In this document: one piece after another, positions 1 through 64,000 of the stretch
Layout: each line of letters opens with the position of its first letter
Numbering within the stretch: position 1 is the first letter of the stretch
Assembly: GCA_963708135.1 (NCBI GenBank)
Contig: OY970192.1
Location: 1,952,001 to 2,016,000, forward strand
Direction: 5' to 3'
Length of the DNA: 64,000 bases
Source of the DNA: an uncultured Gemmatimonadales bacterium
GTDB taxonomy: Bacteria > Gemmatimonadota > Gemmatimonadetes > Longimicrobiales > RSA9
Notes under the pieces: generated by a model
Databases searched by the model: none
Told to the model about the DNA's origin: nothing
The model's input: only the letters and a program-made list of their open reading frames with translations
Position numbers and translations under genes: made by a program

Positions 1-152
1 TGGGGCTCGACATTCGCCTGAGCATCGCCGAGCACCTGCACGAGACGCTGGGCGCGGAGCAGTTCCGGCCGCCGGAGCTGCTGCGCCGGCTGGTGGCGGA
101 GGGGAAGCTCGGCAAGAAGACTGGGCGAGGATTCTACACCTGGAGCGAATGA
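1..152 (+). CDS. 3-hydroxyacyl-CoA dehydrogenase, C-terminal end (5' part outside window)
   Basis: Frame 3 reads GLDIRLSIAEHLHETLG...PELLRRLVAEGKLGKKTGRGFYTW*, the typical 3HCDH C-terminal motif (GxLGxKTGxGFY). Its stop overlaps the next ATG (ATGA). Confidence 0.85.
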   Translation, partial: GLDIRLSIAEHLHETLGAEQFRPPELLRRLVAEGKLGKKTGRGFYTWSE

Positions 153-937
153 GCGGCATGGCGTACGACACCGTGCGGGTGGAGGGGCGAGAGGGGGTGG
201 CGGTCGTCACGATCGACCGCCGCGAGAAGCGCAACGCGCTGAACGCCAAGGTGCGCTCGGAGCTGGTTGCGGCGCTGGATGCGCTGAGGGAGGATGACGG
301 CGCGCGGGTGGTGGTGATCACGGGCGCCGGGGAGAAGGCGTTCATTGCGGGGGCGGACGTGGCCGAGTTCGCCGAGCGCGGCCCGATCGAGCAGCGCGCC
401 GCCATGCAGGGGCGCCGGGTGTTCGACGAGGTGGCGGCGTACCCGAAGCCGATCATCGCGATGATCAACGGCTACTGCCTCGGGGGCGGCTGCGAGCTGG
501 CCCTGGCATGCGACGTCCGGGTGGCGGCGCGGTCGGCGCGGCTCGGGCAGCCGGAGATCCGGCTGGGGCTGATTCCGGGCGGCGGCGGGACGCAGCGGCT
601 GCCGCGGCTGGTGGGTTACGGGCAGGCGCTGCGGCTGATCCTGACCGGGGAGATGATCGGGGCGGAGGAGGCGGAGCGGATCGGGCTCGTGGACCTGGTG
701 GTGGACGACGAGACCCTCGCCGAGCGGACGCTCGCCCTCGCCGCCTCGATGGCCGCCCACTCGCCGCTCACCCTTCGGCTCGCCAAGGAGGCGGTGCGCG
801 CGGCGCTGGAGACCCCGCTCGCGGCGGGGCTCGCCCAGGAGCGCGAGCTGTTCGTGACCGCCTTCGCGAGCGAGGACAAGCAGGAGGGCGTGCGCGCGTT
901 CCTCGAGAAGCGCCCGCCCGAGTTCCGGGGCCGCTGA
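149..937 (+). CDS. Enoyl-CoA hydratase/isomerase (crotonase family)
   Basis: AFIAGADV, GGGCELALACD and GQPEIRLGLIPGGGGTQRL motifs. Confidence 0.92.
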   Translation: MSGMAYDTVRVEGREGVAVVTIDRREKRNALNAKVRSELVAALDALREDDGARVVVITGAGEKAFIAGADVAEFAERGPIEQRAAMQGRRVFDEVAAYPKPIIAMINGYCLGGGCELALACDVRVAARSARLGQPEIRLGLIPGGGGTQRLPRLVGYGQALRLILTGEMIGAEEAERIGLVDLVVDDETLAERTLALAASMAAHSPLTLRLAKEAVRAALETPLAAGLAQERELFVTAFASEDKQEGVRAFLEKRPPEFRGR

Positions 938-989
938 CGGCCGCGGCGCGGCTTCGTCCGCCGCGCCGGACGATCCACAGCCGAGCGAG

Positions 990-1253
990 GTGACCATGGC
1001 GCAGAATCCTTTCGGCGACGATCTCCCCACACCTTCGCGGCGAGCGAACCCGTTCGGCGGGGACGCCGGGCGCCAGTCGGTGGAGGAGGCGACGGGGCGG
1101 ATGGAGCACGCGGCGCGGAAGATACGGGCTCTGCGGGTCCAGATCGGAGCGGAGGGGCTGACGCTGCCGGCCACGCGCGAGCTGATCGACGAGGTGGCCT
1201 CGGCGATCGAGGCCGCGGCAAGGGCCCTCAGGGGCCTGGAGGAGGGGACGTGA
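990..1253 (+). CDS. Hypothetical small helical protein with two NPFG motifs
   Basis: Codon usage like its neighbours, GAGG before the ATG, stop coupled to next gene (GTGA). Confidence 0.65.
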   Translation: MTMAQNPFGDDLPTPSRRANPFGGDAGRQSVEEATGRMEHAARKIRALRVQIGAEGLTLPATRELIDEVASAIEAAARALRGLEEGT

Positions 1254-1468
1254 GCCGGCGCGCCGCGCGCACCCTGGCGCTCATCTTCTTCGCCGCGTAC
1301 ACGCTCGCGCTCACCTACCCCGGCTTCGTGCCGTTCAACCGGATCCGCCCGTTCGTCCTGGGACTCCCCTTCTCGTTCTTCTGGGTCGTGCTCTGGGTGG
1401 CCGCCAGCCTGCTGGTGCTCTGGATACTGCACCACGCGGAAACGACGTCCGGCGACGGGGAGGGGTGA
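1250..1468 (+). CDS. Small two-TM membrane protein (DUF3311-like SSS accessory subunit)
   Basis: PFNRIRPFVLGLPFSFFW motif; lies directly upstream of a sodium:solute symporter. Confidence 0.8.
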   Translation: MSRRAARTLALIFFAAYTLALTYPGFVPFNRIRPFVLGLPFSFFWVVLWVAASLLVLWILHHAETTSGDGEG

Positions 1469-2977
1469 GCATGGAACGCTGGGTCGTGGTGACCGCCGTC
1501 GTCTTCGGCTACCTGGGCGCGACGCTCCTCATCGGGCTGCTCGCCGGGCGGCGCACCAGCAAGAGCGTGACCGGCTACGTGGCCGCCGACCGCCAGTTCG
1601 GGCTGCTCGCGATGTACTTCATCGTGGGCGGGACGGTGTTCAGCGCGTTCGCCTTCCTGGGCGGCCCGGGCTGGGCCTACTCCCGCGGCGTGGCCGTGCT
1701 CTACATCCTCACGTACGGCGTGCTCGGGATCGCGCCGTGGTACTTCACGGGGCCGAAGGCCAGCCGCCTCGGCCGCAACCATGGCTTCGTCACGCAGGCC
1801 CAGCTGGTGACGGGCCGCTTTCCCAGCCGCACGCTCTCGCTGCTCTTCGCCCTCATCTCGGTCGCGGCGTTCGTCCCCTACATCATGCTCCAGATGAGCG
1901 GCGCCGGCATCGTGTTCAGCGCCGTCACGGAGGGACACGTCCCGTTCTGGCTCGGCGCGCTGCTGGCCTACGGCGTGGTGGTGCTCTACGTCCTGGTGGG
2001 CGGCGTCTCCGCCGTCGGCTGGACCAACATCTTCGAGGGCATCATCATCGATGACGGTGGCCTGGGCGCTCGGGCTCTACCTGCCCGCCCGCCTGTACGG
2101 CGGCATCGGGCCGATGTTCGAGCGGATCGCCGCCGTGAAGCCACAGATGCTGACCATGCCGGGGCTCGACGCGAGCGGCGCGCCCTGGAGCTGGGGCGCC
2201 TACAGCTCCACCATGCTCTCGTCCGCGATCGGCTTCGTCGTGTGGCCGCACATCTTCATGAAGGCGTTCGCCTCGCGCGACGACCGCACGCTCCGTCGCA
2301 CCGTCGTGCTCTACCCGACCTTCCAGCTCTTCCTCGTGCCGCTCGTGCTCGTCGGCTTCGCCGGCATCCTCTACGGCTCCGCGCCCGACAAGCCGGACTC
2401 GATCATGCCGCACATGGTGCTCACGAGCGGACTCCCGGCCGTGCTGGTAGGCCTCTTCTGCGCGGGCGCGCTGGCCGCGTCGATGTCCACCGGCGACGCG
2501 CTGCTGCACGGCGCCGCGTCGATCGCGGTGGAGGACGGGCTGCGCCCCTTCGTGCACTTCTCCGACCGCCTCCAGACCACGCTCATGCGGGTCCTGGTGC
2601 TCGCCGTCGGCGCGCTCGCCTTCTACCTGGCCATCGTGCAGAAGCGGACGCTCGTCTGGCTGCTCATCACCGCCTACGGACTCATCGACCAGCTCGCGCC
2701 CGCCGTCTACGCCGCCCTCTACTGGCGCCGGGCGACCACGCCAGGCGTGCTGGCAGGGCTCGTGGCCGGCGCCGCCACGAACATCTTCTTCCTGCTCAGG
2801 CCCGAGCTGCGCCCGTTCCAGATCCACGAGGGGATCCTCGGCCTCATGGTCAATGTCGCGCTGCTGGTGGTGGTGAGCCGCGCGACGGCGCCGCAGGAGG
2901 AAGGGCACGTGCGGGAGTTCGTCGAGCCGGTGGAGACGCGGGCGGGGACCGCCGCGCCCGCTCCGGCGGGGCGGTAG
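1465..2977 (+). pseudogene. Sodium:solute symporter family protein with a single +1 frameshift near 2049 (pseudogene or sequencing error)
   Basis: N-half (FSAFAFLGGPGWAYSRG...AVGWTNIFEG) is in frame from 1465; C-half (WPHIFMK, ALAASMSTGDALL) is in the frame of ORF 2051-2977. Removing one C from atcatcatcgatgacg restores IIMMTVAW. Confidence 0.85.
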
Positions 2978-3002
2978 CGGACCGCCGGTCGCCGGGCGGC
3001 GC

Positions 3003-3473
3003 TCAGTCGGCGGCGTCCGCCGTGTGGGACCCGGAGGCGTCGGCTCGCTCGCGGTCGAACTCGTCCTCGGCCTGCGCCGTGGCGACGAGCTCCGCGGCCT
3101 GCTCCCCCTCCACCCGCCGCTCGACGGGCCGGTCGGGCTCCGTCGGCGGGACGCGATGCACCAGGCGCGCGAGCAGGATCCGCTCGGCCCGGATGTCGTG
3201 GCCCAGGTGCACCAGCAGCCGCACCAGGTCGCCGCCACCCCACAACACCACGGCGAAGACAAACGTGCGCGCCGTCTCGCCCAGCAGCACCGGCAACGTG
3301 CCGATGCCCTGGTAGCGGAGCCCCGCCACGAATTCCCCAACCAGCGCAATCGCCAGGAAGATCGCGGCGGCCTTGAACAGCCGCGATACCCACTGCAGCG
3401 CCGTGTAGGGCTCGATATCGGTTTCGCGGACGGCGGCGGCCGCCCGGCGCAGCCTCTGGTCGTCGGTCATCAC
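3003..3473 (-). CDS. Hypothetical two-TM membrane protein
   Basis: Two hydrophobic helices, typical codon usage, AGG-rich upstream site. Confidence 0.7.
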
Positions 3474-3590
3474 CTTGCCTCTCGCGGGTCTACGCGCACG
3501 AGTTGCAGGAAAGAGGCCAACCGCGCCGCGCGCCCGCGCGCCCGCGCCCGCCCCGGTGCCGCCGCGAATCGATCTGCCGCAACGGAGGAA

Positions 3591-3615
3591 GCCCGGTCCA
3601 CGGCGTGGACCGGGC
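3591..3615 (-). terminator. Probable terminator hairpin after rplU-rpmA
   Basis: 11-bp stem gcccggtccac/gtggaccgggc followed on the minus strand by TTCCTCCGTT. Confidence 0.55.
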
Positions 3616-3649
3616 CTCCAGAATTCTGGTCGGGACGCCGGGTGCCGCC

Positions 3650-3907
3650 TCAGGCCTCCGGGTACACCGAGATCTGCTGCCGGTCGCGCCCCTTGCGCTC
3701 GAACCTGACCACGCCGTCGATCAGCGCGAAAAGTGTGTCATCGCTGCCCCTGCCGACGTTGCGGCCCGGGTGGAACCTGGTGCCGCGCTGCCGCACGAGG
3801 ATGTTGCCGGCGAGCACGGCCTGCCCGCCGAAGCGCTTCACACCGAGGCGCTGCGCGTTGGAATCGCGGCCGTTCCGGCTGGAGCCGACCCCCTTCTTGT
3901 GTGCCAT
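3650..3907 (-). CDS. rpmA: 50S ribosomal protein L27
   Basis: [29 protein letters not shown] upstream of the ATG. Confidence 0.98.
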
Positions 3908-3915
3908 TCTCCTCC

Positions 3916-4230
3916 TCAGCCGAGACGGATCTCGTCGATCCGGACTTCCGTGTACTTCTGGCGGTGTCCCGTCTTGCGACGGTAGTTCTTGCGTCGCTTC
4001 CACTTGAACACGATCAGCTTCTCGCCCTTCACGTGCGCGACGACCTCGCCCGCGACGACAGCGCCTGCGACGGTCGGCGAGCCGACCTGCACGCCATCGT
4101 CGGTCGCGGCGACGAGGACCTCCTCGAAGGTGACGGCGTCGCCGACCTCGGCCTGCAGGGTGGGCACGCGGATGGTGCGTCCGGGCTCGGCGCGGAACTG
4201 CTTGTCGCCGCTGCGAATGATGGCGTACAT
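3916..4230 (-). CDS. rplU: 50S ribosomal protein L21
   Basis: [12 protein letters not shown]...[17 protein letters not shown]. Confidence 0.98.
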
Positions 4231-4263
4231 GGGCCCCTGAGTTCGGTTGCGGTACAGATCTGT

Positions 4264-4292
4264 AATTTGTTCTCGGCCGCTGGTAGTGTCAA
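4264..4292 (-). promoter_or_regulatory. Putative sigma70 promoter of rplU-rpmA
   Basis: Minus strand TTGACA-N17-CAAATT. Confidence 0.6.
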
Positions 4293-4341
4293 GGTCCCGG
4301 GACGCGCGGCGCGAGGCGGCTTCCGGGCCTTGGCGTTCCGG

Positions 4342-5871
4342 TCAGCCCAGAGCGTACCTGGATGTCACATCGGTGTCGGCGGGGCCCTGGAGCAGGCGGT
4401 ACTCGTCCTGGCGCATGAGGGGGTCGTCGCGGACGTCCACGTCGAGCTTGTGCTGGCGCTGGAGGCGGCGCATGAATTCGGGTTCCTCCTCGAGGATGTG
4501 GAGGGCGACCTGGGGGTGGACGCGGATGGTGAGGCGCTTCTCCGCGCCATCGGCGCCGGCGCGGCGAACGGCGCGCTCGATGCGACGGATGACGGTCTCG
4601 GGGGTGAAGACGCGGCCGGTGCCGCCGCAGTGGGCACAGGGCTCGGTGAGGCTGTAGAAGAGGGAAGGCCGGACGCGCTGGCGGGTCATCTCGACGAGGC
4701 CGAGCTCGGAGACCTGGAAGGCGCGGGTGCGGGCGCGGTCGCGGCTGAGGTGTTGGCGGAGCTCCTGGAGGACGCGATCCTGGTTGGCGCGCGTCTCCAT
4801 GTCGATGAAGTCGCAGACGATGATGCCACCGATGTCGCGGAGCCGGAGCTGACGGGCGATCTCGCGGGCGGCGTCGACGTTGGTCTTGAGGATGGTCTTC
4901 TCGGGGTCCTTCTTGCCGGTGTAGCGGCCGGTGTTGACATCAATGGAGACGAGGGCCTCGGTCGGCTCGATGATGATGTAGCCGCCGGAGGGCAGCTCGA
5001 CGCGGCGCTGGAATGCCTCACGGATGGCGTCCTCGACGCCGTACCTGTCGAAGAGCGGCTGGGACTCGTCGTAGAGGTGGACGCGGTCGAGCAGGTCGGG
5101 ATCCACGCCCTGGAGGTACTGCTTGACCTCGCCGAAGACCTCCCTGCTGTCGATGGTGAGGCGATCGACCTTCTCGGTGAAGACGTCGCGGATGATGCCG
5201 CTGGTGAGCTTGGCCTCGCGGTGGATGAGCGCGGGCGGGCGAGCCCCCTTGGCGCGGCGCTGGATCTTCTTCCAGGTGCCGACGAGGGTAGAGAACTCGC
5301 GCTCGAAGATGTCGCGGGTGAGCTCCTCCCCCACGGTGCGGATGATGACGCCGCCGCTGCCGTCCGGCACGACCTCGCGGGCGAGGGCGCGGAGGCGGGC
5401 GCGCTCCTCGCGGTCGCCGATCTTGCGGCTGACGCCGATGTGGTGGGAGCCGGGCATGTAGACGAGGAAGCGGCCGGGCAGCGAGATGTGGCTGGTGACG
5501 CGGGGGCCCTTGGTGCTGATGGGCTCCTTGGTGACCTGGACGATGAGGCGCTCGCCCTTCTGGATCAGGTCCTGGATGGGGGGGTAGCCGCGGGCGCTGT
5601 CGTCGCGGTCGTCGTCCTCGTCGTCATCCTCCTCCTCGTCCTCCCTGGCGACGTCGGAGACGTGCAGGAAGGCCGCCTTCTCGGTGCCGATCTCCACGAA
5701 GGCGGCCTGGATGCCGGGAAGGACGGCCTGAACCTGGCCGAGGTAAATGTCACCGACCAGACGCTCGGCGTCGGGCCGATCGACCATGACCTCGACGAGG
5801 CTGTCGTCCTCCAGGATGGCCACGCGCGTCTCCTGCGCCGCGGCCGAAATCAGAATCTCTCTTTTCATCAC
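4342..5871 (-). CDS. Rne/Rng family ribonuclease (RNase G-sized)
   Basis: S1 domain (GIQAAFVEIG), DVNTG, RLRDIGGIIVCDFIDM, CxxCxG Zn link. Confidence 0.95.
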   Translation of the reverse strand: MMKREILISAAAQETRVAILEDDSLVEVMVDRPDAERLVGDIYLGQVQAVLPGIQAAFVEIGTEKAAFLHVSDVAREDEEEDDDEDDDRDDSARGYPPIQDLIQKGERLIVQVTKEPISTKGPRVTSHISLPGRFLVYMPGSHHIGVSRKIGDREERARLRALAREVVPDGSGGVIIRTVGEELTRDIFEREFSTLVGTWKKIQRRAKGARPPALIHREAKLTSGIIRDVFTEKVDRLTIDSREVFGEVKQYLQGVDPDLLDRVHLYDESQPLFDRYGVEDAIREAFQRRVELPSGGYIIIEPTEALVSIDVNTGRYTGKKDPEKTILKTNVDAAREIARQLRLRDIGGIIVCDFIDMETRANQDRVLQELRQHLSRDRARTRAFQVSELGLVEMTRQRVRPSLFYSLTEPCAHCGGTGRVFTPETVIRRIERAVRRAGADGAEKRLTIRVHPQVALHILEEEPEFMRRLQRQHKLDVDVRDDPLMRQDEYRLLQGPADTDVTSRYALG

Positions 5872-5898
5872 CCGTCCGAACGGACCCGGCGCGGAGCT

Positions 5899-7122
5899 TC
5901 ACACGGCGTCGCCGCCGAGATCGCGGAAGAGGTGGCGGGCGATGACGAGCTTCTGGATCTCGCTGGTGCCCTCACCGATCTCGCAGATCTTGGCGTCGCG
6001 CATCATGCGCTCGACCGGGTATTCCGTGGTATAGCCGTCGGCGCCCAGGAGCTGCACGGCGCGCGTCGTCGTTCGCATGGCCACCTCACTGGCGTAGAGC
6101 TTGGCCATGGACGCCTCCGGCCCGTAGGGCAGGTCCCTGCCCTTGAGCCAGGCGGCGTGATAGACGAGGTGCCGCGCCGCAGCCACCTCCGTGGCGATCT
6201 CGGCAAGGCTGAACTGGACTGCTTCCCGATCCATCATTGGACGACCGGCGCGAGCATGGGTGCCCGCGTAACGCACGGCCGTCTCGAAAGCTCCCTGCGC
6301 GAGGCCGAGGGCGAGGGCTCCCACGCCGATCCGTCCCGCGTCCAGCGTCTTCATGAAGTTGACGAAGCCGCGCCCTTCCTCTCCGAGCCGGTTCTCCACC
6401 GGCACCACCGCGTCATCGAGCAGCAGCTCGCGGGTGTCGGAGGCGCGCCACCCCATCTTGTCTTCCTTCTTCCCCGCGCGGACGCCGGGCGTGAAGGGCT
6501 CGAGCTCCGCCGCGTGGCCGACGCCGACGCGGTCCGCGGCGGCGCGGTCCACGTTCTCCTTGGTGACGATGAAGCTCGTGATGCCACGGGCTCCCGCCTT
6601 CCGGTCGGTCACCGCGGTAACCACGAAGATCTCGCCCACGCCGGCGTGCGTGATGAAGATCTTGCTGCCGGTGATGCGGTAGCTCCCGTTAGAGCGGACC
6701 GCCGTAGTGCGCGTGCCCGCGGAGTCGGAGCCCGCCCCGGGCTCCGTCAGCCCGAAGCCGCCCAGCACCGCGCCGCGGGCGAGCAGCGGCACGAAGCGCT
6801 CCTTCTGTGCGGCCGTGCCGAAGTTCACGATGGGCGACATGGCGAGGGTGGAATGCGCACTCACGGTGATCGCGTGACTGGCATCCACCCGGGCCAGCTC
6901 CTCGACGGCGAGGATGTAGCTCAGGTAATCGAGGCCGAGGCCGCCGAGCTCGCGTGGGACATTGACACCGAAGAGGCCCATGTCGGCCATCTTGCGGACG
7001 TTCTCCCAGGGGAAGCGGCTGTCCTCGTCCAGCTCGCGGGCGACGGGGGCGATCTCCGCCTCCGCGAAGGCGCGGATCCGCTCCCTGAGCTCCCGGTGCT
7101 GCTCGGTCAGATATGGATCCAT
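5899..7122 (-). CDS. Acyl-CoA dehydrogenase
   Basis: LTEPGAGSD, GSKIFIT, KMGWRAS, RDAKICEIGEGTSEIQ. Confidence 0.95.
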   Translation of the reverse strand: MDPYLTEQHRELRERIRAFAEAEIAPVARELDEDSRFPWENVRKMADMGLFGVNVPRELGGLGLDYLSYILAVEELARVDASHAITVSAHSTLAMSPIVNFGTAAQKERFVPLLARGAVLGGFGLTEPGAGSDSAGTRTTAVRSNGSYRITGSKIFITHAGVGEIFVVTAVTDRKAGARGITSFIVTKENVDRAAADRVGVGHAAELEPFTPGVRAGKKEDKMGWRASDTRELLLDDAVVPVENRLGEEGRGFVNFMKTLDAGRIGVGALALGLAQGAFETAVRYAGTHARAGRPMMDREAVQFSLAEIATEVAAARHLVYHAAWLKGRDLPYGPEASMAKLYASEVAMRTTTRAVQLLGADGYTTEYPVERMMRDAKICEIGEGTSEIQKLVIARHLFRDLGGDAV

Positions 7123-7337
7123 TTGAGGCTCCCGGGTCCAGCGCTACGAAACTGGGTAATTTATTGAGATTGCCCCATCTCCGAAAGGGGCCGGATGCCA
7201 CTGCGGGGCGCGGAATCGAGCCGGTTTCGCACTCGGTGGACCGGCTGGGCGCGGCCGGTTTGAGGCGGAATTGACGCTCCGGCCCGGGGAGCCGCTGCGG
7301 CAACCGGGGGCGTCGGGATGGCGGCGGTTCGCGCCGT

Positions 7338-9191
<1,854 letters not shown>

Positions 9192-9427
9192 GGATCCACG
9201 GTGCGTCGCGGGCCGGGGCGTCGCCATGGCGGGATGGGCCGATGCGGCCGCCGCCGCTGGCCCCATGCGCCGCCGGCGATGCCGCTGGATTCATCGCGCG
9301 AATCATCTCTCGCAGAGGCGCAGCGGAGCGCGGAGACGCGGAAATCCCGAGAGAGGGGGCGAGAATTGACGCACGCCGGCGGCATCGGCGCGCGACGTCG
9401 CCCTGTGGGGGAGCAAGCGCGCCGGCC

Positions 9428-11599
9428 TCAGTGGCGGGGGTGCGTGCGGAAGTGCTCGGCGACGATCGACGGCTGCTCGACCACGCGCTTCTCGCCCGCA
9501 TCGACGACGAGGCGCACGAACTGGCCCATGCTCCAGACGAGCGGCGTGGCGCTCCCGGTGCCCTCGCCGAAGATGAAGCCGATGCGTGTGGGATTCGCGC
9601 GGTCCCACACCTGCTCGGGGATCATGCCGCCGTCGTTGGCGAAGCCGAACATCGCGTTCAGGTAGGGGGCGGGATCCCCGCCCGCGGCGATCTCGTACTC
9701 GCCCCGCTCACCGGCGAAGATCGGCCACAGCCGGCCCACGCCCGCGCCCTGCCAGGGGCCGCCGTAGAACGTCTCGCCGTAGCCGTCGTGGTCGTAGCGG
9801 TAGAAGTCGGGGCCGCTGGGCGTTTCGACCCGGATGGTGGTGTCGATGACGCGGAGCGAGCGCATGATGGTGGAGTCGAGCGCCGGCCTGATCCCGAGAC
9901 GGACGAGCTCGATGAACCCCTGGTCCACGATATCGCGCTCGTCCCAGGTGCCGCCGCCGTTGTGCACGTCGAGTCGGTAGCCGTCGTTGGGGTCGGTGTC
10001 GTCGTCGATGCGCATGTAGTAGCCGCGCGAGGCGAGCGGCCCGCCCAGGTGCCCGGTCGTCGTGACCATCCAGCTCTCCAGGTGGGCCGCCCAGTCGTCG
10101 GCGGCCCGGAGGTAGCGGCGCGCATCCGCTGGCACGCCGTTCTGGCGGGCGACGGCCGCGGCGCAGACGAGCCCGGCGATCTCGGCGGCGATGGTCGAGG
10201 GCGAGTAGCCGGGCACCTCCTCCCAGCGCTCCTGCTGGGTGGCGGGCCCGTGGGCGAGCACGTACTCGGCCGCGGGCCGGAGGTGCTTCTCCCAGGTGGC
10301 GCGGTCGGTGACGCCGAGCTGCCAGGCCAGGACGATCGGATATGCCTGCTCGTCCATCTGGATGGACGGCCAGTAGGGGCGGCCATCGAGCCAGCTGTTC
10401 TGCGGGAACGTGCCATCCGCGCGCTGCTGGACATCGAACAGGTACCTGAGCGCGCGGCGGGGCGTGGCGCTGTCGCCGGCCACCATGAGGGAGGTGGCGG
10501 CTTCGTAGAGGTCGCGCGCCCAGACGAGGTGGTAGCCACCCACGTTGGGGGTGTCCGCCGGCACGGCGTAGCCCCAGGGCACGCTCATGGACGCGATGAT
10601 GGCGCCGGGATAGGTCTTGTCCTCGTGGGCGCGGACGACCATCGCGGCGAGGGCGAACTCGTGCTCGTAGCGGGGGTCCACGTGGCGGAGTCCCGACAGG
10701 TAGCGGCCCCAGCCGGCTGCGTATGCGGCACGGGCGGCCTCGAAGCCGCCGCGGAGGCTGGCGCGAGCGGCCGCAATGGCGGCGGCGGGTGCGTCGCCGA
10801 AGGCGAGGGCGAGGGTGAAGTGCTGGGGATGGGCGATCCGCGCCACCTGCACGACGTTCCCGCTCGCGGCCGTCGCGTAGCGCCACGTCAGCCGGTGGTG
10901 GAGGAGGAGGTCGGTGTAGCCGTCGTTCACGCCGGCGTAGCCGTTGGAGGTCTCGGCGAACCCGTCGCTCGAGAGAAGGGCCGAGGCGACGTCGCCCTTC
11001 CGCGCCACCAGCGCGCCGTCCTCGATCGTGCCCGTGTTGCCGTACCCGGCGTTGGCGAGCGCGGGGTGATAGAGCACGTACAGCGAGGCGCCGGGCGGTC
11101 CGGAGAATGTCACGTCGAGGAGGAGAGTGCTCCGGGCGGGATCGGTCACGTAGGTCTTCGTGATCGTGAAGCGGCCGGCCGAATCGGTGCTGGTCTGGCG
11201 GAAGATCAGCGCGTGCTCGTCAACCTGCCGGATCTCGTGGCGCATGTCGCTCGACTCGATCCAGACCCGCCCCGCCTCGCCGACGGCGAGCTCCAGCCCG
11301 TGGACGTTCGCCACATCGACGCGCGGGTAGTAGACCTCGGTAAGCACGCCGCCCTGGAGGGTGAACCAGACCTTCGAGCTCGTGCTCAGGGACGTGCCGA
11401 TGCCGTCCTTGCTGGCCGGCGTCCAGGCGGGCAGCTCGCCCGGACCGCCCGGCGCCACCTGCGCACCAAGGGCGGCAGGTCCGGCGAGAAGGAGGGCGAG
11501 CGCGAGAGAAGGCATCCCGGCACGCCGCGCCCCCGTGAAGCGGACCGCGCCCGCGAGAACGGCCCACCGCCATTGCCGCAGCACGTCGATCATGGGCAC
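9428..11599 (-). CDS. Secreted GH15 glucoamylase/glucodextranase
   Basis: Signal-peptide-like N-terminus, KDGIGT..SKVWFT N-domain, GYHLVWARD, QERWEE, IPEQVWD, SATPLVWS. Confidence 0.92.
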   Translation of the reverse strand: MPMIDVLRQWRWAVLAGAVRFTGARRAGMPSLALALLLAGPAALGAQVAPGGPGELPAWTPASKDGIGTSLSTSSKVWFTLQGGVLTEVYYPRVDVANVHGLELAVGEAGRVWIESSDMRHEIRQVDEHALIFRQTSTDSAGRFTITKTYVTDPARSTLLLDVTFSGPPGASLYVLYHPALANAGYGNTGTIEDGALVARKGDVASALLSSDGFAETSNGYAGVNDGYTDLLLHHRLTWRYATAASGNVVQVARIAHPQHFTLALAFGDAPAAAIAAARASLRGGFEAARAAYAAGWGRYLSGLRHVDPRYEHEFALAAMVVRAHEDKTYPGAIIASMSVPWGYAVPADTPNVGGYHLVWARDLYEAATSLMVAGDSATPRRALRYLFDVQQRADGTFPQNSWLDGRPYWPSIQMDEQAYPIVLAWQLGVTDRATWEKHLRPAAEYVLAHGPATQQERWEEVPGYSPSTIAAEIAGLVCAAAVARQNGVPADARRYLRAADDWAAHLESWMVTTTGHLGGPLASRGYYMRIDDDTDPNDGYRLDVHNGGGTWDERDIVDQGFIELVRLGIRPALDSTIMRSLRVIDTTIRVETPSGPDFYRYDHDGYGETFYGGPWQGAGVGRLWPIFAGERGEYEIAAGGDPAPYLNAMFGFANDGGMIPEQVWDRANPTRIGFIFGEGTGSATPLVWSMGQFVRLVVDAGEKRVVEQPSIVAEHFRTHPRH

Positions 11600-11615
11600 A
11601 ACCCTTTTCGGTCGG

Positions 11616-11810
11616 TCAGGAGCGTCGCGAACTCACGACGCGGAGCACGAGCCCGAGGGCGAGCACGACGATGGCGGCGAGCACGGCCGCATCGCGCCCG
11701 GTGAAGATGCCGAACAACGCGACGGCCCCGCCGACGGTGAAGAGCGCGACTTTCCAAAGCAAGTACGGATCGGGCCCGCGCTGCTCGCGCGACGGGCGGA
11801 ACAGGCCCAT
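11616..11810 (-). CDS. Hypothetical small membrane protein
   Basis: Two hydrophobic segments; start overlaps the stop of the upstream gene. Confidence 0.6.
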   Translation of the reverse strand: MGLFRPSREQRGPDPYLLWKVALFTVGGAVALFGIFTGRDAAVLAAIVVLALGLVLRVVSSRRS

Positions 11811-12589
11811 CAGGCGCGGTTCCTCGAATCCAGGAACCGGCGCACGCCCTCCCGGCAGTCGGGAGTCCCGCGGGCGAGCACGTTGACCTCGGCGCCGCGG
11901 GCAATGGCCTCCTCGAAGGATGTGCCGTCGATGCCGTATAGGAGGCGCTTGATGAGGCGCAGCGCATCGGGGGATCGGGAGGCGAGGTCGCGGACGTACT
12001 CGAGGACGTCGGCCTCGAAGCTCTCCGTGGCGAGGACGCGGTTCACGAGGCCGAGACGCCGCGCCTCCTCGGCGTCGATCCGCTCACCACGCGCGGCGAG
12101 CTCGAAGGCGACCTTCTCGCTCGAGGTCCGGCGCAGCAGCGCCATGACCATGGCGGGCACGAAGCCGAGACGGACCTCGGGGTAGCCGAAGCGGGCATCG
12201 CGGCTGGCGAGGACGAGGTCGCAGGCGGTGGCGAGGCCCGCGCCGCCGGCGAACGCGTGGCCGTGCACGGCGGCCACGATCGGCTTGGGGTGGCGGCGCA
12301 TGGCGAGCAGCACGGCGCCGATGCGCTCGGCATCGCGCAGGTTCGTGATCGGGTCGCCACCGGCCGCGACGTGCTCGAGCTGCTCGAGGTCCGCGCCGGC
12401 GCAGAAGTCGGGACCGTCGCCGCGCAGCAGGACGACGCGTACGGCGTCGTCCTCCGCGGCGTGGTGCAGCGCGTCGCCGAGCTCGGCGAGGGTGCGGTCG
12501 TCGAGCGCGTTGCGCTTCTCGGGGCGAGCGAGGGAGAGGACGGCGATCCCGTCCACGACCTCGTAGCGGATACGCTCGAAGGCGGCCAC
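11810..12589 (-). CDS. Enoyl-CoA hydratase, methylglutaconyl-CoA hydratase-like
   Basis: FCAGADL, GGAGLATACD, YPEVRLGFVPA; cluster context. Confidence 0.88.
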   Translation of the reverse strand: MAAFERIRYEVVDGIAVLSLARPEKRNALDDRTLAELGDALHHAAEDDAVRVVLLRGDGPDFCAGADLEQLEHVAAGGDPITNLRDAERIGAVLLAMRRHPKPIVAAVHGHAFAGGAGLATACDLVLASRDARFGYPEVRLGFVPAMVMALLRRTSSEKVAFELAARGERIDAEEARRLGLVNRVLATESFEADVLEYVRDLASRSPDALRLIKRLLYGIDGTSFEEAIARGAEVNVLARGTPDCREGVRRFLDSRNRA

Positions 12590-12590
12590 G

Positions 12591-12938
12591 TCAGCGCCTC
12601 GCCGCCGCGGCGATCAGCTCCTCGGGCGCATCGACCTCCATGCGCAGGAGCGCGGTCGAGAAGGTCTTTCCCTGCGCGTCGGTCATCAGCGAGACCGTTC
12701 CGCCGCCGCCGAGCGCGCCGTGCAGGAGGAAGTTCAGCGCGCCCAGGTTGGGCAGCTCGAAGCGCTCGACGCCGCCGTGGACCATGCCCCGGAAGTGCTC
12801 GGCCACGCGTTCCGCCGTGACGGTCTCCGCCAGGAACGGGTAGACATCGGGGACGTTGGCGATGAGGCCGACGTTCACCGTGTCTCCCTTGTCGCCCGAC
12901 CGGGCGTGCGCCAGCTGCAGCAGTCGAATCCTCGGCAT
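12591..12938 (-). CDS. AtuA-related small protein (stand-alone AtuA C-terminal-like domain)
   Basis: HARSGDKGDTVNVG, ERFELPNLGALNF, GGGTVSL..DAQGK. Confidence 0.85.
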   Translation of the reverse strand: MPRIRLLQLAHARSGDKGDTVNVGLIANVPDVYPFLAETVTAERVAEHFRGMVHGGVERFELPNLGALNFLLHGALGGGGTVSLMTDAQGKTFSTALLRMEVDAPEELIAAAARR

Positions 12939-12962
12939 GGGACCTCGTTCGGTGCGGACGCG

Positions 12963-13130
12963 CTACTCGCCGGCCTTCGGCGGCCTGCTCTTCTGGATCC
13001 AGCGAGGGATGAGCAGCGCGAGGATCAGGACCAGCATGACAACGGGGACAAGGATCGTCGCCGTGGCGAGGAAGCCGATGATGCCGACGATGATGAGCAA
13101 CGGGACGAGCCAGCCCGGCTTGAACCTCAT
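12963..13130 (-). CDS. Hypothetical 55-aa membrane peptide (absent from the ORF track)
   Basis: [59 protein letters not shown] overlap with the atuA-like stop and GGAGG upstream. Confidence 0.65.
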
Positions 13131-14506
13131 GCTTCGGTCACCTCCACCCGCAGGTTCGGCTCGATCTCACGCCGGTCGATCAGCGCGGGCCAGTAGGCCA
13201 CGACCTCCTGCACGCGCGGCCGACCGCCGGCGAATCCGGTCACGGTCGGCGGGCCGGTGAGGATCAGGGGCGCGAGCTCGCGCGTGAAGCGCTCCACGCT
13301 TCCCCGCTCCGCCCCGCGCACGGCCACGCGCAGCTCGACCTCCGGCAGGTCGGCCGGGGGCGGCCCCGCGAGCGGCCCGTGCGCGGCGTTCCAGCCGACG
13401 AGCTCGGTGCGGATCTCGTCGAAGGAGAGGCCGAGCCTCTCGAGCCGCTTCCGCAGGATCCGGTCCGCCGCCTGCGCCTTGGCCACGGGATCGGGCCAGC
13501 CGTACACGAGGGTGCCCACCGCCTTGTAGCCGGTGTGGAAGGCGATGGAGACCTTGAGCATGTCGGTGCGCGGGCGTCCGCGGACGCCGTGCACGCGAAC
13601 GCGGTCGGGCCCCGCCTGCTCCAGGCGGATGGTGGTGAAGTCCGCGATGACGTCGGGCGTGATGTACTCGTGCGGGTCGCCCATCTCGTAGACGAGCTGC
13701 TCGGTGACGGTCTCGATGCCGACCCGCCCGCCGGTGCCGTCGTGCTTGGTGACCACGAAGCTGCCGTCGGCGGCGGCCTCGATGATCGGGAACCCCACGT
13801 CGGCGAGGTCCGGGATGCTCTCCCAGTCGTAGAGGCAGTTGCCGCCCGTGGCCTGGGCGCCGCACTCGTTGATGTGGCCGGCCACGACGCCGGCGGCGAT
13901 GCGGTCCCACGCGTCGGGCGCCCAGCCGAAGGACTGGATCATCGGCGCGTAGGTGAGCGCCGTGTCGGTCGAGCGGCCCGTGATCACGACGGTGGCGTCG
14001 CGGTCGAGGGCGTCCACGATCGGGGCGGCGCCGATGTAGGCGTTGGCGCTCTCGACGCGGTCGAGCACCGGCTCGAGCGGCTCGCCCGTGTCCATGTTGC
14101 GGAGCGCGTGGCCGCGGGCGATCAGGTCCGGCAGGCGGTCCAGGATGTCGTCCCCGATGATGGCGGCGACGCGGACCCTGCCGGCGAGGCCGGCGCGGCG
14201 GGCCTCGGCGAGGACGGCATCGCGGCAGCCCTCCACGTTCACGCCGCCCGCGTTGGCGACGACGCGGATCCCCCTCTCCACGCAGTCGGGCAGGATGCGG
14301 CCCATGAGCGGGACGAAGTCGCGGGCGTAGCCCTGGGCCGGGTCGCGGGCGCGTTGCTTCTGGAGGATCGACATCGTGACCTCGGCCAGGTAGTCGAGCA
14401 TCAGGAAGTCGATCGGGCCGCGCCGCACCTGCTCGACGGGCGCCTCGAGGAGGTCGCCCCAGAAGCCCTGGCCGGAGGCGATGCGGATGGTCTTGTCGTC
14501 GGTCAT
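13127..14506 (-). CDS. Acyclic terpene utilization AtuA family protein
   Basis: [47 protein letters not shown]. Confidence 0.9.
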
Positions 14507-14519
14507 TGTGCCTTGCCCA

Positions 14520-16148
14520 TCAGCCGATCGGCGGGAGCGTGCCGAAGGGCCCGAGGTGCGGCCCGGGGTTGTGGAGCGCCGTGCGCAGCGCGAGCGAGAG
14601 CAGCGGCCGGGTCTCCTCGGGGAGGAGGACGGCATCGACGAAGCCGCGCGCGGCGGCGTAGCGGGCATCGAGCTGACGCTCGTAGTCGGCGCGCACGGCG
14701 TCGATCCTGGCCTGGAGCTCCGGATCCGGCTCGCGCCGCTCCTTCTTGAGCTCGTCGAGCTGCGGGCCGAACAGCGCCATGATGGCGCTCTCGCCCTCCA
14801 TGACGCCCATGCGGCCGGTGGGCCAGGTGAAGATGAAGTCGGGATCGAAGCCCTGTCCCGCCATGGCGTAGTAGCCGGCGCCGGAGGCGTGGTTGATGGT
14901 GAGCACGAGCTTGGGCACGACGGCGGTGGCCATGGCCTCCACGAAGCGGGCGCCGGCGCGGATGATTCCCGACTGCTCGGCGTCCGGGCCGACCATGAAG
15001 CCGCTGACGTCCTGGACGAAGAGGAGCGGCGTGCCCTGGCGGCTCATGGTCTCGATGAAGAAGGCGACCTTCTCGGCGCTGTCCGTATAGACGATGCCAC
15101 CGAACCTGGGCGGCCCACCGGCGAGGTCCTTCAGCATGCCGCGCACGTTGGCGATGACGCCGACCGTGATGCCGTCCAGACGGGCGGTGCCACACAGCAT
15201 CTCAGGCGCGAAGTCGGCCTGGAACTCGTCGATGTCACCGCCGTCCAGCAGACAGGCGAGGACCTCGCGCATCTCGTAGGGCTGGCGGTGGTCGGGAGGG
15301 AGCAGCTCGTAGAGCTCGGCGGCGTCCCGCGCGGGCGGGGCCGGCGCGGCGCCGCGCGGTGGCGACGTCGCCGGCGGCAGCTCGGCAACGAGCTCGCGGA
15401 TGCGTGCGACGCAGGTGCGGTCGTCGGGGAGCCGGTAATGCGCCACGCCGCTCACGGCGTTGTGCATCCAGGCGCCGCCAAGCTCCTCGGCCTCGACGCT
15501 CTGCCCGGTGGCCCCCTTCACGAGGTTGGGGCCGCCCAGCCCCATGAAGCTCGTGCCCTCGACCATGAGGATGAAATCCGAGAGCGCGGGCAGGTAGGCG
15601 CCACCCGCGATGCACGGCCCCATCACCGCGGCGATCTGCGGCACGTGCAGGTAGCGCCGCATGAGCGAGTTGTAGTAGAAGATCCGGCTGGCGCCGTACT
15701 GGCCGGGGAAGACGCCGCCCTGGTAGGGCAGGTTCACGCCGGCGGAGTCCACGAGGTAGACGATGGGCACGCGCGAGCGCATCGCGATCTCCTGCGCGCG
15801 CAGCATCTTCTTGATCGTCTCGGGCCACCATGAGCCGGCCTTCACCGTGGCGTCGTTGGCCACGACCACGACGGGCCGGTCGTGCACCGTCCCGACGCCC
15901 GTGACGACCCCCGCAGCCGGTGCCTGGCCGTCGTACTCGTCCCACGCCACCAGCAGGCCGACCTCGAGAAACGGCGCGCCGGGGTCGAGCAGCAGCGCGA
16001 TCCGCTCCCGCGCGGTGAGCTTACCCTGCTTGTGCTGCCGCTCGATCTTCTCCGCGCCGCCGCCTTCCCGCAGCTCGGCCCGGAGCGTCTCCAGCTCCGC
16101 CGCCATTCGCCGCAGGCGCGGGGCCGCCGCCTCAGTGCTGCCGGGCAC
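14520..16148 (-). CDS. Acyl-CoA carboxylase carboxyltransferase subunit (methylcrotonyl/geranyl-CoA carboxylase beta-like)
   Basis: [36 protein letters not shown]. Confidence 0.9.
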
Positions 16149-16551
16149 GGCCGTGCTCGGCGAACCAGCTGCGCACGAACTCGACGGGCGCGGTCGTCGG
16201 CGTGCCGGGGCCGAACAGCTTGCCCACGCCCTCCGCCTCGAGCGAGCGTATGTCCTCCTCCGGCATGATCCCGCCGCCGATCACCAGCACGTCCTCGAGG
16301 CCCTCCGCGCGGAGCAGCTCCAGGATGCGCGGGAACAGCGTCATGTGCGCCCCCGACAGGATGGACAGGGCGACGACGTCCACGTCCTCCTGGAGCGCGG
16401 CGTTCGCGATCATCTCCGGCGTCTGGTGCAGCCCGGTGTAGACGACCTCGAAGCCCGCGTCCCGCATCGCGCTGGCAATCACCTTCGCGCCGCGATCGTG
16501 GCCGTCCAGCCCGGGCTTGGCCACGAGCACGCGTATCTTGCGTTCGTCCAT
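16132..16551 (-). CDS. Cobalamin-binding small subunit of an acyl-CoA mutase
   Basis: [12 protein letters not shown] (DxHxxG), SILSGAH, GGGI. Confidence 0.95.
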
Positions 16552-16834
16552 GATCCCGTGGGGTTCGGATCCCGCCGATCGGACGCCCGATCGGTGGGGA
16601 AAAGCTATGCCCCGGACCGGGGGCCGGCAAGAAAAGGGGACAACCGACGCGTGCGCCGGCGGTCGGGCGGCCAGTGGACCGTATCCGAAGTAGCGATGGC
16701 ATTCGCCGGCGGATCGGACGCGACCCGCCGCGTTGCTCGTCGTCGAAATAGCGCTGCTATTCCTTCCTCCTCGCGCCTTGCGCTTCGCGCCCGCTCCGCC
16801 GGCTCGGTGCTCACCGAACTTCAGATACGGTCCA

Positions 16835-17614
16835 CTAGTTCCTCGCCACCGCGATGAGCCGGGGCGAGGTGCGGCGGAGCGGCTGGCCGCCCCAATCGCC
16901 GCAATAGGCGATGGCGCCGAATCCGGCGGCGCGCAGCAGGCCGTCGATCTCCGTGGCGCTGCGCAGGCGCAGAGCGTGGCGCTTCTCGCCGTGCTCGGCG
17001 CCGCGGCGCCAGCGGAGGCGCTCGCTGCTGACGCCGGTGAGCGGATCGAAGCGGCGGCGGACGCGCACCTCGGTTCCGTCGGGCAGGGTCCAGGCGTCGC
17101 GCTCGGCGTAGTGGGCGACGACGTCGTCGCGGTGCATGCTCTCGAGGAGGAGCGCGCCGCCCGGCCGCAGCACGCGCCGCATCTCGGCGAGCGCGCGGAG
17201 GTCCTCCTCGTCGCGGAGGAAGAGCCCGAGGCTCGTGAAGACGTTGACGACGGCATCGAAGGCGGCGTCGCGGAAGGGGAGCGCGCGCAGATCGGCGGCT
17301 GCGGCCGGCGGCGGGCCGGCGGCGGGCGCTGCCTCGTCGCCTTCCATGGCGGGGCGGCGGCCGCGGCGCAGGAGCGGGAGCGAGAGGTCCGCGCCGAAGG
17401 CGCGGATGCCGGCCTCGCCGAAGAGGCGGGTGTGGCGTCCCCAGCCGCAGGGGACGTCGAGGATGCGCGCGCCGGCGGGCAGCCCGAGCAGCTCGATCAT
17501 GGCACCTGCCTCGCGGCGGCTCTCGGCCTCGGGGAACAGCGGATCGTGGAGCGCGAAGTAGGCGTCGTCGAAGAAGTCGCGCCACCACCCCTCGCGGGCG
17601 GGCGGCACGCTCAC
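16835..17614 (-). CDS. Class I SAM-dependent methyltransferase
   Basis: [11 protein letters not shown] motif [18 protein letters not shown]. Confidence 0.88.
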
Positions 17615-18966
17615 GGCGGGGCCTGCTCTCCGTCGTCGGGCGGAGCGGCGGGCTCGAGCCGGAGGAGCAGGCGGGAGACGCGTCGCCCGTCCATGGTGAG
17701 GACGCGGAACGAGCCGCGCTCGAAGCGAACCTCGTCCCCGGGGCGGCCGAGTCGGCCGAGGCGGCCGAGCACGTAGCCGGCGACGGTGGTGTACTCGGTT
17801 TCCGGCAGCCCGAGCCCGTAGCGCTCGTTCAGCTCCGCGATCGGCAGCGTGCCGCTGAGCCGCACGTCGCCGGAGGGGAGCTCCTCGAGGGCGTGGGCGA
17901 GGGTCTCGTGCTCGTCGGCAATCTCGCCGACGATCTCCTCGAGCAGGTCCTCGATGGTCAGGATCCCGGCGGTGCCGCCGAACTCATCCACGACGACGAC
18001 GAGGTGCACCTTCCCGATCTGCATCTCGCGCAGCAGGTGCTCGAGGTCCTTCGAGTCGGGGACGAAGGGGACCGGTCGGATGAGCGGCGCGAGCGCATCG
18101 CCGCCCTCGCGCTGGGCGCGCCAGACATCGCGGGCGAGCACCACGCCGACGACCTGGTCGATCGTCTCGTGGTAGACCGGGATGCGGGAATGCCCCTCGC
18201 CCAGGATCGTCTCCGCCGCCTCCTGGAGCGTGGCGTCCTCGGGGAGCGCGATGACCTCGGTCCGGGGCGTCATGACCTCGGCGGCGGTCGTCTCGGAGAG
18301 GTCGAAGACGCCCCGGATCATCTCGACGGGCTCCTCTGCCAGCAGCCCGTGCTCGTAGCTCTGGGTGAGGAGCATCTCGATCTCCTCGGGGCGGTGTACG
18401 CGCTCCATCTCGCGGGGAGCGTGCAGCCCCAGCATCCGGAGCACGAGGTTCGCGGCGCCGTTCAGGGTGGCGATGAAGGGGGAGAAGACGCGCGAGAAGC
18501 CGATCAGCGGGCCGGCGGTCCACATGCTCGTGGCCTCGGGGAAGAGGAGCGCGAGCGCCTTGGGCGCGAGCTCGCCGAGCACGATGTGGAGGAAGGTGAT
18601 GATGGCGAAGGCGATGGCGGCGGCCACGCCGTGGATCGCGATCACGTTGAGGGGCGACGGCAGCCGGGTGAAGGCGTGGGCGAGGAGCGTCGCCATCGTG
18701 GTCTCGCCGATCCAGCCGAGGCCGAGGGAGGCGAGAGTGATGCCGAACTGCGTGCCGGAGATGTAGTGGTCGAGGCGGTGGATGACCACGCGCGCCAAGC
18801 GCGCGCGGTGGCTGCCGCGGCGGGCCTCGGCCTCGATGCGCGTGCGCCGCGCACCGACCAGGCCGAACTCCGCGGCCACGAAGAAGGCGTTGGCGAGGAC
18901 CAGCAGGATGACGGCGAGGAGCCGGAGCGAGACCTGGCCCCAGGTGAGGGTGGCGACCGGCTCCAT
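17611..18966 (-). CDS. HlyC/CorC (CNNM) family protein: DUF21-CBS-CorC
   Basis: NAFFVAAEF, QFGITLASLGLGW, GELAPK, VMTPRT, VVDEFGG, EDLLEEIVGEI. Confidence 0.92.
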   Translation of the reverse strand: MEPVATLTWGQVSLRLLAVILLVLANAFFVAAEFGLVGARRTRIEAEARRGSHRARLARVVIHRLDHYISGTQFGITLASLGLGWIGETTMATLLAHAFTRLPSPLNVIAIHGVAAAIAFAIITFLHIVLGELAPKALALLFPEATSMWTAGPLIGFSRVFSPFIATLNGAANLVLRMLGLHAPREMERVHRPEEIEMLLTQSYEHGLLAEEPVEMIRGVFDLSETTAAEVMTPRTEVIALPEDATLQEAAETILGEGHSRIPVYHETIDQVVGVVLARDVWRAQREGGDALAPLIRPVPFVPDSKDLEHLLREMQIGKVHLVVVVDEFGGTAGILTIEDLLEEIVGEIADEHETLAHALEELPSGDVRLSGTLPIAELNERYGLGLPETEYTTVAGYVLGRLGRLGRPGDEVRFERGSFRVLTMDGRRVSRLLLRLEPAAPPDDGEQAPP

Positions 18967-19007
18967 CGCCTACGCGGCCGGGCCGCCCCGCCCGCGCGCC
19001 TCCCGCA

Positions 19008-20723
<1,716 letters not shown>

Positions 20724-20768
20724 TCGCTCATCATCCCCTGGAGTTGCGCTCCGGAATCCCCTCGGCTC

Positions 20769-21971
20769 CTACCCCAGCGCGGCGCGCACGATTCGAGCCG
20801 ACACCTCGTACGGCGTGGTCTCCCCCGCCTCGAGCGCATCCATCGCCTCCGCGAGCATGGCATCCCCTCCACGCTCCTCCCATGTCACGCGCGCCAGCGC
20901 CCGCTCGACCGTCTCCCGCACCCGCCGCGCGAGCCGCTCGCGGCGACGCTTCGCCAGCGTGCCGCTCTCCGCGAGCCAGCGCCAGTGCTCGTCCAGCGCG
21001 CCGGCGAGCGCGTCGATCCCTTTCCCTTCCGACGCGATCGTCTCGAACACCGGAATCTCCCACGAGGCCTGCGCGCTTCCGCCGGCGATGCCCTCCGGGC
21101 CGGTTTCCCCGCCGTCGGGCCCCGCCGGCGCGAGCCCCGCACGGGCGCCGGCCCGCCCCTCCTCCGCGACAGCCGGACCGCTCGGTCCCGACCCCGGGGC
21201 GCCACCCGCCGAGCCCGGAACCACCGAGGCCGCCGCGCCGTGATGGCCGCTCGCGCCGGGCGGGCGCCGGCGCCGGCGGGGGCCGGAGCCCTCCCGCAGG
21301 TGGAGCATCATCTCGAGGTCCTTCACGAGACGCTGCGCACCCGGGCGGTCCGCCTTGTTCACCACGAAGACGTCGGAGATCTCCATGAGCCCGGCCTTCA
21401 TGGCCTGGATCGCATCACCGGACTCGGGGACCAGCACGACCACCGTCGTGTCCGCGGCCTGCGCGATGTCGAGCTCGGACTGGCCGACGCCGACGGTCTC
21501 GACCAGGAGGCGGTCGAAGCCGAAGGCGTCCATCACGTCGGCCACTTCCTTGGTGGTGACGGCGAGCCCGCCCAGCGAGCCGCGCGTGGCCATGGAGCGG
21601 ATGAAGACGCCGGCGTCCATGCCGACGTCGTTCATGCGCACGCGGTCGCCCAGCAGCGCGCCGCCGGTGAAGGGGGAGGTGGGGTCGACCGCGACGACGC
21701 CCACGCGCTCGCCCCGCGCCCGGTACCGGCGGATCAGCTCCGCGGTCAGCGTGGACTTCCCCGCCCCGGGCGGCCCCGTGATGCCGATCCGGTGGGCGCC
21801 GCCGAGCCGGGGGTGCAGGCGGTGCATCAGGGCCTGGAAGCCCTCGCTTCGGTCCTCGACGACGGAGATGGCGCGAGCCAGCGCCGTGCGGCGGCCCTGG
21901 CCGAAGGCCTCGAGGAGCGCCGCGAAGGGCTCGGCCGCCGGGGAGTCGGCTCCGCTGCTGGGCTGGATCAT
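20769..21971 (-). CDS. meaB: MeaB/ArgK GTPase, mutase chaperone
   Basis: GITGPPGAGKST, DPTSPFTGGALLGDR, ETVGVGQSE, NKAD. Confidence 0.92.
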   Translation of the reverse strand: MIQPSSGADSPAAEPFAALLEAFGQGRRTALARAISVVEDRSEGFQALMHRLHPRLGGAHRIGITGPPGAGKSTLTAELIRRYRARGERVGVVAVDPTSPFTGGALLGDRVRMNDVGMDAGVFIRSMATRGSLGGLAVTTKEVADVMDAFGFDRLLVETVGVGQSELDIAQAADTTVVVLVPESGDAIQAMKAGLMEISDVFVVNKADRPGAQRLVKDLEMMLHLREGSGPRRRRRPPGASGHHGAAASVVPGSAGGAPGSGPSGPAVAEEGRAGARAGLAPAGPDGGETGPEGIAGGSAQASWEIPVFETIASEGKGIDALAGALDEHWRWLAESGTLAKRRRERLARRVRETVERALARVTWEERGGDAMLAEAMDALEAGETTPYEVSARIVRAALG

Positions 21972-21978
21972 CGAGGAA

Positions 21979-22007
21979 AGATTGCGCGCGCGGGAAAGGG
22001 CTGTCAA
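21979..22007 (-). promoter_or_regulatory. Putative sigma70 promoter of the meaB-mutase operon
   Basis: Minus strand TTGACA-N17-CAATCT, ending 7 nt before the ATG at 21971. Confidence 0.6.
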
Positions 22008-22056
22008 ACGCGGGGGTCGGGCGCGGGCAGTTGGCGTGCGGGGCTATGGGAGGATC

Positions 22057-23727
22057 CTATTCCCTGCCCGCCTTCCCCTCCGGCGGCCTGATCCCCCTCG
22101 CATGCCGCATCGGGTTCTCGAGCAGGTGGGTGGGGATGAACAGCACGACGACGAACATGAGGAAGGCCACGACGAGGCCGGCGGCGAGGAACCAGATGCT
22201 GCGGGTGGCGAGGAAGACGACGGAGGCGATGAGGCCGACGGCGACCGCGAACAGGCTGAGCAGTACGCGTCGCACCTGGAGCAGCACGAAGCGCTCGGCG
22301 TGAATGACGTCGCGGGGGTGGACGCGGATGCGGAACTCCTCGCGCTCGGCGCGGTGCACGATCTCGCGCACGGCGCCGAACCCGCTGCGGACCTCGTCGA
22401 CGAGGCTGCGCGCCATCTCGCGGGGCTCGCGCGCCACGGCCTGGAGCAGCTCGCCCTTCATGCGGCCAACGACGGGGCGGGCGATCTCGAGGCCGTTGAA
22501 GGCGGGGTCGTAGGCGAAGCCGATTCCCTCGAGGAGCGCCGCGGCGCGGAAGAAGTAGACGAGCTCGCGGGGCAGCTGGAGCGGCCACGTGTAGAAGGTG
22601 TCCATGATCTCGTAGATCATCTCCTGAACGCGGCGGTGGCCGAGCTCGCGGGCGCGCTCGATGACCTCGAGGATCTCGCTGGCGGCGTCGCGGATCTCGG
22701 CGCGGGAGATGGCGGGGTCGATCATGCCCAGCTCGTACATCCCGTTGATCATGGAATCGAGGTCGTCGCGGGCGGCGGCGAGGGCGAGGCGCAGCAGGCG
22801 GTCGCGCACGCCCCGGCCGTACTGCACGACCATGCCCCAATCCAGGAAGACGATGGTGCCGTCCGCCTCGACCAGGATGTTGCCCGGATGCGGATCCGCG
22901 TGGACGAAGCCGTCCACCAGCATCATGCGGAGGTAGACCTCCGAGAGCGTCTCCATGAGGCGCCGGAAGTCGAGCTCTCCGGCGGCGAAGCGGTCCGCGA
23001 GCTGATTGACCTTGGTGCCCTGGACCCACTCCATGACCAGCACGCGGCGGCGGGTGAAGCGCTCCAGCACGCGCGGCGCGCGCACCCGGGGGTCGGCCTC
23101 GAAGTGCTGGTGGAAGAGGGTCATGTGCACGGCCTCCTCCCGGAAGTCCATCTCCTCGCGGACCTTGACGCTGAACTCGCGCACCACGTTCGTGAGCGCG
23201 CGCACGTGGTGGTTGGGGAAGAACACGTTGAGGAAGAAGAGGATCCGGAAGGAGATGTCGAGATCGACGGCGACGAGCTCCTCGACGCCGGGACGGAGCA
23301 CCTTGACCGCGACCCGTTCGCCATCGACCCGGGCCGGGTGGACCTGGCCCAGGCTGGCGGCCGCGACGGGAGTCCGGTCGAACTCCTCGAATAGCGACGC
23401 CACGGGAGCGCCGAGCTCCGCCTCGATGACCGCCTCGATGGCGCCCGCATCGTCCGGCGGGACGCGATCCTGCAGGGTGCCGATGGCCGAGAGATAGGGC
23501 TCGGGCAGGATGTCGGCCCGCGCGCTGAACACCTGCGCCAGCTTGATGAAGGTGGGCCCGAGGCGGGCGATGGTGGCGGCCAGCCGGCGGGCGCGGCGCG
23601 CGTGCGCCTCGGGCGAGGCGACCCGGCCGGCGCCGAACAGGACCCAGCGGCGGCGGTCGCGCAGGAAGGCGAGGACGAAGGGGACGAGCCGGAAGAAGAT
23701 GATCCAGCCGCGTCGCCAGCGGCTCAT
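22057..23727 (-). CDS. ABC1/UbiB (AarF) family atypical kinase
   Basis: LGPTFIKLAQ, AAASLGQVH, VAVKV, HADPHPGN, LDWGM. Confidence 0.92.
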   Translation of the reverse strand: MSRWRRGWIIFFRLVPFVLAFLRDRRRWVLFGAGRVASPEAHARRARRLAATIARLGPTFIKLAQVFSARADILPEPYLSAIGTLQDRVPPDDAGAIEAVIEAELGAPVASLFEEFDRTPVAAASLGQVHPARVDGERVAVKVLRPGVEELVAVDLDISFRILFFLNVFFPNHHVRALTNVVREFSVKVREEMDFREEAVHMTLFHQHFEADPRVRAPRVLERFTRRRVLVMEWVQGTKVNQLADRFAAGELDFRRLMETLSEVYLRMMLVDGFVHADPHPGNILVEADGTIVFLDWGMVVQYGRGVRDRLLRLALAAARDDLDSMINGMYELGMIDPAISRAEIRDAASEILEVIERARELGHRRVQEMIYEIMDTFYTWPLQLPRELVYFFRAAALLEGIGFAYDPAFNGLEIARPVVGRMKGELLQAVAREPREMARSLVDEVRSGFGAVREIVHRAEREEFRIRVHPRDVIHAERFVLLQVRRVLLSLFAVAVGLIASVVFLATRSIWFLAAGLVVAFLMFVVVLFIPTHLLENPMRHARGIRPPEGKAGRE

Positions 23728-24383
23728 CACGTGCGGCCCGCCGGGTCCGGCGCCTCCCTCGGCGGCGGCGGGATCGGCATCCCCCGCTCCGCGGGGAAGA
23801 CGGCACCGGCCGAGAGGATGTAGGTGAACGCCTCCTCGAGCGTCATGGGCAGCCGCACGACGGAGGCGCGCGGCACGATGGTGAGATAGCCGCTCGTCGG
23901 ATTCGGCGTGGTGGGCACGAAGACCGTGACGGCGTCGGCGACCCGTGCGCGCATGAGCGGCGGAGCGTCGGCTGTGAGGAAGCCGATCGCCCAGAGGCCT
24001 TCCGAGGGATACTCCAGCATGACGACGTCCCGGAAGAAGCGCCGCTCCTGGCTCAGCACGGTGCGCACGATACGGTTCGAGGCGCCGTAGATCCGGCGCG
24101 CCACCGGCAGCCGCTCGAGCCAGCCGTTCCAGAGGCCGAGGAAGCGGGAGCCGATGGTGCGCTCGGCGGTCCAGCCGACGCCCACCAGGACGACGAGCAG
24201 GACGAGCAGGCCGAGCCCGGGGATGCGCACGCCGAGCGCCGGATACAGGAATCGCCCGAGCAGCCCGTCCAGCCGCTGGAAGATCCACCAGACCACGTAG
24301 GCCGTGATTCCGACGGGCGCGATGACGATCAGCCCGGCAATGAGGTGGCGGCGGAGGGCGCGCGCCGCACGGCCGCGGCTCAC
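23727..24383 (-). CDS. DUF502 domain membrane protein
   Basis: GLIVIAPVGIT, RLPVARRIY, VFVPTTPNPTSG. Confidence 0.88.
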   Translation of the reverse strand: MSRGRAARALRRHLIAGLIVIAPVGITAYVVWWIFQRLDGLLGRFLYPALGVRIPGLGLLVLLVVLVGVGWTAERTIGSRFLGLWNGWLERLPVARRIYGASNRIVRTVLSQERRFFRDVVMLEYPSEGLWAIGFLTADAPPLMRARVADAVTVFVPTTPNPTSGYLTIVPRASVVRLPMTLEEAFTYILSAGAVFPAERGMPIPPPPREAPDPAGRT

Positions 24384-24835
24384 GGTGCCATCACCTGCGA
24401 GAGGATCCGCTCCTGGAGCAGCCACATGGCGCTCCGCTCGCGCTCGGGGCCGGCGGGATGGTCCTCGCCGAGCACGTGGAGCGTGCCGTGGATGGCCAGC
24501 CGGGCGAGCTCGTGGCGCGGGGGGACGCCCAGCTCGGCGGCCTGCCGGAGCGCCTGCTCCCAGCCGATGTAGACATCGCCGAGCGGGGGCTCTCCCGGCT
24601 CGTGGAGTGGGAAGGAGAGCACGTCGGTGGGCCCCGCGTGGCCGAGGTAGCGCCCGTTCAGTTCGGCGATGGACGCGTCGTCCAGCAGGGTCAGCGAGAG
24701 CTCGCCCGATGGCTGCTCGCGCGCCTCGAACGCCGCGCGGACCGCCGCGGCGAGCAGGGCCCGGAGCGCGGGACCCGGACCGAGCCGGACCCGGGGCGGC
24801 GCACCGGCCCGGTTCACGTGGACCCGGACCCGCAT
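24380..24835 (-). CDS. ybeY: rRNA maturation endoribonuclease YbeY
   Basis: PTDVLSFP, LGDVYI, HGTLHVLGEDH. Confidence 0.92.
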   Translation of the reverse strand: MRVRVHVNRAGAPPRVRLGPGPALRALLAAAVRAAFEAREQPSGELSLTLLDDASIAELNGRYLGHAGPTDVLSFPLHEPGEPPLGDVYIGWEQALRQAAELGVPPRHELARLAIHGTLHVLGEDHPAGPERERSAMWLLQERILSQVMAP

Positions 24836-27105
24836 CAGGAGCCGCGGGAGGCGCCGTGGTGCGTCGCGGCGACGGGGTGCGCCTCCGGCGCCTGCGGCCG
24901 CTGGGAGGCGGGATAGTCGATGCGGTGGTGGTACATCCCCGTGAGCAGGCTCGCGAACTGCTCCTTGATGCGCGAGATCTCGCCGAGCGTGAGGGAGGTC
25001 TCGTCGAGCTGGCCCTGCGCGATCTTGCCATCCACGATGCGGTCCACCAGCTCCCGGATGTGCTCCGGCGTCGGGTCCTGCAGCACGCGGGCGGCCGACT
25101 CGACGCCATCGGAGAGCATCGTGATGGCGGTCTCCTTGGACTGCGGGCGCGGTCCCGGGTAGGCGAACTCCGCCGGGTTCAGCTCGGCGTCCGGGTTCGT
25201 CTCCCTGGCCTGCTTGTAGAAGAAGCCGATCGGCTGCGTCCCGTGGTGCTCGGCCACGAAAGCGCGCACGGAATCGGGCAGCTTGTACTCGTCGGCGAGG
25301 CGGAGCCCCTCCTGCACGTGGCCACGCACGATGGCGGCGGAGGTGGCGGGCTTCAGGCGGTCGTGCGGGTTGCGGCCCTGCGGCTGGTTCTCGATGAAGT
25401 ACTGCGGCTTGGCGATCTTGCCGACGTCGTGGTAGTAGGCGCCCACGCGGGCCAGCAGCGGGTTGGCGTCGATGGCGCGCGCGGCGGCTTCCGCCAGATT
25501 CGCCACGCTGATGGAGTGCGCATAGGTCCCCGGCGCCTCCAGTGCCAGCCGCTTGAGCAGCGGCCGGTTCATGTCGCCGAGCTCGAGCAGCGTCTGGTCC
25601 GTAGTGATGCGCGTGAAGAGCTCGAGCAGCGGCAGCACGCCCATGGCGACGAGCGCGCTGGCCACGGCGTTCAGCGTTCCCCAGATCCCGGCCCACAGCA
25701 CGTCGTGCGCGCTCTGCGAGCGCAGCATCCCGAGCGAGATCGCGGCCAGCAGGTAGGCGGCAGCGATGATGGCGACGAACACCCACGTCTGTGCTCGCCG
25801 GCGCACGACGCGCACGCTGAGCGCCGCGGCCGCGCCGCCCATGACCATGGTGAAGAGCACGGTGATGCCGAGGAACGGCGTCTGGCCGCTGAGCAGCACG
25901 GCCATGATCAACGCGAGGTTGAGCGCGAGCCGCCCGTCCCAGAGCGCGGCCGCCACGAGCGCGGCGAAGGCGATCGGGATGAGGATGACGGGGGCATGCG
26001 AGCGATCGATGATGGCGGCGGCGGCCACGACCGCCATGAGGAGCCCCGACAGCACGAGGATGTGCCGGAAGTCGTGGTAGGTGCGCGGTCGATACGAGAA
26101 GAGCAGCAGCCCGAAGACGAGGAGCACGAGCAGGTCGAAGAGGATCGCGCCGAAGGTGCGCGCGCGTGCCGAGGCTCCGCCCTGCACCTCGCCCAGCCGA
26201 GTGAGCTCGTCCTGGTAGGCCCGCAGGCGCTGCAGCTCCTCGTCCCGGATCTGTTCGTGGGCGCCGACGATCTTCTCGCCCCGCATGACCTCGCCCTTCA
26301 CCACGGGCACCGCCCGGCGGGCTCGCTCGCGGGCCGCCTCCGTGGCATCGCGATTGAGGCGGATGCTCGGCTCGAAGAAGCGGATGAGCGCCAGCCGCTG
26401 CAGCTCGGCCACCCCCGGCGGGGCGTTCCACGGGAGGTGGCGCGTGGCCCGGTCGTAGAAGCGGGGCGCGGTCAGGAGCGAGTCACGCGAGACCATCTGC
26501 TCGGTGCTGCCGCGGCGGACCCGAACCTGGGGCGAGGCGCCCTCGCTGAGCTCCGCCGCGGAGGCGACCCCCGCCGGCAGCTCCTGCTTGATCGCGTCGA
26601 GGAGCGAGCGCGACAGCGCGGCGCGCGCGCGGCTGCCCCGCACGAGGTCGACGGCCTCGTCGGAGGTGGGCAGGCCGTAGCTGCCCATGATCTGGTGGAC
26701 GCGCGCGCGCACGGCCGTGCTCCCGCCGCCGTCCGCGACGGCACTGTCGAGCTTACCCAGGAAGAGGTGGACGCGGGCCTGCATCGTGTCGACGGCCGAG
26801 GGCGTATAGTCGAACACGGGGGCGACCGACGCCGCCGCCTCCGCGCGCTCGCGGTTGAGCTGCTGGTCCGTCTTGTGAATGGGGAAGGCGACCTGCGCGA
26901 TGATGTCCTTGTCCGAGACCATCCCCTTCTCGAGGATCGGAAAGTCGGGGACGGGGGCGACCGGAAACAGCAGGTGCATGAGGACGGCGAACACGACGAG
27001 GACCAGCACGCGTGCGCCGTGGTGCACGATCCCGGCCGGCCACCCCGCCGCGGGCGGGCCGCTCAACGCGTCGAGCGCGTCGCGCATGCCGAACCGGTCT
27101 GCCAC
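24835..27105 (-). CDS. 7TM-HD phosphohydrolase (PgpH/YqfF-like)
   Basis: Extracellular domain plus multiple TM helices; APGTYAHS, YYHDVGK, FIENQ, EHHGT, YPGPRPQSKE. Confidence 0.92.
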   Translation of the reverse strand: MADRFGMRDALDALSGPPAAGWPAGIVHHGARVLVLVVFAVLMHLLFPVAPVPDFPILEKGMVSDKDIIAQVAFPIHKTDQQLNRERAEAAASVAPVFDYTPSAVDTMQARVHLFLGKLDSAVADGGGSTAVRARVHQIMGSYGLPTSDEAVDLVRGSRARAALSRSLLDAIKQELPAGVASAAELSEGASPQVRVRRGSTEQMVSRDSLLTAPRFYDRATRHLPWNAPPGVAELQRLALIRFFEPSIRLNRDATEAARERARRAVPVVKGEVMRGEKIVGAHEQIRDEELQRLRAYQDELTRLGEVQGGASARARTFGAILFDLLVLLVFGLLLFSYRPRTYHDFRHILVLSGLLMAVVAAAAIIDRSHAPVILIPIAFAALVAAALWDGRLALNLALIMAVLLSGQTPFLGITVLFTMVMGGAAAALSVRVVRRRAQTWVFVAIIAAAYLLAAISLGMLRSQSAHDVLWAGIWGTLNAVASALVAMGVLPLLELFTRITTDQTLLELGDMNRPLLKRLALEAPGTYAHSISVANLAEAAARAIDANPLLARVGAYYHDVGKIAKPQYFIENQPQGRNPHDRLKPATSAAIVRGHVQEGLRLADEYKLPDSVRAFVAEHHGTQPIGFFYKQARETNPDAELNPAEFAYPGPRPQSKETAITMLSDGVESAARVLQDPTPEHIRELVDRIVDGKIAQGQLDETSLTLGEISRIKEQFASLLTGMYHHRIDYPASQRPQAPEAHPVAATHHGASRGS

Positions 27106-27107
27106 GC

Positions 27108-28088
27108 TCAGGCCTCCTCGGCCGCCCCGTCCGCGCCGGCATAGGCGCGGATGATCTCCTTCACCAGCCGGTGCCGGACCACGTCGCCGCCCTCGAGATA
27201 GACGAAGTCAATGCCGTCGATGCCTTTCAGGATCCGCTCGATCTCGAGCAGGCCGGAATCGTCGCGGCGGGGCAGGTCGATCTGGGTCTTGTCGCCCGTG
27301 ATCACCACGCGCGAGTTCAGCCCGAGCCGGGTCAGGAACATCTTCATCTGGGCGGTCGTTGCGTTCTGCGCCTCGTCCAGGATCACGAACGCGTCGGCCA
27401 GCGTGCGGCCGCGCATGTAGGCGAGCGGCGCGATCTCGATCGTCCGCGACTCCAGCGCCCGCCGCACCCAGTCGCTTGGCATCATGTCTTCCAGCGCATC
27501 GTAGAGCGGGCGGAGATACGGATCGACCTTCTCCTGGAGGTCGCCCGGCAGGAAGCCAAGGTTCTCCCCCGCCTCGACGGCGGGTCGGGCCAGGATGATC
27601 CGCTTCACGCGGTTCTTGCGCAGCGCATCCACGGCCGTGGCCACCGCCAGGTACGTCTTGCCCGTGCCCGCGGGTCCGATGGCGACCGCAATGTCGTTCG
27701 CGGCGATCGATTGCAGGTAGATCTGCTGCCCCCGCGACTTGGGCGCGATGATCTTGCGCAGCCCCGCGAGCAGGATCCGGGTGTCCTCCTCGCCCACCGG
27801 CACGGGCGGCGCGACGCGGCCGTCCGCGGCGGCGGCGACGGCACGCCGGATGTCCTCCACGCCGAAGGGCGTGCCGAGGCGCGCCATGTCCACCAGACGC
27901 TGCGCCACGGGCACGGCCCGCTCGACGTCGTTCAGCTCTCCCGACAGGACGAGGTGGTCGCCACGGAGCACGATCCGGCAGCCGGATGCGCGCGCGAGCT
28001 CCTGCAGGTTGGCGTCGTTCACGCCGGCCAGGAGGAGGTAGTCCGCGCCCTCCGCCGGAAGCCGGTGCTCGACGATCGTGCTGTCCAC
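27108..28088 (-). CDS. phoH: PhoH-like ATPase
   Basis: GPAGTGKTYLA, RPAVEAGENLGFLPGD, LAYMRGRTL, DEAQN. Confidence 0.95.
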   Translation of the reverse strand: MDSTIVEHRLPAEGADYLLLAGVNDANLQELARASGCRIVLRGDHLVLSGELNDVERAVPVAQRLVDMARLGTPFGVEDIRRAVAAAADGRVAPPVPVGEEDTRILLAGLRKIIAPKSRGQQIYLQSIAANDIAVAIGPAGTGKTYLAVATAVDALRKNRVKRIILARPAVEAGENLGFLPGDLQEKVDPYLRPLYDALEDMMPSDWVRRALESRTIEIAPLAYMRGRTLADAFVILDEAQNATTAQMKMFLTRLGLNSRVVITGDKTQIDLPRRDDSGLLEIERILKGIDGIDFVYLEGGDVVRHRLVKEIIRAYAGADGAAEEA

Positions 28089-28096
28089 TGCTCGTC

Positions 28097-29998
28097 TCAG
28101 CTCCTTCTCTCGGTCACCGCAATGTGGAGCTCGCGCAGCTCGCTCGGCTCCACGGGGGCCGGCGCTCCCTCGAAGAGGGCGCGCGCGGCCGTCGTCTTTG
28201 GGAACGCGATCACGTCGCGCAGGCTGCCCGCGCCCACCAGCAGCATCACCAGCCGGTCGAAGCCGAAGGCAAAGCCGCCGTGCGGAGGCGCACCGTAGCG
28301 GAACGCCTCGAGCAGGAAGCCGAACTTGGCGCGGGCCTCCTCTTCGCCGATGCCCAGCGCGCGGAAGATGTGGCGCTGCAGCTCCGGATCGTGGATCCGG
28401 ATCGAGCCACTGGCCATCTCGCTGCCGTTGTACACCGCATCGTACGCCCGGGAGCGCAGCCCCTCCTCGAAGAGCGCGCGGGCCGCCTCCTCGTCGAGCA
28501 CATCCGTGCCCGTATAGCGCACGAGGCGCGGCACATCCTCCGGCAGCGGCATGGTGAAGGGGTGGTGCACGGCCACGAGCTGGTTCCGCTCGACATCCCA
28601 GTCGAAGAGCGGGAACTCCGTGATCCACGCCCAGGCGTGGCGCGCCGCCTCGCGCAGGCCGAGCCGGTCGCCGAGGTGGCGCCGGAGCGCGTCCAGGGCG
28701 GCCTCCGCGCCACCGAGCCGGTGCGCGTCCGTCGCGTGGCCGTGGCTCTCGGGCACCAGGGGCGCACCGCGGAAGTGGCCGATGACCAGCACGAACAGGT
28801 CGCCGACCTGGAGGCGCACCTGCTCGACGAAGCGGTCCGCGAGCGGCCTGGCGAGGGAGCGCGCGAAGGGCCCGGCGAGGCCGTCCTCGGTGCGGCGGAC
28901 CCAGAGCGCGCCGGCCGCGCCGGCGGCCCTGGCCACGTCCGCGAGCTGGTCGAGCTCGCGGCGCGACAGCGTGGCGCCATCAGGGGCTCGGATACCCCGG
29001 ATCCGGGCGCCCGTGCCGCGGGTGTCCTGGAAGAGGCGGAACTCCGCTTCCCGCAGCAGATCCGTCACGTCCTGGAAGCGCATGTCGAAGCGCAGGTCGG
29101 GCTTGTCGGTGCCGTAGAGGTCGAGTGCGTCGGCGTAGCTCAGGCGGGGGAACGGCGTCTCCAGCTCGACGCCGAGCACGTCGCGCCACAGCGCCGCCAT
29201 CATCCCCTCGCCGACGGCGAAGACATCCTCCTCGGCGACGAAGGACATCTCCGCGTCGATCTGCGTGAACTCCGGCTGCCGGTCCTGCCGCAGGTCCTCG
29301 TCCCTCAGGCACCGCGCGATCTGGAAGTAGCGGTCGTAGCCGGCGACCATGAGGAGCTGCTTGTAGAGCTGGGGCGACTGCGGCAGCGCATAGAACTCGC
29401 CCGGGTGCACGCGGCTCGGGACCAGGTAGTCGCGCGCGCCCTCTGGCGTGCGCCGCGTCAGCATCGGGGTCTCGATCTCGAGGAAGCCCTGCCCGGACAG
29501 GTAGCGGCGGACCGACTGCGCGGCGAGGTGGCGCGCCGCGAGCGCCCGCTGGAACTCCTCCCGGCGCAGGTCGAGATAGCGGTAGCGGAGCCGGAGCTCC
29601 TCCGCCGGAAGCTCGTCGCCCTTGGCGATGGCGACCGGGATCGGCGGCGTGTCCGCGTCCGAGAGCATCTCGAGCCGGGAGACGTGGACCTCCACGGCGC
29701 CCGTGGCGAGCTCCGGGTTCAGGTTCTCCGGCGGCCTCGCCACGACCACGCCGCTGGCGGCGACGACGTCCTCGGCTCCCAGCCCGCGCGCCCGCGCCAG
29801 CACCTCCGGCGGACTCCAGTCCGGGCCGAAGGAGAGCTGCACGCGGCCGGAGCGGTCGCGCAGATCGACGAAGACGAGGCCGCCGAGATCGCGTCGCTTG
29901 TGCACCCAGCCGGCGAGGCGCACCTCGCTCCCCGCGTCCTCCGCCCGCAGCGAGCCCACCTGCGTGGTCCGCAGCGTCGTCCCCAGCGTACGGCTCAT
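28097..29998 (-). CDS. aspS: Aspartate--tRNA ligase
   Basis: FVDLRDRSG, TPEGARDYLVP, LPQSPQLYKQ, RQPEFTQID, GAPPHGGFAFG, IAFPKT. Confidence 0.97.
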   Translation of the reverse strand: MSRTLGTTLRTTQVGSLRAEDAGSEVRLAGWVHKRRDLGGLVFVDLRDRSGRVQLSFGPDWSPPEVLARARGLGAEDVVAASGVVVARPPENLNPELATGAVEVHVSRLEMLSDADTPPIPVAIAKGDELPAEELRLRYRYLDLRREEFQRALAARHLAAQSVRRYLSGQGFLEIETPMLTRRTPEGARDYLVPSRVHPGEFYALPQSPQLYKQLLMVAGYDRYFQIARCLRDEDLRQDRQPEFTQIDAEMSFVAEEDVFAVGEGMMAALWRDVLGVELETPFPRLSYADALDLYGTDKPDLRFDMRFQDVTDLLREAEFRLFQDTRGTGARIRGIRAPDGATLSRRELDQLADVARAAGAAGALWVRRTEDGLAGPFARSLARPLADRFVEQVRLQVGDLFVLVIGHFRGAPLVPESHGHATDAHRLGGAEAALDALRRHLGDRLGLREAARHAWAWITEFPLFDWDVERNQLVAVHHPFTMPLPEDVPRLVRYTGTDVLDEEAARALFEEGLRSRAYDAVYNGSEMASGSIRIHDPELQRHIFRALGIGEEEARAKFGFLLEAFRYGAPPHGGFAFGFDRLVMLLVGAGSLRDVIAFPKTTAARALFEGAPAPVEPSELRELHIAVTERRS

Positions 29999-30168
29999 TG
30001 CCGCCCCTTTCGCACGTCCGGTTTCCCGCTGAAGATGGCGGCGGCCGGGGAGCGCGACAAGAAGCCGCGCGGCCGCAAGCGCCGTCGGCTTTGGCGCATA
30101 CGCCGCTCCGAGGGGGTCGCCAGGGGCGTCGGCTCGCGCCGCCCGCGGCTGCGTGTTAGCATGGGGCC

Positions 30169-30546
30169 ATGACAGGGAAGCTGAGCGCGGGAGCGGCGCT
30201 GAAGCTGGCGGAGCTCGAGGAGTTCGACAAGAAGGTCCAGCGGGTGCACGGCCTGGTGGAGCAGTTCGCCACGTCGCGGTCCGGGACGGACACCATCTCG
30301 GCCACGCTGAAGCGCTCGCTCGGGCGGCTGAAGACGGAGCTCATGAGCGCCGGTCTGGATGCGATGTCGCAGCTGGCGGCCGGGCTCGAGATCGCCGCCG
30401 GCCGGGGCATGTCGCAGAGCACCAAGAGGCGGATCCTGCGCGAGGGCGTGGCATCGCTCCGCTTCCAGGTCGAGATGGAGCAGCGCTCGGTCCGGCAGGC
30501 GGAGCTCAAGGCGCAGGAGGCGGCCGAAGCACGGGACGGCGGTTGA
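30169..30546 (+). CDS. Hypothetical helical protein
   Basis: Good codon usage; followed by a hairpin. Confidence 0.7.
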   Translation: MTGKLSAGAALKLAELEEFDKKVQRVHGLVEQFATSRSGTDTISATLKRSLGRLKTELMSAGLDAMSQLAAGLEIAAGRGMSQSTKRRILREGVASLRFQVEMEQRSVRQAELKAQEAAEARDGG

Positions 30547-30579
30547 GCGCCGGAAACCACGCATCCCGAGACGAAACGA

Positions 30580-30604
30580 GCCCCCGGAGCCGCGCTCCGG
30601 GGGC
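30580..30604. terminator. Hairpin between convergent genes (likely bidirectional terminator)
   Basis: gcccccggagc-cgc-gctccgggggc with A/T-containing flanks. Confidence 0.6.
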
Positions 30605-30634
30605 CGTTCCTTTGCCGCCGTCGAGCGCGCGGGC

Positions 30635-31093
30635 TCAGGTGCCCTCGGCTTCCTCCAGCGCGGCGTAGAACTCCTCGGCCGAGCGTGCCGCGGCCAGCCG
30701 CTCCCGCACGCTCTCCTTGCGGACGAGCCGCGAGATCCGGCTCAGCGCCTTGATGTGCGGGCCGGCCGCGGTCTCCGGGCCGACGAGCAGGAAGAACAGC
30801 CGGACGGGTGCGCCGTCCAGCGCATCGAAGTCGACCGGCTCCGCCGTGCGGCCCGCGGCCATGCGCAACTCCGGTACCGCGGCGGACTTGCCGTGCGGGA
30901 TCGCCACCCCGTTGCCGATCCCCGTCGAGAGGACGGACTCGCGCTCGCGCACGGCGCGGAGCACGTCGCCGGGGTCCTCCACGCGATCCGCGCGGGTGGC
31001 GATGTCGACCAGCTCGCGAAGGAGGTCGTCCTTGCTTGTGGCTTCGAGCGGGATCTTGATCCGCTCGGGGGTGAGCAGGTCCGTCAAGAGCAA
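30635..31093 (-). CDS. PTS IIA component (Ntr/fructose type)
   Basis: RERESVLSTGIGNGVAIPH, DFDALDG. Confidence 0.92.
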   Translation of the reverse strand: MLLTDLLTPERIKIPLEATSKDDLLRELVDIATRADRVEDPGDVLRAVRERESVLSTGIGNGVAIPHGKSAAVPELRMAAGRTAEPVDFDALDGAPVRLFFLLVGPETAAGPHIKALSRISRLVRKESVRERLAAARSAEEFYAALEEAEGT

Positions 31094-31142
31094 AGGCGCC
31101 TCGGGGGAAGGGCGATGGTTCCCGAACTTGTTTCAGCGCGTT

Positions 31143-31171
31143 AAACTAACGATCCGGTAAACGCCTATCAA
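31143..31171 (-). promoter_or_regulatory. Putative sigma70 promoter of the PTS IIA gene
   Basis: Minus strand TTGATA-N17-TAGTTT. Confidence 0.55.
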
Positions 31172-31188
31172 GCCGCCAGGATCGGGGT

Positions 31189-32076
31189 ATGAGACTCTCC
31201 AACGCGGCACCCCTCGCGGCGCTGCTGCTGATTGCCAGCGGCGCGCGATCGGCGGCCGCACAGCGCGTCATCGACTGGAACATCCGGACGACGGCGGGGG
31301 CCGAGGCCGTGGTGAGCGGCGCGGCCGCCGTCTTCTGGAATCCCGCCGCCGCGGGCGCCGTGGCGGGCCGCGGTGAAGCGCTGGTGCTCGATCTCGAGGG
31401 CCCCGAGGCGACGGGGCTGCGCGGGCTGGCCGGCGCGGGCGTCGTGCGGCTGCCGCGCGGCGCCACTCTCGGTCTAGGGTACGAGCACCTCGGCATCGCG
31501 GACATCCAGCGCACGGACACCTCGCCGCTGAACACGGACGCGGACGTGATCTCCGTGGCCGAGGATCGCTTCACGGCGGTGGCGTCGGAGCCGGTCGCGC
31601 CAGGCGTATGGTTCGGCGCGATGGCGCAGTACGCGCGCGCCGACGAGGCGGTGCAGGTCGAGAACCAGGCGAGCTTCGGCGCCGGCGCGTTCGTGCGTCC
31701 CGCGGTGGCGCTGCGCCCCTCGCTCGGCGCGGCCGCCTTCACGCTCCCGGGCACCGGGGCGCGCTGGGCAGTCGGCGGGGAGGCGGACGTGCCGGGGACC
31801 ACGAAGCTGCCGGTGGACGTCCGGGTCAGCTACGGCGTGAGCGGAACGCACGGGCCGAACGCCGTGACCCACCGGATCGCGGGCGTGGTGGGCTGGCGGG
31901 GCCGGGCGCTCCTTTCGGTGGGGGCGGCGGCCGAGCCGAGCGCCGGCGGCCGGAGCTGGCAGCCCATGGCCTCGGCCGACCTGCGGATCGCGCGCTACAT
32001 CCTGGGCGTGACGCGCGAGCAGCTCTCGAGCGGCTTCGGCGACACGTACTCCTTCCGGATCGGCGTCACCTTCTGA
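31189..32076 (+). CDS. Secreted outer-membrane beta-barrel-like protein (PorV/FadL-like N-terminal motif)
   Basis: Signal peptide, AVFWNPAA motif, alternating beta pattern, C-terminal Phe (FRIGVTF). Confidence 0.6.
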   Translation: MRLSNAAPLAALLLIASGARSAAAQRVIDWNIRTTAGAEAVVSGAAAVFWNPAAAGAVAGRGEALVLDLEGPEATGLRGLAGAGVVRLPRGATLGLGYEHLGIADIQRTDTSPLNTDADVISVAEDRFTAVASEPVAPGVWFGAMAQYARADEAVQVENQASFGAGAFVRPAVALRPSLGAAAFTLPGTGARWAVGGEADVPGTTKLPVDVRVSYGVSGTHGPNAVTHRIAGVVGWRGRALLSVGAAAEPSAGGRSWQPMASADLRIARYILGVTREQLSSGFGDTYSFRIGVTF

Positions 32077-32092
32077 GCATCGGGGATCTCAA

Positions 32093-33211
32093 TTGACGGC
32101 AGCGGAAGTGGGGAGCGCACGGACGGACCTGCTGGACGTGCTTCCCGCGGAGGCGGAGCGGCTCCTGGCCGAGCACTTCGCGGGGCGGGGCGCGCGCACC
32201 TACCGGGTCAAGCAGGTGCTGCCGTGGCTCTACGAGCGGGATGCGCTCTCCTTCGATGAGATGACGGACCTTCCCGCGGCGGAGCGCGCGGCGCTGGCCG
32301 AGCACTTCGCGCTCACGGCCCCCGCGCTGGTACGGGCCGCGGAGTCGGCGGACGGCACGGTCAAGCACCTGTGGCGGATGGCGGACGGCGAGCTGGTCGA
32401 GTCCGTACTGATCCCGGCGGGGGAGCGGCTGACCCTGTGCATCTCGTCGCAGGCCGGCTGCGCCATGGCGTGCGTCTTCTGCGCCACCGGGTGGTCAGGC
32501 TACCGCCGCCAGCTGAGCGCGGCGGAGATCGTGGCGCAGTTCCGCGGCGCCCGGCGCTGGAGCACGGAGCAGCGGGGGCGGGCGATCACGAACGTGGTCT
32601 TCATGGGCATGGGCGAGCCGCTCATGAACCCGAAGGGCGTCTTCCCCGCCCTTACGCTGCTCAACCACGCCTACGGATTCGGCGCCCGGCGGATCACCGT
32701 CTCGACCGTCGGGGTGGTGCCGGGAATCCTGCGCCTGGCGGAGCGGCCCGAGCAGTTCCGCCTGGCCGTCTCGCTGCACGCGCCGGAGCACGCGCTCCGG
32801 CAGCGCATCGTGCCGCTCGAGAAGAAGTATCCGCTCCCGGCGCTGCTCGACGCGCTGCGCGAGTTCGATGCGGCCGGCGGGCGCCGCATCACCCTCGAGT
32901 ACGTGATGATCGATGGGGTGAACGACGCCCCCGAGCTGGCCGGGGCGTTGGCCGACATCGCGAAGGAGTTCCGGGCGCACGTCAACCTGATCCCCTACAA
33001 CCCGATCCCCGGCCCCGACTGGCGGCCCACGCCGCCCGCCCGGCTGCGCGACTTCGCTCGCCGCCTCCACGAACGCGGGGTCGAGGCCACGGTGCGTGAG
33101 CCGCGCGGCCGCGACATCGCGGCGGCGTGCGGGCAGCTGCGCGCCGAGCACGAGCCGCATCCGCCGCGACCCTACCTCGAGTTGACCCGGGGAGCGGCGC
33201 GCCAGTCGTAG
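32093..33211 (+). CDS. rlmN: 23S rRNA (A2503) C2-methyltransferase RlmN
   Basis: TLCISSQAGCAMACVFC, MGMGEP, SLHA, DIAAACGQL. Confidence 0.95.
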   Translation: MTAAEVGSARTDLLDVLPAEAERLLAEHFAGRGARTYRVKQVLPWLYERDALSFDEMTDLPAAERAALAEHFALTAPALVRAAESADGTVKHLWRMADGELVESVLIPAGERLTLCISSQAGCAMACVFCATGWSGYRRQLSAAEIVAQFRGARRWSTEQRGRAITNVVFMGMGEPLMNPKGVFPALTLLNHAYGFGARRITVSTVGVVPGILRLAERPEQFRLAVSLHAPEHALRQRIVPLEKKYPLPALLDALREFDAAGGRRITLEYVMIDGVNDAPELAGALADIAKEFRAHVNLIPYNPIPGPDWRPTPPARLRDFARRLHERGVEATVREPRGRDIAAACGQLRAEHEPHPPRPYLELTRGAARQS

Positions 33212-33242
33212 GCTACGCCTCCTGCCTCCACGCCGCCGGCCT

Positions 33243-33788
33243 TCACCGCCGCGACGTCGTGTCCGCCCCGGCCCGCTTCGGCCCCGGCCCCGGCAGCCAG
33301 TCCCCTCCCGGGCCAGGATCGGCCGCGGCCGGCCAGTCCCGCCCCAGCACTACGGTGACGTCGATGTCGGGCGGAGCGCCGCCCTTCGACTGCACGCGTC
33401 CCGCCCCCAGCGCATCCACCACCGCCCGCGCCGCCCCGGGGCGGCCGCTCCGGTCGAGCACGAGAGTCGAGTCGCGGCGCGCGCCGCCGGCGTTCCCGAA
33501 GTAGATCACGTCGAAGCCGTCGGCACGGAGCCGCTCCGTCGCGCGGCGGGCGAGGCCGCCGCGGCCGGTGCCGTTCAGGACCTCCACTCGCACCCTGGGC
33601 CCCGCCGGGGCGCTCACCGGCGCGTCCGTGTCGGGCGGCGCGTCGGCCACGAGGGCGGAGGCGGACGCGGCATCGGACGCGGGCGCGTCGCCTGCGGGAT
33701 GGCGGAGCCCGAGGCCGAACGAGATGAGGAAGGCGACGACGGCCAGGCCGGCCACGACGAGGAGCGCGAGCTCGAGGCGGGCGCGCAC
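33243..33788 (-). CDS. LytR C-terminal domain protein
   Basis: N-terminal TM, VEVLNGTGRGGLA, DVTVVLGRD. Confidence 0.85.
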   Translation of the reverse strand: MRARLELALLVVAGLAVVAFLISFGLGLRHPAGDAPASDAASASALVADAPPDTDAPVSAPAGPRVRVEVLNGTGRGGLARRATERLRADGFDVIYFGNAGGARRDSTLVLDRSGRPGAARAVVDALGAGRVQSKGGAPPDIDVTVVLGRDWPAAADPGPGGDWLPGPGPKRAGADTTSRR

Positions 33789-33790
33789 CG

Positions 33791-34369
33791 TCAGCCTTCC
33801 TCCGCCAGACGGTTCCAGAAGGCGGTCGTCTCGGGCCGGATGGTCATGCCCCGCTCGATGAGATGGCGGATGCGGGCGCCGAGCACCTGGCGCAGCACCA
33901 CATCCGCCCGCTCCGGCATGCGGGCCCGCAGGCTGGCGCGCCAGAGCGGGGCGAAGGCGCGGCCGGGCTCCAGGAAATCGGCGAGGTAGAGCGCGCGGCC
34001 GGCCCGGTCGAGATCCGGGTGTCCGATGGTGTGGTACGCCACGGCCAGCAGCACGCCGGGATCCTCGACACCCTCCTGGCGCAGGCGCGCCGCGGCGGCG
34101 GGCCCGTGCAGCAAGCGGGCGGGCAGCTCCGCCGCCTCCGGCGGCACGATGGGGCGCAGCACCTCGGGCGGCGCATCGCGCAGGGCGTCGTGCAGCCAGG
34201 CGACGGCGCGCCAGCGGGCTCGCTCGCCCGGGTCGAGCGCGAGCGCGTCGGCCCAGGCATCGACGAGCGCCGCCACCCGGGCCACGTGCTCCGCGCGCGC
34301 CGGGCGCAGCACGGCCCACTCGGGCAGCGTCCCCTCAGCGGCGCGGGCGAGGGCGTCGGGCGCGGGCAT
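33791..34369 (-). CDS. HD-domain hydrolase, YqeK-like (Ap4A hydrolase)
   Basis: EH..LHD..LLHG..YHTIG..LYLADFLEPGR. Confidence 0.82.
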   Translation of the reverse strand: MPAPDALARAAEGTLPEWAVLRPARAEHVARVAALVDAWADALALDPGERARWRAVAWLHDALRDAPPEVLRPIVPPEAAELPARLLHGPAAAARLRQEGVEDPGVLLAVAYHTIGHPDLDRAGRALYLADFLEPGRAFAPLWRASLRARMPERADVVLRQVLGARIRHLIERGMTIRPETTAFWNRLAEEG

Positions 34370-34441
34370 GGCGGTCAGAGGTCGGCTCCGATCACCGCGG
34401 CGCGGTGCGTCCTGGACCTGCACATCACGCGCGGCATCGCG

Positions 34442-35290
34442 CTACTCTCGCTCGAGGATGACGTTGTCGATGAGACGGGTGCCGCCCACGCGGGCGGCCA
34501 GCGCGAGCACGTCGCCCGGCGAGGCCCGGTCGATGGGCGCGAGCGTATCCGGCCCCACGAGCTCGACGTACTCCGGTTCTACCCCGCCCCCATCCTCCAG
34601 GGTCGCGCGCGCGAGCGCGCACAAGCGCCCGGCATCGCTCTCGCCATCCCGCCATGCGGCCAGGGCGCGGGCCAGAGCGCGAGAGAGGCGGATGGTGCGG
34701 GCGCGGTCGGCGTCCTCCAGATAGACGTTGCGCGAGCTCATGGCGAGGCCGTCCGCCTCGCGCACGATCGGCGCCACCTCGATGGCGATGGCGAAGTCCA
34801 GGTCGGCCACCATCCGGCGGATCAGCGCCGCCTGCTGGTAGTCCTTCTGCCCGAAGACGGCGATGTCGGGGCGGACGATATGGAAGAGCTTGGCCACGAC
34901 CGTGAGCACGCCCTCGAAGTGGCCCGGGCGGAAGGCGCCGCAGAGGTGGGCCGCCATCGGGCCCGGCACCACCCGCACCAGCGCCTCGCCCGCCGGATAC
35001 ATCTCGACCTCCGTCGGCGCGAAAACGAGGTCCACGCCGCGGCCGGACGCCAGCGCGACGTCGCGCTCCAGGTCGCGCGGGTAGCGGGCCAGGTCCTCGC
35101 CCGGACCGAACTGGAGCGGGTTGACGAAGATCGACAGGACGACCAGGTCCGCCAGGGGGCGCGCGCGGTCCACCAGCGAGAGGTGGCCCTCGTGCAGGAA
35201 GCCCATGGTCGGGACGAGCGCGACGGTCCGGCCCGCGCTGCGCGCTTCGGCGACCGCGGCATGGACGGCGGCCCGGCTCTCCAGCACCAT
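34442..35290 (-). CDS. panC: Pantoate--beta-alanine ligase
   Basis: VPTMGFLHEGH, FGQKDYQQ, GLAMSSRN, RLIDN. Confidence 0.96.
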   Translation of the reverse strand: MVLESRAAVHAAVAEARSAGRTVALVPTMGFLHEGHLSLVDRARPLADLVVLSIFVNPLQFGPGEDLARYPRDLERDVALASGRGVDLVFAPTEVEMYPAGEALVRVVPGPMAAHLCGAFRPGHFEGVLTVVAKLFHIVRPDIAVFGQKDYQQAALIRRMVADLDFAIAIEVAPIVREADGLAMSSRNVYLEDADRARTIRLSRALARALAAWRDGESDAGRLCALARATLEDGGGVEPEYVELVGPDTLAPIDRASPGDVLALAARVGGTRLIDNVILERE

Positions 35291-35291
35291 G

Positions 35292-36119
35292 TCAGTCGAA
35301 GGAGTGCTCCGCGGCGGGATACTCGCCCTTGCGCACGGCGTCGGCGTAGGCGCCGAGCCCCGTGCGCGCCTCGCCGGCCAGATCGGCGAACGCCCGCAGG
35401 AACTTGGGCTTGAATCGGTCGTTCAGGCCGAGCAGGTCGTAGAGCACGAGCACCTGCCCGTCCGCGTGGGGGCCGGCGCCGATGCCGATGGTCGGGATCC
35501 GGATGGCGCGGGTCAGGTCCGCGGCGAGCGGGGCGGGAAGCAGCTCGAGCACGATCGAGAAGCAGCCCGCGTCCGCGAGCCTGCCGGCCTCGGCCGCGAG
35601 GCGCTGCGCGTGCACCTCCTCGCGGCCCTGCACGCGGTAGCCGCCGAGCGCGTGCACCGACTGCGGCACCAGCCCGATGTGGCCCATGACGGGGATGCCC
35701 GCCCGAACGAGGGCGTGAACGTGGGCCGCGGTCTCATCGTCGCCGCCCTCGAGCTTCACGGCCTCCGCCCCCGTCTCCTTCAGGATCCGCCCGGCATTGC
35801 GCACCGTGTCCTGCGGCGAGATCTGGAAGGAGAGGAACGGCATGTCGATCACGAGCAGCGCGTGCTTCACGCCCCGGCGCACGGCTGCGCCGTGGTGGAT
35901 CATGTCCTCGAGCGTGACGGGGATGGTGGACTCGTAGCCGAGGACGACCTGGCCGAGCGAGTCGCCGACGAGCACGACGTCGGCGCCGCTCTCATCGACG
36001 AGGCGGCCGAACAGGAAATCGTACGCGGTCACCACGACGATCTTCTCGCCGCGCTGCTTCATGTCCAGGAGCTGCCGTGTGGTGACGCGCCGCTGCTGCG
36101 CTGCGGGAGGTGTGCCCAT
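35292..36119 (-). CDS. panB: 3-methyl-2-oxobutanoate hydroxymethyltransferase
   Basis: TAYD, LVGDSLG, VKLEGG, MGHIGL, IGIGAG. Confidence 0.96.
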   Translation of the reverse strand: MGTPPAAQQRRVTTRQLLDMKQRGEKIVVVTAYDFLFGRLVDESGADVVLVGDSLGQVVLGYESTIPVTLEDMIHHGAAVRRGVKHALLVIDMPFLSFQISPQDTVRNAGRILKETGAEAVKLEGGDDETAAHVHALVRAGIPVMGHIGLVPQSVHALGGYRVQGREEVHAQRLAAEAGRLADAGCFSIVLELLPAPLAADLTRAIRIPTIGIGAGPHADGQVLVLYDLLGLNDRFKPKFLRAFADLAGEARTGLGAYADAVRKGEYPAAEHSFD

Positions 36120-36196
36120 CCCGACGCCTTCCTGCCTCGAAGGAAGCGGTGAAAACGGCGCAATGGCGCGCCATTTCACGAGTTGACGCAAGCGGC

Positions 36197-36225
36197 AAGC
36201 TAACCGCACCTTGGGGGGATGTCAA
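36197..36225 (-). promoter_or_regulatory. Putative sigma70 promoter of panBC
   Basis: Minus strand TTGACA-N17-TAGCTT, overlapping the start of the divergent gene. Confidence 0.6.
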
Positions 36226-37922
36226 ACCCGGTCCGCTACGATCCGCGCCTCGTCGGGGCGCTCGCCACCGAGCTCGCCGGACGGCTCCTCGGAACCCCCG
36301 CGCGCACCCTCCGGCTCGATCCCGGCCGGCACCTGGCGGCGCTCGAAAGCGCGCGCCACACCCTCGTGCTCGACCTCCACCCGACCCGCGGCTGGATCAC
36401 CCTCGCCGCGGCCCCGCCGCCCGCGCCGCGCGTCATCGCGCTGCGGCGGACGCAGGTGGTCGGGATCGAGGCGCCGCCCGACGAGCGGATCCTGCGCCTC
36501 GCGCTCGCCGGGCCGCCCCGGAGCCGGCTGCGCCAGCTCGTCATCGAGCTCATGACGAACCAGGAGAACGTGATCGCGCTCGACGCCGAGGGACGCATCC
36601 TGACCCTGCTCCGGCGCAGGAGCGGCGGCGCCCGCCCGCTCGAGCCCGGCGCCCTCTACGCGCCGCCGCCGCCGCCCGGCCGCGAGGGGACGGACGCTCC
36701 GCTGGCCCCCGAGACGTGGCAGGCCATCCTGGAGGATGCGGCGCCCGAGGCGCGCCGGCGGCGCGTGCTGCGCTCCGTCGCGTGGACGAGCGCCCTCAAC
36801 GTGGACGCGATCCTCGCGGCGGGCGAAGCGGGCGAGGCGTACGCGCGCTACCTGGCCGTGGCGTGGCCGGAGGCGCCGCGGCCCTGCCTGCTCGATCCCG
36901 CCGGCGCGCGGCAGCCCTATCCGGTGCCGCTGCCGGGGCTCCCGAGCGCCGCGGTCCCCTCGCTCCTCGACGCCATCGCCGCGCGGGCGGCGGAGGCGGA
37001 CGCGGCGGCCGGGGCGGAGGCCGCCGCAGGCACCGCCGCCGCCGCGGGAACGGCGATAGGCGGGCCGGAGCACCCGTCGGGCGGGCTCGCGCCGGAGCTG
37101 CTGGAGCGGCTCCGGCGCCGGATGGCCGGGCTCGGCCGCAGGCTGCACCGGCTGCACGCCGAGGCGGCCGGGGCCGCACCCGAGGCGGCCGCGCTGCGTC
37201 GCCAGGGCGACGTCCTGCTGGCGCACCTCGGGGCGGTGCGGAAGGGGGCGGCGGAGGTGGAGCTGGAGGACTTCGAGGGCGGGGCGCTGCGCATCGCGCT
37301 GGATCCCGCGCTCGCACCGGCGGAGAACGCGCGCCGCCTGTACGACGCGGCGCGCAAGCGCGAGCGGGCGGCGGAGCGGATCCCGGCGCTCGCGGCACGG
37401 GCCGAGGCGGAGCAGGCCGCTCTGGCCGCGCTGCTCGCGCGAGCGGAGCGCGGCGAGGCGGGGGCGGAAGAGGTGCGCTCCGCGGCCGGCGAGGCGCAGG
37501 CGCCGCCGGGCAAGGCGGGTGCACCGGCTGAAGACCGGCTCCCGTACCGCCGCTACGCGACGAGCGGCGGTCTCGAGGTCCGCGTGGGGCGGAGCGGGCG
37601 TGCCAATGACGACCTCACCTTCCACCACTCCTCGCCGGACGACATTCGGCTGCACGCGCGGGACACGGCCGGCGCCCACGTGGTGCTGCGCTGGACCGAC
37701 CGGGACGCGAATCCGCCGCGGCGGGACCTCGAGGAGGCCGCCGTGCTGGCGGCGCTGCACAGCCGCGCCCGCACGTCCGGGACGGTACCCGTGGACTGGA
37801 CCCGCCGGAAATACGTCCGCAAGCCGCGCAAGGCGCCGCCCGGGCGGGTGGCGGTGGAACGATCGAAGACGCTGTTCGTGGAGCCGGATGCCGCGGTGGA
37901 GGGGCGGCTCAGGCGGCCGTGA
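36219..37922 (+). CDS. Rqc2/RqcH-like (NFACT) ribosome quality-control protein
   Basis: ERIL..LVIELM..N in the N-domain, ENARRLY coiled coil, VGRS..ND.LT..LHAR..GAHVVL, VDWTRRKYVRKP. Confidence 0.85.
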   Translation: MSNPVRYDPRLVGALATELAGRLLGTPARTLRLDPGRHLAALESARHTLVLDLHPTRGWITLAAAPPPAPRVIALRRTQVVGIEAPPDERILRLALAGPPRSRLRQLVIELMTNQENVIALDAEGRILTLLRRRSGGARPLEPGALYAPPPPPGREGTDAPLAPETWQAILEDAAPEARRRRVLRSVAWTSALNVDAILAAGEAGEAYARYLAVAWPEAPRPCLLDPAGARQPYPVPLPGLPSAAVPSLLDAIAARAAEADAAAGAEAAAGTAAAAGTAIGGPEHPSGGLAPELLERLRRRMAGLGRRLHRLHAEAAGAAPEAAALRRQGDVLLAHLGAVRKGAAEVELEDFEGGALRIALDPALAPAENARRLYDAARKRERAAERIPALAARAEAEQAALAALLARAERGEAGAEEVRSAAGEAQAPPGKAGAPAEDRLPYRRYATSGGLEVRVGRSGRANDDLTFHHSSPDDIRLHARDTAGAHVVLRWTDRDANPPRRDLEEAAVLAALHSRARTSGTVPVDWTRRKYVRKPRKAPPGRVAVERSKTLFVEPDAAVEGRLRRP

Positions 37923-38736
37923 GGCCGTCGATCCCGGCGCGCAGCCCGGCGACGAAGGCCTCCGCGCCCTCCGGGCCGCCGCGGTCCAGCGCATCGATGA
38001 GGGCGCTGCCGACCACCACGCCGTCCGCGACGGCCGCCACCGCCGCGGCCTGGGCGGGCGTCGAGATGCCGAAGCCGACGGCCACCGGCACGCGGGTGGC
38101 GCGGCGCAGTCTCGCCACCTGCTCGCCGAGGTCGGGCGGCAGGGCCGCGCGGGCGCCGGTGACGCCCCGCCGGGAGATATAGTAGAGGAAGCCCTGCGCG
38201 CGGGCCGCGATCCGCCGCGCCCGCTCGGGGGGGGTGGTGGGGGCGAGCAGGCGGATCAGCGAGAGGGGCGAGCGCTCGAAGGTGCCCTCCAGCGCCTCGT
38301 CGCTTCCCGCGGGCAGGTCGGTCAGCAGCAGCCCGTCCGCGCCGGCCGCGATCGCGCTCTCCAGGAAGCGCTCCACGCCGTACGCGAGCACCGGATTCAG
38401 GTACGTGAAGAGCACCACCGGCGTGTCGTGCCCGCGGCGGAAGTCCGCGAGCATCTCGAGCGCGGCCGGGAGCGTGGCGCCGCGCTCGAGCGCACGCTGC
38501 GAGGCGCGCTGGATGGTCGGCCCGTCGGCCACCGGGTCGCTGAAGGGGATGCCGAGCTCGATGATGTCCGCGCCCGCCCGGGCCAGCCGGCGGAGCAGGT
38601 CCGGGGTGGCGCCGGGATCCGGGTACCCGGCGGTCAGGTAGGGAATGAGGGCGCGGCGGTCCGCCTCGCGCCAGCCGGCGAAGCGCGCCGCCAGGCGGTC
38701 GGCGTCAGACGAAGTAGTCGGCGACGCGGATTCCAT
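37909..38736 (-). CDS. trpA: Tryptophan synthase alpha chain
   Basis: PYLTAGYP, ELGIPFSDPVADGPTIQ, GVTG, VGFGIS. Confidence 0.96.
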   Translation of the reverse strand: MESASPTTSSDADRLAARFAGWREADRRALIPYLTAGYPDPGATPDLLRRLARAGADIIELGIPFSDPVADGPTIQRASQRALERGATLPAALEMLADFRRGHDTPVVLFTYLNPVLAYGVERFLESAIAAGADGLLLTDLPAGSDEALEGTFERSPLSLIRLLAPTTPPERARRIAARAQGFLYYISRRGVTGARAALPPDLGEQVARLRRATRVPVAVGFGISTPAQAAAVAAVADGVVVGSALIDALDRGGPEGAEAFVAGLRAGIDGLTAA

Positions 38737-40162
38737 ACTTGTCCGGATCGGTCGTCTTGATGATCGTGCGGAGCGGCGCGCCGGTGGCTGGATCGAGCTC
38801 CGTGAGGTCGTGGACCGCGGGCTCGGCGATCATGAGGCCGAGCGGGTCGGAGATGACCTTCACCAGCGGCTGGTGCAGGCGCTTGGGATCCTGGTTGCGC
38901 GCGACGACCACGGCCATCTCGTTCGTGTCGAGGATGACCAGCGTGCCGACCGGGAAGACGCCGGTCACGTTCGTGAACGCCTTGACCAGCAGTTGATCGT
39001 AGCCGCGGCTCTTGTTCTCGCGCATCTCCCGCATGACCTCGTCCGGCGGCCACGAGAGCGAGCGGTAGCTGCGCTTCGAGGTGGCCGCGTCGAAGCCGTC
39101 CGCCACCGCGACGATGCGGCTGAAGAGGCGTGGCGTGCGCGGCCGCCGGTTCGCGGGATAGCCCGTGAGATCCACCTTCATGTGGTGCTCGTAGGCCAGC
39201 AGCATCGCGCGGTACGGCTCCTCCGCCAGCCCCTTGACGCCGAATAGCGAGAGCAGCCCTTCGGTCGGGTGCTGCTTCACCTCCTCCCACTCCTCGTCGG
39301 TGAGGGAGCCGGCCTTGGTCACGACCGCCAGGTTCAGGCGCATCTTGCCGACATCGTGGAAGAGGGCGCCGAGCCCGAGCTCGTAGAGCTGGATCTTCGT
39401 GAGCCCGAGCTTCTGCCCGAGCACCACGCTGAAGATGCAGACATTCACGGAGTGGGTGAACGTGTACTCGTCGAAGTCGCGCAGGGTGGTCATGCCGACG
39501 ATCGAGGTCTCGTTGTTCAGCACCTGGTCCACGATCGCCTGCACGGCCCGCTTCACGCGCCGGATGTTGACGGCCCGGCCGAGGCGAAAGTCGCCCAGCA
39601 CGTCCTTGGCCACCTGGACCGACTGGAAGTACGCCCGCTTGGCGGACTCCTTCGCCTCATCGTCGGTCGTGTGCGGCCGCTGCGGCTCGCCCTCGCTGCG
39701 CGCCGGCGAGATGCGGATGTGCTCCACGCCGCTCGCGGCGAACCGCTCCGTGAAGCGCGAGAAGGGATCGTCCGAGCGGGCCTCGTCGAGCAGCAGCGAG
39801 AGGAAGCGCGCCCACTCCTCGCGGGTCACCCCCGCGTCGGCCTCGACGCCGCCGATCTCGTGGCGACCGAGCGAGCCGGCCACGAAGGAAAAGGCCATGT
39901 AGTGCGTGAGGTCGAGGCGCAGGCGCGCGTCGTTCAGGAACAGGAAGTCCCCGATCAGCTGCAGCTCGAGCGTGCCCTCGCGCTCGACGATGCGCCGCGC
40001 GATGCGGTGCATCTCCTCGAGAGAGTTCTGCACGGTCGCGTTCTCGAGCGGGTAGAGCTTGAGGGATTGCGACGTCGCGTAGAACGCCGTCACCAGCGAG
40101 CGGCCGAGCGGCTGGAGCACGTTCTCGCTCTCGAGGAGCGGCGCGGCGGCGTGCGTGGCCAT
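38705..40162 (-). CDS. HD-GYP domain protein
   Basis: YTFTHSVNV, HDVGK, HH...GYP, VADGFDA; N-terminal domain with LYP..N motif. Confidence 0.88.
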   Translation of the reverse strand: MATHAAAPLLESENVLQPLGRSLVTAFYATSQSLKLYPLENATVQNSLEEMHRIARRIVEREGTLELQLIGDFLFLNDARLRLDLTHYMAFSFVAGSLGRHEIGGVEADAGVTREEWARFLSLLLDEARSDDPFSRFTERFAASGVEHIRISPARSEGEPQRPHTTDDEAKESAKRAYFQSVQVAKDVLGDFRLGRAVNIRRVKRAVQAIVDQVLNNETSIVGMTTLRDFDEYTFTHSVNVCIFSVVLGQKLGLTKIQLYELGLGALFHDVGKMRLNLAVVTKAGSLTDEEWEEVKQHPTEGLLSLFGVKGLAEEPYRAMLLAYEHHMKVDLTGYPANRRPRTPRLFSRIVAVADGFDAATSKRSYRSLSWPPDEVMREMRENKSRGYDQLLVKAFTNVTGVFPVGTLVILDTNEMAVVVARNQDPKRLHQPLVKVISDPLGLMIAEPAVHDLTELDPATGAPLRTIIKTTDPDKYGIRVADYFV

Positions 40163-41931
40163 CAGACCGAAGCCTCCTGCCGGAGCGCGCGCGCCACCGC
40201 GTTGCGGACCATCGGGTTCGCCTCGTCCGCGCACCGCTCCAGCGCGGCGCGCGCGCCGGGTGTGTTCATCCGGCCGAGCGCAAGCGCCGCGCAGGCGCGC
40301 AGCTCCGGCGCCTGCCGCTGGCGCAGCACGTTGCGGCCGTTCAGCAAGCGGTCGAGGAAGCCCACGCTGTCGGCGTTGGCCACCGCGCCGAAGGCCTCGA
40401 AGAAGGCGATCTTCTCCGTGAGGTCCGCCTCCTTCACGGTCCGCGATCGCAGCATCTCCTCCAGCCGCGGGCGCGCCGGCTGGTAGCGCAGCCGGGCGAA
40501 GCCGCGGGCGGCCGCCACGCGCACTTCGCGCTCCGGGTCCTCCAGCGCTCCCTCCAGCGCCTCCATGGCGGGGCCCGAGTGGATGGCGACGAGGGCCTCC
40601 ACCGCGGCCAGGCGGAGCGCCGGCTCGTCACGCTGGAGAAGCTGCGTGATCGGCTGCGCCGCCCGCGGCAGCGCCATCTGGCCGAGCAGCCGCGCGGCAC
40701 CGCCGGCCACGACGGGCTCATCCGAGCGGAGCAGCTCGATCACGTCGTCCGGGTGCTCGCGCGCGATCGACTGGATGGCGGTGCCGAGGCGGTTCCGGAG
40801 CGCCTCGGAGGGCGTGGTCTCCACGCTCCGGATGAGGAGCGGCAGCGATGCGGGCCCCAGGTGCCGGAGAAACACGCCGAGCTCCTCGCCCTCCGGATCG
40901 ATAACCGCATCCTCCAGCGAGCGGATCAGCTGCGCGATCACCGCCGGATCGCGCAGCTCGCTGAAGATGCGCTGCACATCCTCGCGCTGCTCCGGCGAGA
41001 GCAGCTCCTCATCCTCCAGGATGTCGCTCAGCTCGAGCAGGATCCGCGAGCCGGAGGTCAGGTCCCCACGGCTCAGGAACGCCGGCAGCAGCTGGCGCAG
41101 GATGCCGAGGATCTCGCTCTGGCGCGCCGGCAGCGGGTCCTCGAGCCGGTCCAGCAGCGCGCTCAGCACGTCCGCCTTGAGGTCCCGCGTCCATTCCAGC
41201 TCGACCTCCTGCTGCAAGGCTTGCAGCTCGGGCTCGTCCAGGAAATAGAGCGTCTCCTCGAATTCCTCGCGGCTCATCCCGGGAGGCGGCGCGGGGGCCG
41301 TCGCCTGGGCGAGCTGCGAGGGCCGCGGCGGCTCCCCGTCCGCTCCGGAAAGATCCGCCTCGAGCAGGCCGATATCCACGCACTCGAGCTCGGGCGCCGA
41401 CTCGCGCGGTATCTCGAGCCCCTCCGCCAGCACGTCCACGTAGCCATACTGGAAGGACGCGAACTGCTGCTCCCAGAGCAGCGTGACCACGTCGTCCCCG
41501 GTCTGCTCCGCCTGCCGCACGGCGTGCACCACCTCGAGAAAGACCTCGACCTCGTCCTCGAAGCCGGGCAGGAACGTCAGCGAGCGGACCCCATCCTTGA
41601 AGAAGAGAAACGACAGGCTGTCCCGCCCCTCGCCCACCGTGAAGGTGCGCCCCGCCCAGCGGAACGCGCCCTCCTCGAGCGCCAGGCGCAGCGAGCCCAC
41701 CTCCGTCCACAGGTTGCGGAACGCCGCGCGCAGCGACGCGATGAAGCCCTGGTAGACAGGGTTGTTCGACTGGTACAGCCGGTGGGCGCGGACGCTCTTC
41801 TCGAGCAGCCCGAACAGCTCCATGACCCGTGCGGGCTCGAGCACGTCCTCGGCCTGGTCGTCGAGGACCCGGGCCGGGCGGGGAGGCTGGACGGAAGGAC
41901 TCGCCATCAGCGGCTCGTTCGTAGGGTTCAT
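40162..41931 (-). CDS. HEAT-repeat domain protein
   Basis: C-terminal PBS-lyase-type HEAT repeats (LRLAAVEAL, VRVAAARG, LRACAALALG). Confidence 0.82.
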   Translation of the reverse strand: MNPTNEPLMASPSVQPPRPARVLDDQAEDVLEPARVMELFGLLEKSVRAHRLYQSNNPVYQGFIASLRAAFRNLWTEVGSLRLALEEGAFRWAGRTFTVGEGRDSLSFLFFKDGVRSLTFLPGFEDEVEVFLEVVHAVRQAEQTGDDVVTLLWEQQFASFQYGYVDVLAEGLEIPRESAPELECVDIGLLEADLSGADGEPPRPSQLAQATAPAPPPGMSREEFEETLYFLDEPELQALQQEVELEWTRDLKADVLSALLDRLEDPLPARQSEILGILRQLLPAFLSRGDLTSGSRILLELSDILEDEELLSPEQREDVQRIFSELRDPAVIAQLIRSLEDAVIDPEGEELGVFLRHLGPASLPLLIRSVETTPSEALRNRLGTAIQSIAREHPDDVIELLRSDEPVVAGGAARLLGQMALPRAAQPITQLLQRDEPALRLAAVEALVAIHSGPAMEALEGALEDPEREVRVAAARGFARLRYQPARPRLEEMLRSRTVKEADLTEKIAFFEAFGAVANADSVGFLDRLLNGRNVLRQRQAPELRACAALALGRMNTPGARAALERCADEANPMVRNAVARALRQEASV

Positions 41932-41935
41932 GATC

Positions 41936-43144
41936 CTATGGAGCTGGTTCGCTCAGGCCAGCGACCTCGGCCACATCCTTGTCCCCGCGTCCACTGAGGC
42001 AGAGGATCACCGGGCCGGCACCCGCCCACCGGCTGCCCTCGCGCAGCAAGTACGCGACCGCGTGCGCGCTCTCGAGCGCCGGGATGATCCCCTCCAGACG
42101 CGCCAGCCGCTCGAAGGCCGCCAGCGCTTCCGCGTCCGTCACGCTCTCGTAGCGCGCGCGGCCGATCGCCTTCAGGTGCGCGTGCTCCGGGCCCACGCCC
42201 GGATAGTCCAGCCCCGCCGAAACGGAATGCGCCGGAGCCACCTGCCCGTCCGCATCCTGGAGCAGATAGCTGTAGGAGCCGTGCAGGACCCCGGGGCGGC
42301 CCGCGCCCAGGGAGGCCGCGTGGCGCCCCGTCTCGAGACCGGCGCCCGCCGCTTCGATGCCGACCAGCTCGACGGCCGTTTCGGGTATGAACTCGTGGAA
42401 GATGCCCATGGCATTGGAGCCGCCGCCGACGCAGGCCAGCACGAGCGCGGGGAGCCCTCCGACCTTCTCCTGCAGCTGCTGACGAGCCTCGCGACCGATG
42501 ACCGCCTGAAAGTCGCGAACGAGCCGGGGATAGGGGTCCGGACCAACGACCGATCCGATAATATAGTGCGTGTTTTCCACATTCGCCACCCAGTCCCGCA
42601 TGGCCTCGTTGGTGGCGTCCTTCAGTGTACGCGTGCCCGACTCGACGGACCGGACCTGCGCCCCCAGCAGCCGCATCCGGTAAACGTTGAGCGCCTGCCG
42701 GCGCGCGTCCTCCGCGCCCATGTAGACCACGCACTCCAGGCCGAAGAGGGCGCTGACCGTGGCCGTCGCCACGCCGTGCTGGCCGGCCCCGGTCTCCGCG
42801 ATGATGCGGGTCTTGCCCATGCGGCGTGCCAGCAGCACCTGCCCCAGCGTGTTGTTGATCTTGTGCGCGCCCGTGTGATTCAGGTCCTCGCGCTTCAGCC
42901 AGACGTCCGCCCCGCCCGCCGCCTCGCCCAGCCGGCGGGCGCGGTAGAGCGGCGTGGGCCGGCCGACGTAGTTCCTCAGGAGATCGTCGAGCTCGGCCCA
43001 GAAGCCCTCCTCGCCCGCCGCCGCCGCGTACGCATCGCGGAGCTCCTCGAGCGCCGCGACCAGCGTCTCCGGGACGTAGCTCCCGCCGAACTCGCCGAAG
43101 CGGCCGCCGGCCGCCCGCTCCCGCTCACCCGCCGCAGGCCCCAT
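41936..43144 (-). CDS. trpB: Tryptophan synthase beta chain
   Basis: [41 protein letters not shown]. Confidence 0.97.
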
Positions 43145-43827
43145 CACGACTCCCCGCCAGGGTCCATTGCCACCGACCGCGCCTCCGCGCCGGCCGAACG
43201 CGCCGCCGCCTCGATGAAGGCGACGATCGCCCCCGCCGACTTCTCGCCCACGCGCACCTCCACGCCCGAGCTGACGTCCACCACGTCCGGCCGCAGCAGC
43301 GCCACCGCGCGGCCGACGTTCACGGCGTCCAGCCCTCCGGCGACGATCAGCCTCACGCCCTCGGGCACCCGCGCGCGCAACGAGGCCACCATCTCCCAGG
43401 AGAAGCGCGTGGCCGTGCCGCCCGCCGCGCGCGCGCTCCAGCCGTCGAGCAGCAGCCCGTCCACCACGTCGCCGTAGGCCTCGATGCCCGCCAGGAACTC
43501 CTCGCGCGTGCGCGGACGCAGCGCCTTCCATACCGCGAAGCCGCGCCCCCTCATCCGGTACACCAGCGAGGGCGACTCGCCGCCGTGGAGCTGGAGCACG
43601 TCCAGCCGCAGCCGCTCGGCCACGCGCAGGAGTCCGTCCCGACGCTCGTCCACGAATACGCCCACCCGGCGCACGCCGTCCGCGGCGGCGTAGATCGCCT
43701 CCGCCTCCTCCACGCTCCGGCTCCGGCGGCCGCCCGGCGCCAGCACGACGCCGGCGTAGCGCGCCCCCGCGGCCGCGGCCGCGCGGCCGTCGGCCGGCCG
43801 GCAGAGCCCGCAGATCTTCACGTCCAC
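43144..43827 (-). CDS. trpF: Phosphoribosylanthranilate isomerase
   Basis: VKICGL, VGVF, QLHGGE, AGGL, DVSSGVE. Confidence 0.94.
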
Positions 43828-44660
43828 GAGACGGTCCCCTGCCCCGGCGCCGGGCCGTTCCGGCGCGCCTCTCGCGCGCGCGCCCGCCCCACCAGCGCCG
43901 CGGCCGCCGCGCGCACGTCCGGCGCGCGCATGAGTGACTCCCCGACCAGCACCGCGTCCACCCCTGCCGCCGCCAGCCGGTTGACGTCCGAGGCGTCGCG
44001 GATCCCGCTCTCCGCCACCATCACCCGGTCCGGAGGCACACGGGCCGCGAGCGAGACCGCGCGCGAGAGGTCGGTGCGGAACGTCGCCAGATCGCGGCTG
44101 TTCACGCCCACCACCGCCGCGCCCACCGCGAGCGCACGCTCCAGCTCGGCCGCCTCGTGCACCTCGACGAGCACCGCCATCCCGAGCTCCCGCGCCAGCG
44201 CGTGGAGCTCCGCCAGCCGCGCATCGTCCAGCAGGCGCACGATCAGGAGCACTGCGTCCGCGCTCACCGCCCGCGCCTCCCACACCTGCACCGGATCCAG
44301 GATGAAGTCCTTGCGGAGCACCGGCAGCGCCGCCGCGCGGCGCGCCGCCCGCAGATCCTCCAGCCCGCCGCCGAACCACTCCGCGTCCGTCAGCACGCTG
44401 AGCGCCGCCGCCCCCGCCGCCGCGTACGAGGCGGCCAGCTCCTCCACCCCGGCGTCCGGCCGGATCCACCCCGCCGAGGGCGAGCGCCGCTTGATCTCCG
44501 CCAGCAGCGCCACGGACGCACCGCCGCCGAGCGCCGCCTCGAAGGCACGCGGCGCCTCCGCCGACTCCGCAGCCGCGCGCAGCTCGGCCCGCCGCGGCAG
44601 CAGCCGCTCGATTTCCGCGCGCTTGGACTCTACGATACGACCCAGGATGTTCGACGACAC
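43818..44660 (-). CDS. trpC: Indole-3-glycerol phosphate synthase
   Basis: [31 protein letters not shown]. Confidence 0.95.
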
Positions 44661-44693
44661 GCTTGCGCTTCGGTTTGGCTTCGGGTAAGTTGG

Positions 44694-44708
44694 GTTCGGC
44701 GAATGTTC
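44694..44708 (+). promoter_or_regulatory. Candidate LexA operator GTTC-N7-GTTC
   Basis: GTTCggcgaatGTTC upstream of lexA; second degenerate copy CTTCggtttggCTTC at 44668-44682. Confidence 0.55.
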
Positions 44709-44754
44709 GGGCGTTCCGGCCGCCCCGGGATGCGGCCCGGCGCAGGTCCGACTC

Positions 44755-44834
44755 CCGATCCTGAAACGCGAATCCTGGATTCCATGATCCCGGATCCTCG
44801 ACCCTGACCCCTGATCCCTGGCTCCTGATCCCCC
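44755..44834 (+). repeat. Degenerate heptamer tandem repeats (gatccct/gacccct/gatcccg-like) in the lexA leader
   Basis: ...tgatcccggatcctcgaccctgacccctgatccctggctcctgatccc... Confidence 0.55.
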
Positions 44835-44837
44835 ATC

Positions 44838-45449
44838 ATGGCCCTGACCAAGAAGCAGAAGCAGATCCTGGACTATCTCCAGGAGTTCCTGGCGGAGAAC
44901 GGCTACTCGCCGAGCTTCGAGGAGATCGCGGAGCGCTTCGGCTACTCCTCGCTCGCCACGGTGCACGAGCACCTGGAGAATCTGCGAGGCAAGGGCTACA
45001 TCCGAAAGAGCTACAACGCGAGCCGCTCGATCGAGCTGGTGCCGACAGGGATGCGGGTGGCGGCCGTGGAGCTGCCGCTGCTCGGGAAGGTGGCGGCCGG
45101 CATGCCGATCGAGGCGATCGAGGAGCAGGAGACGATCGCGGTGCCCGAGGACTTCCTCGGCCGCGGCGGTGAGAACTACGTGCTGCGGGTGGCGGGGGAC
45201 TCGATGATCGAGGAGCAGATCCGCGATGGCGACTACATCATCGTGAACTCACGCAGCACGGCGAACAACGGGGAGATGGTCGTGGCGCTGGTCGGCGGGG
45301 AGGCCGCCACGGTGAAGAAGTTCTACCGCGAGCCGGACGGCCGCATCCGGCTGCAGCCGGCCAACATGGCCATGTCACCGCAGTACTACCGCCCGCACCA
45401 GGTGCGCGTCCAGGGCATCGTCATCGGCGTGATCCGGAGGTACGCATGA
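44838..45449 (+). CDS. lexA: SOS repressor LexA
   Basis: wHTH (PSFEEIA..FG..S.ATV..HL), AG cleavage site (VAAGMP), GDSM serine, TVKK lysine. Confidence 0.96.
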   Translation: MALTKKQKQILDYLQEFLAENGYSPSFEEIAERFGYSSLATVHEHLENLRGKGYIRKSYNASRSIELVPTGMRVAAVELPLLGKVAAGMPIEAIEEQETIAVPEDFLGRGGENYVLRVAGDSMIEEQIRDGDYIIVNSRSTANNGEMVVALVGGEAATVKKFYREPDGRIRLQPANMAMSPQYYRPHQVRVQGIVIGVIRRYA

Positions 45450-45574
45450 TCAAGAAGCCGTTCCTCATCGGCCGCGGCACGCGCCGCAACCTCACCGTGC
45501 TCGTGCTGCGCTGCGCGCCCGCCTCCCCGATCCACGGCCCGTGGACGCTCAAGGCGGTGGTGTCGGCGAACTGA
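45446..45574 (+). CDS. Putative 42-aa small protein coupled to lexA
   Basis: MIKKPFLIGRGTRRNLTVLVLRCAPASPIHGPWTLKAVVSAN*; ATGA overlap with the lexA stop and GGAGG upstream. Confidence 0.5.
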   Translation: MIKKPFLIGRGTRRNLTVLVLRCAPASPIHGPWTLKAVVSAN

Positions 45575-45774
45575 GGCGGCCGGCGCGCTGGCGGGAGTAG
45601 TGCCTGACTTCTGGCGCCGGTCGGCGGACGCGCACCTCTTCCCGGCCACCTGGCGCGGGGACGGGCGCGAGGTCAGGCGGCTGATCGCGCGCTCAGCCGT
45701 CCTCCCGCCACGCGAGTGCTCCGTGCGGCGACGGCGTCACCGTCAGCACAAGCACGCTCGAGCTGGCCCGCCCG
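45535..45774 (+). repeat. Direct repeat copy 1 (~240 bp)
   Basis: Aligns without gaps to 46413-46652 with scattered substitutions. Confidence 0.9.
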
Positions 45775-45826
45775 CCGCGCGAGCGGGTATCTTCAAGGGG
45801 TCAACGTCCCCCGCAAAGGATCACCG

Positions 45827-46057
45827 ATGTCGAGCGATGAACTGGAAGCCGTGGCCTTGAGCTTGCCCGTGGAGCAGAGAGCGCGCCTGGCCCATAAGCT
45901 GATCGCGAGTATTGACGATGAGCCGGCCGGCCAGATCGAAGAGGCATGGATCCAGGAGGTTGATCGGCGCGCCGAAGAGGTGCTGAATCGCGAGGTCGAG
46001 ACTGTGCCGGGCGATGAGGTGTTCCGCAAAGCGTTTGCGAAGCGGCCAAGGAAGTGA
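45827..46057 (+). CDS. Addiction-module antitoxin (TIGR02574-like)
   Basis: ALSLPVEQRARLAHKLIASID..IEEAWIQEVDRR..ETVPGDEV; GTGA overlap with the toxin. Confidence 0.85.
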   Translation: MSSDELEAVALSLPVEQRARLAHKLIASIDDEPAGQIEEAWIQEVDRRAEEVLNREVETVPGDEVFRKAFAKRPRK

Positions 46058-46347
46058 AGCCTCCTCCGTTTCACTCCGAAGCGGAAGAAGAGATGAACGC
46101 CGAAGCCGATTATTACGACAGCAAGGCCGAGGGCCTGGGCTGGGATTTCTTGGTGGAAGTCCGCAGCGTGGCTATGGATGCCGCCAGGAACCCGGGCCGC
46201 GGGAGCCCGTACAGCCGGCACACGCGGCGGCGACCCCTCCGCCGATTTCCTCATTGGCTGGTCTATATCCCATCGCTACAAGGGATTACCATCGTTGCAG
46301 TCGCGCATCCCAGTCGCAAGCCCGGTTACTGGACGGATCGGCTCTGA
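46054..46347 (+). CDS. RelE/ParE family toxin
   Basis: FHSEAEEEM..AADYY-like start, GLGWDF, RRFPHWLVY, IVAVAHPSRKPGYW. Confidence 0.88.
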   Translation: MKPPPFHSEAEEEMNAEADYYDSKAEGLGWDFLVEVRSVAMDAARNPGRGSPYSRHTRRRPLRRFPHWLVYIPSLQGITIVAVAHPSRKPGYWTDRL

Positions 46348-46412
46348 CGAAAGCCGTGGCAGGCAGCGCCCGGGCGGCGAGAGCTGAAGGGTACTGGCGC
46401 TATGCTGCTCGC

Positions 46413-46652
46413 CGGCCCGCGGACGCTGAAGGCGGTGGTGTCGGCCAACTGAGGCGGCCGGCGCGCTGGCGGGACTAAGGCCTGACTCCTGGCGCCGGTC
46501 GGCGGACGCGCACCGCTGCCTGGCCACCTGGCGCGGGGACGGGCGCGAGGCCAGGCGGCTGATCGCGCGCTCAGCCGTCTTCCCGCCCCGCGAGTGCTCC
46601 GTGCGGCGACGGCGTCACCGTCAGCACCAGAACGGTCGAGCTGGCCAGCCCG
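46413..46652 (+). repeat. Direct repeat copy 2 (~240 bp)
   Basis: Offset 878 bp from copy 1; its right end encodes GLASSTVLVLTVTP on the minus strand, the C-terminal TM segment of the RND permease. Confidence 0.9.
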
Positions 46653-46698
46653 TGAGTTTGGGGTGAAAGCTGCACGGATGAGGCTCGCGACGCGGGCC

Positions 46699-46833
46699 TG
46701 CAGCCCTGACCGGAATAATCGTGGTCAGGGCTGCACGCATCAGCGCGTCCATCCAGCCGTGCTGTCCTGAGCCGAATCATTCTGGTCAGAGCGGCGGGCC
46801 CGAGCTGGGAAGCGCATGCGTGCAGCCCTGACC
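46699..46833. repeat. REP-like cluster of three TGCAGCCCTGACC units in alternating orientation
   Basis: 46699-46711 / 46723-46735 form a hairpin; 46723-46740 and 46816-46833 are perfect 18-bp inverted repeats. Confidence 0.75.
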
Positions 46834-46899
46834 CCAACGCGGACAGGTCGAGCGCGCCACTCCGCCCGCGGCGCCACTGTGGGATCCGCGCGTGTCGCC

Positions 46900-47035
46900 C
46901 GTCCAGCGCATCACCGTCGCCGCGTGAGCGGCCGTTTGCCGCATCCGTCGGAGACCATCGGCCCCGGGCTATTGAACAAGATCCTGCGCGATACCGGGTT
47001 CTCTCGGGACCGGCTCATCAGCGTGTTGTGGCTTC
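46900..47035 (+). pseudogene. HicA-like toxin C-terminal remnant
   Basis: Reads ..PHPSETIGPGLLNKILRDTGFSRDRL.., matching the HicA C-terminal pattern; no N-terminal GSH motif. Confidence 0.55.
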
Positions 47036-50000
47036 GCGGCCGCACGCCGCGGTGCGAGGAGGCAGTACAGCGCCGGCGTGACCGTGAGCACCAGCACGGT
47101 CGAGCTGGCCAGCCCGCCGATCAGCGCATAGCCCAGCGCGTTCCAGATGTTGGCATCGGCGTTGCCGCCCGACAGCACGAGGGGCAGCAGGCCGAAGATC
47201 GTCGTCGCCGTGGTCATGAGGATCGGCCGCGCGCGGTCGAGCGTGCCCTGCACCACCGCATCGCCCACGCGTACGCCGTCCTCGCGCACCAGGTGATTGA
47301 CGTGGTCCACGAGCAGGATCGCGTTGTTCACCACGATGCCTCCCATCATCACGACGCCCACCACCGCCTCGCGGGTGAAGCTCGCGCCGGTCAGGTAGAA
47401 GGTCAGGAAGACGCCGATGAGCGCCATCGGCACGGTCAGAAGCACCACGAACGGCTGGCGCAGCGACTCGAAGAGCGCGGCGGTCACCATGAAGACGAGC
47501 AGCAGCGAGACGAGCAGGACCCCGTACATCTGCCCCTGCTCCTGGTCGGACCACTGCCACGCCTGCCGGCCCGAGACGCTGTAGCCGGGCGGCAGGAGCG
47601 TGGTGGCGAGGACCGCGTCCTCGACCCGGTCGCCCAGCTTGGTCGGCCCCCGGAACTCGTAGCTCACGGTCCGCTCGTACTGCTGGTCCTCGCGCCGGAT
47701 GCTCGTCTGGATCGGCTGCTCATCGAGGGAGGCGACGTCCCCGAGGCGCACCGCCGGGCGGGGCGCACCCGCGCCGTCCGCGCCGCCCCCGCTGCCCGCC
47801 GCGCCGGCTCGGTCCGCCAGCCCGCCCGCGGCACCGCGGGTGGGTGGCTCCGCCGGCGCACGGTCGGTCGCACGCGGTCCGGAGGGGTTCGCCGCCTCTC
47901 GCCCGCCGACCGTGAGCAGCACGTCCATCAGGGTCTGCGTGTCCAGCGTCCGGGCACCGGCGCGCTTGACCGCGAGCCGGAGCTCGCGGCCGCCGACCTG
48001 AACGACGCCGCCGCCGGCGTCGCCTTCCGTGGCGGCGGCAACCTGCCGCACGACGTCGCGCGCCGTGAGCCCGTGCGTGGCGAGGCGGGGGCGGTCGAGC
48101 CGGAGCACCAGCTCGCTCGCGCGGTCGCTCTCGTACCACGCCCCGGCGGCGTTCGTGTCCACGTCGCCGATGCGCGTGAAGCGCTCGAGGCGCCGGCCCA
48201 GCGCCTCGGCGATCTCCCTGGTCTCGTCGAAGTTGTAGCCGCGCACCTGGATCGAGTACATCGGGGGGCTGCCGCCGCCGCCGTAGAAGGTCGGGCCGAA
48301 GCCGTAGACGTGCACCGTCGCGCCACCGAAGCGGTAGCTCTCGGCCACCAGCCGGTCCTTCAGCGCGAGCGGCACGGCCGTGTTCTCGAGCGAATCGGGG
48401 AACGTGACCCGGATGTCCGCGTAGCGGGCGCCGACGCGGGTGACGAACCGGGCGACCTGCGGCGCCCGCTCGAGCTCCGCCTCGAACCACCGTGCCAGCG
48501 CGTCCGTGTGCGCCAGCTCCTCGCCGCGCGGCATGAGGATCTGGATGTCGAGGTAGGTGCGCTCGCCTCCCCAGCTCCGCCACACCACGCCGCGCGTCAC
48601 GTCCTTCTGGAAGAGCCGGCCCGAGCCGGCGAGCAGCGCGAGCGCCAGCGTGATCGGTACCCAGGGCCTGCGCACCCCGAAACGAAGCGAGGCGACGTAG
48701 CCGCCGCGCAGCGCCCGGAGCGCTCGGCCACCGGCGCGGCGCAGAGCGCCGGGAGTGAGCGGGGCGGAGGCGTCGCCTGGCAAGGAATGCGAAGGGAGCG
48801 GGCCATCCCCGGGAACGCTTCCGGCCGGGCGCGGCTGCCCGAAGCGGCGCAGCAGCCGCGCGGCCATGGCGGGAATGAAGCTGAACGCCACCGCCGCGCT
48901 AGCCGCGAGGCTCAGCCCGACCACCGCGGCGAGGGGCACGTAGTAGGCGCGCAGGTCGCCCTGGAGATAGACGAAGGGGACGAGCACCACGACGGTCGTG
49001 AGCGTCGACGCCAGCACGGCCAGGACGACCTCCCGGCTGCCGCGCTCGGCGGCCGCCTCCGCCGCTTCGCCCAGCGATCTCCGCCGGTAGACGTTCTCGA
49101 GCACCACGATCGCGTTGTCGACCACCAGCCCGAAGCCCATGGCCAGCCCCATGAGCGTGAGCACGTTCAGGCTGAGGCCGCCGAGGTAGACCAGGTTGAG
49201 CGTGAGCAACGCCGAGAAGCCGATCGTCGCGAACGCGATTGCCGCCGACCGGAACGAGCGCAGGAAGGCGAGCAGCACCAGAAAGACCGCGAGCGCCGAA
49301 ACGAGGGCGCGCGTGCGCAGGTCGGTGAGCTGCGTGCGGATCGCCGCGCTCTCGTCCTGATCGAGGAGCAGCCGCGTGCCGGGCGGCAGCCCGCCGTGCG
49401 TCGCCGCGAGCCGTGCCTTCACGCGGTCCGCCACCGCGACCGCGTTGGTCCCCGGCTCGCGGTGTACCTCGAAGCTCACGGCCGGGAAGCCGTCGATCCG
49501 GTAATAGCTGTCCGCGTCCTCGTAGGTCTCGTGCACGCGGGCCAGGTCGCCGAGGCGGATCGCTACGCCGCCCCGCTCGACGAGCGGCGCGCGCAGCAGC
49601 GCCGGGACCGAGGCGACGCGGTCGCGCAACGTCACCGTGCGCACGCGGCCGCCCTCGTCCACCGCACCCGCCTCCCGCACCAGGTTGAGCCCGCGGACGC
49701 GGCGGGCGACCTCGTCCGGATCGAGCCCGAGCGCCTGCGCACGGCCCGGATCCAGCTCGATCTCGAGCAGGCGACGCCGGCCGCCGCGGACCTCGATCGC
49801 GCCGGCGCCCTCCACCTGCCTGAGCGCCGGCACGATCCTGTCCTCCGCATACGCGCGCAGCGCCTCCGGCGTGTACGGCCCCGTCACCGTGTAGACCAGG
49901 AACGGTTTGGCCTGCGCGCGCAGTGCCTCGGGGACGTACGGCTGGATGCGCGGCGGCGAGGCGCCCGCCGGCAGCTCGCGCGCGAGCGCCGCCAGCCGCT

Positions 50001-50334
50001 CGGAGAGCGCCAGGCGCGCGAACTTCATGTCCGTCCCGCGCGCGAACTGCACCTCGATCTGCGCCCGGCCGACGCCCGCCGGCGCGTCCGACACCGACGT
50101 GACCTTCGCCACGCCGCGCACCTCGTGGACGGCGGACTCGATCGGCGAGGTGACGAGCGCCTCCGTCGTGCGCGCGGAGGCGCCCGGCCAGAGGGCGGTC
50201 ACCGAAAGCTGCGGCAGCTCGGTATCCGGCAGCAGCTCGAGCGGGATGTTCCGCCACGCGGCGGCGCCGAGCACGCAGACGGCCAGGTAGGCCATCGCGA
50301 CCGTGACGGGGCGGCGGATCGAGAAGCGGATCAT
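46969..50334 (-). CDS. RND (AcrB-family) efflux permease, RND-A
   Basis: IRRPVTVAM, GLVVDNAIVVLENV, STLTTVVV, FESLRQP, RARPILMT, GGLASST. Confidence 0.93.
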   Translation of the reverse strand: MIRFSIRRPVTVAMAYLAVCVLGAAAWRNIPLELLPDTELPQLSVTALWPGASARTTEALVTSPIESAVHEVRGVAKVTSVSDAPAGVGRAQIEVQFARGTDMKFARLALSERLAALARELPAGASPPRIQPYVPEALRAQAKPFLVYTVTGPYTPEALRAYAEDRIVPALRQVEGAGAIEVRGGRRRLLEIELDPGRAQALGLDPDEVARRVRGLNLVREAGAVDEGGRVRTVTLRDRVASVPALLRAPLVERGGVAIRLGDLARVHETYEDADSYYRIDGFPAVSFEVHREPGTNAVAVADRVKARLAATHGGLPPGTRLLLDQDESAAIRTQLTDLRTRALVSALAVFLVLLAFLRSFRSAAIAFATIGFSALLTLNLVYLGGLSLNVLTLMGLAMGFGLVVDNAIVVLENVYRRRSLGEAAEAAAERGSREVVLAVLASTLTTVVVLVPFVYLQGDLRAYYVPLAAVVGLSLAASAAVAFSFIPAMAARLLRRFGQPRPAGSVPGDGPLPSHSLPGDASAPLTPGALRRAGGRALRALRGGYVASLRFGVRRPWVPITLALALLAGSGRLFQKDVTRGVVWRSWGGERTYLDIQILMPRGEELAHTDALARWFEAELERAPQVARFVTRVGARYADIRVTFPDSLENTAVPLALKDRLVAESYRFGGATVHVYGFGPTFYGGGGSPPMYSIQVRGYNFDETREIAEALGRRLERFTRIGDVDTNAAGAWYESDRASELVLRLDRPRLATHGLTARDVVRQVAAATEGDAGGGVVQVGGRELRLAVKRAGARTLDTQTLMDVLLTVGGREAANPSGPRATDRAPAEPPTRGAAGGLADRAGAAGSGGGADGAGAPRPAVRLGDVASLDEQPIQTSIRREDQQYERTVSYEFRGPTKLGDRVEDAVLATTLLPPGYSVSGRQAWQWSDQEQGQMYGVLLVSLLLVFMVTAALFESLRQPFVVLLTVPMALIGVFLTFYLTGASFTREAVVGVVMMGGIVVNNAILLVDHVNHLVREDGVRVGDAVVQGTLDRARPILMTTATTIFGLLPLVLSGGNADANIWNALGYALIGGLASSTVLVLTVTPALYCLLAPRRAAAKPQHADEPVPREPGIAQDLVQ

Positions 50335-50416
50335 GGGGCCAAGTGAGCCCCGGCGTACAAAGGTGCTATGGGTGCCGTCGGCCACGGCATCGCGCGGAGC
50401 ACCGAGTGGGCGTCGA

Positions 50417-51679
50417 TTAGCGCGGCCATTCCAGGCGGTAACGGCTGATCCGCTCGACGTCGAGGCTGTCGAAGGTGACCGCCCAGAGCGTGTCTCCCCG
50501 GATCACGACAGGCTGTTCGGTCGGGTACCCCGAGTAGCGGACTCCCTTCGGGAGCGCGACGCGTCCGAGCCAGCGGCCGTCGTGGGCAAAGACGTCGAAG
50601 GCGCCCTTCGAGGCAAGGTCCCAGGTGTGCTTCACGCCCGTGCGCGCCGCGACCTGGGGAGGCACCGTCGAAAGCACGCTTGGCTGGTTCGGCCAGACCC
50701 AGACGCGCCCGTCACCGGGGAATATGATTCGCGCGTAGGCCGGCCGCTCCTCGGGGAGATCGACCGGCACCTGGATCACCTTCTGTTCCAGGAACCGACG
50801 CTCAGCGCTCGAGGCGTGCACGGGAGTCCAGGCTCGACTGATCCTCAGGACACCCGGTGCCCAGCCCGATACGTCGAAGCTGTAGGTCCGCGGGCAACCG
50901 ACTGCCACGGCTCCCCTGGGGCTCATCGCCCACGTGACCTTGGGGACATAGGGCGCCCGTTGGTCCGGGTAGAACCCGACGCGCGCTCCGATCGTGTCGA
51001 GGGTCGGGCAGCCTACCTGAAAACGCGACTCAGCCCAGACGGTGTCCTCCAGCGCGCCGCTGGAATCGATGCGCGCGTAGATCGGCCGTGGAAACGTGAC
51101 CCGCAGATCGTCGTCCAGCGGGGGGACGAGTCCGACCCAGAGGGAACCGTCGCCATGGAAGGCGATGGTGGTCTCGCTGTAGGACAGCGGCATGCCTGCC
51201 GGCCTTGCGAAGCTGGTCACCCGACCCTGAGGATGGAAGATCTTCACCCGACTGTTGCCCAGGTCGTAGGCCGCCACGGATCCGTCCCGGCCGACCGACA
51301 TCCCGACGACGCCGTACACCTCCGCCGGACCCTGACCCAGGCGGGCGACAAGGCCTCCGTAGGTCCCATCGGCCCGGAAGCGCTGGATTCCCTCTTTCGG
51401 CTGGTACGTGTACACATCGCCGTTCGGACCCACGGCGAACGCGAGCACCTTGTAGAGGCTCGTCTCCGGCTCCCCTTCCACGGAGCCGTAGCTCCGGACG
51501 AGCTCGAGGCGCACCGTGCCCTCCGCCGCGGGACGGAGGTTGTGCACGGTGAGCGTGTCGCCGGCCCGGCGTCGCTCCACGCCGGATGAATTCGACCGTT
51601 CCGTACTCGAGCACGCGCCCGGCAGGCCGGCGCACATGAGGAAGACAACCAGGCCGCGGCCGACCCTGCGGCCCTTCAC
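50417..51679 (-). CDS. Six-bladed beta-propeller-like lipoprotein (cassette 1)
   Basis: Lipobox PGAC, GQGPAE motif, NHL-like repeats, C-terminal FDVF..DGRWLG and DSLDV. Confidence 0.78.
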   Translation of the reverse strand: MKGRRVGRGLVVFLMCAGLPGACSSTERSNSSGVERRRAGDTLTVHNLRPAAEGTVRLELVRSYGSVEGEPETSLYKVLAFAVGPNGDVYTYQPKEGIQRFRADGTYGGLVARLGQGPAEVYGVVGMSVGRDGSVAAYDLGNSRVKIFHPQGRVTSFARPAGMPLSYSETTIAFHGDGSLWVGLVPPLDDDLRVTFPRPIYARIDSSGALEDTVWAESRFQVGCPTLDTIGARVGFYPDQRAPYVPKVTWAMSPRGAVAVGCPRTYSFDVSGWAPGVLRISRAWTPVHASSAERRFLEQKVIQVPVDLPEERPAYARIIFPGDGRVWVWPNQPSVLSTVPPQVAARTGVKHTWDLASKGAFDVFAHDGRWLGRVALPKGVRYSGYPTEQPVVIRGDTLWAVTFDSLDVERISRYRLEWPR

Positions 51680-51769
51680 GCCGGGTCCTCGGAGCTACGC
51701 TTCCTCCGCCCGCGCCGGCCGACGGCCCTCTCGCCCGCCGCCTCCGAGATTGCGCGGCCGTGTGACCAC

Positions 51770-51840
51770 CCACCCGACGGGCACGCGGCCAGGTACACCA
51801 TCGGCGCGGCAACGGGGCGGCGGATCGACAAGCGGATCAT
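51770..51840 (-). pseudogene. Relic of the RND-A 5' end
   Basis: MIRLSIRRPVAAPMVYLAAC versus RND-A MIRFSIRRPVTVAMAYLAVC; nucleotide match to ~50280-50334. Confidence 0.8.
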
Positions 51841-51903
51841 GACTTCGAAGGAGTCTGGTCCGGCGCCCGCGACAGAAGCACAGTTTTCCACGGGGCCATC
51901 CCA

Positions 51904-53094
51904 CTACTGCTTCAGGATCCGGTATCCGACGACGGAGGGCACATCGAATTCGTCCTTGCTCACGCCCCAGAGCATCCCGGCGCCCGCCGCGTAGGGGACG
52001 AAGCCATGCGGCCCGTGGAGGGTAGCCATCGGCCGGCCGGTCCGCCCATCGAGGACCGTCAGGTCGTCGGTCCCGTAGGACGCGGCCGGCCGGGCAAGCC
52101 AGACGTCTCCGTTGGTGCCCACGAATACGCGATCGATCGGGGGCATGTACCTGGGGAGGTGGAGCGAGTCCCGGGCAAGGCGCATCGCCTCGTCCGACCT
52201 GGTACGCAGCAACAGGAATATCCGGGCCATGCGCTCTCGGACGCTGTCGGCGACGCGCTGGCCGATGGGCAGAGGCCGGTAATCGAGTGCTTCGTGGAAG
52301 ATCGTGTCCGCAGTGGGCCGGATACTCGTGACGTCGAATCGAGCAGCCCCTGCCGCCGTGGGTAGCCGCCGGGTTACCACCACGACCGCGCCGCCGCCCG
52401 GGGCGACCGCCACCACGTCGTCGCTTCGGAACGGATAAGGGAAGTTGATGATCGAATGACCGGTCCGGATGATGCCGTATGCGTGCTCGTTGCTCACCGA
52501 ACCGAGGCGGCCGATCTCGCCGCCCGCCGAATCCAGGAGCAGAAGCGGCAGGGCCGGTGACGAGCGCCTTCCCGTCGACGGGATCCCCAGGAAGCTTCCC
52601 CCGGCAAGCATTGCGGCGGGGGGCGTGGGCCGGGAAGAGAGCGGGAGCATCGGGCCGCGAACCGTAACATCTCGCAGCAACCGACCAGCGCTCGACCAGA
52701 GGGAAACGCGATACCTCGGCCGGTCTATAGTGACCAGCGTATCGCCGAGCCAACCGAGTGCGCGGAGCCCGCCGAATTCTCCCGGGCCGGCGCCACGACG
52801 GCCGAAGGAGCGCAGAAAACGGCCGCGCGCATCGAAGACCGCTACCGTCTGATCGAGGCGATCCGCCACGAACACGTCGCCCCGGCGCGAGACCGTGAGG
52901 TCGGCGATATCGCTCAGCACGAAGCTCGAGCCGCCATCGCCCGGGATTACGACGGCACGGTCGAGCCGCCATGTGGTGCCCTGGCCGTCAAGGGAGACTG
53001 CGGCAAAGGCTACGCCGATAGCAACCACAATCATCCCGACTGCGAGCCTCGCCGGCGCCTCCGCGAAAGGTCGGTACTTTATGGCTGTTGGCAC
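51904..53094 (-). CDS. Six-bladed beta-propeller-like secreted protein (cassette 2)
   Basis: Hydrophobic signal, VFDARGRFLRSFGRRGAGPGEF, PPID..GDVWL, C-terminal DEFDVP. Confidence 0.8.
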   Translation of the reverse strand: MPTAIKYRPFAEAPARLAVGMIVVAIGVAFAAVSLDGQGTTWRLDRAVVIPGDGGSSFVLSDIADLTVSRRGDVFVADRLDQTVAVFDARGRFLRSFGRRGAGPGEFGGLRALGWLGDTLVTIDRPRYRVSLWSSAGRLLRDVTVRGPMLPLSSRPTPPAAMLAGGSFLGIPSTGRRSSPALPLLLLDSAGGEIGRLGSVSNEHAYGIIRTGHSIINFPYPFRSDDVVAVAPGGGAVVVVTRRLPTAAGAARFDVTSIRPTADTIFHEALDYRPLPIGQRVADSVRERMARIFLLLRTRSDEAMRLARDSLHLPRYMPPIDRVFVGTNGDVWLARPAASYGTDDLTVLDGRTGRPMATLHGPHGFVPYAAGAGMLWGVSKDEFDVPSVVGYRILKQ

Positions 53095-53270
53095 TGATTG
53101 CCCTCCCGCCGCGTCACATTAGGTGGATCGCCTTGATCCGATCTGTGGCATTAGCAAATGCGGCACCACGACAGGAGCGCGGGCCGCGTGCGAGCCGGAG
53201 ATTACCTGGGAACCAGAACGGCCTCGACCGCGGGCGCGCCCAGAGGGCTTGGCCGCTCGAGTAACGCGGC

Positions 53271-53438
53271 GGCGCGGCCAGGCCGCAGCCGCACGTCGAG
53301 GACGGCCGTGTTCAGCCCGCTCGTCTCGTCGCTGCCGGCCACGGCGGCCTGGCGGCGGATGCGGACGAGGACCGAGGCGACGTCGCCGTCGCGCCGCAGC
53401 GCCGCCTCGACCCGCGCGGCCTTCTCCGACGTCGCCTC
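53271..53438 (-). repeat. 168-bp copy of an internal segment of RND-B (59584-59751)
   Basis: Ungapped match with 3 mismatches counted by eye. Confidence 0.92.
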
Positions 53439-53459
53439 CATGGTGGAGCCGCGGATCTA

Positions 53460-53715
53460 GTGAATCCTTTGCGACCGCGAATGCGTGACCCATGGCTGCG
53501 GCCATCACCCGAGCACCGAGAGGCACCGCGACAATCGCCTTTACCCTGCCACTGCGGCCGATCACGTTCCAAAGGCTGCGGCCGCGCACAACCTGCTCGC
53601 GTTGCAGCCAGATGGCGCCGTCATTGGCCCCGAAGCCGGCCGTCACCGGAGGGAGATGCTTCGGCAGGAACAGCGCCTCTCGGACCCGTTTCTCAGCCGC
53701 GCCGCGCGCCGTAAT
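53460..53715 (-). pseudogene. C-terminal fragment of another beta-propeller protein
   Basis: VREALFLPKHLPPV..DGAIWLQRE..WNVI..GRV..AKDSLD, resembling the C-terminus of cassette 2. Confidence 0.7.
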
Positions 53716-53737
53716 GGCCGGCCCGCGTGCATGCAGT

Positions 53738-54265
53738 CTAACTCCCCCGCCGCGATCCCCGCGGATTGTTGAGTTCCACGTTGTGCATCTCATCGTCCGC
53801 ACTGAACCCGTCGCCGGTGAGCCACGTTCCGTTCTGCTGGATCCTCGTCTTAACCGTGCTCCCCACACAATGCGCGCTCGGACAAAAGTAGAGGTTTTCC
53901 GTCTCGATCCGGCGGTTCCCCTCCCGGGTGACGAGTACGACGCTGCCGCGTGCCAGCACGGTCTCCGTTCGCTCATTCAGGGTCCCGGACCGGGAAGTCA
54001 GAGCCGCGGTTTCTCGACCGTCGGCGCCGAAGATCGTGACGCGCACCCCCCAAAGCTCGTCCCGCGCCGAGTCTCTGAAAGCGTAGGCGCTGTCCGCGGT
54101 GAGCACGCCCCGCCGGATCCCGCCCGGTGTGATATTGTGCTGCACACCAAACATCACCCAGTCGGCCGCCGACCCGCGCTCTCGGGCAGCAGCTGTCGGT
54201 TCGTGCGCCACCCCGCTGCACGCTGGCGCGATCAGGATTAAGCTGATCCGCGCGAGTCTCTTCAT
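53738..54265 (-). CDS. LptC-like lipoprotein
   Basis: Lipobox APAC; G.RRGVLTADSA, LTSRSG, ARGSVVL, IETENL, LTGDGF.AD jellyroll-like pattern. Confidence 0.65.
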   Translation of the reverse strand: MKRLARISLILIAPACSGVAHEPTAAARERGSAADWVMFGVQHNITPGGIRRGVLTADSAYAFRDSARDELWGVRVTIFGADGRETAALTSRSGTLNERTETVLARGSVVLVTREGNRRIETENLYFCPSAHCVGSTVKTRIQQNGTWLTGDGFSADDEMHNVELNNPRGSRRGS

Positions 54266-54489
54266 TCTCTGCCCTCTTCCGGGCTCCACGGGTTACGGAG
54301 CTACGGGAACTCAGGTACCACCGTCATCCCAAGCCCTCTCGCCGGATCCGCTTGAGGTCCAGCCTGCCGGCGATGAGCGGTCACAGCATGTACTCGCGAA
54401 ATACGTCGGGCTCTCCAGCCGGTTACCCCGAGCCGGATCTCCTTCGATTGCGCTACGCCATGAAGCCGACAGCCGCGGCGGAATCGAGG

Positions 54490-54653
54490 CTGCACAGGGC
54501 CAGCCAGCGCTGGCGGCGCCTCGATGGGGCTCAACTTTCCCCCCTCGTCCGGGCGGGAGTGCGGTTCGTCAACGGCGTCAGCCAGCAGCGAGAAGAGCTG
54601 CGGACGCGGGCCGCCTGATCAACCCCAGATCCTACAACGTTTGAGAATACCTC
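54490..54653 (+). mobile_element. IS256-family transposase 3' remnant with right end
   Basis: ..ASQRWRRLDGAQLSPLVRAGVRFVNG..AA* followed by cctacaacgtttgagaatacctc, resembling IS256 termini. Confidence 0.6.
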
Positions 54654-54947
54654 CGGCGGCGGAGTCCATATCCGATTGATGCTCAGCATGCTTGGGCCCA
54701 GCCGGCTGTGTGGAACGTGTACTCTCACGGATAGCCGAGCGCACCCTTTGCCCCACCACCCCCGTTGACCTCAGGGATCAGGGGCGCCCATGTTGTCGCG
54801 CCGGTGAACTCGTTGCCGGCGGCCCGTTGAAAGTCCCGCCTGTGAGCAGTTCCGCTCCACACGCAGTCGTTGACTACGAATTCGTCGAACACCACCAGCC
54901 TCTGAATGGGTGGACTATAGCGCTCAGGTGCCGCCGCGACGCGCCCG

Positions 54948-56423
54948 TCAGCGCCGCGGCAGTTCCCGTCCGGAACGCACAAAATCCGGTGACCTGGCTA
55001 TAGCCGTTCCCTCGACGCCCCCAGCCTTCGCGCGCGTGGAACAGGAACGCGTGGAGTTCGTGCACAATTCCCCTGCGGGACCTATAAGCCGTTCGCTGCC
55101 CTGAACATTCACTGACGCCCGACGAGCGTCGCTTCCGCAAACACACAGCACCCGCAGAATGTCCGTGTCCAACGAATCCCTGGCCTGCAAAATGACGAGG
55201 GTTGTAGACCCGGCCACGACCGTGCCGTCTGACGGGAGGCGCAGGCTCCCGAGAACTGCCCCGCTGGAGCGGAGTAGCAGCCAATCGGCGGACGCAGCCG
55301 AGGAGTGCGGCGTTTCCCGAACCCACACCGCGTGGTCCGAGGCCCCGATGATCGCATCGTAGCTAGGCAGAACATGGCTCGCCGGAGTGGCGTCCACCGC
55401 TCGCGCATAGGCCGCCCTGATCTTGACCCAGTCACCCGCCGAGAGCGCGCTACGCCATCGTTTCCACTTTTGCTCGGTCGACTGCTCCCGTCTCACGCGC
55501 TCGTGCTCGATATCCTCGTGGGTCGCAGGTTCGTGCCCTATCCTTACCGCCGTGGTTGGCAATTCCCTCCCCTGCATATCGAAGCGTCGCAGCTTCAGTG
55601 AATCACTCGTGCCAACCCACAGGGTCCGCCCCACCAACGCGGAATGCGTCCGCGGACCAAGGATCACGTCCTGGAAACTCCTGAAGCGGGGTTCGCTGTA
55701 CAGCCACGCTCGGGGATTCTGTTGCCGCGTCAGTACTCGGAGTGGGCGGGACCCGCCGTCAAAAAACGTGAACGTGGTCGTATCAATGACCGGCATCTCG
55801 CCCGGCCTGTCCTGAGCGCTGCCCCGGGAGCCTCGATCAGCAAAAACCACTGAACACCCGGAGACAAATCCGACCAACGTGGGCCGGAGCTGAGAGAATG
55901 CGGACAAAGAGGGATGCCACGTAGCAAGCACCGCACCTTGGCTAGAGAGGTGCGTAACTCTGACGAGCTGGACATCCCAGATACACAGGCCTCCAACTGG
56001 ATCGAAGCCGATCCTCCCAATGGCCTCCGTCATCCCGGGCCCGCTGCCGCGGCCCCCGAAACTGCGAAGGTACCTCCCGCCTAGCGTGAATAGCTCCACT
56101 CGCTGAGTGTACTCGTCAGCCACGGCGAGAAGGCTGTCGGCAAACATTGCGACGCCCCGGATCTTGCCGAAGGCTGCGGGACCTTCTGCCGCCGCCCCCC
56201 CGATCCTAGCTATCTCCCGGTATCGAAGCGCCGGGTATCCATCTGTCCGCATTTGGCCGTTGGCGGGATCCCCGCCTGCACACGCGCCTGCTGGCGCACC
56301 CAGAGCAACCCACAAGAGAACGAGGTAAGCCGAGCATCTGTGCCGGGTATCCGAGACTCTGGCGGCTCCAATGCGGCACGCGATCGGAAACTGACGCACC
56401 CTACCGCTGTTGCCGGCCCCCAA
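54948..56423 (-). CDS. Six-bladed beta-propeller-like lipoprotein (cassette 3); start and C-terminus uncertain
   Basis: Lipobox AGAC, GRYLRSFGGRGSGPG, LPSYD..AVWVRE, RDSLDT; visibly lower GC. Confidence 0.72.
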   Translation of the reverse strand: MGAGNSGRVRQFPIACRIGAARVSDTRHRCSAYLVLLWVALGAPAGACAGGDPANGQMRTDGYPALRYREIARIGGAAAEGPAAFGKIRGVAMFADSLLAVADEYTQRVELFTLGGRYLRSFGGRGSGPGMTEAIGRIGFDPVGGLCIWDVQLVRVTHLSSQGAVLATWHPSLSAFSQLRPTLVGFVSGCSVVFADRGSRGSAQDRPGEMPVIDTTTFTFFDGGSRPLRVLTRQQNPRAWLYSEPRFRSFQDVILGPRTHSALVGRTLWVGTSDSLKLRRFDMQGRELPTTAVRIGHEPATHEDIEHERVRREQSTEQKWKRWRSALSAGDWVKIRAAYARAVDATPASHVLPSYDAIIGASDHAVWVRETPHSSAASADWLLLRSSGAVLGSLRLPSDGTVVAGSTTLVILQARDSLDTDILRVLCVCGSDARRASVNVQGSERLIGPAGELCTNSTRSCSTRAKAGGVEGTAIARSPDFVRSGRELPRR

Positions 56424-56434
56424 ACATGACCTCC

Positions 56435-57095
56435 CAGTACTGTCCGGTTAAGCTGAGATGATGATGCCGTAACGGATTGCTACATGGTGCGTTACGACGT
56501 TTTGGTTGCCGCACCGATTTGAACTTCGCTCCTGCGCCGCTATCCTGCCCGGACCCCCCGGCCGGAGTAGCGCATGAATCCCGGAAGCACGGTTTTCTCA
56601 CAGGTGATGGCCCACGCATCTCGCTTCGCGCTCGATCGGTGCATCCGCCGCTACCACGGCAACCGGAGGGTCCGACGTTTCTCGTGTCGGGACCAGTTCC
56701 TCGCCATGGCCTTTGCCCAGCTCACCTACCGGGAGAGCCTGCGGGACCTCGAGGCCACCCTCGGGGCGGCCCCCGAGAAGCTGTACCATCTTGGCTTCCG
56801 TTCGCCGCTCTCTCGCAGCACGCTCGCCGATGCGAACGAGAATCGCGACTGGCGCATCTACGCCGATTTCGCTCAACGCCTGATCGCAGACGCGCGTCGG
56901 CTCTACGCCGACGACACGTTGGGGATCGAGCTCACGAACACCGTCTACGCGCTGGATTCCACCACGATCGACCTGTGTTTGTCGCTGTTCCCCTGGGCCT
57001 CGTTTCGTACGAGCAAAGGCGGCGTGAAGCTGCATACACTGCTCGACTTGGCAGGCAGGATCCCCGCCTACGCCTGGATCACGGACGCGAGCACC
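56435..57095 (+). mobile_element. Truncated IS4-family (DUF4372-type) element
   Basis: Left end cagtactgtccggttaag; ORF from 56574 has FSCRDQFLAMAFAQLTYRESLRD, SRSTLADANE.RDWRIY, DSTTIDLC, KLHTLLD, then breaks off before the rest of the DDE domain. Confidence 0.88.
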
Positions 57096-57365
57096 AAGGG
57101 AGCCAAGCCGCAACTGCGAATCAGCAACGCCCATGCCCCGTTTCTCCAGTTAAGGGCGCATTTTGTAACCGATGCTACAGCAATGCGTTGGGCCGTCCGC
57201 TTCGCCTCGCAGGGGGCATCACCGGACTGCAAGTCACGTTGCGGCGAACGGCGCTCGTCGGCGTGAGCATCTCTCGTAAGTCATTGCAGCGTAAGCGTCT
57301 GTCAGTGAGCGCAAAGACTAGCGAGAGGGTCCGCTAGAATCTTTGCAGCCCCAACAGTGCTGCAT

Positions 57366-58406
57366 CTACGGTGTGCGTCCGAATACCGATGCCTCAATCC
57401 CGAGTCTCTTCGCCCGTGCCTGCAAGGCCTGTCGCGACATGTTCAGCCTGCGTGCGGCCTCGGAGAAGTTCCAGCCGGCCGCTTGGAGGTGCTTCACGAG
57501 GAGCCGTTTCTCGAACTCTGCCATCAGGACCTTGTAACCGGCATGCCCGCCGCCGGGCCTGGCCGCGGCGGATCGCGGCCTGAGCGCCCTTTCCATATCG
57601 GCAGCCCCGATCTCGACGTGCTCGTCATCGCAGTGGAGAGAGGCACGCGCTAGCACATTCTGCAACTCGCGGACGTTCCCGGCCCACGGGTGCGCGAGGA
57701 GGAGCGCTATGGCGCCCGGTGTCGGGTGGAGCACCGGAATCGAGTACCGTTCGGCCTGACGCTCAAGAAACTCTTCCACGAGCAACGGGATATCGTCTGT
57801 TCGCTCCCGGAGCGGCGGCAGGTGAACCGCGATCACATCGAGGCGGTACCACAGATCGTCCCGGAACCGACCCGCCTCGACTTCCGCCGCAAGTGGCGTG
57901 TTGGTCGCGCAGACAACCCGCACGTTGACCGTTCGCGGCCGGACGCGTCCGAGCGGCACGACCTGCCCGGTCTCCAACACGCGCAGGAGCTGCCCCTGGA
58001 CCTCAAGCGGGAGTGAATTGATCTCGTCCAGGAACAGCGTGCCGCCATCCGCCTCCACGAATGCTCCCGGCGTATCGCGGTCGGCGCCGGTGAACGCACC
58101 CTTGACGTGGCCGAACAGGCGGCTCGCGGCCAGGTCGCGAAGGCCGGCGCCGTTCAGGCACACCAGCGGCCCCTTCCGCTTCCAGGCCGCGTGGAGTCCG
58201 CGGGCCGCCAGCTCCTTCCCCGTCCCGGTTTCCCCCACGAGGAGGACGGGCTCCGCCCTGCGACTCGCGAGCGCGAGCATCCGGCGTGCCTGCCGCATTG
58301 CCTCGCTGCCGCCCAGCAGCGCGGCGAACGGATCACCGTCCGGAGCTGAACGAACCTGCCCGAACGGCTGTGTTCGCCGGCTCTCCGGCACCTGCATGCT
58401 GGACAT
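57366..58406 (-). CDS. Sigma54-dependent enhancer-binding protein (AAA+ plus HTH, no sensory domain)
   Basis: [39 protein letters not shown], Fis-type HTH; AGGAGG before the ATG. Confidence 0.9.
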
Positions 58407-61400
58407 ACTCCTCCTGGGCTTTGGGCGCCCGAGCGGATTCCACCACCTCGTACACGACCGGCACCACGATCAGCGTCAACGTCGTGGACGTCACCAGCCC
58501 CCCAAACAGCGCGATGGCGAGCGGCGCCTGCAGCCCCGCGCCGGCGCCGATCCCGAGCGCCATGGGCAGCACCCCCAGCATTGTCGTCACGGAGGTGAGC
58601 ACGATGGGCCGCAGCCGCGCGCGGCCGGCGGCGTGGATCGCCTCGCGGAGTGGCATCCCCTCGCGGCGCAGGCGGTTGATGAAGTCGATCTTCACGACGG
58701 CGTCGTTCTCGGCGATGCCGGCGAGCACGACGAGGCCGATGAGGGAGACGCTGTTGAGGCCGGCGCCGCTGATCCAAAGCGTCAGGAATGCGCCGACGAG
58801 GGCGAGCGGCACGCTGAGCAGCATGATGACGGGTTGGAGGAAGCTCTCGAACTCGGCGGCGAGGATCATGTAGACGAGGAGCATGGCGACGGCGAAGGCG
58901 AACGCCAGACCGCGGAAGGCGCGGCGCATCTCCTCGTTCGCGCCGCCGACCTCGACCTGGACGCCGGCCGGCGGGTCCAGGCCGGTGAGCGCCTGGCGGA
59001 TCTCGCGCACCGCGTGATCGAGGCCGCCGCGCGCCACGTCCGCGAGCACGGGGACGACCTGCGCCTGGTTGGCGCGGCGCACCTCCGCGGGGCCGAGGCG
59101 GGTCCGGCTTCGGACCAGCTCCCGGAGCGGAACGCCGGCGACGCGCAGCAGCCCGAGCGCCTCCGCGGAGCGCCGGTCGGCGGCCGGCAGCCGGACCAGG
59201 ACGGGCACCTTGCGGTCGAAGTCGACGAGCCGGGTGGCGACCCTCCCGCGCGTGTAGTCCGCCACCGCGTCGGCGACGCGGCTCGGCTCGATGCCGTATG
59301 CGGCGGCGGCCTCGCGGTCGACGCCGATCTCGATCTCGGGCTGCCCCAGCTCCGTGCCGAGGCGCACGTTGGTGACGTCGCCGAGATGCGCGAGGCGGTC
59401 CTCGACACGGCGCGCATACGCCAGCGAGCCGTCCAGGTCCTCGCCCCGGACGCGGACGGCGATGTCCGCATTGCCGGCGCCGAGCAGCATGCCGAGCGAC
59501 GTCGCCTGACCCTGCTCGACGTCCACCTCGCCGGGCGGCAGTCCGCGCAGCCGCGCGCGCAGGCGGCGCACGACGGGAGCGGTGGCGCGGCCAGGCCGCA
59601 GCCGCACGTCGAGGACGGCCGTGTTCAGCCCGCTCGTCTCGTCGCTGCCGGCCACGGCGGCCTGGCGGCCGATGCGGGCGAGGACCGAGGCGACGTCGCC
59701 GTCGCGCCGCAGCGCCGCCTCGACCCGCGCGGCCTCCTCCGACGTCGCCTCGAGCGTCGAGCCGCGGGGCCGCTCGATGCGCACGCGGAAGGCGCCCTGG
59801 TCCACGCGCGGGAGCACGCTGCGTGGCAGCGCGAACCCGGCGAGGGCGCCCAGGCCGAGCAGCAGCGCGGCCGCGGCGAGGGTGCGGGCCCGCCGCCGGA
59901 GCGCGGCATCGAGAACGCGCTCGTAGGCGGCGGCGAAGCGGGCGTAGCCGCGGTCCACGGCGGCGAAGACGAGCGCCCGCGAGCCATCGCCCGCGGCCGC
60001 CCAGCGCGCCGCGAGCGCGGGCACCACCGTGAACGCCACCAGCACGCTGGCGAGCAGCGAGAAGGCCACGGAAAGCGAGAGCGCGCCGAACAGCCTGCCG
60101 GCCACGCCCTGGACGTAGATGATCGGCCCGAACACCGCCACCGTCGTGAGGGTGGAGGCGAGCACGGCGCGCTGGACCTCATCCGCGCCGAGCACGGCCG
60201 CCACGCCGGCCGGCCGCCCGGATTCGCGATGGCGCACGACGTTCTCGACCACGACGATCGCGTTGTCGACGAGCATGCCGATGCCGAGGGCGAGGCCGCC
60301 CAGCGTCATGAGGTTGAGCGTGGCGCCGGCGGCGTCCAGGAGCGAGAAGGCGGCGAGGACGGAAAGCGGGATGGCCGTGGCGATGGCGAGGGGGTAGCGG
60401 ACGTCGCCGAGGAAGAGGAAGAGCACGAGGAAGGCGAGCAGCCCGCCGAAGACGACCTGCTGCTCGACCGTGCCGATGGCGGCGCGGATGAAGCCGGCCT
60501 GACTGCTGGCCACGGCCAGCCGGACGCGCGGGTACTCGCGGCGGAGCTGGGCGAGCACCGCGTCCACGCGCGCCGCCACGCGCGCCGTGTTGGCGCCCGA
60601 TTCCTTGAAGACGAGCAGCGCGACGGCCTCCCGGCCGTCGTAGCGCACGATGGACTCCCGCTCCCTGAAGCCGTCCTCGACGGAAGCGACGTCTCCCACC
60701 GTGAGCGCGCCGCCCGCGCTGTCGTCTCCGGGCAGCGCCACCGCGCGGATCTCGCCGGCGCCGGCAAGCTCGCCCGAGGTGCGCAGCGGGTAGCGGAAGC
60801 GGCCGCGCAGGATCGTGCCGCCCGGCGCGCTGGCGTTCGCCGCGTCAATGGCGGCGGAGACGTCGCCGATGGAAAGGCCGTGACTCTCGAGCGCCGCGGG
60901 GTCGACGGCCACGTGGACCTCGCGCTCGAGCCCGCCGGTCACCGCCGCCTGCGCCACGCCATCGATCTGCTCGAGGCGACGCTTCACGACCGAGCGCGCC
61001 AGCGCCTCGAGCGCCGCCAGGTCGCCGCCGCCGCCGGCCACGGTCACGGCGAGGATCGGCTCGCTACGCGGGTCGGTGCGAAGCACGGCGGGCCGGTCCG
61101 CGCGCTCGGGAAGGCCGCCGGCCAGGTTGTCGAGCTTCTCGCGCACGCCGAGGACGGCGAAGTCCATGTCCGTGCCCCAGGAGAAGCGGAGCGTCACGAG
61201 CGAGATGCCCTCGCGGCTCGAGCTCTCGACGTGGAGCACGCCCGGCACGGTGGAGACGGCCTGCTCGATGGGCTCGGTGACGAAGCGGGCCACCTCCGCC
61301 GGCGCCACGTCGGGGTACGCGGTCGAGACCACGAGCTGCGGGTAGGCGATGTCCGGCAGCAGGTCGATGGGCAGCCGGCCAAGCGAGATCGCGCCGACCA

Positions 61401-61467
61401 TGGCCACGGCCAGGAAGAACATGGCCACGGCCACGGGCCGTCGGGCGGAGACGGAGGGAAGCGACAC
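58333..61467 (-). CDS. RND (AcrB-family) efflux permease, RND-B
   Basis: [56 protein letters not shown]. Confidence 0.94.
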
Positions 61468-61474
61468 GGCGCCC

Positions 61475-62845
61475 TCAGGGCTCCGGCACCACGGGTCCGC
61501 CGACGGCCTCCTCGAGCGCGGCCACGGCGAGAGCCCAGCCGTAGCGGGCCTCCACGGCCTGTCGCTCGGCCGCGGCGGCGCGGTCGATCAGCGTCTGCAG
61601 CTCGGTGAACGAGAGGGCGCCGAGCTCGTACTTGCGCTGCGCCAGCCCGATCCGCTCGCGGCTGAGCGAGTCGGCCTGCTCCGCCAGCGTCACGGCGCCA
61701 CGCGCGACGCGCAGGTCCACCAGCGCGGAGCGCACGCCCGCCTCGACGGCGAAGCGCTCCGCGCGCAGATCCTGCTCGGCCGCCGTGCGCGCCACATCCG
61801 CGGCCGCCACCGCCGCGGAGGTGCGCAGGTTGTCGAAGAGGGGGAGCGATGCCGAGAGCCCGAAGTAGAGGGTGCGATTCTGCGGGTTCAGCTCGCCGAG
61901 CGCGCCATAGTTGGTGAGGCTCATCGAGCGGCCGAGCCCGGCGTTGAGGCTGAGCCGGGGCCAGCGCCCGCCACGGGCGCCGGCCGCCCGGGCCGACGCG
62001 GCGCGCGCGTCCGCCCGCGCAGCCGCGAGCGCCGGGTGCGCCGAGAGCGCACGGGCCAGGAGTCGGTCGGCCGGGAGCGAATCGGCATCGAAGTCGGCCG
62101 GGAAGTCGTCCGTGAGCACGTAGGCGACGCTGCCGGGCTCCTCCCCCATCGCCTGTGCCAGCGCCAGGTCCGCCTTCTCGACCTCGCCCTCCGCGCGCGC
62201 GACGGCTTGTTGCTGCGCCGCCACATCCACGCGTGCGCCCAGCACGTCGGCCGGATCGGTGCGCGCCACGCGCAGCATGGCCTCCGTTCCGGCCAGCCGC
62301 TCGCGCGCGGAGGCGAGGAGCCGCCGCTCGAGCTCGACGACCCGGCGCGCACGCACGGCCTGGTAGTAGCGGCCGGCGACCTCGGCGCGCAGGCGCAGCG
62401 CCTCGCTCGCGGCGGTCGCGTTGGCCGCGTCCGCATCGGCGCGCGCCGCCCGCAAGGCGCTCACGTTGGCCAGGCCATCGAAGAGGTCGAGGGAAGCGGA
62501 GAGCGACTGGCTCGTGCTGCTGTTGCGGAAGTCCTCCGGCGTGTCCAGCCGGCGCGGGCGGCCGAAGTCGTCCTCGCCCGTGACCGCGCGCGAATCGTTA
62601 CCCGACATGTTGATTCCGGCGGAGAGCGACGGCAGAAATGCCGCCCACGCGCGCCGGGTCCCGGCGCTCGCCGCATCCACCGCCGCCACCGTTTTCCGGT
62701 AGGCGGGCGCCCGATCGAGCGCCCCGCGCACGGCATCGGGGAGGGAGAGACGGAGGGTGTCGGAGGCGGAAGGCCGCTGCGCGCCGGCGGCGCGCGGCGG
62801 GAGCGTCGCCAGAAGGGTCAGGGCGAGAAGGAACGGGCGGCGCAT
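61475..62845 (-). CDS. TolC-family outer membrane factor
   Basis: Signal peptide, LSLPDAV, P.LSL, LPLFD, RKYELG repeat architecture. Confidence 0.9.
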   Translation of the reverse strand: MRRPFLLALTLLATLPPRAAGAQRPSASDTLRLSLPDAVRGALDRAPAYRKTVAAVDAASAGTRRAWAAFLPSLSAGINMSGNDSRAVTGEDDFGRPRRLDTPEDFRNSSTSQSLSASLDLFDGLANVSALRAARADADAANATAASEALRLRAEVAGRYYQAVRARRVVELERRLLASARERLAGTEAMLRVARTDPADVLGARVDVAAQQQAVARAEGEVEKADLALAQAMGEEPGSVAYVLTDDFPADFDADSLPADRLLARALSAHPALAAARADARAASARAAGARGGRWPRLSLNAGLGRSMSLTNYGALGELNPQNRTLYFGLSASLPLFDNLRTSAAVAAADVARTAAEQDLRAERFAVEAGVRSALVDLRVARGAVTLAEQADSLSRERIGLAQRKYELGALSFTELQTLIDRAAAAERQAVEARYGWALAVAALEEAVGGPVVPEP

Positions 62846-62852
62846 GGGGCCG

Positions 62853-64000
62853 CTACTCCGGCCGGCCGCCGGCGGCCGCGGCGTGCGCCACCAGCCGCAC
62901 GCGCGCGTCGTGGACGAGGGTGTACTGCCCGCCGGTCAGCACGATCTCGCCCGGGCGGACGCTGTCCGTCTCCGGGTTCGGCACGATCTCGACGAGGGAA
63001 TCGTTGGTCAGGCCGGTGGTGACGTAGCGCCACTTGGCGAGCCCGGAGGAGGGACCGTCCGGCGCGTAGACGAAGAGCATCGTGCGCCGGTCGCGCTCGA
63101 GGATGGCCGAGCGCGGCACGAGCACGCGGCCGGGCAGGCGGCGCGCCTCGAGCGAGACCCGGGCGTACATCCCCGGCAGGATGCGGCCGCGCGGGTTCGC
63201 CACCTCGACCGTGACCGTGGCCGCGCGGCTCCGCCGATCCACCTCGGGGTTGATCGCCGCGATCCGCCCCGCGACCGGGGCGCCGGGAAACGCCGAGAAG
63301 GCGACGCTCGCGCGGCCGCCGGGACGCAGGCGGGCGAGATCCCCCTCGAGCACCTGGACCTCGACCCGGATCGGATCCACGTCGAGCACCGTGAGCAGCG
63401 GATCCCCCGGCCGGACCCACTGCCCCGGCGTCACCTTCACGTCCGCCACCCGGCCCGCGAACGGCGCCGTCACGCGCGTCTCCGCCAGCCGGTAGGCCGC
63501 CCGCCGCACCGCCACCTCCGCCGCGTCCAGGCCACTTCTGGCCCGCGCCGCCTCCGCCCGCTCGGCCCGCACCCGCGCGTCGTCGATCCGGTCGTCGAAG
63601 AGCGTCAGCTCGCGGTAGCTGGCCTGCGCCTGCCGCAGCTGCGCCGCCGCCGCGTCCCGGTCCAAAACGTATTCCGTCGAGTCCAGCGTGACGAGCGCGC
63701 GCCCGGCCGCCACGCTCGCGTCCTCCCCCGCCGAGACGGCCAGCACCCGCCCCGCGACGCGCGCCAGGAGGACCGCCGAGCGCGCCGGCGCGGCCTCCGC
63801 CGCCGCGGACACCGACAGGACCAGCGTCCCCCGCTCCGCCGGCACGCCCTCCACCGGGATGGCGAGACCGCTGCCCGCCGACTCGCGGCCCGCGTCATCG
63901 CCCGGCGAGACCATGGACGCCGCCGCGGCGTCCAGGTCATCCCCGCCCGCATCCGCCGCGGCCGAGTGCCGATGGAGGACGAGGAACCCGAGGAGAACGA
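62853..64000 (-). CDS. RND periplasmic adaptor (MFP); 5' end outside window
   Basis: ARVAGRV..V..G..L lipoyl half-motifs, VTAPFAG, ILPGMYA, VPRSAI; frame stays open to the window edge through a TM segment. Confidence 0.9.
   Translation of the reverse strand, partial: VLLGFLVLHRHSAAADAGGDDLDAAAASMVSPGDDAGRESAGSGLAIPVEGVPAERGTLVLSVSAAAEAAPARSAVLLARVAGRVLAVSAGEDASVAAGRALVTLDSTEYVLDRDAAAAQLRQAQASYRELTLFDDRIDDARVRAERAEAARARSGLDAAEVAVRRAAYRLAETRVTAPFAGRVADVKVTPGQWVRPGDPLLTVLDVDPIRVEVQVLEGDLARLRPGGRASVAFSAFPGAPVAGRIAAINPEVDRRSRAATVTVEVANPRGRILPGMYARVSLEARRLPGRVLVPRSAILERDRRTMLFVYAPDGPSSGLAKWRYVTTGLTNDSLVEIVPNPETDSVRPGEIVLTGGQYTLVHDARVRLVAHAAAAGGRPE

Follow-up and report, generated by a model that had tools for sequence, protein, structure and literature searches.

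Heteromeric RND pumps of the HAE1 type are exemplified by MdtABC-TolC of Escherichia coli, which likewise has two different RND genes and a gene for a membrane fusion protein (MFP) in one operon; both MdtB and MdtC keep the Asp-Asp/Lys proton relay, and the accessible part of one source gives a division of labour between an energised and a cargo subunit as probable (PMC4338810). In CusCFBA, an HME pump with metal cargo, the soluble periplasmic binding protein CusF feeds the tripartite pump, according to the available text of PMC8277102. Six-bladed beta-propellers of the DUF5128, DUF4934, DUF4221 and TolB_like type have no function attached to them in the papers covered by our literature search, and one of its queries returned no paper that mentions NVEALA, DUF4221, DUF4934 or DUF5128 by name; in the accessible part of one paper a propeller figures solely in a table of expression data (PMC11402942), and BamH, from the BAM complex of Bacteroidota, is also described as a six-bladed propeller in the portion available of 10.1101/2025.01.31.636011. 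A pump–propeller system was not described in the literature searched, which covered few subscription papers and no supplements. What is new here is the link of this propeller family to the RND pair described below.

The window, a stretch of 64,000 nt from a soil bacterium, contains a two-RND efflux pump locus whose row of genes lies entirely on the minus strand, with an IS4 piece on the plus strand (Table 1). The gene order given by the first-pass annotation was recovered with every listed part in its place, as was the lower GC content of the middle region (0.62–0.69 vs 0.71–0.78 over the pump genes), which is also apparent at third codon positions (GC3 of 0.70–0.84 vs 0.91–0.95).

Table 1. 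Features of the two-RND locus and its flank (positions in the window).
Feature	Position	Strand	Evidence or remark
Membrane fusion protein (MFP), 399 aa	62853-64052 (start just beyond window)	-	TIGR01730 184 bits, cut-off 95
TolC-type outer membrane channel, 456 aa	61475-62845	-	PF02321 176 bits
RND-B permease	58333-61467	-	PF00873 801 bits
Orphan sigma54 EBP, AAA+ and HTH only	57366-58406	-	N-terminal domain absent; overlaps RND-B end
IS4 element, left part, right side cut off	56431-57095	+	NF033592
Propeller P3	54948-56423	-	Own profile 280-295 bits (P3 in seed); BLAST to relatives' propellers
IS256-type end relic	54490-54657		About 77% to three sites beside IS256-type transposase ORFs
Second LptC-like gene	53738-54289	-	TIGR04409 61 bits
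P2-type propeller, C-terminal fragment	about 53455-53697	-	34% to P2 over 82 aa; profile 49 bits
RND-B relic, 189 nt	53266-53454	-	96% identical to internal RND-B 59579-59767
Propeller P2, DUF5128 family	51904-53094	-	PF17170 28.9 bits, cut-off 22.9
RND-A start relic, 61 nt	51781-51841	-	82% copy
Propeller P1	50417-51679	-	Atlas features and own profile
RND-A permease	46969-50385 (likely start 50334)	-	PF00873 565 bits
Two 240-nt repeats (93%) with RND-A 3'-end copies	45535-46652		Flank addiction-antitoxin/ParE module
Addiction-antitoxin/ParE module	45716-46347	+	Between the two 240-nt repeats

Both permeases match PF00873 over their full length (cut-off 28 bits) and are of the AcrB/AcrD/AcrF type. 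They remain well below the NCBIfam equivalog cut-offs for MdtC (320/402 against 1774) and MdtB (298/401 against 1584), as well as that of TIGR00914 for CusA/CzcA heavy-metal RND proteins (290 and 500 bits against 701). In a FastTree phylogeny of 54 sequences, RND-A and RND-B are sister clades apart from MdtBC (support 0.99), indicating a separate duplication. The pair occurs in Gemmatimonadota, Bacteroidota, Rhodothermota, Balneolota and Acidobacteriota, and it constitutes a subfamily of its own, found in several phyla and almost only together with propellers, a tie that sets it apart from the Mdt pump. The relay is also altered with respect to that of MdtB and MdtC: TM4 reads Asp-Asn in the two permeases, and position 940 is an Asn (AcrB numbering, where AcrB has D407, D408 and K940). 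When aligned to AcrB, MdtB, MdtC and CusA, RND-B keeps the TM4 Asp and has Asp941 and Lys945 in TM10, while the TM10 relay positions of RND-A have neither Lys nor Asp. By analogy with the Mdt pump, we infer that RND-B would be the energised subunit, with the proton relay, and RND-A the cargo-side subunit. Of 58 tier-1 orthologues of RND-B, 49 have the TM10 Asp/Lys pair and seven have lost both residues at once, so that it may instead be a dispensable ion pair. The two permeases define an RND subfamily whose proton relay is altered and which is unlikely to be a simple exporter of drugs.

The three intact propellers were correctly described as very divergent, P1 and P3 being 19 and 17% identical to P2, respectively. 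The G-x-GP-G/A and C-terminal D-x-L/F-D motifs that they were said to share are indeed present; these are family-wide. As read from the sequence, P2 has a plain signal peptide, and the two lipoboxes proposed for P1 and P3 are plausible, if non-canonical, making both proteins plausible lipoproteins. Only P2 has a Pfam match; P1 is assigned through an Atlas feature score of 0.97 to clusters in which 49–84% of members are DUF5128, and P3 through a profile whose seed contained P3 itself. Its C-terminus runs about 55 aa past the normal end of the family, and P3 is possibly decaying. P1, P2 and P3 are the only full-length members of the family in the 5.4 Mb genome and all of them lie between the permeases, which is more than chance. 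The structure prediction that the first-pass annotation had suggested was run on P2 and gave a six-bladed NHL-type propeller (alignment-based AF2 model, pLDDT 88.7, used in place of a single-sequence fold of pLDDT 37.7), the fold and family of the DUF5128/DUF4934/DUF4221/TolB_like propellers. The best fold match of the model was an NHL domain (Z 20.4, rmsd 3.8, 260 residues aligned), and it also matched PDB entries 3s9j (BVU_1028; Z 17.5, rmsd 4.3, 303 aligned) and 4raa (BF0058; Z 15.8, rmsd 4.7, 283 aligned), the NHL-type peptide-processing enzyme PAL (Z 16.6, rmsd 4.3, 262 aligned) and the DUF4221 fold. Sequence searches of the PDB matched mostly the N-terminal NHL-like part, and against 1.84 billion proteins the profile drew so many long NHL-repeat proteins that the outcome could not be used. 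Gly, Pro, Trp and Asp make up most of the conserved columns of the family, whose members share a GxGPGE loop and a C-terminal strand; no residue in these columns is conspicuous as catalytic or metal-binding.

Pump and propellers go together far beyond chance in several phyla. Propellers were found in 120 of 125 pump-bearing genomes of Gemmatimonadetes against 13 of 111 lacking the pump, and at least three propellers in 113 and two of these genomes, respectively; in Bacteroidota the figures were 21 of 28 and 7 of 123, although all these tallies overstate independence because the genomes are related. Within nine genera of mixed pump status, carriers averaged more propellers in seven and there was a tie at zero in the other two. 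The tallies leave out fifteen genomes of other classes that encode a related RND, its status uncertain, and gave no match to the propellers. For Bacteroidota we used an exact RND-B motif, because the RND-B profile A2 separated the subfamily poorly there; this motif misses variants, and three genomes with a propeller near a high-scoring RND (G290, G295 and G428) had no match to it.

The position of the propellers is another matter. The first-pass annotation considered them to be carried between the permeases, an arrangement seen in only 12 of 66 relatives (none there in the other 54) and in none of 20 fetched loci of a second clade. A propeller lies beside the pump in 25 of 66 loci of the first Gemmatimonadota clade, 15 of 20 of the second and 32 of 62 further loci, and 41 of the 66 relatives have none within 2.5 kb of it. 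Most propellers are scattered, with 4 to at least 46 per genome and unrelated neighbours; no common operon partner emerged from the 58 of 124 flanking ORFs that were run against Pfam. RND pairs devoid of propeller genes and propellers away from RND loci had been named beforehand as arguing against a system, and both are literally what we observed; it is the co-occurrence in genomes that rescues the link. Likewise, a conserved pump with variable propellers was borne out, but the idea of interchangeable cassettes was not, since many of the propellers found beside pumps belong to inherited clades that are specific to their position.

Small secreted Cys-rich peptide genes adjoin propellers in eight Gemmatimonadota pump loci and, together with NVEALA, redoxin, MauE and S26 genes, in loci of Bacteroidota. 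The NVEALA (PF14055) cassettes of Bacteroidota have the propeller family in common with our locus, and in many loci also the RND pair; they differ in having the peptide, redoxin and S26 genes, none of which was detected here. We found no Sec-exported Cys-rich peptide gene among ORFs of at least 25 aa at 53090–57400, nor by a signal-peptide scan of 45400–58400; the spot upstream of P3 is occupied by the truncated IS4, and between the permeases there are no CxxC redoxin, MauE or S26 genes, the space being filled by other genes. Upstream of 49 propeller matches away from the pump there was a single doubtful candidate, so the peptide cargo of most Gemmatimonadota propellers is putative. The suggestion that propellers are receptors or immunity factors for peptides thus finds backing in the peptide genes of relatives and none at the locus itself.

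Modelling predicted a contact between propeller and pump. Two periplasmic parts of an RND-A orthologue and a propeller encoded between the permease genes of a related locus (L052) gave a predicted complex of 0.53, the best control being 0.00; runs agreed in at least 63% of contacts and the partners had pLDDT of at least 84. Of 157 solved pairs 116 attained the mark, as did 2 of 215 mismatched ones; only 18 of those solved pairs, along with both mismatches, did so at 0.60 or below, so that the predicted contact of the propeller with RND-A is weak. In the predictions it was lost once the second RND-A part was replaced. An in-frame RND-A–propeller join exists at one locus, L063, and is absent from a genome of the same genus.

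At a probability of roughly 45%, our main reading is that the propellers are periplasmic capture adaptors that supply a single common pump with peptides, in the service of export or immunity. The locus would represent an old trans-envelope export system made of an MFP, TolC, two different RND subunits and DUF5128-type six-bladed propellers, in which, after the MdtB2C model, RND-B would carry the proton relay and RND-A would face the cargo. A Sec-exported propeller would hold a small putative peptide in its funnel in the periplasm, dock on RND-A and unload it towards TolC, in a manner similar to that of CusF in the Cus system, with the difference that here many divergent 40-kDa propellers would deliver an inferred peptide cargo. 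One pump would serve every propeller in trans. With a Cys-rich Sec peptide gene next to the propeller, it would be the cell's own peptide that is exported; propellers with no such neighbour, as here, would most likely bind peptides of foreign origin, for immunity or clearance, or work on undetected ones. The layout, with no homology claimed, resembles that of LanI/LanFEG lantibiotic immunity, in which a peptide-binding lipoprotein is paired with an expelling transporter in Gram-positive ABC systems.

Two other readings we hold to be unlikely. The propellers themselves, or lipid-anchored forms of them, might be the cargo, moved by the heteromeric RND-MFP-TolC assembly from the periplasm to the surface or the medium in an RND-driven protein secretion. 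The pump tracks propellers and not peptides, a single pump coexists with up to at least 46 of them, the shared GxGPGE loop and C-terminal strand could be recognised by it, and the weak predicted contact with RND-A would fit equally well. However, this leaves the peptide, thioredoxin and signal-peptidase neighbours unexplained; Sec-exported proteins fold in the periplasm and the TolC lumen is narrower than a folded 40-kDa propeller, and we know of no RND that exports proteins of this size. About as improbable is that the pump alone exports peptide signals or antimicrobials, and that the propellers act apart from it in the same pathway, as receptors or maturation enzymes, and never touch it. The peptide–propeller–redoxin cassettes adjoining the pump in Bacteroidota and some Gemmatimonadota, and the inclusion of PAL among NHL-type propellers, agree with this idea, but genomes without a detected peptide still keep pump and propeller arrays, the family lacks evident catalytic or metal-binding columns, and the RND-A contact, weak as it is, and its predicted loss upon replacement of the second RND-A part point the other way. 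A third alternative, a common efflux operon for small molecules with an insertion hot spot at its internal junction and unrelated propellers as passengers, would suit the low-GC middle of this genome, with its IS pieces, orphan EBP, spare LptC and pump-gene relics, and the many relatives with no propeller near the pump, but is strongly disfavoured by the co-occurrence, which is seen in two phyla and also inside genera, and by the repeated adjacency in separate pump clades.

Returning to the adaptor reading, a broader proposal, to which we give slightly less credence, is that the RND pair is a two-step polypeptide secretion machine: Sec would bring the substrate into the periplasm, from where a heteromeric RND-TolC pump driven by protons would take it across the outer membrane. 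Its substrates would be disulfide-bonded mini-proteins delivered by propeller adaptors, or the propellers; the large orphan propeller arrays would be a mobile library of specificity or immunity modules common to Bacteroidota, Gemmatimonadota and Acidobacteriota, with Bacteroides thetaiotaomicron probably among the carriers. DUF5128-type propellers, a large family with no function assigned so far and many copies in numerous Gemmatimonadota genomes, gain a specific partner machine through the link to the pump. If the pump moves adaptor-delivered peptides, this would be a new outer-membrane route for Sec-exported mini-proteins. The accessible part of a table in PMC10434189 lists, for B. thetaiotaomicron, an O-antigen-ligase family protein (BT0662), a propeller (BT0664), signal peptidase I (BT0667) and an RND adaptor (BT0669), a similar gene row through which a model gut bacterium could serve to test the idea. 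Cultured carriers of the pump include Prolixibacter bellariivorans and Dysgonomonas macrotermitis (loci L188 and L125).

The remaining genes of the locus look incidental. The sigma54 EBP (PF00158 180 bits, PF02954 39 bits) has a GAFTGA motif and a Fis-type HTH, and its best matches, 42–51% identical, are mostly proteins of about 450 aa with receiver domains. The first-pass annotation placed the system under this sensor-less activator; nothing ties it to the pump and it is probably an incidental passenger. We rejected it as a regulator because EBP-like genes are so rarely near the pump (2 of 100 other Gemmatimonadota stretches, L021 and L042; also L118 and L144). One-mismatch matches to the sigma54 −24/−12 promoter numbered two in the whole window against 2.8 expected, with none upstream of locus genes (the region upstream of the MFP gene lies outside the window), and a promoter and terminator scan gave no signal above shuffled sequence. 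The LptC-like gene is 57% identical to another LptC of the same genome; it was also discarded as a part of the system, no other pump locus having an LptC label, and this copy looks incidental.

The P2-type propeller fragment is cut by the 189-nt RND-B relic, and the left end of the IS4 piece, which is found at seven other places of the genome with 99–100% identity, lies 7 nt from the P3 start. Array growth through recombination in pump genes was rejected as a general rule: clear relics appear in only one of 85 loci tested, the present one, and the rearrangement linked to them is therefore a local feature. These relics, the RND-A 3'-end repeats and the P3 extension were absent from the parts listed in the first-pass annotation. 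The relics mark a rearranged copy of the system in which the IS pieces, EBP and LptC look incidental, and the copy in the window is a rearranged, possibly decaying example.

Of the 251 genomes searched, 236 belong to the class of the window genome and were scored, taking RND-B as present at an E value of 3e-60 or better, at a gap in the scores (next best 4e-56), and propellers at 1e-35 or better. Propellers were found in 120 of the 125 pump-positive genomes versus 13 of the 111 pump-negative ones, and three or more in 113/125 versus 2/111; the unpublished genome G183 is among those negative for both, and four of the five pump-positive exceptions contain weaker propeller matches in the pump locus (L064, L109, L110 and L111). 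Because related genomes are not independent, we compared within genera: in nine genera of mixed pump status, pump carriers averaged more propellers in seven and tied at zero in two. The 15 genomes of other classes (group G042-G064), which had an ambiguous best RND and no propeller match, were left out; their RNDs fall near the subfamily threshold, mostly with the same genes retrieved by the RND-A and RND-B queries, and possibly represent a related, undivided ancestor-like group.

A GTDB motif scan located the same RND-B, among the matches listed, in Bacteroidota, Rhodothermota, Balneolota, Acidobacteriota (including Aminicenantes) and Latescibacterota. From 79 loci with flanks (13 from Gemmatimonadota, 4 without RND), the 62 others were counted, and 32 of these RND loci contained DUF5128, DUF4221 or TolB_like propellers or profile matches. 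Among 151 Bacteroidota genomes, PF17170 was present in 21 of the 28 with the RND-B motif (20/27 leaving out the seed genome) versus 7 of the 123 without it. The link of the RND pair to the propeller family, proposed in the first-pass annotation, is thus well supported as co-occurrence by genome in two phyla; the location of propellers between the permeases is not usual.

In a tally of 66 relatives with both permeases seen, including several contigs that end early, a propeller lies between the permeases in 12 (one a weak match); in 13 the nearest is outside the pair but no more than 2.5 kb from the pump, and in 41 none is that near. Within a second, distant pump clade, none of 20 fetched loci has a propeller between the permeases and 15 have one nearby, mostly just upstream of the membrane fusion protein (MFP) gene. 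The propeller count of a genome ranges from 0 to at least 46, and the genes flanking those away from the pump are unrelated (58 of 124 flanking ORFs scanned). In a tree of 99 propellers, most between-gene ones group together in a clade, and most of those downstream in a second clade, so the 12 between-permease cases represent few events. Therefore, the array between permeases, initially taken as the mark of the system, does not define it. Salinivenus locus L135 has five propellers between the permeases, and genomes G279 and G282 mirror the window genome, with the sole PF17170 match of the former and all six of the latter at the pump. In stretches L235 (from G027), L238 and L250, far from the pump, 3 to 8 propeller ORFs stand in tight tandem arrays, and no peptide genes were detected in these arrays.

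A FastTree phylogeny of 54 sequences from a chosen subset of loci, rooted on CusA, placed RND-A and RND-B as sister clades (0.99), apart from AcrB, MdtB/MdtC and CusA. Both have the first TM4 Asp, and Asn at AcrB positions 408 and 940; Asp941 and Lys945 are present in 49 of 58 tier-1 RND-B orthologues and absent from RND-A, which in the second clade additionally lacks the TM4 Asp. By analogy with MdtB2C, as outlined in passages of PMC4338810, RND-B would be the energised subunit and RND-A the cargo-facing one. Asp941 and Lys945 were both lost in seven RND-B orthologues and one of them in two; given the joint losses, they may form no more than an ion pair. An additional MFP and/or RND often follows the second-clade pumps (L092, L095, L105, L108); in L092, L095 and L108, motif or tree assigns this RND to the MdtB/MdtC type. 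These loci often gave no TolC match upstream of the RND pair.

The two periplasmic parts of RND-A from locus L052, modelled with its between-gene propeller and with the window's own proteins as alignment rows only, gave a predicted-complex score of 0.53 (median of three; best control 0.00), with runs agreeing in at least 63% of contacts and partner pLDDT of at least 84. The calibration mark was reached by 116/157 solved versus 2/215 mismatched pairs, although the L052 job differs from the calibration and pairs at 0.60 or below comprise 18 solved and both mismatches. The prediction lends weak support to docking of the propeller on RND-A. In L063, a basic linker followed by a lipoprotein-like signal connects RND-A, still in frame, to a complete propeller; in L058, from the same genus, RND-A ends normally, without this join. 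We favour, at a probability of about 0.45, a role of the propellers as adaptors that would capture peptides in the periplasm and pass them to a single shared pump, much as in the CusF-fed pump (portions of PMC8277102) and in the style of MdtBC (PMC4338810, same passages), without belonging to either family. That propellers are themselves the pump cargo, which a contact with RND-A would also accommodate, seems unlikely. We found no description of the RND pair/propeller system in the literature searched.

Bacteroidota-group loci encode small Sec-exported Cys-rich peptides (NVEALA in four), together with redoxin, MauE, S26 signal peptidases, O-antigen-ligase/TPR proteins and DUF1573. The S26 peptidases recur inside pump loci L122, L125, L133, L145, L152 and L160, and O-antigen-ligase/TPR membrane proteins inside L122 and L125, a hint of dedicated processing or glycosylation of cargo. 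Similar peptides, chosen by eye from filter output, lie beside propellers in eight Gemmatimonadota pump loci (L027, L037, L056, L060, L102, L108, L109, L110). The filter demands a hydrophobic N-terminus and two Cys, and would therefore miss other peptides. No Cys-rich secreted peptide genes were found in the window locus, and 49 propeller matches away from the pump, spread over 20 stretches and many of them in tight tandem arrays, gave one doubtful candidate; the pump is thus more closely associated with the propeller than with the peptide. A peptide pathway in which propellers never contact the pump would suit peptides beside propellers, but not the weakly predicted docking, and we consider it about as improbable as propellers being cargo. 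The remaining probability goes to other substances as pump cargo, for example lipids or small molecules. The secreted proteins of L056 and L060, upstream of a distinct propeller clade adjoining the MFP, represent another kind of partner, in addition to the short peptides rich in Cys. Judged from a table in PMC10434189, the B. thetaiotaomicron gene row BT0662-BT0669 may be a similar locus.

The window sequence confirmed the minus-strand gene order first read: MFP, TolC, RND-B, sigma54 activator, IS4 left part, P3, IS256-type end, LptC copy, propeller fragment, P2, P1, RND-A. All four pump genes are intact, with GC3 of 0.91-0.95, and genes in the middle show 0.70-0.84. P2 is over the DUF5128 cut-off, and its alignment-based model (pLDDT 88.7) matches NHL-type six-bladed propellers and Bacteroides proteins 3s9j and 4raa; P1 scored 0.97 against Gemmatimonadota clusters, most with DUF5128 in 49-84% of members. 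By six-frame scan, the only full-length family members in the whole 5.4-Mb genome are P1, P2 and P3, plus the fragment, with a weaker NHL-repeat protein elsewhere. The names of its homologues place the genome, by inference, in the phylum Gemmatimonadota. P2 and homologues P0002-P0005 and P0015 form a soluble subgroup without lipobox, with Gln at the predicted mature N-terminus or close to it. A regulatory role for the sigma54 activator found no support, since such activators are rare near other pumps. No -24/-12 match precedes any locus gene within the window. It has 346 aa and no N-terminal domain, and its best matches (42-51% identical) are mostly of ~450 aa with receiver domains; this orphan is probably a passenger, perhaps truncated.

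Coordinates of features in the window and in pump loci of relatives
Sequence	Position	Strand	Feature
Window	44838-45449		lexA, downstream of the pump
Window	45535-46652	+ (gene pair)	Two 240-nt repeats (93%), each with a copy of the RND-A 3' end, enclosing an addiction-antitoxin/ParE pair; immediately after lexA
Window	53266 and 53454		Junctions spanned by short contigs of run X1
Window	56431-57095		Truncated IS4 copy
L063	12765-17297	+	RND-A–propeller join, 1510 aa
L056	18283-18609	-	Secreted protein, ~110 aa, three Cys, homologous to that of L060
L060	11431-11778	-	Secreted protein, ~110 aa, three Cys, homologous to that of L056

The window locus shows signs of REARRANGEMENT. The propeller fragment is cut off by a 189-nt stretch that shares 96% identity with an internal part of RND-B, P2 and P1 are separated by a segment holding a 61-nt copy of an RND-A start, and the RND-A 3' end is copied inside the repeats flanking the ParE-type module. 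The truncated IS4 ends 7 nt from the start of P3, a position taken by a peptide gene in relatives, and P3 extends ~55 aa beyond the usual family end. Misassembly is unlikely because contigs of X1, possibly the source sample, span the junctions. Clear relics of the pump-gene kind appeared in one of 85 loci tested, that of the window. We infer that recombination brought parts of related pump loci into it, with the P1–RND-A head arriving last. Such relics would fit a mere insertion hot spot with propellers as passengers, a reading that the co-occurrence by genome makes very improbable. The IS4 family has seven other matches in the genome, at 99-100%, and was therefore recently active. Comparison of the lexA site in L012, L013, L035 and L049 showed genes after RND-A that, as judged from translations, resemble gltX, a lexA-like gene and tadA in several relatives; together with lexA in the window, this indicates that the pump is at a long-held chromosomal site.
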